A DNA stretch of 64,000 bases from Cenarchaeum sp. (lineage in GTDB: Archaea; Thermoproteota; Nitrososphaeria; Nitrososphaerales; Nitrosopumilaceae): NCBI GenBank assembly GCA_963693095.2, contig OY843768.1, forward strand, positions 1,632,001-1,696,000, given 5' to 3'. The translations under genes and the position numbers were made by a program. The notes beneath the pieces are model-generated. The model searched no databases. It saw only the letters and a list, made by a program, of their open reading frames with translations, and had not been told where the DNA came from. This document shows, in pieces, positions 1 through 64,000 of the stretch (position 1 is its first letter; every line of letters starts with the position of its first letter).

Positions 1-155
1 GCACCTAGCGGCCAGTCAGGGCATGACTGGCTGCCGCGGGGGTGGACAGTTCGTCGAATGGTCTAAGGGACCCTGGCAGCACGCCCCCATGCTAGACGCA
101 CGTGCTGCCTCACGGCAATAACCATTTTAAGGGCAATGATCGCGCGGTGGCCGCA

Positions 156-923
156 ATGAAACCCGGCACAAACGTTCTGCTCACGTTCGGCGACAGCTCC
201 GGCAACGCGTCGCGCTCCGAAAAGGCCATAGCTGACGGCCTCTACTATATCGTAGTCACGATCACGATGAACGTAACGGAGGCGCACAGGGTTGAGGAGA
301 TCATGGAAAAACTCAAGAAAAAATACTTTGACGGGCGCAGGCTAGAACGCGCAGAGTTTCATGCCCGTGTTTTGCGACAGCGCCTGTTATGGCAAACAAA
401 AGACATGGAAAAGACTAAAGAAAGCCTTGAGGCTATTTTTGATGACATTGTTGAAATTGTGCTGGACATAGATGCCGTCATCAACGTAGTCATAATGGAA
501 AAACGTCCCATAGATGAAATGTCACGATCAGAGGACACAACGATCAAATCTTGGGACTATGCCGCCCATATGCTCCAACGAGTTCTCTTGAGATCGCCCC
601 CCAACACAACAAACCTGACTCTGCTTGACACATATGATGATGCAACCAACAGGGATGTGAACAAGATCGTGATGCAGTATCTACAACCATTCGTCAATGT
701 TGGCGGTTTTGCGGGCAGAACTGCCATGAGGCCAGTGTTTGTAAACTCTAGACTATCCAATCTGATCCAACTAGTCGACATGGTTGCATATATCATTACC
801 AAGGCCAGCCGACGTGACGCGGAAGAGTCGTTTGCCCGCCGGTATGCCCTGCTAGAGCCCAAGATCTCTGGCATTTTTCGCGGAACCGTGAGCTATACTG
901 ACGAGCAAAAGTTCGTGCCATGA
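156..923 (+). CDS. DUF3800-family protein (RNase H-like), subfamily 1, copy 1; stop codon hit by IS630
   Basis: N-terminal TFGDSSG and C-terminal SNLIQLVDMVAY (QxxD) motifs. TTTTAA at 125-130 favours a leaderless ATG at 156. The last 9 aa (YTDEQKFVP) come from the IS630 end. Confidence 0.8.
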   Translation: MKPGTNVLLTFGDSSGNASRSEKAIADGLYYIVVTITMNVTEAHRVEEIMEKLKKKYFDGRRLERAEFHARVLRQRLLWQTKDMEKTKESLEAIFDDIVEIVLDIDAVINVVIMEKRPIDEMSRSEDTTIKSWDYAAHMLQRVLLRSPPNTTNLTLLDTYDDATNRDVNKIVMQYLQPFVNVGGFAGRTAMRPVFVNSRLSNLIQLVDMVAYIITKASRRDAEESFARRYALLEPKISGIFRGTVSYTDEQKFVP

Positions 924-1995
924 TCAAACTTTCCCGACCCGCATGCTATATGGATCGCCCCTCCCCACGCCCTGCATGGAAGGCCAAGAGCTGGAAGCGT
1001 TCCGCAGGGCACTCCGCGACGAGAGGGACGGCGACGTCAGGTACAGGTTTGCCGCGGTCAACATGCACGAGAACCTGGGGATGACGCGCGAGGAGGTCGC
1101 ACTTGCGCTCGTGCAGTGCCCCAGGTGGGTCGGCAAGTGGGTCGCGCGCTACCGGAGTGGCGGTGTCGAGGCCCTGCGGGACCGCCCCCGCCCCGGCAGG
1201 CCGCCGCTGGTCGCGCGGCAGAAGCTTGGCCGCCTGATTGGCCGAATGCCCGGGCGCGTCACGCCCGCAGAGGTCATGCTGGAGATCGAGCGGGCCACCG
1301 GCGTGAGGTTCCACATGTCGCACGTCAGGAAAATAATGCGCAGGGCCGGCCTCTCCGCCAAGCGGACGCGCCTGGTGCACGTGAACAGGGCCGACGGGCC
1401 GACTGTCGCCGGCTGGCGGCGCCGGGTGCGGCGCGAGATAAGGCGCCTCAGGCGCGCGGGATTCACCATCGTAGTGCAGGACGAGACCATCGCCGTGCAC
1501 GGCGCAGCCGACGGATCAAAGTACTGGTCGCGCGTGGGCGTCCCCGTCGTCGCCCCGTACACCGGGGGACACAGGAGGGTCGTGGTGTACGGCGCGATCT
1601 CCACTGACGGGAAGCAGATCTTCCGGGTGCACGACAGGTTCGATGCGGAGACGTTTGTCGCGTTCCTGCGCGACATGCACAGGAAGTTCGGCAGGGTCGC
1701 CGTGATCGTCGACAGGGCGCCGCAGCACAGGGCCGCGGCGGTGAAGGACTATCTTCGCGCCCACAGGGCGGTGAGGCTGATCGAGCTGCCCACCGGCTCG
1801 CCGTACCTCAACGCGATCGAGGAGGTGTGGCGGCAGGCAAAGCGGGCGCTGCTGGTCTCCGAGCACTACCCCACCATGGTGGATATGCGGACGGCGGTGT
1901 CACGGCACTTCAGGCACACGAGGTACCGGCTCGACGTGATGGCATACCTGGGCCGGACGTCGCTGGAATGCGGCACGGACTTTTGATCGGCAGTA
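896..1995 (+). mobile_element. IS630-family insertion sequence, complete (1100 bp)
   Basis: Imperfect terminal inverted repeats TACTGACGAGCAAAAGTTCGTGCC / GGCACGGACTTTTGATCGGCAGTA, with TA duplicated at 894-895 and 1996-1997. Confidence 0.95.
943..1986 (+). CDS. IS630-family transposase
   Basis: HTH region with RPGRPP, followed by DDE motifs QDET, IVDRAPQH and SPYLNAIEEVW. Confidence 0.95.
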   Translation: MLYGSPLPTPCMEGQELEAFRRALRDERDGDVRYRFAAVNMHENLGMTREEVALALVQCPRWVGKWVARYRSGGVEALRDRPRPGRPPLVARQKLGRLIGRMPGRVTPAEVMLEIERATGVRFHMSHVRKIMRRAGLSAKRTRLVHVNRADGPTVAGWRRRVRREIRRLRRAGFTIVVQDETIAVHGAADGSKYWSRVGVPVVAPYTGGHRRVVVYGAISTDGKQIFRVHDRFDAETFVAFLRDMHRKFGRVAVIVDRAPQHRAAAVKDYLRAHRAVRLIELPTGSPYLNAIEEVWRQAKRALLVSEHYPTMVDMRTAVSRHFRHTRYRLDVMAYLGRTSLECGTDF

Positions 1996-2006
1996 TAGCT
2001 GAGAAT

Positions 2007-2085
2007 GCGGTCCTGGCCACACGGCAAACTGCCGCTAGGCCAGGACCGACTCGACTGTGTGGCCCGAAAGCGGCACAGGTCTGCG
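2007..2085 (-). ncRNA. Candidate DUF3800-associated structured RNA, subfamily 1, copy A
   Basis: Two hairpins: CUGUG..GCU-UUCG-GGC..CACAG and CGGUCCUGGCC..GGCCAGGACCG. TTTAAATA box on the minus strand starts at 2113. Confidence 0.65.
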
Positions 2086-2211
2086 TCAGGGTGGCATGTG
2101 CTCTTTATTTAAACATTGCCTCATGTGGCAGGCGTGGCGCCGATGCTGCGGACGCCATTGTCCCAGAACCCAATACGCGATCGCCTGCTATGACAATAGG
2201 GAATGAGGGTT

Positions 2212-2290
2212 GCGGTCCTGGCCACACGGCAAACTGCCGCTAGGCCAGGACCGACTCGAGTGTGGGACCTAAAGGCGCCACACGTCTGCG
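2212..2290 (-). ncRNA. Candidate DUF3800-associated structured RNA, subfamily 1, copy B
   Basis: Tandem copy 205 nt from copy A. The 5' stem has changed compensatorily (GUGUG/CACAC versus CUGUG/CACAG). Confidence 0.6.
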
Positions 2291-2506
2291 TCAGGGTAGC
2301 GTGTGCTCTTTATTTAATCATTGACCCATACTGAATGGTGGTCACGTGTCCGCACCTAGCGGCCAGTCAGGGCATGACTGGCTGCCATGGGGGTGGACAG
2401 TTCGTCGAATGGTCTGAGGGGTTCTGACAACACGCCCCCATGCTAGGCGCACGTGCTGCCTCGCGGCAATAACCATTTTAAGGGGAATGATCGCGCAGCG
2501 GCCGCA

Positions 2507-3250
2507 ATGAAACCCGGTACAAACGTCCTGCTCACGTTCGGCGACAGCTCCGGCAACCCGTCGCGCTCTGAAAAGGCCATAGCTGACGGCCTCTACTATA
2601 TCGTAGTCACGATCACGATGAACGTAACGGAGGCGCACAGGGTTGAGGAGCTCATGGAAAAACTCAAGAAAAAGTACTTTGATGGGCGCAGGCTAGAGCG
2701 CGCAGAGTTTCATGCCCGTGTTTTGCGACGGAGCCTGTTATGGCAAACGAAAGGCATGGAAAAGGCAAAAGAAAGCTTTGAGGCTATTTTTGATGACATT
2801 GTTGAAATTGTGCTGGACATGGATGCCGTCATCAACGTAGTCATAATGGAAAAACGTCCCATAGACGAAATGTCACGATCAGAGGACACAACGATCAAAT
2901 CTTGGGACTATGCCGCCCATATGCTCCAACGGGCTCTCTTGAGATCGCCCCCCAACACAACAAACCTGACTCTGCTTGACACATATGATGATGCAACCAA
3001 CAGGAACGTGAACGAGGCCATTGTGCAGCGCCTGAAACCATTCATCAATGTTGGTGGTTTTGCGGGCAGAACTGCCATGAGGCCAGTGTTTGTAAACTCC
3101 AGACTCTCCAATCTGATCCAACTAGTCGACATGATTGCATATATCATGATCAAGGTCAGCAGACATGATGATGCAGAAGGGTCGTTTGCCCGCCGGTATG
3201 CCCTGCTAGAGCCCAAGATCTCTCGCATTCGTCGCGGAACCGTGCACTAG
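2507..3250 (+). CDS. DUF3800-family protein, subfamily 1, copy 2 (intact)
   Basis: Close tandem paralogue of 156..923, with DSSG and IQLVD motifs. Confidence 0.8.
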   Translation: MKPGTNVLLTFGDSSGNPSRSEKAIADGLYYIVVTITMNVTEAHRVEELMEKLKKKYFDGRRLERAEFHARVLRRSLLWQTKGMEKAKESFEAIFDDIVEIVLDMDAVINVVIMEKRPIDEMSRSEDTTIKSWDYAAHMLQRALLRSPPNTTNLTLLDTYDDATNRNVNEAIVQRLKPFINVGGFAGRTAMRPVFVNSRLSNLIQLVDMIAYIMIKVSRHDDAEGSFARRYALLEPKISRIRRGTVH

Positions 3251-3258
3251 TTGAAAAT

Positions 3259-3336
3259 GCGGTCCTGGCCACACGGCATACGCCGCTAGGCCAGGACCGA
3301 CTCGACTGTGTGGCTCGAAAGCGGCACAGGTCTGCG
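3259..3336 (-). ncRNA. Candidate DUF3800-associated structured RNA, subfamily 1, copy A'
   Basis: Same two-hairpin fold with GCU-UUCG-AGC. Ends 8 nt from the gene's stop codon; TATA box starts at 3364 on the minus strand. Confidence 0.65.
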
Positions 3337-3463
3337 TCAGGGTGGCATGTGCTCTTTATTTAAACATTGCCTCATGTGACAGGCGTGACGCCGATGCTGC
3401 GGACGCCATTGTCCCAGAACCCAATCCGTGACCGCCTGCCATGACAGCAGTGGGATGAGAGTT

Positions 3464-3540
3464 GCGGTTCTGACCATCCGACCAATGCCGCATAGCCAGC
3501 CCCGGCTCGACTGTAGAACTCGAAGGAACACTAGTCTGCG
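3464..3540 (-). ncRNA. Degenerate copy of the subfamily 1 RNA (B')
   Basis: Same 205 nt offset from copy A', with residual similarity (GCGGTTCTGACC...CTCGACTGT...GTCTGCG) but broken stems. Confidence 0.4.
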
Positions 3541-3749
3541 GAGGGTCATGGGCACCCCGCATTGAAGCACTGTCCAGTTTCACAGGCACAGGCTGGCAAC
3601 ACGGCCTCCCCCCTTGTCCAATTAGGCGCGATCCTGCCAGGTATGCTTGCCGCGGTGTCTGCCCAAACACGGGCACACGGCGGCGCTGGCCCCATATGCC
3701 GCCCCCCACACAAAAGCGTTTTAACGCAAGCGGCCTGCGCATGGCGCGC

Positions 3750-4526
3750 ATGGACCTATCGGGCAGGATTGCGGTGATCACGGGCGCATCAAGCGGCATA
3801 GGAAGGGCCGCGGCCGTCATGGCCGCAAGGCACGGCGCGAGCGTCGCCCTCGTTGCGCGCGACGAGTCGAGGCTGCGCGAGGCGACATCAGAGGTGGCCC
3901 GCCACGGGACGGCTGCCGCGTTCGCGTGCGACGTCGCCGACGAGCATGCAGTCAGCAAGATGGCAAGGCGCGTCTCCTCGGAGCTCGGGAACGCCGACAT
4001 CCTAGTCAACAATGCGGGGTTTGCCATATACGGCACGGTGAGCTCACTTGACGCGAAAGTCATCCGCGCGCACATGGAGACAAACTATTTTGGCGCGGTC
4101 CACTGCACAAAGGCGTTCATGCCGCACATGCTCGAGGTCAATCACGGCAAGATAGTCAATGTCGCCTCTGTGGCCGCAAGCATTGGCCTTCCCGGAATTG
4201 CCGCATACTGTGCATCAAAGTTTGCGATGCTCGGCTTTTCAGAGTCCCTGCGCGCCGAGCTCACAAAGACCGGCGTTGGCATCACCACAGTCAGCCCGAT
4301 CGCAGTCAGGACCCCGTTCTTTGACCATGCGTCCTTTGCCGGCGTGCGGCGCTACTCGCCAATGTCACTTGACGTGCAGACCGTGGCGCGTGCGATAATG
4401 CGCGCCATAGGGTCTCGGCGCGGCGAGATAACGGTTCCCGGCGCCGCACGCCTTGCGATATGGGCAAAGCACACGTTTCCGTGGGCATTCAACGCGCTAG
4501 TCTCATCAGCGTTTGGAAAGAACTAG
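3750..4526 (+). CDS. Short-chain dehydrogenase/reductase
   Basis: TGASSGIG, NNAG and YCASK motifs. Confidence 0.92.
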   Translation: MDLSGRIAVITGASSGIGRAAAVMAARHGASVALVARDESRLREATSEVARHGTAAAFACDVADEHAVSKMARRVSSELGNADILVNNAGFAIYGTVSSLDAKVIRAHMETNYFGAVHCTKAFMPHMLEVNHGKIVNVASVAASIGLPGIAAYCASKFAMLGFSESLRAELTKTGVGITTVSPIAVRTPFFDHASFAGVRRYSPMSLDVQTVARAIMRAIGSRRGEITVPGAARLAIWAKHTFPWAFNALVSSAFGKN

Positions 4527-4813
4527 GCGACCTGCTTGTCCTTTTTGCTCTTTTGCCACCAGTCGAGATAGTCGTACTGGCGGTCCTCGCGCGTCTTTGA
4601 GCGCCGGTTGAGCCTGTCCCTGATGTCGCTTATCTGCTCGCGCGTCGCATACAGGCCACAGCGCCTGCACGTAAAGTGCTTGGTCGCCGGATCGGCCTTC
4701 ATTGGAACCTCGACGGCATCGAGCATCGCAGTCAGGTCGACGCCCTCCTCGCCCTCGTGCTTGGCGACAAGGGCGTTTCTGTCCTTGGCAACGCACTCGG
4801 GGCAGTTTGGCAC
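4523..4813 (-). CDS. Small zinc-ribbon protein
   Basis: CPEC and CRRC pairs, C-terminal DYLDWW; GTG start is inferred. Confidence 0.7.
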   Translation of the reverse strand: MPNCPECVAKDRNALVAKHEGEEGVDLTAMLDAVEVPMKADPATKHFTCRRCGLYATREQISDIRDRLNRRSKTREDRQYDYLDWWQKSKKDKQVA

Positions 4814-4861
4814 GCGGAGCGCTCTTATTTTTTGGGTTAAAAGCGTTGCTAGGTCATCAGC

Positions 4862-4972
4862 GTATGAGGTCAGCACCTCCGTTCGTCCATGCCCAGGCAG
4901 GCACCGCAGTGGCAAGTAGATCGGCAGGATCGCGCCTATTTGACAAAATGGGCAGGGGTGCTGACCTCATAC
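4862..4972. mobile_element. IS66-type MITE, copy 1
   Basis: GTATGAGGTCAGCACC...GGTGCTGACCTCATAC terminal inverted repeats. Confidence 0.85.
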
Positions 4973-5012
4973 ACTACATTCCCGCTTAGATTTTAATAAC
5001 GCCCTAGCTGTA

Positions 5013-5279
5013 ATGACTCTGATGAACACAGCGAGGCAGGATGGGCTGCTATTCATTGAGCGAGGACTGAGGATCCATGACTCCCTGCCAGCGGCTCTGC
5101 TCATAACGTACATCGTGGGGCGGCTCACCAGGGAGGAGGCATGGGACGTATTTGCCGAGGCCGAGAGGATTGGCATGATCGAGCGCGACGAGGGGATCTT
5201 TGGGACGACCACGCGGGAGGGCCAGGAGTGGCGCCTCGTTGAGGGATTCGACGTGAAACAGCTAGAGATAGCCGCATAG
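5013..5279 (+). CDS. 85-88 aa winged-helix-like protein, family A copy 1 (inverted)
   Basis: AEAERIGMIER...QEWRLV signature; own TTTTAATA box; nearly identical to 10986..11252. Confidence 0.8.
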   Translation: MTLMNTARQDGLLFIERGLRIHDSLPAALLITYIVGRLTREEAWDVFAEAERIGMIERDEGIFGTTTREGQEWRLVEGFDVKQLEIAA

Positions 5280-5318
5280 GCAAAACTCCTATCTTTTGTT
5301 TTTGCTTGGCACATTCTA

Positions 5319-5540
5319 TACTGACGAGCAAAAGTTCGTGCCATGATCAAACTTTCCCGCCCCGCATGCCATATGGATCGCACCTCCCCCATGCCGCGCA
5401 TGGAAGGCCAGGGGCTGGAAGCGTTCCGCAGGGCATGCCGCGACGAGGGGGACGGCGACGTCAGGCAGGGGTTTGCCGCGCTCAACATGCACGAGAGCCT
5501 GGGGATGACGCGCGGGGAGGTCGCCCTTGCGCTCATCATG
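5319..5540 (+). mobile_element. IS630 left-end remnant
   Basis: TA, left inverted repeat and a degenerate transposase N-terminus. Confidence 0.85.
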
Positions 5541-5613
5541 CAGGCGTCCCAAAATTAGGGATGAGAGTGTGTAGAGTGTGCCAAGCAAAAACAGGAGAAG
5601 GCGGGAGTTTTAC

Positions 5614-5880
5614 CTATGCGGGTATCTCTAGCTTTTTTACGTCGAATCCCTTGACGAGGCGCCACTCTTGATTTAATGGAGTGAGCGGCTTGAAGACCGT
5701 CTCGTCACGCTCGATCATGCCAATCCTCTCGGCCTCGGCGATGACATCCCACGCCTCCTTTTCTGTGAGCTCCCCTACGAGGTGCGTTATGAGCTCAGCC
5801 GCTGGCAGGGAACCAAAGATCTCCAGCCCCCTCGCAACGACTTGCAGCTCAATGTGCATTGCTGAGTTCATCAGAGCCAT
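5614..5880 (-). CDS. Family A small protein, copy 2
   Basis: Family signature and upstream TTTTAATAA. Confidence 0.8.
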   Translation of the reverse strand: MALMNSAMHIELQVVARGLEIFGSLPAAELITHLVGELTEKEAWDVIAEAERIGMIERDETVFKPLTPLNQEWRLVKGFDVKKLEIPA

Positions 5881-5981
5881 TACGGTTGTGGCATTATTAA
5901 AATCTAGTGCGTTAATGTGGGCTGACCCATGTTCAAAGACAAGTGCACAATGAGCAAAAACAAGAGGGAGGTAGAGTCCAC

Positions 5982-6248
5982 CTATGCGGGTAGCTCTATC
6001 TGCTCCACGTCGAATCCCTCGACGAGGCGCCATTCCTGTCCCCCCGGCGTGGCCGCCTTGAAGACCATGTCGGCGCGCTCGATCATGCCGATCCTCTCGG
6101 CCTCGGCAATGACATCCAATACCTCCTTTTTGGTGAGCTTTCCCACAGTGTGCGATATGAGCTCAGCCGCCGGCAGGGGTCCATAGATACTCAGTCCCCT
6201 CGCGATGACTCGCAGCGCATCTTGCCTTTCTGGATCCATCAGAGCCAT
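5982..6248 (-). CDS. Family A small protein, copy 3
   Basis: Family signature; nearly identical to 9679..9945. Confidence 0.8.
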   Translation of the reverse strand: MALMDPERQDALRVIARGLSIYGPLPAAELISHTVGKLTKKEVLDVIAEAERIGMIERADMVFKAATPGGQEWRLVEGFDVEQIELPA

Positions 6249-6450
6249 CACGGTTGTGGCATTATTAAAATCTAGTGCGTGAATGTAGGCACGGTGCTCT
6301 GCGCGCCCTGCATTTTGGCATGTGGCAGGGCGCAAGAACACAGGCCACGGCGAGGGATTCATTGATGGCTCACACTGCGGCCGTGTGGGCAGGAGTTCCC
6401 AACAGGAATATTGGGTCGCCCTGCCCTGCAGTTCTCCGATGCGCGTGACT

Positions 6451-6780
6451 CTAGTATAGCTTAAAGCGCACCGGTCCGAGGGGCGCATATCTCTTGGTGA
6501 TCTCTCCTGTTTGTGAATTGGGGATTGGCGCCTTGGGATGAAAAGTGATCTCAAGTGTGCCTTCTTCAAGCGGCGTTCCGTTCTCCACCCGTATCTCGTC
6601 CTCTAAAACGAAAAAGCTCTTGGAGCTCCGCAGAGTTTCTGGCCGCGGGATTGCAAAAACAGATGTGTGTGAGAGGGGGAACAGGCGCTTTCTATACTGT
6701 TTGGTGACCTTTATGCGATATGACACGTCACGATGGTCTAGCCATGGGGATTGTGTAACCGATGTTGACACAAAAGCCAT
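6451..6780 (-). pseudogene. C-terminal fragment of a family B (ART-like) gene
   Basis: Begins at FVSTS, contains LEDEIR and the conserved C-terminus, lacks the N-terminal ~165 aa. Confidence 0.75.
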
Positions 6781-7012
6781 CTTGCATCCGCTCCTTTATG
6801 CGCAAGGTGGGGGAATCATGCGCCGTGTGCTGACGCCACGGCCGGCGGGGGCGGCTACAGGGAGCGAGCAGCCAAAGGCCCGGCCCAATGTCACCTTTTC
6901 CCACGGCATAACGGGTGCCCTGCACCTCTTGGAAAAAATATGGCCGGCACCGGGACACGGGGATAACGATGCCCAATAATTGCAGTGGGCAAAAACAATT
7001 GGGTGGGAAAGC

Positions 7013-7270
7013 CTATGCGAGCAGCTCTAGCCGTTCCACGTCGAATCCCTTGACAAAGCGCCACTCTTGCTCTATTGGAGTGGCCGGCTCGAAGACCATC
7101 TCGTCACGCTCGATCATGCCGATCCTCTCGGCCTCGGCAATTACCTCCCATACCTCCTCCTCGGAGAGCGGCCCCTTGAGCCGCGTCATGATCTCTGCAG
7201 CAGACGCAGAGCCATAGAACTGTAGGCCGCTGGCGATGACCCCTAGGCCGTCACGTTTTGCTGGGTTCAT
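7013..7270 (-). CDS. Family A small protein, copy 4
   Basis: Family signature. Confidence 0.8.
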   Translation of the reverse strand: MNPAKRDGLGVIASGLQFYGSASAAEIMTRLKGPLSEEEVWEVIAEAERIGMIERDEMVFEPATPIEQEWRFVKGFDVERLELLA

Positions 7271-7492
7271 TGGAAAGCAGTGTGCTGTTGCGCCTATTAA
7301 GCCTAATGCGCGCACGCAGGCGTGGACACGAACCCACACGGGCAGGGCGCAATGCAGGAGCGTGTAGGTGCAGAGGTCTCGGTAAACCCCACAGGGACCT
7401 CCGCGTTGTCTCCATGCGGCCATGGGTGCCCTAGATGCACGCCGTACAGATGTAGGCATGCCGTTAGGATTAGCTGCGTGCAGAGAGGTTGA

Positions 7493-8314
7493 TCAACAAC
7501 ATTCAATGTGCACGGGTCCGAGGGAGGAGTACGTTTCAATCAGATCTTTTGTGTGAGACTTGGAGGGCGGTGTCTTATAGTAAAAAGTGATCTCAAGTGT
7601 GTCCTTTTCAATCGGTGTCCCGTTTTCTAAACGAATTTCATCCTCCAGATAGCGCACGCTCTTGGGTCCCTGGATAACTTCTGGATGCGCGATTGCGAAA
7701 ACTGATGTATATGTGAGCGGAGACGCACGTTTTCTGTACTGGTCGGTGACTTTGATGCGATATGACACGGGACGGTATATGAACCAGGAGGACTGTGTGA
7801 TCGAGGTTGCCACAAAATTATGATAGATTGAGTGAAACTTGCCCAGAGCCAACATGCTCTTGAGTTCTCCATAACCCCCTATAAAGCGCGAGAGTACAGT
7901 TGCGTTTGGCCACGAGTACCAGAGCGAGGCGTTGTATGCCGCCGCAAGCTCCTCACAGTCACGGACTACTAGTCCCAGTTTATGTGTTTGATATAGGTCA
8001 TTTAGGCGACTGTTGCGCTCGTCAACTTCAGACGATGGAACCAATGGGCGGTGAACGTCGCTGATTTTTAAAACTGCTGATGGCCTGTTCTCACAGCGTG
8101 ATGTGGCATGGATAAATTTCTCCTGGGCGGCATCGCACAGCCGGAGAAACTCTGGAATGCGCCTATCTGGGTCAAGGCCATGCCGGAGAACCAGATCCAG
8201 GATCACGTCATGGCGCAGTGTGGCGCACGTGCAGGGAGACGCCCTGATCGCAGCGTCTATGTGGGGAGACAATGAGGCGATCAGGTTGCGATCACGCAAA
8301 TTCGGCGGGTTCAA
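7493..8314 (-). CDS. Family B protein, putative R-S-E clade ADP-ribosyltransferase fold, full copy 1
   Basis: VLSRF / FVATS / LEDEIR motifs; TTTTATAT box upstream of an inferred TTG start. Confidence 0.65.
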   Translation of the reverse strand: MNPPNLRDRNLIASLSPHIDAAIRASPCTCATLRHDVILDLVLRHGLDPDRRIPEFLRLCDAAQEKFIHATSRCENRPSAVLKISDVHRPLVPSSEVDERNSRLNDLYQTHKLGLVVRDCEELAAAYNASLWYSWPNATVLSRFIGGYGELKSMLALGKFHSIYHNFVATSITQSSWFIYRPVSYRIKVTDQYRKRASPLTYTSVFAIAHPEVIQGPKSVRYLEDEIRLENGTPIEKDTLEITFYYKTPPSKSHTKDLIETYSSLGPVHIECC

Positions 8315-8584
8315 TGGCAGTGCCAAAAATTGCCGATATAAAATACCTGTGGACTGATCGCAAAGGTTTCTCGTTTTCAGCCTTGATTATTGGCTGGATC
8401 ATGGCGATGCATCAGGGCCGGTACGGGCCATATTGCCTCGCACGGCACACATTCTAGGGATCCGTTCACGGACACGGCCTCATTTCAGCACTGAGCCATC
8501 GGCCAGGGGCGATCACGCAAGACTGCCCCGCACAGAGTCTGCCCAAAGCGCACCCCGGCAGGGCTGAGCTCACACGTCGCCCAA

Positions 8585-8692
8585 GTATGTCAGCACCCCT
8601 GGCCCATTTTGTCAAATAGGCGCGATCCTGTCTATCTACTTGTCACTGCGGCGCCTGCCTAGGCATGAACGGCAGGGGTGCTGACCTCATAC
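8585..8692. mobile_element. IS66-type MITE, copy 2
   Basis: Same termini and interior as copy 1, in reverse orientation. Confidence 0.85.
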
Positions 8693-8947
8693 GAATGTGG
8701 GCACGGCGTCCCGCGCGTCTCGCATTTTGGCATGTGACAGAACGCAGGCGGCGATCAGGGGCGTGCTCTAGTGCCCCCCTCTGGCTGTCTCTTGCCTCTC
8801 CCCCACTCCGTCGAGTTGGGCCCGGCGCGCCATGGCCGGATTGCCGTGATGCTATCGTTCCACCCCGATCTGTGTCCTGCGGGGTATTCTGCCCCCGCTC
8901 CCACTTTATGCGCAAGGTGGCAAAAACAAGAGGGGGGTAGAGTCCAC

Positions 8948-9205
8948 CTATGCGGGTAGCTCTAGCTTTTTTACGTCGAATCCCTCGACGAGGCGCCATT
9001 CCTGTCCCTCCGGCGTGGCCGCCTTGAAGACCATCTCGGCGCGCTCGATCATGCCGATCCTCTCGGCCTCGGCGATCACGTCCCACGCCTCCTTCTCGGT
9101 GAGCGCTCCCACGAGGTGCGTTATGAGCTCGGTCGCTGGCAGGGGTCCAAAGATCTTTAGCCCCTTCGCAACGACGAACAGCCCTTCTTGCCTTGCTGGG
9201 TTCAT
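8948..9205 (-). CDS. Family A small protein, copy 5
   Basis: Family signature. Confidence 0.8.
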   Translation of the reverse strand: MNPARQEGLFVVAKGLKIFGPLPATELITHLVGALTEKEAWDVIAEAERIGMIERAEMVFKAATPEGQEWRLVEGFDVKKLELPA

Positions 9206-9315
9206 CAGAGCCGTTACGGCTGTGGCTTTATTAAAGTCTAATGCGTTAATGTGGGCTGACCCATGTTCAAAGACAAGTGCACAATGAGCAAAAACAAGAG
9301 GGGGGTAGAGTCCAC

Positions 9316-9573
9316 CTATGCGGGTAGCTCTATCTGCCCCACGTCGAATCCCTCGACGAGGCGCCATTCCTGTCCCTTCGGCGTGGCCGCCCTGAAGATC
9401 ATGTCGGCGTGCTCGATCATGCCGATCCTCTCGGCCTCGGCAACGACATCCCATGCCTCCTCTTCGGTGAGCTTTCCCACAATGTGCGTCACGAGCTCAG
9501 TCGCCGGCAGGGGTCCATAGATACTCAGTCCCCTCGCGATTACTCGCAGTGCATCTTGCCTTGCTGGATCCAT
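9316..9573 (-). CDS. Family A small protein, copy 6
   Basis: Family signature. Confidence 0.8.
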   Translation of the reverse strand: MDPARQDALRVIARGLSIYGPLPATELVTHIVGKLTEEEAWDVVAEAERIGMIEHADMIFRAATPKGQEWRLVEGFDVGQIELPA

Positions 9574-9678
9574 CAGGGTTCTCACGGTTGTGGCATTATT
9601 AAAATCTAGTGCGTGAATGAGGGCATGACCCAGGTTCAAAGACAAGTGCACAATGAGCAAAAACAAAGGGGGGTGTAC

Positions 9679-9945
9679 CTATGCAGGTACCTTTAGCTGC
9701 TCCACGTCGAATCCCTCGACGAGGCGCCACTCCTGTCCCTCCGGCGTAGTCGCCCTGAAGACCATGTCGACGCGCTCGATCATGCCGATCCTCTCGGCCT
9801 CGGCAATGACATCCAATACCTCCTTTTTGGTGAGCTTTCCCACAGTGTGCGATATGAGCTCAGCCGCCGGCAGGGGTCCATAGATACTCAGTCCCCTCGC
9901 GATGACTCGCAGCGCATCTTGCCTTTCTGGATCCATCAGAGCCAT
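9679..9945 (-). CDS. Family A small protein, copy 7
   Basis: Family signature. Confidence 0.8.
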   Translation of the reverse strand: MALMDPERQDALRVIARGLSIYGPLPAAELISHTVGKLTKKEVLDVIAEAERIGMIERVDMVFRATTPEGQEWRLVEGFDVEQLKVPA

Positions 9946-10055
9946 CACGGTTGTGGGATTATTAAAATCTAGTGCGTGAATGTGGGCGCCCCAAAACCGG
10001 AGATAAAAGCACGTAGAATGTGGCACGCAAAAACAGGAGAAGGTAGGAGTTTTGC

Positions 10056-10322
10056 CTATGCGGGTATCTCTAGCTTCTTTACGTCGAATCCCTCAACGAG
10101 GCGCCATTCCTGCCCTTCCGGCGTGGCCGACTCAAAGACCATGTCGGCGCGCTCGATCATGCCGATCCTCTCGGCCTCGGCAATGACATCCCACGCCTCC
10201 TTCTCTGTGAGCTTTCCCACGAGGTACGTTATGAGATCAGCCGCTGGCAGGGACCCATAGATCTCCAGTCCCCTTGCAACGACTAGCAGCCCATTGTGCT
10301 TTGCTGGGTTCATCAGAGCCAC
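10056..10322 (-). CDS. Family A small protein, copy 8
   Basis: Family signature. Confidence 0.8.
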   Translation of the reverse strand: MALMNPAKHNGLLVVARGLEIYGSLPAADLITYLVGKLTEKEAWDVIAEAERIGMIERADMVFESATPEGQEWRLVEGFDVKKLEIPA

Positions 10323-10535
10323 TACGGCATGAGATTATTAAAATGTAGTGCGCTAATGTGGGCACGGGTGCCCTGCGCACCCCACATTTTGGCACATGGC
10401 AGGAGCATAGGCACGCCTACCACGGCGGGGAGCTCGTTGATGGGTCATCTTGCGGCGGTGTGGACAAGAGTCCTCAACAGGGATATCTCGCCATGCTGCC
10501 CTGCAGTTCCTCGATGCGCACAACTCCAGCATAGC

Positions 10536-10885
10536 CTACTCAAAGCGCACCGGCCCTAGGGGCGCATACTTTTCAATGATCTCCCCTGGCCGTGACTTGG
10601 AGATTGACACCCTGGAATGAAAAGTGATCTCAAGTGTGCCTTCTTCAATCGGCGTTCCGTTCTCCATCCGTACCTCATCTTCCAAAAGATGAAAGCTCTT
10701 GGATCCTCGTAGAGTTTCTGGATGCAGTATTGCAAAAGCAGATGTGTATGAGAGTGGGAACAAGCGCTTTCTATACTGTTCAGTGACCTTTATGTGATAT
10801 GACACGTCACGGCGGTTTAGCCATGAGGATTGTGTAACCGATGTTGCCACAAAATCGTGTCCGTTCGAGCGAAACTCACGCGTTT
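10536..10885 (-). pseudogene. C-terminal fragment of a family B (ART-like) gene
   Basis: Homology begins near TREFRSNGHDFVATS and includes LEDEVR. Confidence 0.75.
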
Positions 10886-10985
10886 CTGATTGGCATCTTT
10901 GAGAACAACGACTAGCCGACGCCCAAAGCCAAAAAACCAGTGCGCAATATGGGCAAAGCGGGCAAAACAGAGGGTGGGGGTTTGC

Positions 10986-11252
10986 CTATGCGGCTATCTC
11001 TAGCTGTTTCACGTCAAATCCCTTGACGAGGCGCCACTCCTGGTCCTCCCGCGTGGTCGTCCCAAAGATCCCCTCGTCGCGCTCGATCATGCCAATCCTC
11101 TCGGCCTCGGCAAGTACGTCCCATGCCTCCTCCATGGTGAGCTGCCCCACGATGTACGTTATGAGCAGAGCCGCTGGCAGGGAGTCATGGATCCTCAGTC
11201 CTCGCTCAATGAATAGCAGCCCATCCTGCCTCGCTGTGTTCATCAGGGCCAT
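10986..11252 (-). CDS. Family A small protein, copy 9
   Basis: Family signature. Confidence 0.8.
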   Translation of the reverse strand: MALMNTARQDGLLFIERGLRIHDSLPAALLITYIVGQLTMEEAWDVLAEAERIGMIERDEGIFGTTTREDQEWRLVKGFDVKQLEIAA

Positions 11253-11453
11253 TACAGCTAGGGCATTATTAAAGTCTAATGCGTCAATGTGGGCACGAGT
11301 GCCCTGCGCACCCTGCATTTTGGCACACGGCCGGAGCGCAGGCAAACAGACCGTGGTGAGAATTCATTAATGGCTCGCCCTGTGGCTGCGGGGCCAAGTC
11401 CCCGGCAGGGATATCGCGCCATGCTGCCATGTGGTTCGTTGGCGTGAATGACT

Positions 11454-12287
11454 CTAGTCTAGCTTAAAGCGCACCGTTCCTAGGGGCTTATACTTTTCAA
11501 TGATCTTTTTAGGCGACAAATTGGGAATTGACACCTTGGAATGAAAAGTGATCTCAAGCGTGCCCCCTTCAAGCGGAGTTCCGTTCTTCATCCGTATCTC
11601 GTCCTCCAAAATTCGAAAGCCCTTGCGCCCATGTAAAATTTCTGGATGCGGGGTTGCAAAAACAGATGTGTACGTGAGAGGAAACATGTGCCTTCTATAC
11701 TGTTCGGTGATTGTTATGCGATATGACACGTCGCGGTAGCTTAGCTCGTCGGAGTAAGTGGTCGATGCTGCCACAAAGTCGTGTCCGTTTGAGCGAAACT
11801 CGCGTGTTGCCAACATGTTGTCAAGCTCCGCAACACCCTTCACATAGCGCAAGAGCGTGGTTGCATTAGCCCATGAATACCGGAGTGAGGCGCTGTATGC
11901 GACTGCAAGCTCCTCGTAATCACGAACCTTCTTGTCGAGGCCACATCTACCGTATAGGCTGTTTAGATACTCGTTGTGCTCGTCCATCCTGGATGCAGAC
12001 ACGGAGGGCTGGTAACGTTTGTCTGCTAGTGACCTCATTTCCGGATAGCGCGTATGGCCTGATGCGGCTTGGGCAAAGTTCACATAAGCGCCTTTAGATA
12101 GATCCCGAAACTCTCGAGTGCGTCTCAGTGGGTCAAGACTATCGTCAAGACCATATTTGAGAACCAGATCCAGGATCACATCAGAGCGCAGTGTGGCGCA
12201 CGTGCAGGGAGACGCCTTGATCGCAGCGTCTATGTGTAGAGACAGTGAGGCGATCAGGCTGCGATCACGAAAATTCGGCGGGTTCAA
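11454..12287 (-). CDS. Family B putative ADP-ribosyltransferase, full copy 2
   Basis: LLRY / FVAAS / LEDEIR motifs; start inferred from TATA spacing. Confidence 0.65.
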   Translation of the reverse strand: MNPPNFRDRSLIASLSLHIDAAIKASPCTCATLRSDVILDLVLKYGLDDSLDPLRRTREFRDLSKGAYVNFAQAASGHTRYPEMRSLADKRYQPSVSASRMDEHNEYLNSLYGRCGLDKKVRDYEELAVAYSASLRYSWANATTLLRYVKGVAELDNMLATREFRSNGHDFVAASTTYSDELSYRDVSYRITITEQYRRHMFPLTYTSVFATPHPEILHGRKGFRILEDEIRMKNGTPLEGGTLEITFHSKVSIPNLSPKKIIEKYKPLGTVRFKLD

Positions 12288-12572
12288 TAGCAGCGCCAAA
12301 AATTGCCGATATAAAATGCCTGTGGGCTGATCGCAAAAGTTTCTCGCTTTCTGCCCCAATTATTGGCCGGAACGTGGCGAGGCCTTGCGCGCCCTGTCTC
12401 TTCTCGTCCCCCCTTTACTTGCGTGACTGCGATGCGATCCAGTGCACCCCCTGCGATAATGTCCGGGCGCTAAACGCGTGAACCCTAGACTGCGCCAGTG
12501 CTGAATGCTCACCGCACGGAACTCCAAACGGGTCTGTAATCGAGAGGGGCCTGCTCCCCCTTGCAGGAACGC

Positions 12573-15500
12573 CTATTCGCGTATCGAGTCTAGTATGCGC
12601 TCGGCGAGGTTGATCTCTTGGGCGATGTCATCGCTCAGGCGCTCTAGGCGCGGAATGAGGACCATGTCGTCGTATGGCGAGGTGACTGCCTCGGGCACGT
12701 CATCGACCTCGATGGCGACGCCCATCTCGGCCATGATCTCCATGGCGATCTTTTCCTGGCGATCGAGCTCGACTGCAAAGAGGTCCGAGGAGCGCTCGGC
12801 GCCGTGCGTGCGTATGCGCGCATCAGCATACATCGAGTCGTCTATCTCGTGGTATAGCGAGTAGAGGTTGCGCAGCGGCGCGTACGTCCCGTCTGGCGTG
12901 AGGCGCCAGACCGAATAGTTCTCGTCTAGCATGTACGTGACGTGGCGCTCGTCATAGTCGTATATCCCGTCGCCGTCCTCATCAACGTGGGCCGATATGA
13001 GCGGGAAGAGGACGAGCTCGCCGCCGTTGACCTCGACTCCGCGCGACGGGTTTAGCGACTCGCCGTCGACGTGAACGCCGTGGTTGAAAAAGTTCTGCCA
13101 CGAGTTTAGCCTCGTGTCCCAGATGCTCGTCGAGACGACATCAAAGTCAAGGGGCTCGCGGAACGTGTGGTATATCGTGACCTCGAGGCACTCGGCCACG
13201 CTGCCGCGCATACAGTCAGTCCTTTCTGCCGTCGCGCGCAGCGTTTCTGCGTCTATGGCGCCTGATGCGTCATCGAGTGAGACAGAGAGCGCTCCGGTGT
13301 GGGAGATGTCAACGCTGATGCCGGCTTCGGACTCGGCAAAGTGCTGCCCGCGGCCAAGTCCAAAGGCCAGGCCCGCGTGGGCTATCCTCGAGACTCCGCT
13401 GTCCTCGTATATCTTTAGCACGGCGACGTTCTCGACGCCCGTCTCTACCTCTATGAGCGGCATGGGCGTGTAATAGTACTCTACGTCATGGACCTCGCCG
13501 TTGTACGTGAACCCTCCGGAGACCCTGCGCTCTCCGGTCGAGTCGATGCCTAGCGTCGGTGACGTGCAGTCATCACAGCCCGAGCCGCCCCTGCTGAGCT
13601 GCTGCGAGCTGGCGCCAAAGGGCGTAAAGTGGTTCGTCCATATGTATAGCGTGTCGCTGCCGCGCACAAAGCACTCTGCGTCGTCCGTGCCCGTACCGCT
13701 CGCGACGTTGGGGGCGCCCATGTGCGGGCCGACCTCTGAGGTGTCGACCGTGTCGACACTCGAGTCTTCGCACTCGTCTATGGCGTGCAACACGTCATCT
13801 GTTCTCGTCATCGTGTCAGTGCCCTCGATGTAATAGACATAGAGCGAGCTCTCTGCGCCACGAATACCAATCCTTGCTGGCTCGGAGAGCACCACTTTGC
13901 GCTCGGCGCTTCCCGCGTCAACTACGCTCAGCGGTGCCCTAGTCGCCAGCGCCCTAGTCGCGCGCTCAGAGTCATCTCCGTACTGCACGTCCTCTAGGAG
14001 GCTCGTATAGTACGCTGTGGTTCCCGTCTCATGCCCGGCTTCGCGCTCGAGGAGGGCCAGCATGGGCACGTCGTTCGCATCTGTGGGATCGTCAAGACCC
14101 AAGGCCTCTGTGTCTTGCGCGAGCAGGACCTCCACGTCTGGCGCCTGCTGCGGCGCGTACAGGATGGTGTCCGTGAGCGCGCCGCCTGCGGCAGTCAGGC
14201 CCGTGCCGCCCAGGCTGACGATGGGATCGCCGTTACCGGAGCCTGAGATGGGCACGGGGGCTGTGCCGAGGAAATCAAGTGTGAGCAAGTCAAATCCGCT
14301 GACCCCCAGCCTAGCACCAGAGGTCGACGCGGGGTCTGGGCGCGCCGGCGGCTGATCCCACGAAATTGGATTGTGTGACAGGTCAGTTAGGGACGTCGCG
14401 TCGGGAGTCCCGCTTCCCTGGTCAAAACTGATCTCAAAGCGTGCACCGACGTCATGGCCGGTGGATGATACGGGACAGACTAGCTCAGAATTCTCGATGT
14501 CGCAGTGTGCTTGGGCGAAATTGATCCTTGTGTTCATCAAGAGCGTGCCGCTGGCGAGATCGATGTGTTCGGCTATCGTGGTGTTGCGGTATAGCCGAAT
14601 CGTGGACGTGTCGAGTGCGTCGGCCTCGTCATAGTACAGGGCGAGCCACGGATCAGAGTTGCCCATGCTATCGGTTCTCACGAGGACTGCTGCGTTCGTC
14701 ACGCTCGGGGGCACGTTGTCCATGCGAACCTCGTCTTCAAGGATCATCAGCATAGCCTCGTTGCCTGCCTCATCAGCCTGCATGAGGATACTTGGCTTAT
14801 AGACTGCATCAAACAGCTCCATGTCTGCCCTTTCAGGAACCGTGAACTCGTGGGTCCACTCCATCATATCGCTGCCGTCGACCTCTGTCATCACCGGCTC
14901 GGGGATGCGGAACTCTGCGGACACGCGTGCGCCGGCCTCACCGAGTGTTGAGCCAGTGCCCATTACGCTCGGCGCCATCAGGATGGGCTCGTTAAACGTC
15001 ACCATTGTTGTGATCGTGTCGCCGGCCTTTGACCTGTCCGTCGCACGCGTTGGATACATTGTTTGATCTATGGTGACGGAGCTGGCAGTTATCACCGGCG
15101 CCGTGTTGTCGACCCTAAAGCCAAGACCCGCGGTCGAATCGTCCAGGTCGGCCGGATCGTTTGAGAGCGTCGTGGATCGCCCATACTTGTCCATGACGGT
15201 GATGGTCCAGTCCACAGCATTGAATCCCTCCGCATGACCTTCAGGTATCACCGAGGTCGCAACATATGGGTCACTAGACGTGCCTGTTCCGCTCAGCGAC
15301 GTGGCCGCAGTGTCCGTAAAGAACGTAATGTCATCCTTGTCAAAGCCCACGAGGCGCTCGGGGGTCTCGTCCATGGTGAACGTCAGGGCGATCCCTCCGC
15401 CATCGCGGCCGACGCTTGACGTGTACTCGCCCGTGCTGCCAGCGAGCCTGCCCATCAGTGACTGTTCTGTGATTACAGGCGCCCTCGTGTCGACCCTGAC

Positions 15501-18500
15501 GATGGCGTTGCCGTCTGTGTATGTGCTCCTGTGCGAATAGATGGCAACGTTGTCCTCTGCATCAGAGACGCGGATGCCAAATGGCACGTCTGCGCCAGCG
15601 GCCCAGTCGCGAGCCGACTCGCCAGGGAAGTTGGGCGTGGCTGGCCAGTCGAAATGCCACATCCTGTCATTGCCAGTCTCCGTGCGTACCATGGGCCATA
15701 TCCTCTTCTCGGCGCGCTCAGACTCCGCCGGCACCGTCGTGAATGAAGTGAGCGTAGTAAAGAGCGCGATCGTAGGAACCGTGCCGGTCTTTTGATCCTC
15801 GTCGAGCGTAACGGCGAACCTTACGTCTACGACGGCGGGGTCTTCTGCTCGCGCAAACTGGCGGTCAGGAATAGGCAGCATCTCGGTGGCCGTTGTGGTG
15901 ACTGCGGTTGATATCGTCATGACGCGCGGCGGAGTCGAGTCCATCGTACGGGCACTGACCATCGTAGGAGCCACATTGTCGTACATGTCGGCAATGTCAT
16001 TCGTGCCGACATAGTGAACCACGGGGCGCAGGTCTGGCGTTGCTGCTGCCCTGTTGGGATCCAGACCCGTGAGGCCGCTTAGAGTCACCGTGAGTTGCGA
16101 GTTTGTGTCAATGTGTTTTTGGGCTTCCGGAAAGTCTTCATCCATCTCTACATCTAGGATGTGGTTTGGCGCACCGAACGCGAAAAATTCCGGCTGGACG
16201 AACGCCCCGAACGAGTGGGAGACTGTTGGCGTGACCCAGTCATCATCTGTGTCAACGTTGTCCATCATGTCCTCTGGCGACGTGTCCACACGCCAGTCGC
16301 TGGCATCAAGCACGGCACCTGTCATGAGCTTGACAGGCTCCCTGTAGATGACCTCGATCGTAGTCTCTGAGGTCACGCCGGCTATGAACTCGGGGGCAGT
16401 CGAGTCATGGACGACGATAAACTGGCCGTGGGGGGGCTCGTGGGGCGTTATGTAGGTGTTGCCAGCCACGTCAGCTATTCCAACGGGGTTATTCGATGTA
16501 AGACATATCCACCCAATGCGCTGGTCGACTTTCACATCCCTGGCTCCCGGACCGGCGGTGCGCAACGTGTTGCCGTCATTGCCTAGATGTGTTGACCCAT
16601 CAGCGTTGAGGGCGAGGCTGGTTGAGGTCGGGAGCCAGTCGGTGCCCGTAAAGCAGGCAGTGTCTGCACGCACTGCAGCACGATTGCCCGAAGGTGATGA
16701 GCCCTCGAGCTGGAGGTTTGCGCGCAGGGACGGGTTCGTTGCGGCCGTGCCGAGGGCATCACCTGCCATGCCGCTAGTGGTCACCGAGGCGGGAGACAGC
16801 GCCTCGCTGAACTCGAGAACTATTGCCTCCATGTCGTTGCCCGTCGTCAACGGCGTGAGGTCCCCGCGCGTGGGCAGGCCAACAAGGCGCGGGCTGATGC
16901 CGTCGGCGACTTCGAGCTCGTCGGCGATGCCAATCGTCATGGCCGACAGGGCGCCGACTTCTGAGGCGATGCGGCCGAAGTTCGATGTCGTCGGATCATA
17001 CTCGATGTACGGAGTCGACGCCGTGCTCGAGAGGGAGTCGTGCGAGATGCGCACGACGCCTATATCCTCGACGGAGGCGCCTGTTACCCTCACGCTCGGC
17101 CCGTCCCCAGGGCTGGCCGCGTCCGGATCGTCATCGCTGAGCGACCAGTGGGCGGATCGCAGCGTAGAGGAGCCGGGCGTGATCCTGACAGGCTCGCTGA
17201 ACGTGACGAGCGTATAGTCGCTGTGAACGTCGTCGGCGGGGTCATCTGGGTTGGCGCCCCTCGAGGTGAGCTCGGAGGCAGTTATTGCCGAGAGTATCTC
17301 TGGGGGAGCCGCGTCGGTGGCGAGGCCGCCCTCGTTTTGGGCGAGTCCTATGCCAAACTCGTTGCGGATCTCGGACGTCGAGGCGGTGTACGTGACAAAG
17401 ACCTTTTTTGTCGTGTCGCCAATGTTCGCGTCAGCCGGATCGAGTGTGAGCGTGAGCATGTTGCTAGCGAGCGCCGAGACGGCCGTGACGGCAATGTCAT
17501 CAGTCGTCGCCGACGTGCGTGCAGTCGGTGTCGCGTCAGCGGCGACGAGCTCGGCGGCCCAGTTTGTGAAGTCCAGGTTCGCGGGGGTGACGCCTATGCG
17601 CTCGACTGTGGAGCCAAAGGTGATGAGCACCTTGTCCTGCGCAGTCGTCACGCCGCTAAACGTTGGTCCGGGCGGAGTGGGCACCGATATGTCCTGCGTG
17701 TCAGGCAGGCGCTCCATGACCGCATCCATTATTGACGCCGTGGCTGAGGACGTGATCCTGACGGTGTGCATGGTGTTGGCGAGGTCTGCGGCGATCGGTA
17801 TCGTGACAGTCGCCGGCGTCGATGATGTTGCCGCCGTGTATGTCGGCGCCGTCGAGGAGGCCAGGTTCGTCGCGGTGTCGGCTATCGTGTACACCTCGTA
17901 CGTGATGCCCGTGCGCGTTGGGTCGGCGGTGGGCGCCTCGGCGAACGTGAGCGTTATCTCGCGCAGGGCCGTAATCGCAGCAGTCGGGATCGGCGGCGCG
18001 CCGTCAGTGGCTAGGGCCGCCGTGTTCTGCGCGAGGTTGCGCGCCAGCGTGGCCGCTGGAGGGGAAGAGACGATCTCGGACGTCGAGGCCGTGTACGTGA
18101 TAAAGACCTTTTTTGCCGTGTTGCCAATGTTCGCGTCAGCCGGATCGAGTGTGAGCGTGAGCATGTCATTGGCGAGCGTCGAGACGGCCATGACGGCAAT
18201 GTCATCAGTCGTCGTCGGCGTGCGTGCAGTCGGTGTCGCGTCAGCTGCGACGAGCTCGGCGGCCCAGTTTGCGACGTTCAGGGGGGTGGCGTCGACGCGA
18301 GCCACTGACTCGGAGAATTCCAAGTCCACCGTGTTGATGCTCGTAGTCGTCGCAGTAAAGGTCGGCGGCTGCGGCAGGGTGAGGCCGGTGATAAAGGCCG
18401 GCTTTACAATGATGTTTGTCGCCGGTATGTTAGGGCTCGCGGGGACGGTTCCGTGCTCGTTGCGGTCATACCACGTGAGTGGCGCAACGGCGCCGGTCGG

Positions 18501-21500
18501 TCCCAGGGTGTCGGTGACCGGGCCGCCCGAGTGGATCCTGGCTGTGTACTCGGCGTCGGTGGGCATGCTAGACAGTGCAGCGCGGACTGATGCCGGTGCC
18601 GATGATGTTGCCGGCGTGTATGTGGTGGGTTGCTGAATGATGCTATCTGCGGGTGCGCCTCCGGTCAAGTATATATCGTACGAGGTTGACGTGCCATACG
18701 CCCCGATTGGCTCTTGGTATGTGAATGTCGCCTCGGTCAGGGACGTAAACGCCACAGTCGGCAGCGGCGGCGTCGCGTCCACGAGACGCGCGTTGGCAGT
18801 CGCAGGGGCAAGGTTGCCGTACATGTCAATCACGTCCGAAGAGCCATCGGCGATATAGTGGATCGTCGGTCGCAGATCGGTGGCTGCTGACTTTAGGTTG
18901 GGATCCAGGTCCGTAAAGCCGCCCAGCGTTATCGTGAGGCGCGTGCCGTCGATCGGCTCAAAGTCGTCACGATTGCCGTCGCGGCCGTACGCCCAATAGT
19001 ACGGATTGTCAAACTCGTCAAACTCGTGTGAGATTGTATCCGGCGTGACCCAGTTGGCGCTCGTGTCATCGTTGTCAGTGCTGACGTTGGGCGTCAGGTC
19101 GAGGCGCCACTCTGCGGCATCTAGCGTGGCGCCATCGACGAGCTTTACTGGCTCCCTGTACAGCACATCCACCGTTGTCTCCGAGCGCGCGGCGGCCAAA
19201 AATTCCGGTCCTGTCTTGTCTAGCACGACGTTGAACATGCCATAAGCGCCGCGCGTGGCGGGGTCGTAGAGGTGGAAGTTGTCGCGGTCAGCTCGGTACG
19301 CAGCCGCGCTACCGCCATCGGCCACAAAGGCGGCCTGACCGTCCAGCGGCATGCTATCATCCAAGTTTGTCACATAATAGTTGTCGGCCGTGTCTTGTGG
19401 TCTCGCAGTCTCCGTTATGCAAAATCCGGTGACTTCTTGGGGATCATTTCGCGTGTTAGACGGGGCAGCAAAGACATACCTCACAAAGTTGCCATCGGCA
19501 CCAAGATACGGATCCACTGTGGTGTCAGTTGTCGTGAATGTCGCCCCGCTATCCGCCGACCTGAGTATGCCGTACGACGTGGCCAGCCAGGAAGTGCCTG
19601 ACTCGCAGTTGTTGTGGTGCAGCTCTTGCGAGCCTGAAAGAGCCCTCTGCGATCCTGGAACCATGGAGGTTGCGACCTGCAGCTGATGGGAGATGTAGGC
19701 GAGCTCGGTGGCATCGCCCAAACTGTCAGGATCAATCTCCTCGCTGAACGTAAAGCCAATGGCCAGCCTGTCATTGTCTGCCGTGCCCGGCGTAGAGTCT
19801 GCGGCAGTGGGGTACTCTGTCAGGCGCGGCGGTATGCCGTCTACTGCACCCACGGCTGACGTAAATGTCGCGAGTCTCTCTGTCTCGCCGGAGATGTTTA
19901 TGCTGCCCTGGAGTGCGCCCTGGGTGTACAGGACTGTCGGCGTCTCGCCGGTGCTCGGGAGGTTGCTGGCAAGATTGAGGCGAACCGTCGTGCTAGGCTG
20001 GCCGGGCATTTCTGCCACCAGCACCACGTCTGAGACAGTCACGGCCGTTCCGCTGTCATCTGTCACGGTCCAGTGCGCCACGCGCTGGGCCACCGTGCCT
20101 GACCTGATCTGGACTAGCCTTGTGAGCTCTACGTCAATGTACTCGTCGTACGTGTTGTCAGCAGGGTCGCGCTGGCCGCCTATGTCAGTCAGCACGGCGC
20201 CAGTCGTGATGCTGTTGACTCCAAACGTGAGGCCGTTGACCGTGTCTATGACCGTGTCGTCGACGAGCTCATTGTCCGCACCGTCGGTGATGCGTCCGTT
20301 ATCCGAGCCGACCGGGGCGGTGAGCTCGCGGTCGTACGTTACGTCCGGCACGTCAGTTGCCCCCCACGCGTCTGCGCTAGCCACGGTGAGCGTGACTGTG
20401 GAGCCGTCTATGGCCACGCCGGTGACAGCCGTGTCAGTCGAGCCCAGCGTGGTCTTCCAGTGCGCGTTCTGTTGCGCAGCAGTGGCGCTAGAGCTCTTGA
20501 ACTCTACGGCCTCGCTGAGCGTCACGTCGATCGTCGTAGTCGATCTCGTCCTAGCCGAGAGGATAAGGGGTAAATAGTCGTCACTCGCCTCGACTGTGCG
20601 CATGGGGACTCGGGGCAGATCCGCCAGGTCTCCAGCTATGTTGGGAACCAGCGTCGTGCCTGTGTACGAGACGCGGTACACCTCTGCAGGGTCGGCGCTA
20701 AAGCCGCCAAGCGTTGCTGTATCTGATGGGTTGGTAAACGTCACAGTCCCGATGGTAATTCCGGGAATGTCAAAGTCTGACACTGGCACCATCGTTGACG
20801 CTGGCTGGACCTGTACACGGGCGCTAAACGTCACGGTTATCTCTGAAGCGCCCGCTGCCGTCCTAGTGTGCGAGGCCGACAGCGGAATCGGCGTGGCCGA
20901 GGAGGCAATTGGGCTGCCTGACGGTGTGGTGGGCAGGTCGGCGCCGCTGAGGGACTCGATCGACGCGGTCACTGGGGCATACCTGACTGTCGGAAGCACC
21001 GTACTGCCGACTGCATCTGCAGGAGCGAGCGTGAGGTCTGCAAAGTTAAACCCATAATCCGCGGCACTTGGCGACACGATATTGTCAGTCGAGTCGCCCG
21101 GCGACGTCTCGATCGACCAGTCGGCAGGGGCTCGCGTCTGGCCCGGAATCTGCCTCACCTCCTCGCTGAACGTGACCATGAGGCGCGTGTTTGAGAGCTT
21201 GTTGACCGTGAACGTTGGTGGATTTGTTGGCGCCGTCAACGTGACATCGCCCACGGCGCGCTTGCCGGCCGGTCCGCCCGCGGCGACTAGGGTCCCAAAG
21301 TCAATCGTGTAAGCACTGCCGCCCGTGGCCGGTGCGGCGAGGTTTATCTCGAGTGTCGGGTGGAGGAACGGGTGGCGAGGATGGCTGGCCTTGGGGGGCG
21401 TGTGGGCCGTGAACGTCGGCGGGCTAGTGGTGCTCAGCGCCACATTAGCGCCGCCTGAATCCGCGACTGTGATGCCGGTGGCCTCTATGACGGCCGGAAC

Positions 21501-23042
21501 CACTCCCGCCGCGCTTGTGCGCATGCCTGAAGGCGTCGCCATCTCCTCGCTGAGTGTCACGAGAATCGTGTCGCTGTCCGTAAACTCGGCAATGCCCACA
21601 GGCGAGGCGTTATCCGTGGCCAGCACGCTGGTTCTGTTTTGCACGATAATTGAGCTTGAAACCCCAAAGGTGGGGATTGTGTGCGTGTGCGCTATGAGCG
21701 GCGTAGACGTCAGGAACCTTTTGGCGTTCTCCCCCGTAAAGCCCAGATCCAGTGTGGTGGATCCCTCAGTAAAGGTAAAGCTCGATGCTATGACCGCTAG
21801 GTTTGGGTACTCTGCGGTGGGATCGACGGTGTTAATTCCCCTACCGTTGATGTCAATCCCCCTACTGGTCTGGGCGGTATCATATCTCTTAATATTGGCA
21901 TCTACGGCCAGCGAATCGCCATATGCGTGGATGTAAAAGTCGGCGATACGGTCTAATGCGCCTCCCGCAACTCTTGAACTATGGCTTGATAGGTCCGACC
22001 TGACGCCCGTGTCGAACGTTATCCTGAGTATGCCGCCGTCCCTCACCTCGGCCATGAACGTCGGCACGATTCTCACAGTGGCGGTGATACCGTTGGATCC
22101 CGTCACCATCGCGACAAGGTTATCGCTGGGATCGGAGAGGCCTGTGCCGGTGTACGTTATCATCGGCGTCGCGGCAGCCGACAGGCCAGAGTGCGTGAGC
22201 GTGAAAGCAGTTTGGGACACAGCCGTCTCCGGCGAGACTCCGCTCACCGTGGCGCCGGTGACGCCCCAATCGCTGGCACTAGTTGTCCCTTTGACCGACT
22301 CGGTGAGCGTTACTACAACAGTCGACGTGGTCCTAGTCTCGGCCGTGAACGTCGGTGCGATCCCGTCGGTGGCGTGGACTTGATTACTCCCCACGGTTGC
22401 GACGGTGTTCGTTGCACCATCCTGGAGCGTCGTACCGCTGTACGTTATTTCCGGCTGCGCGCCAGGACCCACCGTGGCCGAGTGCGTGATCACAAACTCG
22501 GTGACGCCTGTGGAGGTGGACGTCGGCGTGATTCCGTTCACCGTGGTGGATTGGACGCCCCACTCGGTGTGCGTAGTTGTCCCGGTGACGGCCTCGTCGA
22601 ACATTATGGTAGTAGTCGTCGTGGATGTAGTCTCGGCCGTGAGCGTCGGTGCGGCTCCGTCAGTGGCCCGGAGGTTATCTTCTAACGCCACGGTCGCGAC
22701 GGGGGTCATTCCAGTAGAATCCGAGAGACCCGTGCCGCTGTACGTTATGCGCGGCGTCGCGTCAGCCGACAGGCCAGAGTGCGTGATCAGTATCCTAGTC
22801 GCACTAGCTTCGATGTTCATCACCGTGGCGCCTTCGACGCCCCACTCGGTGGCCACAGTCATCCCGAGGAGGGACCCGCTGGGCGTTATGACGACAGTCG
22901 TCGTGCTCGAAGTCGCGGCCGTGAGCGTTGGCGCCGCCGGCGTCTGCGCCCACGCGTCTGGCACTGCGGCAACTACTGTGGCCATAGCCAGCGCCACAAC
23001 CATGATCGCCATGGATACCGCTCCCATCACGGCACGCCTCAC
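12573..23042 (-). CDS. Giant (3,489 aa) secreted or cell-surface protein with repeated beta-sandwich modules
   Basis: N-terminal signal peptide (AWA|Q); Thr/Asp-rich ~100 aa repeats (..itltFsE.v..W..P.v.Y); C-terminal GGSGCDDCTSPTLG domain recalled from thaumarchaeal surface proteins. Confidence 0.85.
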   Translation of the reverse strand: MRRAVMGAVSMAIMVVALAMATVVAAVPDAWAQTPAAPTLTAATSSTTTVVITPSGSLLGMTVATEWGVEGATVMNIEASATRILITHSGLSADATPRITYSGTGLSDSTGMTPVATVALEDNLRATDGAAPTLTAETTSTTTTTIMFDEAVTGTTTHTEWGVQSTTVNGITPTSTSTGVTEFVITHSATVGPGAQPEITYSGTTLQDGATNTVATVGSNQVHATDGIAPTFTAETRTTSTVVVTLTESVKGTTSASDWGVTGATVSGVSPETAVSQTAFTLTHSGLSAAATPMITYTGTGLSDPSDNLVAMVTGSNGITATVRIVPTFMAEVRDGGILRITFDTGVRSDLSSHSSRVAGGALDRIADFYIHAYGDSLAVDANIKRYDTAQTSRGIDINGRGINTVDPTAEYPNLAVIASSFTFTEGSTTLDLGFTGENAKRFLTSTPLIAHTHTIPTFGVSSSIIVQNRTSVLATDNASPVGIAEFTDSDTILVTLSEEMATPSGMRTSAAGVVPAVIEATGITVADSGGANVALSTTSPPTFTAHTPPKASHPRHPFLHPTLEINLAAPATGGSAYTIDFGTLVAAGGPAGKRAVGDVTLTAPTNPPTFTVNKLSNTRLMVTFSEEVRQIPGQTRAPADWSIETSPGDSTDNIVSPSAADYGFNFADLTLAPADAVGSTVLPTVRYAPVTASIESLSGADLPTTPSGSPIASSATPIPLSASHTRTAAGASEITVTFSARVQVQPASTMVPVSDFDIPGITIGTVTFTNPSDTATLGGFSADPAEVYRVSYTGTTLVPNIAGDLADLPRVPMRTVEASDDYLPLILSARTRSTTTIDVTLSEAVEFKSSSATAAQQNAHWKTTLGSTDTAVTGVAIDGSTVTLTVASADAWGATDVPDVTYDRELTAPVGSDNGRITDGADNELVDDTVIDTVNGLTFGVNSITTGAVLTDIGGQRDPADNTYDEYIDVELTRLVQIRSGTVAQRVAHWTVTDDSGTAVTVSDVVLVAEMPGQPSTTVRLNLASNLPSTGETPTVLYTQGALQGSINISGETERLATFTSAVGAVDGIPPRLTEYPTAADSTPGTADNDRLAIGFTFSEEIDPDSLGDATELAYISHQLQVATSMVPGSQRALSGSQELHHNNCESGTSWLATSYGILRSADSGATFTTTDTTVDPYLGADGNFVRYVFAAPSNTRNDPQEVTGFCITETARPQDTADNYYVTNLDDSMPLDGQAAFVADGGSAAAYRADRDNFHLYDPATRGAYGMFNVVLDKTGPEFLAAARSETTVDVLYREPVKLVDGATLDAAEWRLDLTPNVSTDNDDTSANWVTPDTISHEFDEFDNPYYWAYGRDGNRDDFEPIDGTRLTITLGGFTDLDPNLKSAATDLRPTIHYIADGSSDVIDMYGNLAPATANARLVDATPPLPTVAFTSLTEATFTYQEPIGAYGTSTSYDIYLTGGAPADSIIQQPTTYTPATSSAPASVRAALSSMPTDAEYTARIHSGGPVTDTLGPTGAVAPLTWYDRNEHGTVPASPNIPATNIIVKPAFITGLTLPQPPTFTATTTSINTVDLEFSESVARVDATPLNVANWAAELVAADATPTARTPTTTDDIAVMAVSTLANDMLTLTLDPADANIGNTAKKVFITYTASTSEIVSSPPAATLARNLAQNTAALATDGAPPIPTAAITALREITLTFAEAPTADPTRTGITYEVYTIADTATNLASSTAPTYTAATSSTPATVTIPIAADLANTMHTVRITSSATASIMDAVMERLPDTQDISVPTPPGPTFSGVTTAQDKVLITFGSTVERIGVTPANLDFTNWAAELVAADATPTARTSATTDDIAVTAVSALASNMLTLTLDPADANIGDTTKKVFVTYTASTSEIRNEFGIGLAQNEGGLATDAAPPEILSAITASELTSRGANPDDPADDVHSDYTLVTFSEPVRITPGSSTLRSAHWSLSDDDPDAASPGDGPSVRVTGASVEDIGVVRISHDSLSSTASTPYIEYDPTTSNFGRIASEVGALSAMTIGIADELEVADGISPRLVGLPTRGDLTPLTTGNDMEAIVLEFSEALSPASVTTSGMAGDALGTAATNPSLRANLQLEGSSPSGNRAAVRADTACFTGTDWLPTSTSLALNADGSTHLGNDGNTLRTAGPGARDVKVDQRIGWICLTSNNPVGIADVAGNTYITPHEPPHGQFIVVHDSTAPEFIAGVTSETTIEVIYREPVKLMTGAVLDASDWRVDTSPEDMMDNVDTDDDWVTPTVSHSFGAFVQPEFFAFGAPNHILDVEMDEDFPEAQKHIDTNSQLTVTLSGLTGLDPNRAAATPDLRPVVHYVGTNDIADMYDNVAPTMVSARTMDSTPPRVMTISTAVTTTATEMLPIPDRQFARAEDPAVVDVRFAVTLDEDQKTGTVPTIALFTTLTSFTTVPAESERAEKRIWPMVRTETGNDRMWHFDWPATPNFPGESARDWAAGADVPFGIRVSDAEDNVAIYSHRSTYTDGNAIVRVDTRAPVITEQSLMGRLAGSTGEYTSSVGRDGGGIALTFTMDETPERLVGFDKDDITFFTDTAATSLSGTGTSSDPYVATSVIPEGHAEGFNAVDWTITVMDKYGRSTTLSNDPADLDDSTAGLGFRVDNTAPVITASSVTIDQTMYPTRATDRSKAGDTITTMVTFNEPILMAPSVMGTGSTLGEAGARVSAEFRIPEPVMTEVDGSDMMEWTHEFTVPERADMELFDAVYKPSILMQADEAGNEAMLMILEDEVRMDNVPPSVTNAAVLVRTDSMGNSDPWLALYYDEADALDTSTIRLYRNTTIAEHIDLASGTLLMNTRINFAQAHCDIENSELVCPVSSTGHDVGARFEISFDQGSGTPDATSLTDLSHNPISWDQPPARPDPASTSGARLGVSGFDLLTLDFLGTAPVPISGSGNGDPIVSLGGTGLTAAGGALTDTILYAPQQAPDVEVLLAQDTEALGLDDPTDANDVPMLALLEREAGHETGTTAYYTSLLEDVQYGDDSERATRALATRAPLSVVDAGSAERKVVLSEPARIGIRGAESSLYVYYIEGTDTMTRTDDVLHAIDECEDSSVDTVDTSEVGPHMGAPNVASGTGTDDAECFVRGSDTLYIWTNHFTPFGASSQQLSRGGSGCDDCTSPTLGIDSTGERRVSGGFTYNGEVHDVEYYYTPMPLIEVETGVENVAVLKIYEDSGVSRIAHAGLAFGLGRGQHFAESEAGISVDISHTGALSVSLDDASGAIDAETLRATAERTDCMRGSVAECLEVTIYHTFREPLDFDVVSTSIWDTRLNSWQNFFNHGVHVDGESLNPSRGVEVNGGELVLFPLISAHVDEDGDGIYDYDERHVTYMLDENYSVWRLTPDGTYAPLRNLYSLYHEIDDSMYADARIRTHGAERSSDLFAVELDRQEKIAMEIMAEMGVAIEVDDVPEAVTSPYDDMVLIPRLERLSDDIAQEINLAERILDSIRE

Positions 23043-23168
23043 ATTGTGAGTATATAATAATGTCGGTGCCTAGTGTGCCTGTACGAAAAGTAGTGGACTT
23101 GGCCACGGGAGGGCGTGCCCAACACGCCCCACGCCCACGGGGGGGAGCACGGCGGGGCAGGCAGGGCT

Positions 23169-23712
23169 CTACCCACGACCAGCCCTGACACGGCCCCGGC
23201 CGCCACGGGAAGGCAGGGGGAACCCCAGAGTCGCGCAGGGCCGGCCAGGGAGCACCCCTAGGGGGCGCATGATTGGCCCAGGGCCTTCCCCCATGTGCGC
23301 GATATTGACGACTGCGCCATGCTCCCCATAGACCTCGAGAGACCGCGCATGGCGCCCCCCATAGTACAGCATCGCGCACAGCATCGCGCACAGCATCGCG
23401 CACAGCATCGCGCACAGCATCGCGCACAGCATCGCGCACAGCATCGCGCACAGCATCGCGCACAGCATCGGCGCGCCGTTACAGCCCTCCCGCCCGTTGA
23501 CCAGGAACTTTGGGCGCGTGTCACGCAAAAAGCAGATCGCAGTAGCCCGACCAAACACAAGGCGCCTCCAGTGCCCCGTGTTGGTCGCAACGGGGACACG
23601 AGGGCCAGCACCTCCGAGCCACACTCGTCATGCGCGTCTGCGCACTTGCGCAGCCAGTCAGATATCCCTGTGCCATGTTTCCTGTCGGCGCCATAAAGGG
23701 GGGGTTGACATG
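23169..23712 (-). pseudogene. DNA N6-adenine methyltransferase (phage Dam-like), 3' part, frameshifted
   Basis: VNPP, ALVPVATNTGHW..VFGRATAICFL homology to 35471..37112; 5' part replaced beyond the IS630 remnant. Confidence 0.8.
23367..23470. repeat. 12-bp tandem repeat (CAGCATCGCGCA)x8 plus a partial unit
   Basis: Read directly from the sequence; a single unit at the paralogous position near 35579. Confidence 0.95.
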
Positions 23713-24219
23713 TACTGACGAGCAAAAGCTCGTGCCATGATCAAGCTTTCCCGGCCCGCGTGCCATATGGATCGCCCCGCACACAGGGGGGCCACAGGAG
23801 GGTCGTGGCGTGCGGCGCGATCTCTACTGACGGCAAGCAGGTCTTTCGGGTGCGCGACAGGCCCGATGCGGGGACACTCGTCGCGTTCCTGCGCGACATG
23901 CACGGAAAGTTCGGCAGGGTCGCCGTGATCGTAGATAGGGCGCCGCAGCACAGGGTCGCGGCGGTGGGGGACTGTCTTTGCGCCCACGGGGCGGTGAGGC
24001 TGATCGAGCTGCCCGGCGGCTCGCCGCACCTCAACGCGATCGGGGAGGCGTGGCGGCAGGCAAGGCTGGCGCTGCTGGTCTCCGGGCACCACCCCACCAT
24101 GGGGGGAGATGCGGACGGCGGTGTCACGGCACTTTGGGCACACGAGGCAGCGGCTCGACGTGATGTCCCACCTGGACCGGACGTCGCTGAAAGGCGGCAC
24201 GGACTTTTGATCGGCAGTA
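23713..24219 (+). mobile_element. IS630 derivative with internal deletion (507 bp, both inverted repeats present)
   Basis: Both inverted repeats retained; degenerate C-terminal transposase sequence. Confidence 0.9.
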
Positions 24220-24620
24220 TAGACTGCGCGCATGACCTCCCCGGTCACGCCATTTCCCATTGGCCCCCCACGTCAGCAAGCGCGTCAGGAGGGTCGACGT
24301 GCGCCTGGCCGCCGCAGCGCCCACCCTGATCTGACCGCACATCCTGCGCCGCACGACCACGTCGCGCAGCGCCCTCTCGGCGGCGTTGTCAGTGGAGGCG
24401 ACTCTGGCATGCTCGCAGGGCGCGAACATCCGCAGCGGAGCCTGGCCACGGCGCGCGCCAGCTCCTCGGCGCGGTTCGCCGGCGTCCTTGCCACGTGCCG
24501 GAGCGCCCGCGCGTCCAGCCTCCTGACCGGCATGGCCCGCCTCCGTCGGAGGCTCCCAAACATGTGTTTTAGCAGCCTGCCAAACCCTGCGGCCTTTGGC
24601 GGGCTTTCCCGATCTGCGCA
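24220..24620 (-). mobile_element. IS66-family transposase C-terminal remnant 1
   Basis: STDNAAERALRDVVVRRR matches the IS66 TnpC NNxAERxLR motif. Confidence 0.75.
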
Positions 24621-24659
24621 CGGCAGGCACTCCTGCCCCGTCTACGCTGCGTACAAGGC

Positions 24660-24992
24660 ACAGCTGCTGCCATCAGGATAAAACTTTGGAATCCCGACCC
24701 TCTCGTCTGGCTTTTTAGCGCGGCAAAGTGCTCGCCATTCCATTCAAACTTGTGCAGCCTGCCCGCAACCATGTCGGCCGCCCGGTAATGAAGAACTTTG
24801 GCGCCGTTCACAATGTCCACATAAACTGGGTCAAGTGGAGGCCCGCACGTGACGACATGCTGGGGCTGTGTTGGGCAGGTCATCTCGGTTCCCTCGCCGT
24901 ATGCCTCTCCCAACTTTACAACGTGGGCCATGTGGGAGTTGTGGGCTAGTTTGGGGGCATTGTGAATGACTGGTCTTGCCGCATTGTTGCAT
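24660..24992 (-). pseudogene. Frameshifted paralogue of 41570..41896
   Basis: PLDPVYVD..VLHYRAADMVAG..KFEW..EHFAALKS is shared; frameshifts at both ends. Confidence 0.7.
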
Positions 24993-25134
24993 GCTGCGCA
25001 CTGGGGAGGGACGCCAGCGTGCCGGTGACTCTTGGCAAAAATTTCCAATCGTAACCCGCGCGTCCAAAACTGGACAAATGCCCATGCGCCCAATGTGCCG
25101 GACATGCAAAAACTAGAGAGGGCGGGATTGTTGC

Positions 25135-25401
25135 CTATGCGGCCATCTCTAGGCGCCTCATGTCAAATCCCCTGACGAGGCGCCACTCCTGCTCCTCCGG
25201 GGTGGCCGCCCCTATGATCATGTCGGCGTGCTCGATCATGCCGATCCTCTCTGCCTCGGCAATGACATCCCATGCGTCCTTTTCGGAGAGCGGGCCCATG
25301 AGCCGCGTTATGAACTCTGCCGAAGGAACGGTGCCATAGAGCTCCAGCCCCCTGGCAATGAACCGCAGATCCTCATCCCTGACCATGCTTATCATGCTCA
25401 T
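25135..25401 (-). CDS. Family A small protein, copy 10
   Basis: Family signature; the exact start among several Met codons is uncertain. Confidence 0.75.
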   Translation of the reverse strand: MSMISMVRDEDLRFIARGLELYGTVPSAEFITRLMGPLSEKDAWDVIAEAERIGMIEHADMIIGAATPEEQEWRLVRGFDMRRLEMAA

Positions 25402-25479
25402 CATGATGATGGCGCCATTAAAACGTAATGCGTGAATGCGCGCATTGCCCTGTACAAAAAGTAGGAGCGGGGCAAAATA

Positions 25480-25830
25480 GGATGAGGTCAGCACCTAGAC
25501 TGCGCGCATGACCTCCTCGGTCACGCCATTTCCCATTGGCCCCCCACGTCAGCAAGCGCGTCAGGAGGGTCGACGTGCGCCTGGCCGCCGCCGCGCCCAC
25601 CTTGATCTGACCGCCCATCCTGCGCCGCACGACCACGTCGCGCAACGCCCTCTCGGCGGCGTTCTTAGTGGACGCGACTCTGGCATGCTCGCAGGGCGCG
25701 AACATCCGCGGTGCGCCGGCGGCGGAGCCCCCCAAGCGCGTGTTTCGGCAGCCTGCCGGACCCGCCGGCCCCCCATGGGGCCCCCCTGATCTGCGCCAGG
25801 CAGGCATTCCTGCCCAGTCCACCACTTTTC
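25480..25830 (-). mobile_element. IS66 remnant 2 with one terminal inverted repeat
   Basis: NAAERALR motif; ends in the ATGAGGTCAGCACC terminus shared with the MITE. Confidence 0.75.
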
Positions 25831-26174
25831 GTACAGGGCAAAGGCGCACCTCCCACCAAGTGGGACATTCAGCAAAGGCCAGCGACGGGATCGTTCAGGG
25901 TTTTGGGGCGGTCAGCTTTAGGTCTGGGAGATGTCCCCTAGCTAGTCGCGCGCCCTCGCCGTGGATCCGCCCCCAATAAAGGACAAAACGAGCCCGCATT
26001 GGCCATTCCGGGCTCCATGTGCCACAGACCCCTGGGGGCGCCCATGGGGTCTATTTGGGGCCTCTGCGGAATGCCAGTTTCGGGGAATATGGGGGAGATT
26101 ATGGCGACGGCTAGGCGTGATCTGACACTCTAAATGGCGCACATTTAAAGAAGGGACTGTTGGCGAGCCGCGTG

Positions 26175-26672
26175 ATGTCCGCGACAGCTATCCCCCACGA
26201 CCCCATGCTAGCCGACAACGAAAAGACGATGGAGTTTCTAAGAGGGTTTGTCGGCGGCGACAAGAAAAAGATCGCCGAGATCGAGGAGTGGGGCAAGAGG
26301 CGCCAGAGGCGCATCGATATGCTCTGCCAATTTGTCGGCCTCCTCGAGCAGAACGGCATACTAAGGGAGGACGGCAAAGAGTTGTTGGGGATTGTGCGAG
26401 AATTTGCCATCGCGCAGTGCTTTGCGATCGCCACGGCCCATAATCTGGACGGCATGGAGTACAAGTTCAACGACAGCCAGTCCGGCCCCCTCTGTGCCGC
26501 CCTGAATGTTGACCTTGCAGCCCTCAAGGCCGAAAAGTCGCCCACAAGCCCCTTTGCGAATCCCGAGGACGAGAGGAGGTTCCTAGAGACAGTCAGGGGC
26601 AAGAACACGCGTGAGCTTGGCCGAATGGCGCGACCCCTGGTAATCGAGGAGAGAGACCGCATATACGGCTAG
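26175..26672 (+). CDS. Hypothetical protein, family C copy 1
   Basis: Three intact paralogues; TTTAAAG box about 30 nt before the ATG. Confidence 0.7.
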   Translation: MSATAIPHDPMLADNEKTMEFLRGFVGGDKKKIAEIEEWGKRRQRRIDMLCQFVGLLEQNGILREDGKELLGIVREFAIAQCFAIATAHNLDGMEYKFNDSQSGPLCAALNVDLAALKAEKSPTSPFANPEDERRFLETVRGKNTRELGRMARPLVIEERDRIYG

Positions 26673-26734
26673 TGTGTGGGCGCGTCAGGCAGTTTGCGTG
26701 CCTTGTGCGACTATTGACGTCACGCTGCCAGCAG

Positions 26735-27080
26735 GTATGAGGTCAGCACCTAGACTGCGCGCATGACCTCGGCCATCACGCCCTTTCCCATGGCCTCCCA
26801 CATCAGCAAGCGCGTCAGGAGGGTCGACGTGCGCCTGGCCGCCGCGCCCACCTTGATCTGACCGCCCATCCTGCGCCGCACGACCACGTCGCGCAACGCC
26901 CTCTCGGCGGCGTTGTCAGTGGAGGCGACTCTGGCATGCTCACAGGGCGCAAACATCCGCGGTACGCCGGCGGCGGAGCCCCCCAAACGCGTGTTTCGGC
27001 AGCCTGCCGGACCCGCCGGCCCCCATGGGGCCCCCCTGATCTGCGCCAGGCAGGCATTCCTGCCCAGTCCACTACTTTTC
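26735..27080 (-). mobile_element. IS66 remnant 3 with one terminal inverted repeat
   Basis: GTATGAGGTCAGCACC end directly after the transposase stop; tandem duplicate of 25480..25830. Confidence 0.78.
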
Positions 27081-27421
27081 GTACAGGGCAAAGGCGCACC
27101 TCCCACAAAGTGGGACATTCAGCAAAGGCCAGCGACGGGATCGTTCAGGGTTTTGAGGCGGTCAGCTTTAGGTCTGGGAGATGCCCACTGGCGAGTCGCG
27201 CGCCCTCGCCGTGGATCCGCCCCCAATAAAGGACAAAACGAGCCCGCATTGGCCATTCCGGGCTCAATGTGCCCGCCCTTGGGGTGTGCCTATGGCGTCT
27301 ATTTGGAGCCCTGCGGAATGCCAGTTTCAGAGAATATGGGGGAGATTATGGCGCCGGCTAGGAGTGATCTGGCACTCTAAATGACGCACATTTAAAGAAG
27401 GGACTGTTGGCGAGCTGCGTG

Positions 27422-27928
27422 ATGAGCGCGACAACTGCCCGCCACAACCCCATGCTAGCCGACAACGAAAAGACGGTGGAGTTTATCAGGGGGTTTGTCG
27501 GCGAGGACGAAAAAAAGATCGCCGAGATTGAGGAGTGGGGCAAGAGGCGCCAGAGGCGCATCGACAGGCTCTGCCACTTTGTCGGCCTCCTCGAGCAGAA
27601 CGGCATACTAAGGGAGGACGGCAAAGAGTTGGTGGGGGTTATGCGCGAATTTGCCGCCACGCAGTGCTTTGCGATCGCCACAGCCCATAATCTAGACGGC
27701 ATGGAGTACCAGTTCAACGACAGCCAGTCCGGCCCCCTCTGTGCTGCCATACATCTTGACTTTGCAGCCGTCAAGGCAGTGCCAGTCGAGTCGCCCACGG
27801 GTCTCTTTGCGAATCCCGAGGACGAGAGGAGGTTCTTGGAGACAGTCAGGGGCAAGAACCCCCGTGAGCTCGGTAGAATGGCTCGATCCCTGGTAATCGA
27901 GGAGAGAGACCGCGTGACTCTAGTATAG
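27422..27928 (+). CDS. Hypothetical protein, family C copy 2
   Basis: Paralogue; its C-terminus is joined to the convergent family B fragment. Confidence 0.7.
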   Translation: MSATTARHNPMLADNEKTVEFIRGFVGEDEKKIAEIEEWGKRRQRRIDRLCHFVGLLEQNGILREDGKELVGVMREFAATQCFAIATAHNLDGMEYQFNDSQSGPLCAAIHLDFAAVKAVPVESPTGLFANPEDERRFLETVRGKNPRELGRMARSLVIEERDRVTLV

Positions 27929-28128
27929 CTTAAAGCGCACCGGTCCGAGGGGCGCATACTTCTTGATGATCTCTCCTGTTTGTAAATTGGGGATTGGCTT
28001 CTTGGAATGAAAAGTGATCTCAAGTGTGCCCTCTTCAATCGGGGTTCCGTTCCCCATCCGTATCTCGTCCTCTAAAATATGAAAGCTCTTGGAACCCCGG
28101 AGAATTTCTGGATGAGGGGTTGCAAAAA
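27919..28128 (-). pseudogene. Short C-terminal fragment of a family B gene
   Basis: KSFHILEDEIRMGNGTPIEEGTLEITFH. Confidence 0.75.
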
Positions 28129-28151
28129 CAGAGGAGGGTTGGGAGTTTTGC

Positions 28152-28418
28152 CTATGCGGGCATCTCTAGCTTTTTTACGTCGAATCCCTTGACGAGGCGC
28201 CACTCCTGTCCCTCCGGCGAAGTCGCCTTGAAGACCATGTCGGCGCGCTCGATCATGCCGATCCTCTCGGCCTCGGCAACGACATCCCACGCCTCCTCTT
28301 CGGTGAGATCTCCCACGAGGTGCGTTATGAACTCAGCCGCCGGCATGGGCCCATAGATACTCAGTCCCCTCGCGATGACTCGCAGTGCGTCTTGCTTTGC
28401 TGGATCCATCAGGGTCAT
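28152..28418 (-). CDS. Family A small protein, copy 11
   Basis: Family signature. Confidence 0.8.
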   Translation of the reverse strand: MTLMDPAKQDALRVIARGLSIYGPMPAAEFITHLVGDLTEEEAWDVVAEAERIGMIERADMVFKATSPEGQEWRLVKGFDVKKLEMPA

Positions 28419-28615
28419 CAAGGTTGTGGCATTATTAAAACCTAGTGCGTTAATGTGGGCGCGGTGCCCTGCATTTTGACATATGGGAGGGCGCAGGAGC
28501 GCAGGCCGTGACGAGGGATTCATTGGTGGCCCACACTGCGGCCGTGTGGGCAGGAGTCCCAACAGGAATATCTTGCCATGCAGCCCCGCAGTTTCCCGAT
28601 GTGCGTGACTCTAGC

Positions 28616-29431
28616 TTATGCAAAGCGCACCGGTCCGAGGGGCGCATATCTCTTGATGATCTCTTCTGTTTGTAAATTGGAAATTGGCCTCTTGGAATGA
28701 AAAGTGATCTCAAGTGTGCCCTCTTCGATCGGAGTTCCGTTCTCCATCCGTATCTCGTCCTCTAAAATGCGAAAGGTCTTGGGACCTCGCAGAATTTCCG
28801 GATTGGGGGTTGCAAAAACAGATGTGTATGAGAGAGGGAACGCGTGCTTTCTATACTGTTCGGTGACCTTTATGCTGTATGATATGTCGCGATCCTTTAG
28901 CCAGGGGGATTTTGTGACCGATGTTGCCACAAAATCGTGTCCGGTCGAGCGAAACTCGCGTGTCGCCAACATACTATCAAGCTCTGCAATCTTTCCCACA
29001 TAACGCGAGAGCACTGTCGTGTTGGCCCATGCGTGTCGGAGTGAGATGCCATATGCGACTGCAAGCTCCTCGCAGTCACGGACCATCTTGTCGAGGCCGA
29101 ATCTCTGGTATAGGTTGTTTAGGTTTTCGTTGTGCTTGCCAGTCTTAGATGCAGGCACCATGATCTGGTAATTGTCATCTGCTAGTGACGTCATTTCCGG
29201 GTAGTCCGCATTATCTGATACGTCTTGGCCGAATTTCTTATGAGCGTCATCGCATAGCTGCAGAAACTCTGGAATGCGCCTATCTGGGTCAAGGCCGTGC
29301 TTGAGAACCAGATCCAGGATCACGTCGCGGCGCAGTGTGGCGCACGTGCAGGGAGACGCCTTGATCGCAGCGTCGATGTGGGGATCCAGGGAGGCGATCA
29401 GGCTGCGATCACACGAATTCGGCGAGCTCAT
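28616..29431 (-). CDS. Family B putative ADP-ribosyltransferase, full copy 3
   Basis: ATG start after TTTTATAT; VLSRY / FVATS / LEDEIR motifs. Confidence 0.65.
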   Translation of the reverse strand: MSSPNSCDRSLIASLDPHIDAAIKASPCTCATLRRDVILDLVLKHGLDPDRRIPEFLQLCDDAHKKFGQDVSDNADYPEMTSLADDNYQIMVPASKTGKHNENLNNLYQRFGLDKMVRDCEELAVAYGISLRHAWANTTVLSRYVGKIAELDSMLATREFRSTGHDFVATSVTKSPWLKDRDISYSIKVTEQYRKHAFPLSYTSVFATPNPEILRGPKTFRILEDEIRMENGTPIEEGTLEITFHSKRPISNLQTEEIIKRYAPLGPVRFA

Positions 29432-29479
29432 TGGCAGTGCCAAAAATTGCCGATATAAAATACCTGTGGACTGATCGCA

Positions 29480-29592
29480 GTATGGGGTCAGCACCCCTCT
29501 GCTCATTTGACCAAATGGGCGTGATCCTGCCTGCCTACTTGTCACTGCGGCACCTGTCCGGGCATGAACGGGCAGGGGTGCTGACCTCATAC
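29480..29592. mobile_element. IS66-type MITE, copy 3
   Basis: Terminal inverted repeats and conserved interior. Confidence 0.85.
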
Positions 29593-30124
29593 ATCCCGCG
29601 GTGCCCGCATGTGCGCGATATTGACGACTGCGCCATGCTCCCCAAAGACCTCGAGGAACCGCGCATAGCGCGCCCCATAGTACAGGCATCGCGCACGCCA
29701 TCGGCGCGCCGTTACAGCCCTACCGCCCGTTGACCAGGAACTTTGGGCGCGTGTCACGCAAAAAGCAGATCGCCGTCGCCCGACCAAACACAAGGCGCCT
29801 CCAGTGCCCTGTGTTGGTCGCAACACGGGGGCCAGGACCTCCGAGCCATGCTCGTCATGCGCGTCTGCGCACTTGCGCAGCCAGTCAAATATCCCTGTGC
29901 CATGTTTCCTGTCGGCGCCATAAGGGGGGGTTGACATGGATCCTCGCATAGTCCCACGTGTGCTGCAGGCCGTCATCTCTAGGCGGCACGAGCTTTCTGT
30001 CGGCCTCCACTATCGAGTGCGGGCCCGAGCACGGATCAAGGCAGATCGTGTCGCCAAACGCACTGCAGACGGCATCGGCGTAGACCTTGGGCGTTCCCCA
30101 GTCCTTCCTTTTCGTGATCGCCAC
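29587..30124 (-). pseudogene. DNA N6-adenine methyltransferase, frameshifted at the NPPY homopolymer
   Basis: DWGTPK, LDPCS, DGL..W and NPP(Y) motifs; G7 run versus in-frame G6, plus further indels. Confidence 0.82.
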
Positions 30125-31089
30125 CCCTGCCCGCAGTCATTCCCGCGGCCTCGTATCCCGGAGTCGGCTCTTGTAGTTTTGAAGGTCAGACAGTGGCACG
30201 GACTCTGGAGCCATTGCGTTAAACCATGACTCAATCTGTCCCGTGTTGGACTAGAGATATTCTTCAAGCTCAAGATGCGCGTCATGGCGCATGTTAATTG
30301 TAGTGAACTGGGTTCCTGTCTTGTTGTCTTTTGCGCAAATAGGCCAGAGGCCGCTGTCGGCTCCCTTCCTCCCGGAGACCGTCGGCGGCGTCCCTGCGCC
30401 GTTCACGCCGGGCGCAGGGCAGGGATGTGCGCCCGCGCTGCGGTGTCAGGCGACTTTGCCCCCGACGAGCCACTCTGCTGCCATTATGAGATACGCCGTG
30501 CGTTATTTTTGGGTTGTCGAGTCACGGCGCCTGACGCGAGACGTACGGCCCCGCCGGGGCGTCACAAGCGCTCGCCCGGAGCCTTGCAGACCCTGACCCC
30601 CGTGTGGCCCTCCATGAGCCGCGGTGCCCGAGACATCGCACCGCGCATGTTCGCGTACAGGGCCTATCCCTCGCGGGATCATTCGTGGACAGGGCCGCTA
30701 ATGCGGGCACGGTGCCCTGCGCGCCCCGCATTTTGGCATGTGGGGGGCGCGGGGTCAGGCTCGTCGATCTCCTTTTCCCCCGGATCGGATTGCCGTGATG
30801 CCTGCCGGTTTGCCATGATCTGCGCCCTGCAGGGCATTTTGCCCCCGCTCCCGCTTTTTGCACGAGGCGCATGGCAATGACGCCACACTTGTCGCATGTG
30901 CCCACGTTGGCCCTCGTGGCGCATGTGCCATCCCAGGGGGCCGACAGCCGAGCTGCCCAATGTCACCTTTGCGGCGTAACGTGCGTTTTGGTATCATTTG
31001 ACAAAAGCTGCTAGCAGGCGCCCATGGCCGGAGATAAAGGCGCGCAGAACGTCCCAAGGAGACAAAACAGTAGAAGGCGGGAGTTTTGC

Positions 31090-31347
31090 CTATGCGGGTA
31101 TCTCTAGCTTCTTTATGTCGAATCCCTCGACGAGGCGCCATTCCTGACCCTCCCGTGTGGTCGTCCCAAAGATCCCCTCGTCGCGCTCGATCATGCCGAT
31201 CCTCTCGGCCTCGGCAACGACATCCCATGCCTCCTCTTCTGTGAGCGTTCCCACAATGTGCGTCACGAGCTCAGTCGCCGGCAGGGGCCCATAGAAACTC
31301 AGTCCCCTCGCGATGACTAGCAGCGCATCTTGCCTTTTCGGATCCAT
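31090..31347 (-). CDS. Family A small protein, copy 12
   Basis: Family signature. Confidence 0.8.
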   Translation of the reverse strand: MDPKRQDALLVIARGLSFYGPLPATELVTHIVGTLTEEEAWDVVAEAERIGMIERDEGIFGTTTREGQEWRLVEGFDIKKLEIPA

Positions 31348-31555
31348 CAGGGTCAGCAAGGTTGTGGAGTTATTAAAACCTAGTGCGTTAATGTGGGCAC
31401 GATGCCCTGCATTTTGACACATGGCAAGGCGCAGGAGCACACAGGCCACGGCGAGGGATTCATTGGTGATCCACACTGCGGCCGTGCGGGCAGGAACCCC
31501 AACAGGAATATCGCGCCATGCAGCCCTGCAGCTCCCCGATGTGCGTGACTCTAGC

Positions 31556-31760
31556 TTATGCAAAGCGCACCGGTCCGAGGGGCGCATACCTCTTGATGAT
31601 CTCTCCGGTTTGTAAATTGGGGATTGGCTTCTTGGAATGAAAAGTGATCTCAAGTGTGCCCTCTTCAATCGGAGTTCCGTTCTCCATCCGTATCTCGTCC
31701 TCTAAAATACGAAAGCTCTTGGGACCCCGGAGAATTTCCGGATGGGGGTTGCAAAAACAG
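31556..31760 (-). pseudogene. Short C-terminal fragment of a family B gene
   Basis: KSFRILEDEIRMENGTPIEEGTLEITFH; same breakpoint as at 28128. Confidence 0.75.
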
Positions 31761-31780
31761 AGGGGGGTTGGGAGTTTTGC

Positions 31781-32047
31781 CTATGCGGGCAGCTCTAGCT
31801 TTTTCATGTCAAACCCCTCGACGAGGCGCCATTCCCGCGCCTCCCGCGTGGGCGACTCAAAGACCATGGCGGCGCGCTCGATCATGCCAATCCTCTCGGC
31901 CTCGGCAAGCACATCCCACGCCTCCTCTTCTGTGAGCTTTCCCACGATGTGCGTTATGAGATCAGCCGCCGGCAGCGGACCATAGATCTTCAGCCCCCTC
32001 GCAATGACTAGCAGCCCATTGTGCTTTGCTGGGTTCATCAGAGCCAT
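31781..32047 (-). CDS. Family A small protein, copy 13
   Basis: Family signature. Confidence 0.8.
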   Translation of the reverse strand: MALMNPAKHNGLLVIARGLKIYGPLPAADLITHIVGKLTEEEAWDVLAEAERIGMIERAAMVFESPTREAREWRLVEGFDMKKLELPA

Positions 32048-32259
32048 TACGGTTATAACATTATTAAAATGTAGTGTGCTAATGTAGGCACGGTGGCCCT
32101 ACGCACCCTACATTTTGGCACATGACAGGAGCGCAGGCACGCCGGCCACGGTGAGGAGCTCGTTGATAGGCCATCTTGCGGCAGTGTGGGCGAGTCCCCA
32201 ACAGGGATATCGCGTCATGCTGTCCTGCAGTTCCTCGATGCGCACGACCCCAATATAGC

Positions 32260-33075
32260 TTACTCAAAGCGCACCGGTCCTAGGGGCGCATACTTTTCAA
32301 TGATCTCCTCTGGCCGTGACTTGGAGATTGACGCCTTTGAATGAAAAGTGATCTCAAGTGTATCTTCTTCAATCGGCGTTCCGTTCTCCATCCGTATCTC
32401 GTCTTCCAAAACACGAAAGCTCTTGGAGCTCCGCAGAGTTTCTGGATCCGGGATTGCAAAAACGGATGTGTGTGAGAGGGGGAACAGGCGCTTTCTATAC
32501 TGTTCGGTGACCTTTATGCGATATGACACGTCACGATTGTTTAGCCATGGGGATTGTGTAACCGATGTTGACACAAAATCGTGTTTGTTCGAGCGAAACT
32601 CGCGTGTTGTCAACATGCTGTCAAGCTCCGCAACGCCCTCCACATAACGCGAGAGCACGGTCGTGTTGTCCCATGCGTGCCGGAGTGAGACGCTGTATGC
32701 GACTGCAAGCTCTTCACAGTCACGAACCATCTTGTCGAGGCCATATTTCTGGTATAGGCTGTTTAGGTTTTCGTTGTATTTGTTAACCCTAGATGCGGGC
32801 ATCCTGGCGAGGTAAAGTTCATTTGTTAGTGATCTCATTTCTGGATAGCCCGCATGACTCGATACGGCTTGGTCAAATTGTATCGGAGCGTCCCCACATA
32901 GCCCCATAAACTCTGGGATGCGCGTATGTGAGTCAAGGCCATGCCTGAGAACAAGATCCAGGATCACGTCGTGACGCAGTGTGGCGCACGTGCAGGGAGA
33001 CGCCCTGATCGCAGCGTCTATGTGGGGGGACAGCGAGGCGATCAGGTTGCGATCACGCAAATTCGGCGGGTTCAA
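32260..33075 (-). CDS. Family B putative ADP-ribosyltransferase, full copy 4
   Basis: VLSRY / FVSTS / LEDEIR, with a canonical STS. Confidence 0.68.
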   Translation of the reverse strand: MNPPNLRDRNLIASLSPHIDAAIRASPCTCATLRHDVILDLVLRHGLDSHTRIPEFMGLCGDAPIQFDQAVSSHAGYPEMRSLTNELYLARMPASRVNKYNENLNSLYQKYGLDKMVRDCEELAVAYSVSLRHAWDNTTVLSRYVEGVAELDSMLTTREFRSNKHDFVSTSVTQSPWLNNRDVSYRIKVTEQYRKRLFPLSHTSVFAIPDPETLRSSKSFRVLEDEIRMENGTPIEEDTLEITFHSKASISKSRPEEIIEKYAPLGPVRFE

Positions 33076-33123
33076 TGGCAGTGCCAAAAATTGCCGATAT
33101 AAAATATCTGTGGGCTGATCGCA

Positions 33124-33236
33124 GTATGGGGTCAGCACCCCTCTGCTCATTTGACCAAATGGGCGTGATCCTGCCTGTCTACTTGTCACTGCGGCACCTG
33201 TCCGGGCATGAACGGGCAGGGGTGCTGACCTCATAC
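33124..33236. mobile_element. IS66-type MITE, copy 4
   Basis: Nearly identical to copy 3 and in the same position upstream of a family B gene. Confidence 0.85.
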
Positions 33237-33417
33237 CCCGCATTGGCCATTCCGGGCTCCATATGCCACAGGCCCTTGGGGGCGCCCATGGGGTCTATTT
33301 GGAGCCCCGCGGAATGCCAGTTTCGGGGAATATAGGGGAGATTATGGCGACGGCTAGGAGTGCTCTGACACTCTAAATGGCGCACATTTAAAGAAGGGAC
33401 TGTTGGCGAGCTGCGTG

Positions 33418-33915
33418 ATGTCTGCGACAACTGTCCGCCACAACCCCATGCTAGCCGACAACGAAAAGACGATGGAGTTTGCAAAGGGGTTTGCCGGCGA
33501 GGACAAGAAAAAGATCGCCGAGATAGAGGAGTGGGGCAAGAGGCGCCAGAGGCGCATCGACAGGCTCTGCCACTTTGTCGGCCTCCTCGAGCAGAACGGC
33601 ATACTAAGGGAGGACGGCAAAGAGTTGTTGGGAGTTGTGCGCGAATTTGCCATCGAGCAGTGCTTTGCGATCGCCACGGCCCATAATCTAGACGACATGG
33701 AGTACCAGTTCAACGACAGCCAGTCCGGCCCCCTCTGTGCCGCCCTGGATCTTGACCTTGCAGCCGTCAAGGCCGAAAAGCCGTTCACAAGCCCCTTTGC
33801 GAATCCCGAGGACGAAAAGAGGTTCCTAGAGACAGTCAGGGGCAAGAGCACGCGTGAGCTTGGCCGAATGGCTCGACCTCTAGTGATCGAAGAGAGAGAC
33901 CGCATATACGGCTAG
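33418..33915 (+). CDS. Hypothetical protein, family C copy 3
   Basis: Paralogue of 26175..26672. Confidence 0.7.
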   Translation: MSATTVRHNPMLADNEKTMEFAKGFAGEDKKKIAEIEEWGKRRQRRIDRLCHFVGLLEQNGILREDGKELLGVVREFAIEQCFAIATAHNLDDMEYQFNDSQSGPLCAALDLDLAAVKAEKPFTSPFANPEDEKRFLETVRGKSTRELGRMARPLVIEERDRIYG

Positions 33916-33977
33916 TGTGCGGGCGCGCCAGGCAGTTTGCGTGCCCTGCGCGACTATTGACGTCACGCTGCCAGCAG

Positions 33978-34091
33978 GTATGAGGTCAGCACCCCCGCCC
34001 GTTCATGTCTAGGCAGGTGCCGCAGTGGCAAGCAGAACGGCAGGATCAACGCCCATTTGGCCAAATGGGGAGCGGGGTGCTGACCTCGCAC
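33978..34091. mobile_element. IS66-type MITE, copy 5
   Basis: Terminal inverted repeats and interior. Confidence 0.8.
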
Positions 34092-34140
34092 CACGTCGTC
34101 TCGTCAGGATTTAATAGCGGCACAATATTCCAGTGGCGGC

Positions 34141-34503
34141 ATGGAAGCCAGCCTGAGTGATGTCAGGATCCAGGTATCACCTGACCCCGCTCAACAAGAT
34201 AAAGAAGTGGTGGTCAGAGTGAGCGCAAAAGGCCAAAAGCTGGGAGGCTGGTTCATCAGGGTGTGTGGCATTAGGGGTGACATCCAGGCACGTGCCGCAC
34301 GCATAGACGCGTACGCCGTGGCACAAACTGACGGAGCTTACACAGTTCACAACTGCCAGATTCAGACAATGGGATACACAGCCGGTGACTACATGGTAGA
34401 TGTTTCGCCGACGCCAGAATTTGAATTAAGGAACACGTGCACAAAAAAATTCGTGGTCGTGCCACAAGACAGGATCATAGCAACCATGAAACCAAAGCAG
34501 TAA
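34141..34503 (+). CDS. Hypothetical beta-rich protein
   Basis: ATG preceded by a TTTAATA box; no family recognised. Confidence 0.55.
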   Translation: MEASLSDVRIQVSPDPAQQDKEVVVRVSAKGQKLGGWFIRVCGIRGDIQARAARIDAYAVAQTDGAYTVHNCQIQTMGYTAGDYMVDVSPTPEFELRNTCTKKFVVVPQDRIIATMKPKQ

Positions 34504-34515
34504 CCCACACACAGG

Positions 34516-34773
34516 ATGCCAGACCGTGATTCCAGGAAACTCTTGTTCAAGAAATACCTGGGCGTGCTCAAGAGGTCAAGTGGCGTAAAGGCCGACGTGT
34601 TAGTGGACAGAACCGACGGATACTCTGCGGCAGACATTGCGCAAATATGCGAGAACGCGTTACGGCGTAGCGTGATTCAGGGGGATTCCAAGGTCACGTC
34701 TGATGACCTGATCTGGTCATTTGAGGAACAAAAGCGGCGCAAGTCCATAGTGGACGGGATGTGTGGTGGCTGA
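34516..34773 (+). pseudogene. AAA+ ATPase C-terminal lid fragment
   Basis: PD..SR..L and TDGYSAADIAQICENA lid motifs; no Walker motifs. Confidence 0.7.
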
Positions 34774-34982
34774 CGGGTTTTAGCATCTTGGGCTTTTGCT
34801 CGCCCGGAGCCTTGCCGGTCCGGACCCCCATGGGCTGCGATACGCCGGACATCGCCCCGCGCATGTTCGCAGGCAAAGCCTCCAGTCTCCCATTCGTACG
34901 GCATACAGGCGCGCATATGCCTTAAAACCAAAGGGCAGAGCCAGTCATGTGCAGGGCAGTAAAAAACGGATGGGGGTCTTGT

Positions 34983-35240
34983 CTAGGCGGAGATCTCTAG
35001 CTGTTCCTCGTTGAATCCCTCGACAAGACGCCACTCTTGCTCTCTTGGAGTGATCGCCTCGACGATCATCTCGGCGCGCTCGATCACGCCGATCTTTTCG
35101 GCCTCGGCGATTAGATCCCATATCTCCTTCTCGGAGAGCGGCCCTATGAGCCGCGTTATGATCTCTGCTGAAGGTACCGAGCCATAGAGGCGGAGACCCC
35201 TGACAATGTCTAGCATGCCTTTTTGCTGCGCTGCGTTCAT
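34983..35240 (-). CDS. Family A small protein, copy 14
   Basis: AEAEKIGVIER..QEWRLV. Confidence 0.8.
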   Translation of the reverse strand: MNAAQQKGMLDIVRGLRLYGSVPSAEIITRLIGPLSEKEIWDLIAEAEKIGVIERAEMIVEAITPREQEWRLVEGFNEEQLEISA

Positions 35241-35470
35241 CAGAGCCAGTATTGTGACGACACTATTAAAATGTAATGTGTGGGGGGCTTTTGTGCCTTG
35301 TACGAAAAGCAGTAGACTGTGCAAGGGGCGCACCCAATACACTCCAAGCCCATGGGGGGACACGGCGGGACAGACCAGACTCGACCCACGGGCAGGCCGG
35401 ACACGACCCTGGCCGCCACGAGAGGCAGGGGGCGCCCAGGAGAGTCGCGCAGGGCCGGCAGGAACCACAC

Positions 35471-37112
35471 CTAGGAGGCGCGGGATCGTAGCGGGGCAGG
35501 CCTCATGTGCGCGATATTGACGACTGCGCCATGCTCCCCAAAGACCTTGAGGAATCGCGCATAGCGCCCCCCGTAATACAGCATCGCGCACGCCATCGGC
35601 GCGCCGTTCCCGCCCTCCCGCCCGTTGACCAGAAACTTTAGGCGCGTGTCGTGCAAAAAGCAGATCGCAGTCGCCCGGCCAAACACAAAGCGTTTCCAGT
35701 GTCCCGTGTTGGTCGCAACGGGTACGAGGGCCAGCACCTCCGAGCCATACTCGTCATGCGCGTCTGCGCACTTGCGCAGCCAGTCAGATATCCTTGTGCC
35801 ATTTTTCCTGTCGGCGCCATAAGGGGGGTTGACATATACTGACGAGCAAAAGTTCGTGCCATGATCAAACTTTCCCGACCCGCATGCTATATGGATCGCC
35901 CCTCCCCACGCCCTGCATGGAAGGCCAAGAGCTGGAAGCGTTCCGCAGGGCACTCCGCGACGAGAGGGACGGCGACGTCAGGTACAGGTTTGCCGCGGTC
36001 AACATGCACGAGAACCTGGGGATGACGCGCGAGGAGGTCGCACTTGCGCTCGTGCAGTGCCCCAGGTGGGTCGGCAAGTGGGTCGCGCGCTACCGGAGTG
36101 GCGGTGTCGAGGCCCTGCGGGACCGCCCCCGCCCCGGCAGGCCGCCGCTGGTCGCGCGGCAGAAGCTTGGCCGCCTGATTGGCCGAATGCCCGGGCGCGT
36201 CACGCCCGCAGAGGTCATGCTGGAGATCGAGCGGGCCACCGGCGTGAGGTTCCACATGTCGCACGTCAGGAAAATAATGCGCAGGGCCGGCCTCTCCGCC
36301 AAGCGGACGCGCCTGGTGCACGTGAACAGGGCCGACGGGCCGACTGTCGCCGGCTGGCGGCGCCGGGTGCGGCGCGAGATAAGGCGCCTCAGGCGCGCGG
36401 GATTCACCATCGTAGTGCAGGACGAGACCATCGCCGTGCACGGCGCAGCCGACGGATCAAAGTACTGGTCGCGCGTGGGCGTCCCCGTCGTCGCCCCGTA
36501 CACCGGGGGACACAGGAGGGTCGTGGTGTACGGCGCGATCTCCACTGACGGGAAGCAGATCTTCCGGGTGCACGACAGGTTCGATGCGGAGACGTTTGTC
36601 GCGTTCCTGCGCGACATGCACAGGAAGTTCGGCAGGGTCGCCGTGATCGTCGACAGGGCGCCGCAGCACAGGGCCGCGGCGGTGAAGGACTATCTTCGCG
36701 CCCACAGGGCGGTGAGGCTGATCGAGCTGCCCACCGGCTCGCCGTACCTCAACGCGATCGAGGAGGTGTGGCGGCAGGCAAAGCGGGCGCTGCTGGTCTC
36801 CGAGCACTACCCCACCATGGTGGATATGCGGACGGCGGTGTCACGGCACTTCAGGCACACGAGGTACCGGCTCGACGTGATGGCATACCTGGGCCGGACG
36901 TCGCTGGAATGCGGCACGGACTTTTGATCGGCAGTATAGATCCTCGCATAGTCCCACGTGTGCTGCAGGCCGTCATCCCTTGGCGGCATGAGCTTTTTGT
37001 CAGCCTCCACTATCGAGTGCGGGCCGGAGCACGGGTCAAGGCAGATCGTGTCGCCAAACGCCCTGCAGACGGCATCGGCATAGACTTTGGGCGTTCCCCA
37101 GTCCTTTTTCAT
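35471..37112 (-). pseudogene. DNA N6-adenine methyltransferase interrupted by IS630
   Basis: Removing the IS and one TA restores MKKDWGTP...ARIYVNPPYG...ALVPVATNTGHW in frame. Confidence 0.88.
35837..36936 (+). mobile_element. IS630-family insertion sequence, complete (transposase 35884..36927)
   Basis: Protein identical to 943..1986; inverted repeats and TA duplication present. Confidence 0.95.
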
Positions 37113-37305
37113 CGTGACTGCCCTCCGGCCTGCAGTCATTCCTGCATCCTCCAGCCTCTAGAGCGCGCCGCGTGTTGAAATGTCATCAAAGCCGCGCATT
37201 CCCGCACACCTCCCGCACTCAATCCAGCTCGCCGGATTGTACCCGTTAATAAAAAGATTAGAGGGTGATCAGCTGACCGTGTGGCTCTTGCCGATGAGGG
37301 TCAGC

Positions 37306-37563
37306 CTATGCTGCGATCTCTAGCTGTTTCACGTCGAATCCCTTGACGAGACGCCACTCTTGCTCCCTTGGAGTGATCGCCTCGACTACCATATCGGCGT
37401 GCTCAATCACGCCGATCTTTTCGGCCTCAGCGATTAGATCCCATATCTCCTTCTCGGAGAGCGGCCCTATGAGCCGCGTTATGATCTCTGCTGAAGGCAC
37501 CGAGCCATAGAGGCGGAGGCCCCTGACAATGACTAGCATGCCTCTTTGCTGCGCTGCATTCAT
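37306..37563 (-). CDS. Family A small protein, copy 15
   Basis: Family signature. Confidence 0.8.
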   Translation of the reverse strand: MNAAQQRGMLVIVRGLRLYGSVPSAEIITRLIGPLSEKEIWDLIAEAEKIGVIEHADMVVEAITPREQEWRLVKGFDVKQLEIAA

Positions 37564-37682
37564 CAGAGCCAGTATAGTGACGACACTATTAAAATGTAAC
37601 GTGCGTAGGCGAGCAGGAGCGCCCGTGCGCGCCGGGCATATTTAACATGTGATGTGGGCGCAGCGCTCCCAAAGGTACACCG

Positions 37683-38540
37683 CTACTTTGCCAGTACGTC
37701 GGCACGTACAGGTTTTGATGAACCCGTACATTTAATGTATACAGGCCCAAGAGGGGCATAGGCCTCAATGAGCTCTCTAACCCTCGATTTGGCCATAGGC
37801 CTCTCGCAATGAAAGGTAATCTCAAGCGTGCCATCTTCAATCGGTGTTCCGTTCTTTAGCCTGATTTCATCTTCCAAAAAGCGAAAGCTTTTTGGTCCCG
37901 GAAGAACCTCTGGATCCGAGATTGCAAAAACTGATGTGTATGTTAGCGGAGATGCATATTTTCTATAGTGATCGGTGACTTTTATGCTACATGACACATT
38001 ACGATCGTTGAACCAGGGGGACTGGGTGATTGATGTTGCCACAAACTCGTGTACGTTTGAACTAAATTGGCGTGTTGCCAACATACTTTCAAGCTCTCCG
38101 TTACCATCCATATAGCGCGAGAGTGTGGTTGTGTTATCCCACATGTACCAGAGCGAGGCATTGTATGCAACTGCAATCTCCTCACAGTCACGTACAACTC
38201 TGCCCAGGTTGTATCTCTGGTATAGACTGTTTAGACTATCGTTGCGTTCACCAATCTGGGATGTGGGTACCAAAGTGTGGTAAGTGTCGTTTATTCGTGA
38301 CCTCGTTTCTGGACTGTTCATATGTTTTGATAGAGCCTGGGAAAAATTTGCCTGGGCACCATAGCATAGCTGCTGAAATTCGGGAATGCGCCCCTGTGAA
38401 TCAAGGCCATGCTTGAGAACCAGTTCCAGAATGGCGCTAGAGCGCAGTGTGGCACACGTGCAGGGGGATGCCCTGATCGCAGCATCTATGTAAGGGGTCA
38501 AGGAGGCGATCAAGCTGCGATCACGCAAGTTTGAATTCAA
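37683..38540 (-). CDS. Family B putative ADP-ribosyltransferase, full copy 5
   Basis: TLSRY / FVATS / LEDEIR motifs. Confidence 0.65.
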   Translation of the reverse strand: MNSNLRDRSLIASLTPYIDAAIRASPCTCATLRSSAILELVLKHGLDSQGRIPEFQQLCYGAQANFSQALSKHMNSPETRSRINDTYHTLVPTSQIGERNDSLNSLYQRYNLGRVVRDCEEIAVAYNASLWYMWDNTTTLSRYMDGNGELESMLATRQFSSNVHEFVATSITQSPWFNDRNVSCSIKVTDHYRKYASPLTYTSVFAISDPEVLPGPKSFRFLEDEIRLKNGTPIEDGTLEITFHCERPMAKSRVRELIEAYAPLGPVYIKCTGSSKPVRADVLAK

Positions 38541-38897
38541 CAAGGGGGCCACAGATTACCAATATAAAATACCCACGGCCTGATCGCAAAAGACCCTGTT
38601 TAGCGCTGCAGCCATGGTCGGAGTCGGCGGGTTGATACATAATTGCCGCCATCTATGACCACAGACACAACGGCGATTACCCGTGCCATGAACGGATCTC
38701 CCAGCGCAGGACGATGGTCGTTAAGACCCTAGCATAGACGCAGGGCTCGACTGACCGGCGACTCCCCGCAGGCCCGAACACGTTCAGGGACGCAGGCACC
38801 GGTTACCACGGCATTTCTTCATTCCTTTCGGTCAGCTCGCCCGTCGAGTGCGCCGTGGGCCGGTGCCCGCAGCGCGCCACGGGAGGGCGCGCCTATT

Positions 38898-40121
38898 TTA
38901 TCCATCGAGCATCTCCGAGGCGACCCCTGCCGCACGGCGCGCCCCGCCGGCCTCAAATGAGGCGGCAAAGGAGCGCAGTGGGCCGGCAAAGGCGCCAGGT
39001 GAGTCGAGCATCGAGGAGGCCGCCGCGGCGATCTCAGAAGGTCGACGAGCCAAGACGCCGAGGCCGCGGTCCTGAGCCCAGGCGATCTGGTTTGTGTGCT
39101 CGTCGTATATGGGAACGCCAACTATGGGTTTTGCCTTTAGTCCAAGGACCTCGCCCATCGCAGTGTGCGACCCGTTGAGGACCGCGTGCGAGCACCGGTC
39201 AAGGACCGTCTCGCGCTCGCGCTCTGAGAGGAACGCGACGTCGATCTGCAGCCAGTCAACGCCGCCCTCGAGGGCCTCGCTGACTGTGTGCGTGCCCCCG
39301 TCACGGTCAAGGACCCTGTCGATCGGCGCGCCGGGCCGCGCGTGTGAGACGACGCGCCGGCAGTCGCGCATGCGCGGATCGGCAAAGGCTGACTCGTACT
39401 TTGCGCCAGTTGCGCTGTTTGTCGGCCCGTCACCGGTCCGCATCCAGTACCCAAACTCGGCGTCACCGATAAGGCGCTCAAGGTCGCTCTCCTCGCCAGA
39501 CGGCGGTGAGGCGGCCTCGGCAAAGTGGCCGACATAGTCGACCTTGTGCATGAGTGAGGCAGGCAGGTTGAGATTCCGCTCGCAGATGCAGTTGGGCGGC
39601 GCCGAGTCGGCAACCAGTATGCGCGTTGCGCGCGCGATCTGCCTAGAGATAAACTCGGCGGCCGGACGCAGGTAAAAGCGGCTCGCATAGAGGCGCGGGC
39701 GGAACTGGTTTGTGACAAAGACGCACCTTATCGAGCGCCGCGAGGCGATGACATTGGAGCCCATGTCGCCGTCGTTGATCGCCAGATCAAAGTGCTCGCG
39801 GTCATAGAGGCGCGCCTCGGCGCGCAGGTACGAGGCGATCCTGCTAGGAAGCGTCGGGCCGCCAACGGGAACCGCAAAGTTGAGCAGCGAGCGCACGAGG
39901 CTCGGGCCGGACTCGCCGCCAATCGGCGTGGGCATGAGTATCTCGTGGATTCGAGAAGCGTCATCCGGAAAGCGCGCAAGGAGGCGCGAGAGTATGGGGT
40001 CCTTTGACGCATAGTGAAACTCAATGTCATCGCGCATCGCGCGCAGCTCAGAGTCCAGGCGCATCATGCGCGTATAGTGGCCGCCTCCCCAAGGATAGAT
40101 AAACTCGCAGACCTTGTGCAT
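38898..40121 (-). CDS. Glycosyltransferase (GT-B, MurG/GT28-like)
   Basis: GGGHYTR N-terminus; NGSHTAMGE...P..DEH C-terminal motifs. Confidence 0.8.
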   Translation of the reverse strand: MHKVCEFIYPWGGGHYTRMMRLDSELRAMRDDIEFHYASKDPILSRLLARFPDDASRIHEILMPTPIGGESGPSLVRSLLNFAVPVGGPTLPSRIASYLRAEARLYDREHFDLAINDGDMGSNVIASRRSIRCVFVTNQFRPRLYASRFYLRPAAEFISRQIARATRILVADSAPPNCICERNLNLPASLMHKVDYVGHFAEAASPPSGEESDLERLIGDAEFGYWMRTGDGPTNSATGAKYESAFADPRMRDCRRVVSHARPGAPIDRVLDRDGGTHTVSEALEGGVDWLQIDVAFLSERERETVLDRCSHAVLNGSHTAMGEVLGLKAKPIVGVPIYDEHTNQIAWAQDRGLGVLARRPSEIAAAASSMLDSPGAFAGPLRSFAASFEAGGARRAAGVASEMLDG

Positions 40122-40127
40122 TGCCGA

Positions 40128-41222
40128 TCATTCACCGCTAGCAAGCGAGTCAAGCGCGTCGTGGACCATGTTCGGCCCGACGCGCAGCGAGATGGTGCGC
40201 CGGTCAAGCTCGCGCGGGCTCGCATGGCTGCGTGACGGGCGCGCCGCGCACGCGCGCTCGATATGGCGCGCCATTGATCCAATTCCGGCAGCGGCCGCAT
40301 GCGAGTCGATGCGCGACTCGACGCCGGTCAGCGGCAGCGACGCGGCGAGGCCAGAGGCCCGCACGCGCTCGATGAGCGCATCAGAGGCGTCCTCGGCGTG
40401 AACCAGCGGCGAGGTCGGCACGCAGACGCGCCGCACGCCAGCACGCCGTGCCGAGTCGATCGCAGCATCGACTGCAGCGCCCAAAAGCGCCGAACCGCGC
40501 GCGGCTGACACCCTGACAATGTCAGCATCAGTCGAGGCGCGCGGGATCGAGGAGGCTATGCGGCATATCGGGCGCATTAGGCGCGTGCGCGCAGCATCCG
40601 TAGAGTGGACCATGACGGGCAGGACGTCATGGCCCTGGCGCAGGACCTCGAGCATGGAGACGGCCGAGAGCTCGTCATGGACGGGGCAGGCGACAGGGCC
40701 GGCGTGGAGGCCAAACGGGACGCCCCCGCGGCCGGCATCCGAGAATATGCTCACGTACGACGCCGAGGGCGCAACATGCGCGTGGAGGACCCTGTCATGG
40801 GCCGAGTCCGTGCCCGGCCGCGCGCCAGTCTGCGACGCAGACGCCACAATGGCCGACGTCGCGGCGAGCTCGGCATCACGCGGCAGGTATCCGGACGTTT
40901 TGCCGCCGACGCGCACGACAAAGCGCTCGCCCTTTAGGAGAAGGCTAGAGGCCGTCTGCGAGATGGCCGCGACGAGCGCGGCCATGCCGGTGCCTGCCAT
41001 GCGCGCTATGGAGACCTGCCCGACTCCAAAGAGGAGGCCGACTGCCGAGGACGCAAAGACGGGATCGTCAGCCTCTATGGCGATAACGTCACCGTCGCGG
41101 CGAACTGACGTGAATCCCAGCGAGCGTGACTTTAGCATCGATTTCACGTTGGAGGCAAGGAGTGCTGCGCGTCGGCGCGAAAAGGCGTTGGGAATGACGG
41201 CCACGAGGGCGCTCTGGTCCAT
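40128..41222 (-). CDS. THUMP-domain ThiI-like protein (degenerate PP-loop)
   Basis: LLFGV, ERFVVRV and GRGGVP pattern of ThiI; no SGGxDS. Confidence 0.65.
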   Translation of the reverse strand: MDQSALVAVIPNAFSRRRAALLASNVKSMLKSRSLGFTSVRRDGDVIAIEADDPVFASSAVGLLFGVGQVSIARMAGTGMAALVAAISQTASSLLLKGERFVVRVGGKTSGYLPRDAELAATSAIVASASQTGARPGTDSAHDRVLHAHVAPSASYVSIFSDAGRGGVPFGLHAGPVACPVHDELSAVSMLEVLRQGHDVLPVMVHSTDAARTRLMRPICRIASSIPRASTDADIVRVSAARGSALLGAAVDAAIDSARRAGVRRVCVPTSPLVHAEDASDALIERVRASGLAASLPLTGVESRIDSHAAAAGIGSMARHIERACAARPSRSHASPRELDRRTISLRVGPNMVHDALDSLASGE

Positions 41223-41277
41223 GTGTGCTCCACGGGGCCCGCGGGCCTGCTTATAACTCAATTAGGCCCCCGGGGCC

Positions 41278-41386
41278 GTATGAGGTCAGCGCCGCTCTGC
41301 CCATTTGGCTAAATAGACGTGATCCTGCCGATCTATTTACCGAGACAGCGCCGCGCGAGCGAGAGCCAGGGGTGCCTGCCTCACAC
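41278..41386. mobile_element. IS66-type MITE, copy 6 (degenerate)
   Basis: Left inverted repeat clear, right one eroded. Confidence 0.7.
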
Positions 41387-41569
41387 GCAAGGCTCGCAGG
41401 CGGTCATATGGGTAGGTACGGCGAATCAAGGGTCGGATCTGCCAAAAAACCCCAACGGGGCACTAGGCCGTGTGCGCTTGGAGTCAGGGTCACTCGCATG
41501 ACAAGCACGCCGGAGATGTGCGTGCGTAAGGCGTTGCTTTTATTAAGCCTCACAGTACGTTAGCGTGCG

Positions 41570-41896
41570 ATGAAGCAGCAAGACCAGTCATTCACAATAC
41601 CCCCCAAACTATTCCACAACTCCCATGTGGCTCACGATATAAAGTTAGGAGTGGCACATTGCGAGGGAACCGAGCTTACCTGCTTGACGCGTCCACAGCT
41701 CACCATCATGTGCAAGCTTCCACTTGACCCAGTTTATGTCGACAAAACCGATGACGCTGAGGTTCTCCATTACCGAGCGGCCGACATGGTTGCAGGCAAG
41801 CTGTACAAGTTTGAATGGGGCGGCGAGCACTTTGCCGCATTAAAGTCAAAGGACGGAGTCGAGATTCTAAAGTTTTATCCTGACGGCAGCAGCTGA
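41570..41896 (+). CDS. Hypothetical protein (108 aa)
   Basis: TTTATTAA box about 30 nt upstream; paralogue at 24.7-25.0 kb. Confidence 0.7.
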   Translation: MKQQDQSFTIPPKLFHNSHVAHDIKLGVAHCEGTELTCLTRPQLTIMCKLPLDPVYVDKTDDAEVLHYRAADMVAGKLYKFEWGGEHFAALKSKDGVEILKFYPDGSS

Positions 41897-42030
41897 CAAG
41901 AGGTGGGGGTTAATCCCAGAGCGGGGCAGCACAATCGAGTCAAAAAAGGCGGGCGCTCATGCTGCCAGCGGGGTGCTGTGCGCCTCCATTCCTCAAAGGA
42001 TTTATTAAGTACATTACGCGTCGCCTGACG

Positions 42031-42100
42031 CAAGGTGTTGCCAGTCTGATGGTCACCCCAGGGGCGGCGGGAGCGGCTGTAGAGCCGCACCGCCGTTCCG
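42031..42100 (+). ncRNA. Candidate DUF3800-associated RNA, subfamily 2, copy 1
   Basis: TTTATTAA at 42001; CAAGG start; bulged GC hairpin GGCGG-GA-GCGGCT-GTAG-AGCCGC-A-CCGCC. Confidence 0.7.
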
Positions 42101-42829
42101 ACTTCTCCAAATAATGGTAAAAGTTCTTTCCTCTCCCCTGACGGACGTTTCCATAGACTGCACCATCTCTAAAAATGCTTTTTCAAAATTTTTGTCGCCG
42201 TTTCTGTACCTCTTTACAACATATGCTATGAGATCAGCTATCTGTATTGGTACACTGTTCTTTGAATCAACATATTCTATTCCAGTCACGTGACTAGTTT
42301 GTATGTTTGATATTGTGCTGTTGCCCTGTTTAGAGTTTGTGAATGCCGCAGCAATTTTTTTCTGATGGCTTTCTGTTACATAGTCTGAAACTATGCGTAC
42401 AGTATCTGCCGTTTCACTAGTGTGCACAAACTGGTCAAGACGCTCAAACAGGATTGTCACGGCATATTCTAGAATCTTATCTCTATTGTGCGCTTTGGAG
42501 CCTTTTTTATTGGACACTAGTACGCAAAAAAGAGTCACATCGTGTTCACGTACAATCGTTAAAGCAGCATTAAAAATGGCGATTCTTTGCATGGTCGTTC
42601 TTACTCGCAGGCCTCGTTTTTGTCGTGGCTTAGATCCACGCATCATGTCTTTCCCATGTAGCTCCCACGAGTCGGGATCGTCTTCTGGAGCCAATCCGCG
42701 CTTGAACTCACGCACCGCACAACTTAATTTTGCAATCGTTGCTGGACTTCCAATAATGCATGCGAGCACAAACTCGTTACTTTTTTCGTCTTTGCCCGCT
42801 TCATCCACGTAGGCTGTCCATTCTACCAT
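42053..42829 (-). CDS. DUF3800-family protein, subfamily 2, copy 1
   Basis: AYVDEAG, ELHG and IQIADLIAY motifs; the C-terminus reads through into the RNA element. Confidence 0.88.
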   Translation of the reverse strand: MVEWTAYVDEAGKDEKSNEFVLACIIGSPATIAKLSCAVREFKRGLAPEDDPDSWELHGKDMMRGSKPRQKRGLRVRTTMQRIAIFNAALTIVREHDVTLFCVLVSNKKGSKAHNRDKILEYAVTILFERLDQFVHTSETADTVRIVSDYVTESHQKKIAAAFTNSKQGNSTISNIQTSHVTGIEYVDSKNSVPIQIADLIAYVVKRYRNGDKNFEKAFLEMVQSMETSVRGEERTFTIIWRSRNGGAALQPLPPPLG

Positions 42830-43177
42830 GTGAGGCACCTTGCCCCGACATACAGCAGGCTCATCGTTGTTGGATCGGCGCGTTGATCGCCTGCGATCAT
42901 GATCGCACGTATTGATCCCGTCATCTGCAATTGACACTCCTGTATGCTTTTGTCATGATCCCACAACAATTATTTACAAAGCGGATCCGTTGTGTTGACA
43001 ATGATCGCAGGGTGTCAGCGCTTCAACTGCGATCTAGTCCCGTCAGGCCCTAACAGTCGAGCACGTGCCAGAACCGGCTCAGGGCAATGCGTGGTCGAGC
43101 ACGTCCAAGAGAGACCCACATGATTACGCACCAAACCTGGCGATATGTTTACAAGGATCCCGCCTGGCAGCCTGACT

Positions 43178-43248
43178 CAAGGTGAAAAGCCGGTCTGAGT
43201 GCCACCCCAGGGGCGGCGGCGGCGGCCATATGGCTGCACCGCCGTCCC
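43178..43248 (+). ncRNA. Candidate DUF3800-associated RNA, subfamily 2, copy 2 (orphan)
   Basis: TTTACAAG at 43148; GCGGCC-ATAT-GGCTGC inner stem. Confidence 0.62.
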
Positions 43249-43356
43249 GCTTTTAAGATATGACAAGGGTGCCAGAACCGGCTTTGGGGCAACACACAGC
43301 TGAGCGCATCCACGAGAGACCCCTTTCGGGATATCCATTCGTGGAAAGCCTGGCAC

Positions 43357-43457
43357 GTATGAGGCCAGCACCACCACGCCCCTTTTGGTCAAATAGGCGC
43401 GATCTTGCCGTGGCACCTGGGCCCAAACATATGCGTGCGGCAGTGTTGGCCCCATGC
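43357..43457. mobile_element. IS66-type MITE, copy 7 (degenerate)
   Basis: GTATGAGGCCAGCACC left end and interior similarity. Confidence 0.65.
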
Positions 43458-43510
43458 ACCCCCCGCGCGGCAACAAGTTATATGGCAATGCAGGCGGCCT
43501 CTGCGCGCAG

Positions 43511-44233
43511 ATGAGGCGCTTTACGCAGGCAGAGGCCAGGGAGATAGGCGACGGCCTAGACACGCCAGAGGCGACCCTAGAGTGGGCACTCGGCGAGCTC
43601 CACCCAAGGATAGCAAAGGCGTCTAGCCTCGGGGCCGAGGACTCGGTCATAATACACATGATGGCCGCCATCAGAAAGGACGCGCGCCTCATCACGCTTG
43701 ACACGGGCCGGCTCAACGCCGAGACGTATGCGGTCATGGAGACCATGAAGGAGAGGTATGGCGTGCGCTTTGAGGTCGTCTGCCCCGAGGCAGCCGAGGT
43801 CTCCGAGATGGTCAACGAGCACGGAGTAAACCTCTTTTACAAGAGCGTCGAGAACCGCATCATGTGCTGCGGCGTGCGAAAGGTAAACCCGCTAAGGCGG
43901 GCCCTCGCCGGACTCGACGCGTGGATAACGGGGGTTCGCTCCGATCAGACCGAGAACCGGCGCGATGCGGGCCGCATAGAGGTCGATGAGAGCCACGGCG
44001 GGATACTAAAGGTAAACCCGCTCGTGTCGTGGACGTGGGATGACGTCTGGTCCTATATCAAAAAGAATGACATTCCGTATCACCCGCTACTTGACAGCGG
44101 ATACAAGAGCATCGGTTGCGCGCCGTGCACGCGCGCGGTTCGCGACGGCGAGGGCCTGCGCGACGGACGATGGTGGTGGGAGGGCCAGTCCGGCAGCAAG
44201 GAGTGCGGCCTCCACGTGGAGCGTGGCGCATAG
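43511..44233 (+). CDS. cysH: Adenylylsulfate/phosphoadenylylsulfate reductase
   Basis: [18 protein letters not shown] and ECGLH motifs. Confidence 0.93.
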
Positions 44234-44235
44234 CC

Positions 44236-45363
44236 ATGGCAATAAAGCCACACGGCGGCAAGCTCGTCAACTGTGTCTCCTCCGAGTCAGCGCCAGACGG
44301 ACTCGCCGAGCTCGAGGTGCGGGCCGGCGCGATGAGTGACATTGAGAATATCGCCGACGGGATATTCAGTCCCCTAGAGGGCTTTCTCGGCGAGGCAGAC
44401 CTGGCCGCCGTCATCAAGGACGGCAGGCTAGCTGACGGAACCGCCTGGACGATTCCCATACTCCTTGACGTCAGCGCAGATGACGCAAGGGCCGCACTCG
44501 ATGCCGGCGAGGTCCTGCTGCGCGAGGGCGAGGGCAGGGCAGTGATGCAGATAGAAGAGTCCCATACGCTTGATCGCGGCGCGCTTGCGCGCGGGATATA
44601 CGGGACAGAGGATGCGGCCCACCCCGGAGTGGCGAGCACGGCGGCGATGCGCGAGACGCTCCTTGGGGGCAAGATACGCCTCATCAGGCGGCCGGCGGAC
44701 TCGACTCTGAGGCGGCAAAGGATGACTCCCGTGCAGACGCGCGAGGCCTTTGAGGCCGCCGGCTGGAAGGAGATCGTCGCGTTTCAGACGCGCAACCCGC
44801 CGCACGTCGCCCACGAGATGCTCCAAAAGGCAGCACTAGCCACGCGCGACGGCGTGTTTGTCAACCCGCTCGTGGGCAAGAAAAAGTCCGGCGACTTTGC
44901 CGATGATGTCATCATAGGCGCATACGAGGAGATGATTCGCGCATACTATCCGGAGAACCGCTGTGTCCTAGGCACGCTCCACACGGAGATGAGGTATGCC
45001 GGCCCAAAGGAGGCCATACACCACGCGATAATGCGCCAGAACTATGGCTGCACGCAGATCATTATCGGCCGTGACCACGCCGGTGTCGGCAAGTACTATG
45101 AGCCCTTTGCGGCACACGAGATATTTGGCTCGTACGGCGACCTCGACATAGAGCCCGTCTTTTTCCCGGCCGTCTTTTACTGCAGCTCGTGCCTTGCGTT
45201 CTCTACGGCAAAGGGGTGCCCGCACGGTCCGGAGAGCCGACTCAACGTGTCTGGCACGGCGCTGCGCGAGATGTTCCAGGCCGGCAAGACGCCAAGCGAG
45301 TACACGATGCGCCCAGAGGTAACGCGCCTCATAGAGGGCCACGCCTCGCCGTTTGTGGAGTGA
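44236..45363 (+). CDS. sat: Sulfate adenylyltransferase
   Basis: [14 protein letters not shown] and GRDHAG motifs. Confidence 0.95.
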
Positions 45364-45366
45364 GCC

Positions 45367-46032
45367 ATGAGGGCAGCACTCGCGCTCGTGGCCCTGGCAA
45401 CAGTCACGCTTGGCGCACACGCGCAAGAGGAGATAAACCCGTCACTTGGCATAGTCGACGTAGAGGTTGGCGCGGCTGACTTTAACGTCGTCGCGCGCGA
45501 TGCCGCAGTGAACGGACTTGATGCGGTACATGACACGAGCTGGCAGGTGACCATCCGCAACGGCCTAGAGTATGTCGAGGGAGGCAAGGGAGCGGTCCTG
45601 CGCCTCCATGACGCCGAGGAGGAGGGCAAGTTCATCGAGGTCGGCATGGGTCCGCCGCCAGACAGGATGTTCTGGGCCGCAGTCAGCCTGCCTAGTGCCG
45701 AGGGGTACGTGCCGGTCCACTCGATGGCCGAGCGCGGGTGGTCCCCGTCATCGGCAGTCATCGTCGCGTACACGGATCGCGCCGGGATGACGATAAACAA
45801 CGGCCAGAGGATCGTCGTCTCAAACCTTGATGTCGGCGAGTTTGCGATATCGTCGTGGTCGGCCCACGCAGTAGAGTCGTACCTTGATGGGCCCTCAGTG
45901 GCGTCTGGCACGTACTCTTTTGAGATACTCTCCGGAGATCCCGCCGAGAACGCGTTTCACCTATTTCCGTTCTATGTCACAGCAGCCGTGGGCGCGCTGG
46001 CAGGGCTCCTCTTTTTGACAAAGCGCCGCTGA
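45367..46032 (+). CDS. Membrane-anchored secreted hypothetical protein
   Basis: Signal peptide and a C-terminal TM helix followed by KRR. Confidence 0.75.
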   Translation: MRAALALVALATVTLGAHAQEEINPSLGIVDVEVGAADFNVVARDAAVNGLDAVHDTSWQVTIRNGLEYVEGGKGAVLRLHDAEEEGKFIEVGMGPPPDRMFWAAVSLPSAEGYVPVHSMAERGWSPSSAVIVAYTDRAGMTINNGQRIVVSNLDVGEFAISSWSAHAVESYLDGPSVASGTYSFEILSGDPAENAFHLFPFYVTAAVGALAGLLFLTKRR

Positions 46033-46040
46033 GACGTGCG

Positions 46041-46739
46041 CTATTTGGCCCGCTTACGCACCGGTGCCCCGCGAGTTATACTGCGATAGTATGCGCAGTG
46101 CCGGCGTATCTTGCATACGTCGCACATTGGCGATATGGGCTTGCAGATGTTCTGCCCATACATGACAAACGTGTCGTTTATCTCTAGCCAGTATCGCCGC
46201 GGAATCGCCTCGGTGAGCGCAGTCTCAGTCTCCTCGGGCGTCTTTGTGCTTGCGATGCCAAGGCGGTTTGATATGCGGTGGACATGTATGTCCACGGGTA
46301 TGGCCGGCTCGTCAAACGCGTAAACTAGGACACAGTTTGCAGTCTTGCGCCCAACGCCGGGAAGCTCTAGGAGCGCGTCGAGGCGTTTTGGGACGCGGCC
46401 ACCATGGCGCGAGGAGATGATCCTTGCCACGTCGATTATGCGGCGCGCCTTTACGCGATAGAATCCAATCGAGTGGATTATGCGCTCCACGTCGCGAACC
46501 CTTGCGCCGGCGAGCTCGGTCGGTGTCCTGTACCGCTCAAAGAGGCGGCGCACGACCTTGGCCGTGTTCTCATCCCTTGTGCGCGCCGAGAGGATTGTGC
46601 CGATGAGTATGCTAAACGGGCCAGTCTCGGCCTCGTGGAGCTCGCGCAGCGCAGTCATGCGCGGCGGGCGGACGGCATTCATTGTGGAGCGCATGCCTGT
46701 CAGTATCTCCCTGATCGGCGGGACGCGGCGTGCTGCCAT
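46041..46739 (-). CDS. nth: Endonuclease III
   Basis: LPGVGRKTA HhH motif, VDIH, and CKPISPMCDVC..C iron-sulfur motif. Confidence 0.93.
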   Translation of the reverse strand: MAARRVPPIREILTGMRSTMNAVRPPRMTALRELHEAETGPFSILIGTILSARTRDENTAKVVRRLFERYRTPTELAGARVRDVERIIHSIGFYRVKARRIIDVARIISSRHGGRVPKRLDALLELPGVGRKTANCVLVYAFDEPAIPVDIHVHRISNRLGIASTKTPEETETALTEAIPRRYWLEINDTFVMYGQNICKPISPMCDVCKIRRHCAYYRSITRGAPVRKRAK

Positions 46740-46915
46740 GCGCGGCGTGTTAGCGCAGGGGTGTATATACCACGCCGTGGCAAGCCCTGGTGCTCAGCGC
46801 ACATCAGTCACGTCGGCGCAAGCAGTGCAGTTGTGAGCGGGGCAAGCGTATGCGTGGACAAGCCCTCGTGCCGGATAACATTAATATCATAAAAGCGAGC
46901 TTCGCGTGCCGTACA

Positions 46916-47446
46916 ATGGCACTCTTTCTCAAGTCCCATGACATATCGGGGCAAAACCCGTGGTGGGGGGAGTCATACTCTGTGCGCGACGATCCTCGTC
47001 TCGCCGGGTATGTTGGCAACATGGGCCACAAGACCATGTCGTACCTAGTCAGTATACCCCACGCGTGGATGCCAGATGGACCACGGTTCTATAATGTGAC
47101 AGTCTCCTCACACTATGCCGCAGCGCCAATGGCGCTGTTAAAGGTGTTGGATCTCCTAGAGGGCAACGTCAAGCCAATGTGCGTGTTTCACTATGACTTT
47201 GCGCAACACTCAACACGCAAGAGCATACGTGAGGTGATCAAACAGTACGTCTCGAAAAGCAGGCGCGAATGTGGCACTAATCACCGCTACCTGCTTTTGG
47301 AACGCTTTTTGCACATTCCACAATGGAGGAATGAGCTAAGGGAGCTCTTTATTGATGGCGTGTTTGCTGACTGCACGACTGTCACGTTTTGTATTCTAGA
47401 TAATGTGGATCACGAAATGGCAGAATCACGGCCATGGCTGCCCTGA
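46916..47446 (+). CDS. Hypothetical protein with a degenerate AAA_14-like signature
   Basis: QNPWW start and YLLLER..IPQWRNELREL; paralogue at 62729..63258. Confidence 0.6.
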   Translation: MALFLKSHDISGQNPWWGESYSVRDDPRLAGYVGNMGHKTMSYLVSIPHAWMPDGPRFYNVTVSSHYAAAPMALLKVLDLLEGNVKPMCVFHYDFAQHSTRKSIREVIKQYVSKSRRECGTNHRYLLLERFLHIPQWRNELRELFIDGVFADCTTVTFCILDNVDHEMAESRPWLP

Positions 47447-48014
47447 CGGGAGGATCAGTCGTGGTCATGCGTGTACAATTTGAACTGCTTCGAGTAAAAC
47501 CAAATATAATATGCGCTGTGAATGGGCGCATTAGTGGAGGTTTACCTTGTGCGTTTTTGATGACTCTTATGCTGCTGTCACCCCCAGGAGCATTTGCCCA
47601 GGATCCAAGCATGGACATTGAAAAGATTGTAGAGAAACTTGACCAGCTTGAAGACACGATAGGTGGTGTAGGCACCCACTCAAATTACATGTCAGATTTG
47701 CTCCCGCCCTTAATATCACCAGTATAGAACGCTACGGAATGACGGCGTCCGAAGGCGAGTTAAAAAAACTCCGGACGACATGCCGCTCCTGGGGTTCACT
47801 GTCACCACGTGGGTTCATGGAAGTGTCCATTCCAGTGTCTCCTGACGAGTATGCGCAATCACTTGCTACTGGCGGGGCATTTCACGCAAAAATCAGGCTC
47901 ACCTACACAACGATGGAGAAAGAGAAAATGTCATACATCATACATGTGATCTATTCCAGTGATGCCGTTGATATACGCGGTTCGGCATCCTGGCAGCGCG
48001 GTGGTTCCACCTGA
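47434..48014 (+). pseudogene. Split, internally deleted paralogue of 61923..62741
   Basis: DIEKIVEKLDQLED and WGSLSPRGFMEV blocks in two ORFs; TM segment missing. Confidence 0.65.
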
Positions 48015-48230
48015 GCGGCACGGGGACCACGTGGGCATGTTTTTGGCGGCGTAGGTGACCACGCACACAAGCACGGACACCGAGCTACGGCTTGAGGGCA
48101 CAGGCTTCCCATGAATGGATCCCAAGAGGGTGCCGGATCAATATTTTTATTAGCGCGAAGTGCATAGTCGCCTCTTTATTAATAAGAGCTGGGGTTGATG
48201 CGTCGCTCATCGAGTATGCACGGTGCGCGC

Positions 48231-48611
48231 ATGATCGAGTTATTATTGCGGTGGCTCGCGGGGGTGGGCATGGTCTTTGGCAAGAGTAGGCACGTGGGCC
48301 AAGAGTGGGCACGCCTTCAGGAGGTCGAGGCAAAGCACGGCAAGGAGAGCCGCGAATACTCAAAGGCGCTCTCGCGATGGATAAGGTGCCTCAAGGCCGA
48401 GGCGGCCGTGGCCACAAAGCGCGCATACATCGCAATGGAGGGGATGCGCGCAGCCGGCGCGAGGGTCAGCAGGGCCAAGACGCTCCACGGGGCGGGCAGC
48501 AAAGAGTACGAAAGGGCAGTCGCCGAGTTCAAGGAGGCCGAGGAGCGGACTGCAGAGGCCATGCGCGCACTAGAGCCGATCCAGCGTGCGGCCCTCTCGA
48601 TCGACATATAG
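48231..48611 (+). CDS. Helical hypothetical protein
   Basis: Two HGxxSxEY repeats. Confidence 0.6.
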   Translation: MIELLLRWLAGVGMVFGKSRHVGQEWARLQEVEAKHGKESREYSKALSRWIRCLKAEAAVATKRAYIAMEGMRAAGARVSRAKTLHGAGSKEYERAVAEFKEAEERTAEAMRALEPIQRAALSIDI

Positions 48612-48656
48612 GCCGATCCGCCAACTTTTTTATTGATCCACGCGCGGCGCGTGGGC

Positions 48657-49094
48657 ATGGATCCGTTTGGGAGTCGCGGCCTCGGGGCGATCAGGGATCG
48701 CCTCCACCTGCGCCGCAAGGAGGTTCCAGACACGAACGTGTTTGGCAGGGGCGGCAGCGGCAAGAAGGAGTGGGCCGAGCTCTGCAGGGCGCGAGCCACC
48801 TATGGCGAGCAGAGTCCCGAGTACACGCGCGCCGGAACCGCATGGGTCGCGTTCCTCGGCGCCGAGACGCGCGTTCTAGGTGCCGAGACGCTCAAGGTCG
48901 AGCGCGAGAGCGAGGAGCTGCAGGCCAAGGTCATGAAGATAATCGAAAAGTACGGGAGAAACAGCCCCGAGTTCACCGAGGTCCTAAAGGAGATCGAGGA
49001 GATGGGCGTAAAGATCGCAAAGGTGACCAAGAGGCTAAAGGCCCTGCGGGCCGCAACAAGCTCGTATTTTGCAAGCCTGCCCAAATCGTTATAA
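48657..49094 (+). CDS. Helical hypothetical protein, paralogue of the preceding gene
   Basis: Two YGxxSPE(Y/F) repeats. Confidence 0.6.
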   Translation: MDPFGSRGLGAIRDRLHLRRKEVPDTNVFGRGGSGKKEWAELCRARATYGEQSPEYTRAGTAWVAFLGAETRVLGAETLKVERESEELQAKVMKIIEKYGRNSPEFTEVLKEIEEMGVKIAKVTKRLKALRAATSSYFASLPKSL

Positions 49095-49117
49095 CCGCAC
49101 CGGCTCTGCGCGCGAAC

Positions 49118-50278
49118 ATGGAGCTCTCCAGAGAGGAGGAGGCCGCACTCGACGGCAAGCGTGGCGAGTCCATGGAGATGGCGTACCGTGTCCTTGCCGC
49201 AACGGGCGAGGCGATGAACGCAAGCAGGCTAGGTGACGTTTCGTGGGTTCACCTCTCTGGCGTCAACTATAACACGATCGGCGATGCCGGCGAGCGCTTT
49301 CTAGCCGATATCGCAGCAGGCGGCGCGCGCGTGGCGACCAGGGCGACGCTCAACCCGATGGGGTATGACGCCGGCGCGCCCCATGCGCTAGACGCCAACT
49401 TTGTCAAAAAGCAGCAGAGCATCGCCGGCTCGTATGCTAGCATGGGGGTAAACATGTCGTTCTCTTGCATTCCATACGAGATATTCGCCGGAACCGAGAT
49501 CGCCCCGCCGAGGGGCAGCCGCGTCGCCTTTGCCGAGAGCAACGCGGCGATACACGCAAACTCCGTTGACGGCCTCCACACAAACAAGGAGAGCGCGTTT
49601 GGCGCACTCGCTAGCGCACTGACCGGCAAGGCCCCGATCGCCGGCGACGAGGATGCCGCCGACATCCCGACAGTCAGGCTTGATGTGGCTGACCCAAGCG
49701 ACCTCGACTATGGCCTCCTCGGCTACTTTGCCGGCCGAGTCGCGCCCCGGACGGTAAACCTCGCCGGAGCCGCAGGACCGATGGACCGGCGCAGGTGCAA
49801 GTCGCTGTGCGCCGGAATGGGGACATCAGGCACGTGCAGCCGCTTTACGCTAGATGAGGCCCCTGCCGGCGAGCGCGTCGACTTTGGGGACGCCGAGCGG
49901 GCAGCAATCCACGACGAGCTCTCCACTGCAGAGACAGGGGACATGGTGGCCCTCGGCAGCCCGCAGCTTGGGGCCGGCGAGCTAGCAGACCTTGCGGCCA
50001 TGCTAAAGGGCAGGTCGTTCCAAAAGAGGTGCATTGTGTTTTGTGCGCGCGCCTCGCGCGAGGCCGCCGAGCGCGCAGGCCACGCCGCCGAGCTCCGGCG
50101 CGCCGGATGCGAGCTCCTCGCGGACTGTTGCGCATGCCTCACGCCCCTAATCAGCGGTGATGAGGTCGATGCGGTCACGACTAGCAGCGTAAAGGGCGCA
50201 TACTATTTGTCGCGATCCAACGGTGTCGGCGTCGATCTCCGGCCGATCGCCGAGATCGTCGAGCGTGAGGCCCGATGA
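49118..50278 (+). CDS. Aconitase X catalytic subunit (phosphomevalonate dehydratase large subunit)
   Basis: HLSGVNY, TLNP, SCIPY, AESNA, GSPQ and TTSSVKG motifs. Confidence 0.88.
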   Translation: MELSREEEAALDGKRGESMEMAYRVLAATGEAMNASRLGDVSWVHLSGVNYNTIGDAGERFLADIAAGGARVATRATLNPMGYDAGAPHALDANFVKKQQSIAGSYASMGVNMSFSCIPYEIFAGTEIAPPRGSRVAFAESNAAIHANSVDGLHTNKESAFGALASALTGKAPIAGDEDAADIPTVRLDVADPSDLDYGLLGYFAGRVAPRTVNLAGAAGPMDRRRCKSLCAGMGTSGTCSRFTLDEAPAGERVDFGDAERAAIHDELSTAETGDMVALGSPQLGAGELADLAAMLKGRSFQKRCIVFCARASREAAERAGHAAELRRAGCELLADCCACLTPLISGDEVDAVTTSSVKGAYYLSRSNGVGVDLRPIAEIVEREAR

Positions 50279-50664
50279 GCCCAAAGACCATCGTGGCCGG
50301 AAGGGCGTCAGGAACCGTCCTAAAGTCCTCGCGCGCGATCAACTTTCTTGGAATGGTCGACGCAGTCAGCGGCACGATAACTGACGCGTCGCACGATCTC
50401 TGCGGCAAGAGCCTGCGCGGGACCATACTCGCGTTTCCGCACGGCATAGGCAGCAGCGTTGGCGCATACACCGTGTACGCGCTAAAGGCCAACGGCGTGG
50501 CACCCGCGGCGATGGTCTGCACACGGCCAGACGCGAGTGTCGTGTCAGGGTGCGCAATAGCCGGAATTCCGCTCATGCTAGTCGACGAGGAGGCATACGC
50601 GCGCATGCGAGGCGGCGACATTTGGGCCATTGACACAGTCGCGCAGACTATCGAGCCGGCCTAG
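50275..50664 (+). CDS. Aconitase X swivel subunit (DUF126)
   Basis: INFLG.VD and FPHGIGSSVG motifs; overlaps the large subunit stop codon. Confidence 0.88.
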   Translation: MSPKTIVAGRASGTVLKSSRAINFLGMVDAVSGTITDASHDLCGKSLRGTILAFPHGIGSSVGAYTVYALKANGVAPAAMVCTRPDASVVSGCAIAGIPLMLVDEEAYARMRGGDIWAIDTVAQTIEPA

Positions 50665-59742: not shown

Positions 59743-60408
59743 ATGCCAGGACTAGAAAAGACTTGGACCACTAGGGATCGTCCGGGAGTCGCAGACAAGC
59801 TCCGTGGCGCTGTAAAGCCACAGGGGGCACTAAAGCCGCAGATACAGAATGCCGTCACAAAGATGCAGGTGCAGGTACACCGCCTTGATGGCGTCATCGC
59901 AAAGCTAAATGAGCGCGACGCACGGGTATTCCAGAAAATAGTGGCCGCAATGCAAGAGCATAACACAAATGCCAGCCGCGTTCTCTCCAATGAACTCGTC
60001 GAGATACGAAAGGTAAGCCGCAAGATGGCCAGCGTCAGAATGCAGATCGAGCAGGTTCAGCTTCGCCTGACAACCATGCACGAGCTCGGCGACGCAATGG
60101 TCGAGCTCTCTCCGGCGATGCAGACGATGAAGGACTTGCAGCCTTCCCTTGGAAAGTTCATGCCAGAGGCCGACGGCGAGCTGGCCGGAATGGCCCAAAC
60201 GCTAGGCGGAATGTTCGGCGAATCCTCTATTGGTGGCGTGTTTGACCAGCAAGAGGCGGAGGTTCCAACCGGCGAGACTGCGAGGATACTCGAGGAGGCT
60301 CAGGCCATGGCCGAAGTCGGCACGGGGGCAAAGTTCCCCGAGGCTCCAATGCCAGATGGGGTGCAGGGCTCTACTTCCTCATCGCCCACGGCATCTACCT
60401 TCGAGTAG
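59743..60408 (+). CDS. ESCRT-III/Snf7 (CdvB-family) protein
   Basis: Coiled-coil core (SNELVEIRK, EQVQLRLTT) and ILEEA..AE C-terminal helix. Confidence 0.85.
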   Translation: MPGLEKTWTTRDRPGVADKLRGAVKPQGALKPQIQNAVTKMQVQVHRLDGVIAKLNERDARVFQKIVAAMQEHNTNASRVLSNELVEIRKVSRKMASVRMQIEQVQLRLTTMHELGDAMVELSPAMQTMKDLQPSLGKFMPEADGELAGMAQTLGGMFGESSIGGVFDQQEAEVPTGETARILEEAQAMAEVGTGAKFPEAPMPDGVQGSTSSSPTASTFE

Positions 60409-60446
60409 TCAAGAATTTTTTCATTTTTTAATTGTGCGCCCTTGCG

Positions 60447-61736
60447 CTATTCCCACGATACCGTGTCAGACGAGTGGGTGTAGAGGCCCTTGCGCTCCCA
60501 CGTGTCGCCGGTGACTCCCCAGATCTCATAGTTGGCCGACTTTAGGTCACCGGCCTCGTTTAGCTGGGCCGGCCCTATTGCGCCATAGTACCTTGATGCG
60601 ACATCTGGCACGATCTCGCGTATTGCGTTGGCGTCATCCGAGTCGAGCTGTAGCATTGCGAGGCCGTATATCCACGGCACGTCATATGACGAGTGGACAA
60701 AGGCGCTTGGGATGTATCCAAACTCCTCGCTCAGCTTTTCCTCCACCCTCTCGTAGATCGCGTTCTTTGAGACGGCGACCTGCGTCGTGGTGTACTCTAC
60801 GCTGTTGGAGAACTCGCGCGCTATTGGATCCCCGACAATGTCAGGGTCCTTTGTAGTCGAGCCGGCCCCAAACCAGAGCGTGCCGGCAAGCTCGGGGTGC
60901 TCAGAGGCTGACTGCATGAACTGCGTGGCCTCTGAAAAGCTGATCATCGCGACGCCTATGCTCTGTGCGCCGCCCTCGCGTGCTTCGGCGACGCGCTCGG
61001 CCAGAAGCGACGTTGTCGCCGCAAAGTCTGGCGCCTCGGGGTTGTAGCGTAGCTTGTTGTTCTCCTCGACTATGCCGCCAAAGGAGGCAAACGAGCTAAA
61101 CGTGCTGTTGCTCAGGCCGTCGCCCCACGCGTCACCGCGCCATGTCGTGATGAGCGTGTCAACGCCGCGGGCCTCAATGACGCGCGCGAGCGCATGGCCC
61201 TGGTTGCTGTCGTCTGGAACGAGGCGGTAAACGCTGTCATCAGGTATCGCAAGTGTCGGAGCCGACGAGCAGCAGCTCATCAGGACCATTCCGTTGGCGT
61301 CTGCGTATCCCTTTACGTTGCGTATTGCCGAGCTCGTCTCTGGCCCCACAATGATCTGGATATCGCGCGAGTTGAGCGATGTCAGCTTGTCAAGGGCGAC
61401 TACGGGGTTCGTCGCGCTGTCCTCGACTGCAAGGCCCATTCTCCACGGCGCGTCGATCTTTTCGAGGTGCTCATTAAAGTCATCAACGCCCATTCTTGTT
61501 CCCGCAAGGTTCTCCTCGCCGTGGGCCGAGAGGTCTCCGGTCGTCGGGAGTATAACGCCTAGCGTGACTGTGCCGCTGAGTCCGGTCTCGGCCTGCATGG
61601 GCATCTCGCCTGTCCCCTCCATGACCACCGTCGTTGACTGTGACGAGCCGGCGGCATAGCCGATAACAAGACCCAGGATTATCGCCGCAATTGGCACGAT
61701 CGCCCGCCCACGTGACTTGCCGCTGCTGCCCTCCAT
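60447..61736 (-). CDS. ABC transporter substrate-binding protein (LIVBP-like)
   Basis: N-terminal TM helix; GVILPTTGDLS, VGPETS and RLVPDD motifs. Confidence 0.9.
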   Translation of the reverse strand: MEGSSGKSRGRAIVPIAAIILGLVIGYAAGSSQSTTVVMEGTGEMPMQAETGLSGTVTLGVILPTTGDLSAHGEENLAGTRMGVDDFNEHLEKIDAPWRMGLAVEDSATNPVVALDKLTSLNSRDIQIIVGPETSSAIRNVKGYADANGMVLMSCCSSAPTLAIPDDSVYRLVPDDSNQGHALARVIEARGVDTLITTWRGDAWGDGLSNSTFSSFASFGGIVEENNKLRYNPEAPDFAATTSLLAERVAEAREGGAQSIGVAMISFSEATQFMQSASEHPELAGTLWFGAGSTTKDPDIVGDPIAREFSNSVEYTTTQVAVSKNAIYERVEEKLSEEFGYIPSAFVHSSYDVPWIYGLAMLQLDSDDANAIREIVPDVASRYYGAIGPAQLNEAGDLKSANYEIWGVTGDTWERKGLYTHSSDTVSWE

Positions 61737-61922
61737 GCACGCGCCTCTCAGATTGGCAGTATATACCCTTTTGTGAGGCGGGCCCCATGTGATCAGCGTC
61801 GGCCCTCGGGGCGGGGGGCACGGGCAGGCGGCGGTGTCACGCCCTGACCTACGAGTGGTCCGGATCTGTGGTGGGTGTTACGTGTAAACAGTTTCTGCGC
61901 TAATCTGTGGATGCCGTGCCCG

Positions 61923-62741
61923 TCAGGACGATGTGCCCGGGGGCTCAGACGCCGAACCTTGTACGTCAACACTGCCGTTGGTATAGTCCACACGAATATC
62001 ATATGCCGTTTTGCCCGTTGCGGCTGTGTAGTAAAAGGTGATTTTGGCACGAAATAGCTCATGTTTGGATGCGCGCGTGTGCTCGTCGGTGAGCACTAAA
62101 ATGGGCACCTCCATAAACCCGTTGGGCGACAGTGATCCCCAGAAGCGGGTTGTCGTCCGGGACTTGTCTGGTCTGTCCTCCTTGGACGTTATCATTTCAT
62201 GGGTTTCCTGGCTAGTAATGTTTAGGGCGGGGGTAGAGCCCAAATTGAGGATTCGTACCGTTACGGTTAGCCCTTCATCAGATTGACGTCGCCTGTGCGT
62301 GGAGCCGTCTTCAAAGGTTGTCCAAGACAGCGCAGACCACAATCTGCCCCGTGTTTCCTGTCTAAGAAAATTAAGGTGTGAATTAGAATGTTCTGCTTGC
62401 TTCTTGAGGTAGTGCCCAGTTAGGAACACGCCGGCTAAAGTGATAACAGATACGCCTATGCCAATTAGAAAGAGGCGCCAAGTTGAATCAGCGGTAGTTC
62501 TGCTCGCCTCTTCCACTACGTCCTCAAGCTGGTCAAGCTCTGTGACGATCTGCCCAATGTCTGTGTTGGGTTCTTGGGCAAGCGCGTCGTGAAACGACAG
62601 CAACGCGAGTATGATCAGGGGCGCATAGCACACAATATTATGAATGAGCCCACTCACAGTGTGTGTGGAATCAAGCTTCTTTGTAGACTGCCCAAGTGGC
62701 ACGCGCGTGAGCACTGGCTGGCGCATCGCTAGGGCAACCAT
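61923..62741 (-). CDS. Membrane hypothetical protein
   Basis: Signal-like segment, a TM helix and an NLGSTPALNI motif; the start overlaps the upstream gene. Confidence 0.6.
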   Translation of the reverse strand: MVALAMRQPVLTRVPLGQSTKKLDSTHTVSGLIHNIVCYAPLIILALLSFHDALAQEPNTDIGQIVTELDQLEDVVEEASRTTADSTWRLFLIGIGVSVITLAGVFLTGHYLKKQAEHSNSHLNFLRQETRGRLWSALSWTTFEDGSTHRRRQSDEGLTVTVRILNLGSTPALNITSQETHEMITSKEDRPDKSRTTTRFWGSLSPNGFMEVPILVLTDEHTRASKHELFRAKITFYYTAATGKTAYDIRVDYTNGSVDVQGSASEPPGTSS

Positions 62742-63258
62742 GGCCGCACGTGCATCATGCTTTGAGACGTGTCATCTAGAACCCGAAACGTGATGGTCGT
62801 ACAGTTGTCAAAGGCGCCATCAATAAAGAGCGACTTTAGCTCCTCTCTCCAATGCGGAATGCGCGTGATCCGGTCAAGAAGCAGGTAGCAGCGATCAGTG
62901 TCGCGCGTCTTTTTACTCATTGACAGGTACTGTTTTATCACTGTGCGAAGGCTCTTGCGAGTCAAGTGCTCCGCAAAGTCATAATAGAATATGCACGCGG
63001 GCTTGACGTTGCCTTTTAGGAGATCCACCACCTTTAGCAGGGCAGCCGGCGTCTTGGCATAGTTTGGGGAGACGTACATGTCATAGAACCACGGTTCCCC
63101 ATGCATCGGGTTGTGGGGTATGCCAACTAGGAACGACACACTCGTGTGGTCAGCGCCATCAATATGCTCTGCGAGCCGAGGATCCTTGAGTATGGAGGTC
63201 GGCTTGGCCCACCATGGATTTTGCGCCGAGATGTCGTAGGATTTGAGAAAGAGTGCCA
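62729..63258 (-). CDS. Hypothetical protein, paralogue of 46916..47446
   Basis: MALFLKS.DIS.QNPWW...YLLLDRI..IPHWREEL; start approximate. Confidence 0.6.
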
Positions 63259-63397
63259 TTTGTACGGCGCGGTGGGCGGGCTTTTGTGATATTAGTGTTG
63301 CCCGACGTGGCGCCGCATGGGGCTCAAGAGGCGTTCCCCCGGCGGCCTGTCGCGTGCAGGGCGGGCGTGTCCTGCACACATACTAGGAATGTGAGGG

Positions 63398-63471
63398 TGG
63401 GGCCGGCAGGATTTGAACCTGCGACCACTAGCACCCCAGGCTAGCATCCTGCCATGCTAGACAACGGCCCC
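63398..63471 (-). tRNA. tRNA-Pro (GGG), intronless
   Basis: GGGGCCG acceptor stem, anticodon loop CTGGGGT, GGTTCAAATCC T-arm, upstream TTTAATAA. Confidence 0.95.
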
Positions 63472-63580
63472 ACGTGCCGCACGCGCCGGACCGAAATTAT
63501 TAAACCGTGGCGTTGCGCGCGAATCGAGGCGGCGCGTGGTGACTAGCACGCGTGCGTGGAGGCGGCATGGGGGGCGGGGA

Positions 63581-64000
63581 CTAGCGTTCCTGCTCGCGGG
63601 GCCGGATCAGAATCTCGTTGACGTTCACGCGTGAGGGCGTGCGCAGCGCGTAGACTATTGACTCGGCAATGTCCTCGGACTTGAGGGCATCCATCTTTTT
63701 GGCCCCCTCGACGAACGAGGTGAGCGACTCGTCAGTTATCGTGCTGGTGAGCTCGGTTGCGACAACGCCGGGCTCTATGCACGTGACGCGCACGCCCGAG
63801 CGCGCGCTGAGCTCCTGCCTCAGGCCCTCGCTGAACGCGGTGACAAAGTGCTTTGTTCCGCAATAGACGCTTCCGGCCGGAAAGACGAGGCGGCCGGCGA
63901 CTGATGACACGTTTACGATATGGCCTGACTTTGCCGCCGTCATTATGGGCACGACGGCAGCAGTCATGTAGAGAACCCCCTTTATGTTGACGTCGACCAT
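63581..64000 (-). CDS. Short-chain dehydrogenase/reductase (5' end outside the window)
   Basis: NVSSVAG, YCGTK, IEPGVV and NEILIRP motifs. Confidence 0.92.
   Translation of the reverse strand: MVDVNIKGVLYMTAAVVPIMTAAKSGHIVNVSSVAGRLVFPAGSVYCGTKHFVTAFSEGLRQELSARSGVRVTCIEPGVVATELTSTITDESLTSFVEGAKKMDALKSEDIAESIVYALRTPSRVNVNEILIRPREQER

What the first reader, a model, noticed from the sequence alone, without database searches (positions are those of the whole stretch)
6451..38540. Expanded family of putative R-S-E ADP-ribosyltransferases, each followed by a small partner gene
Seen: five full genes (7493, 11454, 28616, 32260, 37683) share L(S/L)R(Y/F), then FV(S/A)(T/A)S about 24 aa later, then LEDEIR about 55 aa after that. 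They share an N-terminal SPCTCATLR block, have a variable middle segment and show no signal peptide. Each is followed 120-230 nt downstream by a family A gene. Known: Arg, S-T-S and E-x-E in this order define cholera-toxin-like ART catalytic cores. Inference: this is an unrecognised archaeal ART toxin or effector plus partner module, amplified by tandem duplication. Most copies have ATS or AAS rather than STS, so the fold call is provisional.
Basis: inference. Interest (0 to 1): 0.85.

Follow-up and report, generated by a model that had tools for sequence, protein, structure and literature searches.

The report
Hidden archaeal ADP-ribosyltransferase genes with partners
A sponge-associated archaeon carries several copies of a previously unrecognised enzyme gene that looks like a bacterial ADP-ribosylating toxin, each followed by a small acidic partner gene that probably neutralises it.

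Summary
Five full paralogues (family B, 271-285 aa) lie in the window, plus four C-terminal fragments and a sixth full copy elsewhere in the genome. Each full copy is followed 110-222 nt downstream by an ~85-88 aa family A gene. Two ORFs were called too long: the true starts are 29431 and 33075.

No sequence library recognises B (Pfam, PHROGs, NCBIfam, PADLOC, PDB sequences). An AlphaFold2 model (pLDDT 82.7) gives a helical N-domain and a C-domain whose structural matches are almost all ADP-ribosyltransferases (Tpt1 Z 9.0, then TreTu, DarT, SpvB, ExoS, LT, pertussis toxin). The Arg sits on strand 1, the S-x-S on strand 2 and the E-x-E at the head of strand 5. Arg and E-x-E are invariant down to 18% identity.

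A is an acidic winged-helix protein with 19 copies in the genome, 10 of them orphans. One cognate A has a 99% identical orphan copy in a sister genome that lacks the matching B.

Best reading (0.6): an ART toxin neutralised by a winged-helix immunity or antitoxin protein, confined to the genus Cenarchaeum. Enzyme activity, target and deployment are untested. This is a new variant of a known kind.

The parts
7493..8314 (-). Family B gene, full (273 aa), predicted R-S-E type ADP-ribosyltransferase; TTG start at 8314
   Evidence: (P0015)
11454..12287 (-). Family B gene, full (277 aa); lies directly downstream of the 3489-aa ORF
28616..29431 (-). Family B gene, full (271 aa); ATG start at 29431, the longer ORF to 29701 is spurious
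32260..33075 (-). Family B gene, full (271 aa); the copy that was modelled; TTG start at 33075
37683..38540 (-). Family B gene, full (285 aa, P0014)
6451..6783 (-). Family B C-terminal fragment (residues ~164-271; lacks the Arg strand)
10536..10883 (-). Family B C-terminal fragment (residues ~157-271)
27929..28135 (-). Family B C-terminal fragment (residues ~203-271), abutting a family C gene; the same junction exists in the sister genome
31562..31756 (-). Family B C-terminal fragment (residues ~206-270)
7013..7270 (-). Family A gene (winged helix, acidic), cognate of B 7493; 99% identical orphan copy in the sister genome
10986..11252 (-). Family A gene, cognate of B 11454
28152..28418 (-). 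Family A gene, cognate of B 28616
31781..32047 (-). Family A gene, cognate of B 32260; the copy that was modelled
37306..37572 (-). Family A gene, cognate of B 37683
5982..6248 (-). Family A gene downstream of B fragment 6451
10056..10322 (-). Family A gene downstream of B fragment 10536; last unit of the four-copy tandem array
31090..31356 (-). Family A gene downstream of B fragment 31562
8948..9211 (-). Orphan family A gene, tandem array unit (period ~365 nt, 3.9 copies over 8920-10363)
9316..9576 (-). Orphan family A gene, tandem array unit
9679..9945 (-). Orphan family A gene, tandem array unit; 98% identical to a cognate A of the sister genome
5013..5279 (+). Orphan family A gene (only copy on the + strand)
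5614..5880 (-). Orphan family A gene
25135..25401 (-). Orphan family A gene
34983..35249 (-). Orphan family A gene

Best explanation
Family B is a lineage-restricted, sequence-divergent member of the ADP-ribosyltransferase (ART) superfamily with the Arg / Ser-x-Ser / Glu-x-Glu signature of the cholera-toxin/C3-like clade. It consists of a ~137-aa helical N-domain and a ~135-aa catalytic beta domain.

I infer that B uses NAD+ to ADP-ribosylate a cellular macromolecule and is harmful to a cell that lacks protection. The target is unknown; it could be protein or nucleic acid. Family A, an acidic 85-88 aa winged-helix protein transcribed from its own TATA box, is inferred to bind B and block it, that is, to act as an immunity protein or antitoxin.

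The modules duplicate and decay by unequal recombination. B is often lost or truncated while A is kept, which leaves arrays of orphan A genes.

Shown here: paralogy, linkage, the predicted fold, motif conservation, the orphan pattern and purifying selection. Inferred: catalysis, toxicity and neutralisation. Also inferred is whether the system acts inside the cell (toxin-antitoxin or virus defence) or between Cenarchaeum strains.
For: Fold:
- The AF2 model from a 16-row alignment has mean pLDDT 82.7 and pTM 0.82. Strands are at 140-145, 167-171, 183-188, 197-199, 226-230, 240-244 and 268-270.
- VIA-align against 48,161 chains gave 11 chains with Z>=5, ten of them on residues 135-271. By their titles, eight of those ten are ART-superfamily proteins: three Tpt1/KptA (best Z 9.0, rmsd 3.0, 107 aligned), TreTu and four DarT. 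A ninth, the RHS2 toxin domain, I recall to be an ART. The tenth, 2jqn, is of unknown function.
- Lower rows on the same residues are XopAI, CopC, Scabin, SpvB, ExoS, Tre1-type toxin, HopU1, LT, pertussis and diphtheria toxins.
- Foldseek PDB rows were weak (best E 0.04) but included Tpt1, DarT, C3, cholera toxin A1 and TreTu.
- The ESM Atlas lead for residues 135-271 put 13 of 30 hits in the PF03496 ADPrib_exo_Tox set, score 0.93, though only 143-144 of 256 features were shared.

Motifs:
- R143 lies in strand 1, FVSTS 167-171 is strand 2, and E224-D-E226 heads strand 5 after a low-confidence loop at 214-218.
- R143, E224 and E226 are invariant in 18 of 18 rows of A4 and in 13 of 13 rows of A6, which reaches 18% identity. 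Position 171 is S or T in all 18 rows of A4.

Linkage:
- A is the next family gene downstream of 16 of 16 full B copies in three genomes. Fifteen lie within about 110-225 nt, and one is separated by an inserted transposase gene.
- The link holds at 45% B identity (L003, L004).
- B and A distances correlate: Mantel r 0.86, with 0 of 5000 permutations reaching it, over 14 pairs.

Protective role of A:
- Of 43 A copies in two genomes, 28 have no B within 400 nt upstream. One of those 28 is the A displaced by the transposase insertion.
- The A cognate to B 7493 is 99% identical to an orphan A in the sister genome, where the best match to B 7493 is only 62%.
- A is acidic (pI 4.5-6.1) with an acidic third helix, EEEAWDVLAEAER. 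Its fold is winged helix: pLDDT 86, top VIA match the Rpa2 WH domain at Z 9.2.

Complex prediction: weak support. The score is 0.57 and the best of 3 controls is 0.00. That mark was reached by 58 of 80 solved complexes and 2 of 110 mismatched pairs. At 0.60 or under, however, it was reached by only 7 of those 80 and by both mismatches that passed. The runs agree in at least 62% of contacts, and partner pLDDT is at least 75.

Both families are under purifying selection, median dN/dS 0.39.
Against: - No sequence-based method links B to any ART family: Pfam at E<=1, PF03496 and PF18760 HMMs over the genome at E<=10, and PDB sequence profiles.
- Apart from the top hit, Z scores are 4-6.5, a range the tool warns can reflect a common arrangement.
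- The ESM feature overlap is low, so that result is only a lead.
- I could not measure whether R143, S171 and E226 face one cleft.
- Four of the five window copies have Ala at the first Ser of the S-T-S motif.
- B and A have separate promoters and 110-222 nt between them, unlike a classic co-transcribed toxin-antitoxin operon.
- No secretion signal or delivery machinery was found, so a between-cell role has no mechanism.
- The B-A distance correlation is also what duplication of whole units would give without any binding.
- The complex score is in the band that the tool calls more often wrong than right without a strong prior. It could also echo the Tpt1 architecture, where a winged-helix lobe sits beside an ART lobe.
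- No RNA data were available.
Confidence: 0.6

Rival explanations
1. A is an ordinary winged-helix DNA-binding transcription factor that regulates B or other genes. It is not an inhibitor of the B protein.
For: The A model matches MarR, PadR and ArsR-type regulators at Z 7.5-8.7. A sits next to B in every case.
Against: A is acidic overall, with pI 4.5-5.4 in 13 of 14 copies and 6.1 in the fourteenth (L003). The helix that would read DNA is EEEAWDVLAEAER, with invariant E49 and E51. The top structural matches include protein-binding winged helices (Rpa2 WH, cullin WHB). A regulator would not be expected to persist as 28 orphan copies, some in four- to five-copy tandem arrays, after its target gene is lost.
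Confidence: 0.12
2. B is a non-toxic NAD+-using enzyme. It might be a regulatory protein ADP-ribosyltransferase, or a Tpt1/DarT-like nucleic-acid-modifying enzyme in which the separate winged-helix protein A supplies the substrate-binding lobe (a 'split Tpt1').
For: The best structural match of the B C-domain is the NAD+ lobe of Tpt1 (Z 9.0), and Tpt1 pairs that lobe with a winged-helix lobe (the Tpt1 architecture is recalled). The genome has no PF01885 Tpt1 match. The complex prediction places A on B with weak support.
Against: B carries the invariant Arg and E-x-E of toxin-type ARTs. A has no conserved His and only one invariant Arg, R74. The Tpt1 Arg-His-Arg-Arg tetrad I compare this with is recalled, not tested here. 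A housekeeping enzyme would not be present in 3 of the 5 genomes of one genus and in only one further genome (a weak match) of the 146 other genomes of the family searched, in 6-8 divergent copies with truncated relics. Orphan A copies outnumber B.
Confidence: 0.12
3. B is an exported effector aimed at the sponge host or at co-resident bacteria, and A is a chaperone or self-protection factor.
For: Relatives carry the label Cenarchaeum, whose described species is a sponge symbiont (PMC6790972, passages). Many ART-fold matches are host-targeting effectors. Large TPR and surface-protein genes lie nearby.
Against: No signal peptide or known export signal is visible in the translations. No secretion apparatus is linked. 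The solitary sixth copy sits among housekeeping genes. Retention of many orphan A genes suggests the target is present in the archaeon itself.
Confidence: 0.08
4. The modules are decaying remnants of a selfish or viral element and have no current function.
For: The island holds IS630-type transposases, broken Dam-like methyltransferase genes, four truncated B copies and dispersed repeats.
Against: Full B and A copies have intact frames, conserved TATA boxes and dN/dS 0.39 at dS about 0.7. The catalytic-motif residues are kept across genomes.
Confidence: 0.05

Closest known systems
R-S-E clade ADP-ribosyltransferase toxins (C3/VIP2/iota-type PF03496, ExoS, SpvB, cholera/LT-type)
   Same: The predicted split beta-sheet core is shared. 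So is the motif order: Arg on strand 1, S-x-S on strand 2, and E-x-E at the head of strand 5 after a flexible loop. A helical segment precedes the core.
   Different: No detectable sequence similarity to any Pfam ART model. The first Ser is often Ala. The host is an archaeon. There is no signal peptide or translocation domain.
Interbacterial ART toxin-immunity pairs (Tre1-Tri1, TreTu-TriTu, TreX-TriX; Rhs C-terminal ART toxins)
   Same: A small ART domain has a protective gene immediately downstream. TreTu, TreX and the 6drh pair are among the structural matches at Z 4.4-5.9. Orphan protective genes and truncated toxin relics accumulate.
   Different: Those toxins are C-terminal domains of Rhs or T6SS-delivered proteins. 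B is a stand-alone 271-aa protein with its own promoter and no delivery domain. As far as I recall, their immunity proteins are not winged helices. One full-text search for ART toxin + immunity protein + winged-helix found 0 papers.
DarT-DarG and other ART toxin-antitoxin/defence systems (ParT-ParS, CmdTAC; the last two recalled)
   Same: The gene order is toxin first, antidote second, as in DarTG. DarT structures match the B C-domain at Z 5.4-5.7. Like these systems, the modules are multi-copy and lie in a variable island.
   Different: DarG is a macrodomain hydrolase that removes the modification, whereas A is an 88-aa winged helix with no enzymatic fold. B has the R / S-x-S / E-x-E signature. 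That DarT's own active-site signature differs is recalled, not tested here. B and A are separate transcription units.
Tpt1/KptA RNA 2'-phosphotransferase
   Same: It is the best single structural match, to the NAD+-binding lobe (Z 9.0, 107 residues, rmsd 3.0).
   Different: No PF01885 HMM match anywhere in the genome. The N-domain of B is a helical bundle, not the winged-helix lobe. The R-H-R-R catalytic tetrad (recalled) has no counterpart.
Winged-helix immunity proteins of polymorphic toxin systems (e.g. Imm-NMB0513, listed in Zhang et al. 2012, PMC3482391, passage seen)
   Same: A small winged-helix-fold protein is encoded beside a toxin and occurs in arrays.
   Different: No sequence relation was tested or found. 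Those are bacterial and pair with other toxin folds. The same paper states that polymorphic toxin systems are rare in archaea.

Membership tests
ADP-ribosyltransferase superfamily, R-S-E clade | ART fold: two abutting beta-sheets forming the NAD+ cleft | tested here: met
   AF2 model pLDDT 82.7. Ten of the 11 chains with Z>=5 align to residues 135-271; by title eight of the ten are ART-superfamily proteins, and a ninth is by recall. Top Z 9.0. This rests on a predicted structure, not a solved one.
ADP-ribosyltransferase superfamily, R-S-E clade | Conserved Arg on the first core strand | tested here: met
   R143 lies in strand 140-145. It is invariant in 18 of 18 rows and 13 of 13 rows.
ADP-ribosyltransferase superfamily, R-S-E clade | S-T-S motif on the second core strand | tested here: inconclusive
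   FV(S/A)(T/A)S forms strand 167-171. The third position is S or T in all 18 rows of A4. The first Ser is Ala in 4 of the 5 window copies but Ser in many relatives.
ADP-ribosyltransferase superfamily, R-S-E clade | [Q/E]-x-E at the start of strand 5, after an ARTT-like loop | tested here: met
   E224-D-E226 heads strand 226-230 after the low-confidence loop 214-218. Both Glu are invariant in A4 and A6. One database relative that was not aligned (P0021) has E-D-K.
ADP-ribosyltransferase superfamily, R-S-E clade | R, S and E side chains line one NAD+ pocket | not testable with these tools
   Model coordinates are not exposed (one search lists the files available). Only strand assignment and alignment ranges were available.
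ADP-ribosyltransferase superfamily, R-S-E clade | Significant match to a curated ART sequence model | tested here: not met
   No Pfam family at E<=1. PF03496 and PF18760 gave no match in the genome at E<=10. No NCBIfam, PHROG or PADLOC match.
ADP-ribosyltransferase superfamily, R-S-E clade | NAD+-dependent ADP-ribose transfer | not testable with these tools
   Needs biochemistry.
Tpt1/KptA | PF01885 match, with an N-terminal winged-helix lobe fused to the NAD+ lobe | tested here: not met
   No PF01885 match in the genome at E<=1. The N-domain of B is helical, with helices spanning 6-137.
DarTG | Macrodomain antitoxin encoded next to the ART | tested here: not met
   The partner A is an 88-aa winged helix. 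It has no Pfam match.
Polymorphic toxin systems (Zhang et al. 2012) | Immunity gene immediately downstream of the toxin; orphan immunity genes and toxin cassettes | tested here: met
   A is the next family gene after 16 of 16 full B copies. 28 of 43 A copies are orphans, and there are four truncated B relics in the window.
Polymorphic toxin systems (Zhang et al. 2012) | Toxin is the variable C-terminal tip of a secreted multidomain protein with a trafficking domain | tested here: not met
   B is a 271-aa stand-alone protein with its own TATA box. No signal peptide is visible. The C-domain is the conserved part, and the variable part is residues 59-100.
Type II toxin-antitoxin systems | Co-transcribed two-gene operon with a DNA-binding, autoregulating antitoxin | tested here: inconclusive
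   Each gene has its own conserved TATA-like box, and the genes are 110-222 nt apart. A's would-be DNA-reading helix is acidic. No transcript data are available.

The most novel reading that the evidence does not exclude
The B-A modules are the weapons and shields of strain-against-strain conflict inside the sponge. On this reading, B is an ART toxin that reaches neighbouring Cenarchaeum cells by an unknown, signal-peptide-independent route. The arrays of orphan A genes are a stock of immunities against toxins carried by other strains. It would be the first polymorphic toxin/immunity system described in ammonia-oxidising archaea (Nitrososphaerota), built from an ART family and an immunity family that no database recognises.

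The reading rests on four observations. The two genomes compared share only 2 B orthologue pairs at >=89% identity. A repertoires are better shared than B repertoires. One A is 99% identical across the genomes while its B is absent from the other genome. Truncated toxin relics sit beside intact A genes.
Probability: 0.25. Interest if true: 0.8.

Novelty: new variant of a known kind. Interest (0 to 1): 0.62.

Why it matters
ADP-ribosylating toxins and their antidotes are well studied in bacteria and phages but hardly at all in archaea. Two full-text searches pairing Cenarchaeum, or sponge Thaumarchaeota symbionts, with ADP-ribosyltransferase returned 0 papers.

Here an uncultivated, ecologically important lineage of sponge-associated ammonia oxidisers devotes a ~34-kb island to a family that every sequence library misses. 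If B is active, three things follow:
- It adds a new, compact ART family and a new winged-helix inhibitor family.
- It gives a handle on conflict systems (virus defence or strain competition) in Nitrososphaerota.
- It shows that expanded 'hypothetical' families in symbiont genomes can be resolved by structure prediction.

The claim can be tested directly by heterologous expression.

Tried and rejected
- Sequence libraries. Pfam, PHROGs, NCBIfam and PADLOC gave nothing meaningful for B, A, family C, the remote relatives P0032-P0034 or the G071 B-like proteins. The only rows for these proteins were scattered sub-threshold Pfam and PHROG matches far below their cut-offs.
- PDB sequence profiles. 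Searches with A2 and A4 gave only chance rows, E 0.33-0.77.
- Bridging through remote relatives. P0033 found only itself. P0034 had no tblastn match in 50,697 phage records. The A6 profile added 12 more unannotated proteins.
- Viral structure library. The best E was 2.5e-3, to uncharacterised phage proteins. One annotated ART, one PARP-domain row and one RNA 2'-phosphotransferase row scored E 0.2-2, too weak to use.
- ESM Atlas for the N-domain (residues 1-137). The best score was 0.89 (DUF7207), under the level for a lead, so the N-domain remains unassigned.
- Expression. No RNA holder was listed among 12 runs. Read laying was not run because only contigs were offered.
- Earlier findings. The look-up returned nothing for this genome.
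- B fragment 6451-6783. I considered that it is the relic of the sister genome's full B at 1348327. I rejected this because its best match is the window's own B 32260, at 81%.
- The giant 3489-aa ORF upstream of B 11454. I considered that it is a delivery stalk, as in CDI/Rhs loci. I rejected this as a general rule because the other B copies have no such neighbour and the giant ORF has no Pfam match.
- A as a Z-alpha domain. The top Foldseek row is a PKZ Z-alpha domain, E 2.9e-3. I rejected this because the third helix is acidic.
- Papers. The Hallam 2006 genome paper (PMC1643844) is not held. Supplements of PMC6790972, which list gene families specific to sponge archaea and might include B or A, could not be seen.

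Full report
OBSERVATION

The window is 55-65% G+C and lies at C1:1632001-1696000 of a 2.0-Mb genome that is 99.55% complete. In alignment A1 they are 55-63% identical to the first and share SPCTCATLR, L(S/L)R(Y/F), FV(S/A)(T/A)S and LEDEIR.

tblastn over the genome shows six full copies: five in the window and one at C1:741797-742621. It also shows four C-terminal fragments in the window, at 6451-6783, 10536-10883, 27929-28135 and 31562-31756.

Two ORFs are over-called. A conserved ATTTTATAT box lies about 27 nt upstream of a TTG/ATG at 8314, 12287, 29431, 33075 and 38540. Database relatives are 271-285 aa. The extra N-terminal residues of 28616-29701 and 32260-33243 cross a ~113-nt repeat that blastn finds at more than 20 places in the genome.

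THE PARTNER

Family A is 85-88 aa. It has 19 copies in the genome, 15 of them in the window. The gaps from the B stop codon to the A gene are 222, 201, 197, 212 and 110 nt (ranges used). The sixth B has its A about 210 nt downstream.

All 15 window copies of A carry a TATA-like box upstream. In 14 it reads (T/C)TTTAAT(A/G)(A/G/C), and copy 7270 has CTTAATAGG instead. Fourteen share the in-frame CTGATG start context (13 exactly, 25401 as ATGATA); copy 7270 starts at the equivalent ATG without the three preceding codons. So B and A look like separate, probably leaderless, transcription units. This is inferred from sequence, not from transcripts.

Four A genes form a tandem array with a period of about 365 nt and 3.9 copies, over 8920-10363.

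HOW RARE THE FAMILIES ARE

A word-indexed search of 5.8 billion proteins found 18 relatives of B, none with a Pfam domain. An HMM search of 1.84 billion cluster representatives found 14. Three of those are remote, long proteins (P0032, P0033, P0034) in which only the C-domain aligns.

Related loci in species-representative genomes carry the titles 'MAG: Cenarchaeum sp.'. Among 151 genomes of the same family:
- B was found in 4: the window's genome, 2 of the 4 other genomes of its genus, and one weak match (E 2e-6) in another genus.
- A was found in 4, all in the one genus.

The weak match (G071) has two 275-280 aa genes carrying VYRW, FKALT and ESEVR motifs. Their neighbour is a different small gene, convergently oriented. 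A profile that includes them finds 12 more unannotated proteins.

WHAT B IS

No sequence library recognises B.

An AlphaFold2 model built on a 16-row alignment is confident, with pLDDT 82.7 and pTM 0.82. It has a helical domain (helices spanning residues 6-137) and a beta-rich domain at 138-271.

VIA-align against 48,161 PDB representatives gave 11 chains at Z>=5, and ten of them align to residues 135-271:
- three Tpt1/KptA, the best at Z 9.0 with rmsd 3.0 and 107 residues aligned;
- TreTu;
- four DarT;
- the RHS2 toxin domain, which I recall to be an ART;
- one protein of unknown function (2jqn).

Nearly every lower row on the same residues is a toxin-type ART: XopAI, CopC, Scabin, SpvB, ExoS, a Tre1-type toxin, HopU1, CARDS toxin, LT, pertussis and diphtheria toxins. 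Foldseek rows were weak (best E 0.04) but drew from the same families. The tool warns that middling Z scores are common. The weight here lies in the top hit standing 2.5 Z units clear of the next row and in the uniform family of the matches.

An independent lead comes from the ESM Atlas. For residues 135-271, 13 of 30 nearest clusters were in the PF03496 ADPrib_exo_Tox set at 0.93, though with a low feature overlap of 143-144 of 256.

The motifs fall where the R-S-E clade has them:
- R143 lies in strand 140-145 and is followed by a helix.
- FVSTS 167-171 forms the next strand.
- E224-D-E226 opens strand 226-230 after a low-confidence loop at 214-218.

With the remote relatives added, R143, E224 and E226 stay invariant, in 18 of 18 rows of A4 and 13 of 13 rows of A6, down to 18% identity. 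Position 171 is S or T in all 18 rows of A4. One unaligned relative, P0021, has E-D-K and reads through into its A gene.

WHAT A IS

The A model has pLDDT 86 and is a winged helix with the order H-H-H-strand-strand. Its matches are the Rpa2 WH domain (Z 9.2), cullin WHB, MarR/PadR regulators and Z-alpha.

A is acidic. Its pI is 4.5-5.4 in 13 of 14 copies and 6.1 in the most divergent one. The helix that would read DNA is EEEAWDVLAEAER, with invariant E49 and E51. I take this as pointing to protein binding rather than DNA binding. That is an inference.

LINKAGE AND THE ORPHAN PATTERN

A is the next family gene after 16 of 16 full B copies in three genomes. Fifteen lie within about 110-225 nt. 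In the sixteenth, a transposase gene is inserted between B and A.

Distances among B copies track distances among their adjacent A copies: Mantel r 0.86, with 0 of 5000 permutations reaching it, over 14 pairs. Duplication of whole units would give the same result, so this alone does not show binding.

More telling is the classification of 43 A copies in the window's genome and the sister genome G012:
- 12 follow a full B;
- 3 follow a B fragment;
- 28 have no B within 400 nt; one of these 28 is the A displaced by the transposase insertion.

The A cognate to B 7493 has a 99% identical copy in G012 that stands 122 nt from another A with no B. The best G012 match to B 7493 itself is 62%. Only two B pairs are >=89% identical between the two genomes. 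Keeping A where B has been lost or truncated is what is expected of an antidote. It is not expected of a cofactor or of a dedicated regulator.

Complex prediction gave weak support. The median score was 0.57 and the best of 3 controls was 0.00. The mark was reached by 58 of 80 solved complexes and 2 of 110 mismatched pairs. At 0.60 or under, however, it was reached by only 7 of those 80 and by both mismatches that passed. The runs agree in at least 62% of contacts, and partner pLDDT is at least 75. The pass could also echo the solved Tpt1 architecture.

SELECTION

I used 11 of the 14 B-A pairs. L002b was left out as near-identical to a window copy, and L003 and L004 as too divergent. Median pairwise dN/dS was 0.39 for B and 0.39 for A, over 55 of 55 pairs, at dS about 0.7. 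The B segment 59-100 is relaxed or diversifying at 0.71, whereas the catalytic half is at 0.24-0.34.

MECHANISM

Most likely (0.6), B is an NAD+-dependent ADP-ribosyltransferase that is harmful when unopposed, and A binds and blocks it. I cannot tell between two modes of deployment.

Intracellular toxin-antitoxin or virus-defence module:
- For: a stand-alone cytoplasmic protein, the toxin-first gene order seen in DarTG, multiple copies, and island context with broken Dam-like methylase genes and IS elements.
- Against: separate promoters, and arrays of orphan A genes.

Between-cell polymorphic toxin/immunity system:
- For: immunity arrays, truncated toxin relics, and B repertoires that differ between genomes.
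- Against: no signal peptide, no delivery domain, and a conserved rather than variable toxin domain.

The rival readings are a DNA-binding regulator, a non-toxic or split Tpt1-like enzyme, an exported effector, and a decaying remnant. They are weighed in their own sections.

COMPARISON AND NOVELTY

B works like an R-S-E ART. It meets the fold, Arg and E-x-E tests, is inconclusive for S-T-S, and fails the sequence-model test. It is not Tpt1, since there is no PF01885 match and no fused winged-helix lobe. It is not DarTG, since the partner is not a macrodomain.

The B-A arrangement shares the immunity-downstream and orphan-cassette features of polymorphic toxin systems. It does not share their secreted multidomain toxin architecture.

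On the literature:
- Zhang et al. 2012 (PMC3482391; I saw passages only) list a winged-helix immunity family and call such systems rare in archaea.
- Full-text searches for Cenarchaeum + ADP-ribosyltransferase, for sponge + Thaumarchaeota + symbiont + ADP-ribosyltransferase, and for ART toxin + immunity protein + winged-helix each returned 0 papers.
- PMC6790972 (passages only) notes that sponge archaea are enriched in toxin-antitoxin systems and mobile elements, but does not mention ADP-ribosylation.
- The Cenarchaeum genome paper was not available.

I rate this a new variant of a known kind, with interest 0.62.

Noticed in passing
window 26160-26672, 27407-27928, 33403-33915 (+); genome C1:13900-45278 and elsewhere: A third expanded family (C, ~170 aa) has no Pfam, PHROG, NCBIfam or PADLOC match. 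It has 25 copies in the genome: 19 in a cluster near the start of contig 1 and three interleaved with the B-A modules.
   Followed up: partly
window ~33099-33211 and 29455-29567 (-); more than 20 further places in the genome: A ~113-nt dispersed repeat, 74-87% identical between copies, sits just upstream of two B genes and inflates their ORFs. It has no Rfam match at gathering score. It may be a MITE-like element.
   Followed up: partly
window 12573-23042 (-): A 3489-aa ORF with a signal-peptide-like N-terminus, Thr/Ser-rich repeats and no Pfam match lies directly upstream of B 11454. It is probably a giant surface protein.
   Followed up: partly
window 943-1986 and 35884-36927 (+); 35471-35953 and 36807-37139 (-): Two copies of an IS630-type transposase gene (DDE_3) have identical translations. 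The second splits a phage-type Dam methyltransferase gene (PF05869). Further Dam-like fragments lie at 23280-23778 and 29605-29931, next to B-A modules.
   Followed up: partly
window 102-923, 2453-3250 (+); 42053-42937, 54534-55352, 55770-56489 (-): There are five DUF3800 paralogues in 64 kb. One has a weak PADLOC match (PDC-M04A, E 4.5e-5).
   Followed up: no
window 23366-23470: A perfect 12-nt tandem repeat (ACAGCATCGCGC, 8.8 copies) lies in the scrambled region between the giant ORF and the next modules.
   Followed up: no
L006 2785-3612 (-) with 2229-2771 (+); L007 2459-3301 (-) with 1528-2415 (+): A distant B-like subfamily in another genus (G071, 3.9 Mb) keeps the Arg and E-x-E. It is paired, convergently, with a different small gene family that shares a conserved C-terminal ~90 aa. 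This may be a second type of partner. TPR-repeat genes lie nearby.
   Followed up: partly
protein P0021 (404 aa, from a 2271-base contig): A relative in which B runs without a stop codon through the spacer into A. In the same copy the second catalytic Glu is Lys (FEDKVR). It may be an inactivated toxin fused to its partner.
   Followed up: no
protein P0034 (848 aa): A remote relative that, besides the B-like domain, has a second C-terminal stretch with FFRG, VAVSAD and ELEAR motifs, which may be a second ART domain. It also has a duplicated WVTIRGN-VCI motif. It has no match in phage records.
   Followed up: partly
window 46790-47446 (+) with 47434-48014 (+); 62729-63379 (-) with 61923-62741 (-); also 41570-41896 (+) and 24569-25105 (-): Further duplicated gene sets of unknown function lie in the same window. 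One is a ~216-aa protein followed by a protein with an LDQLED motif, present twice. Another is a ~108-aa family, also present twice.
   Followed up: no
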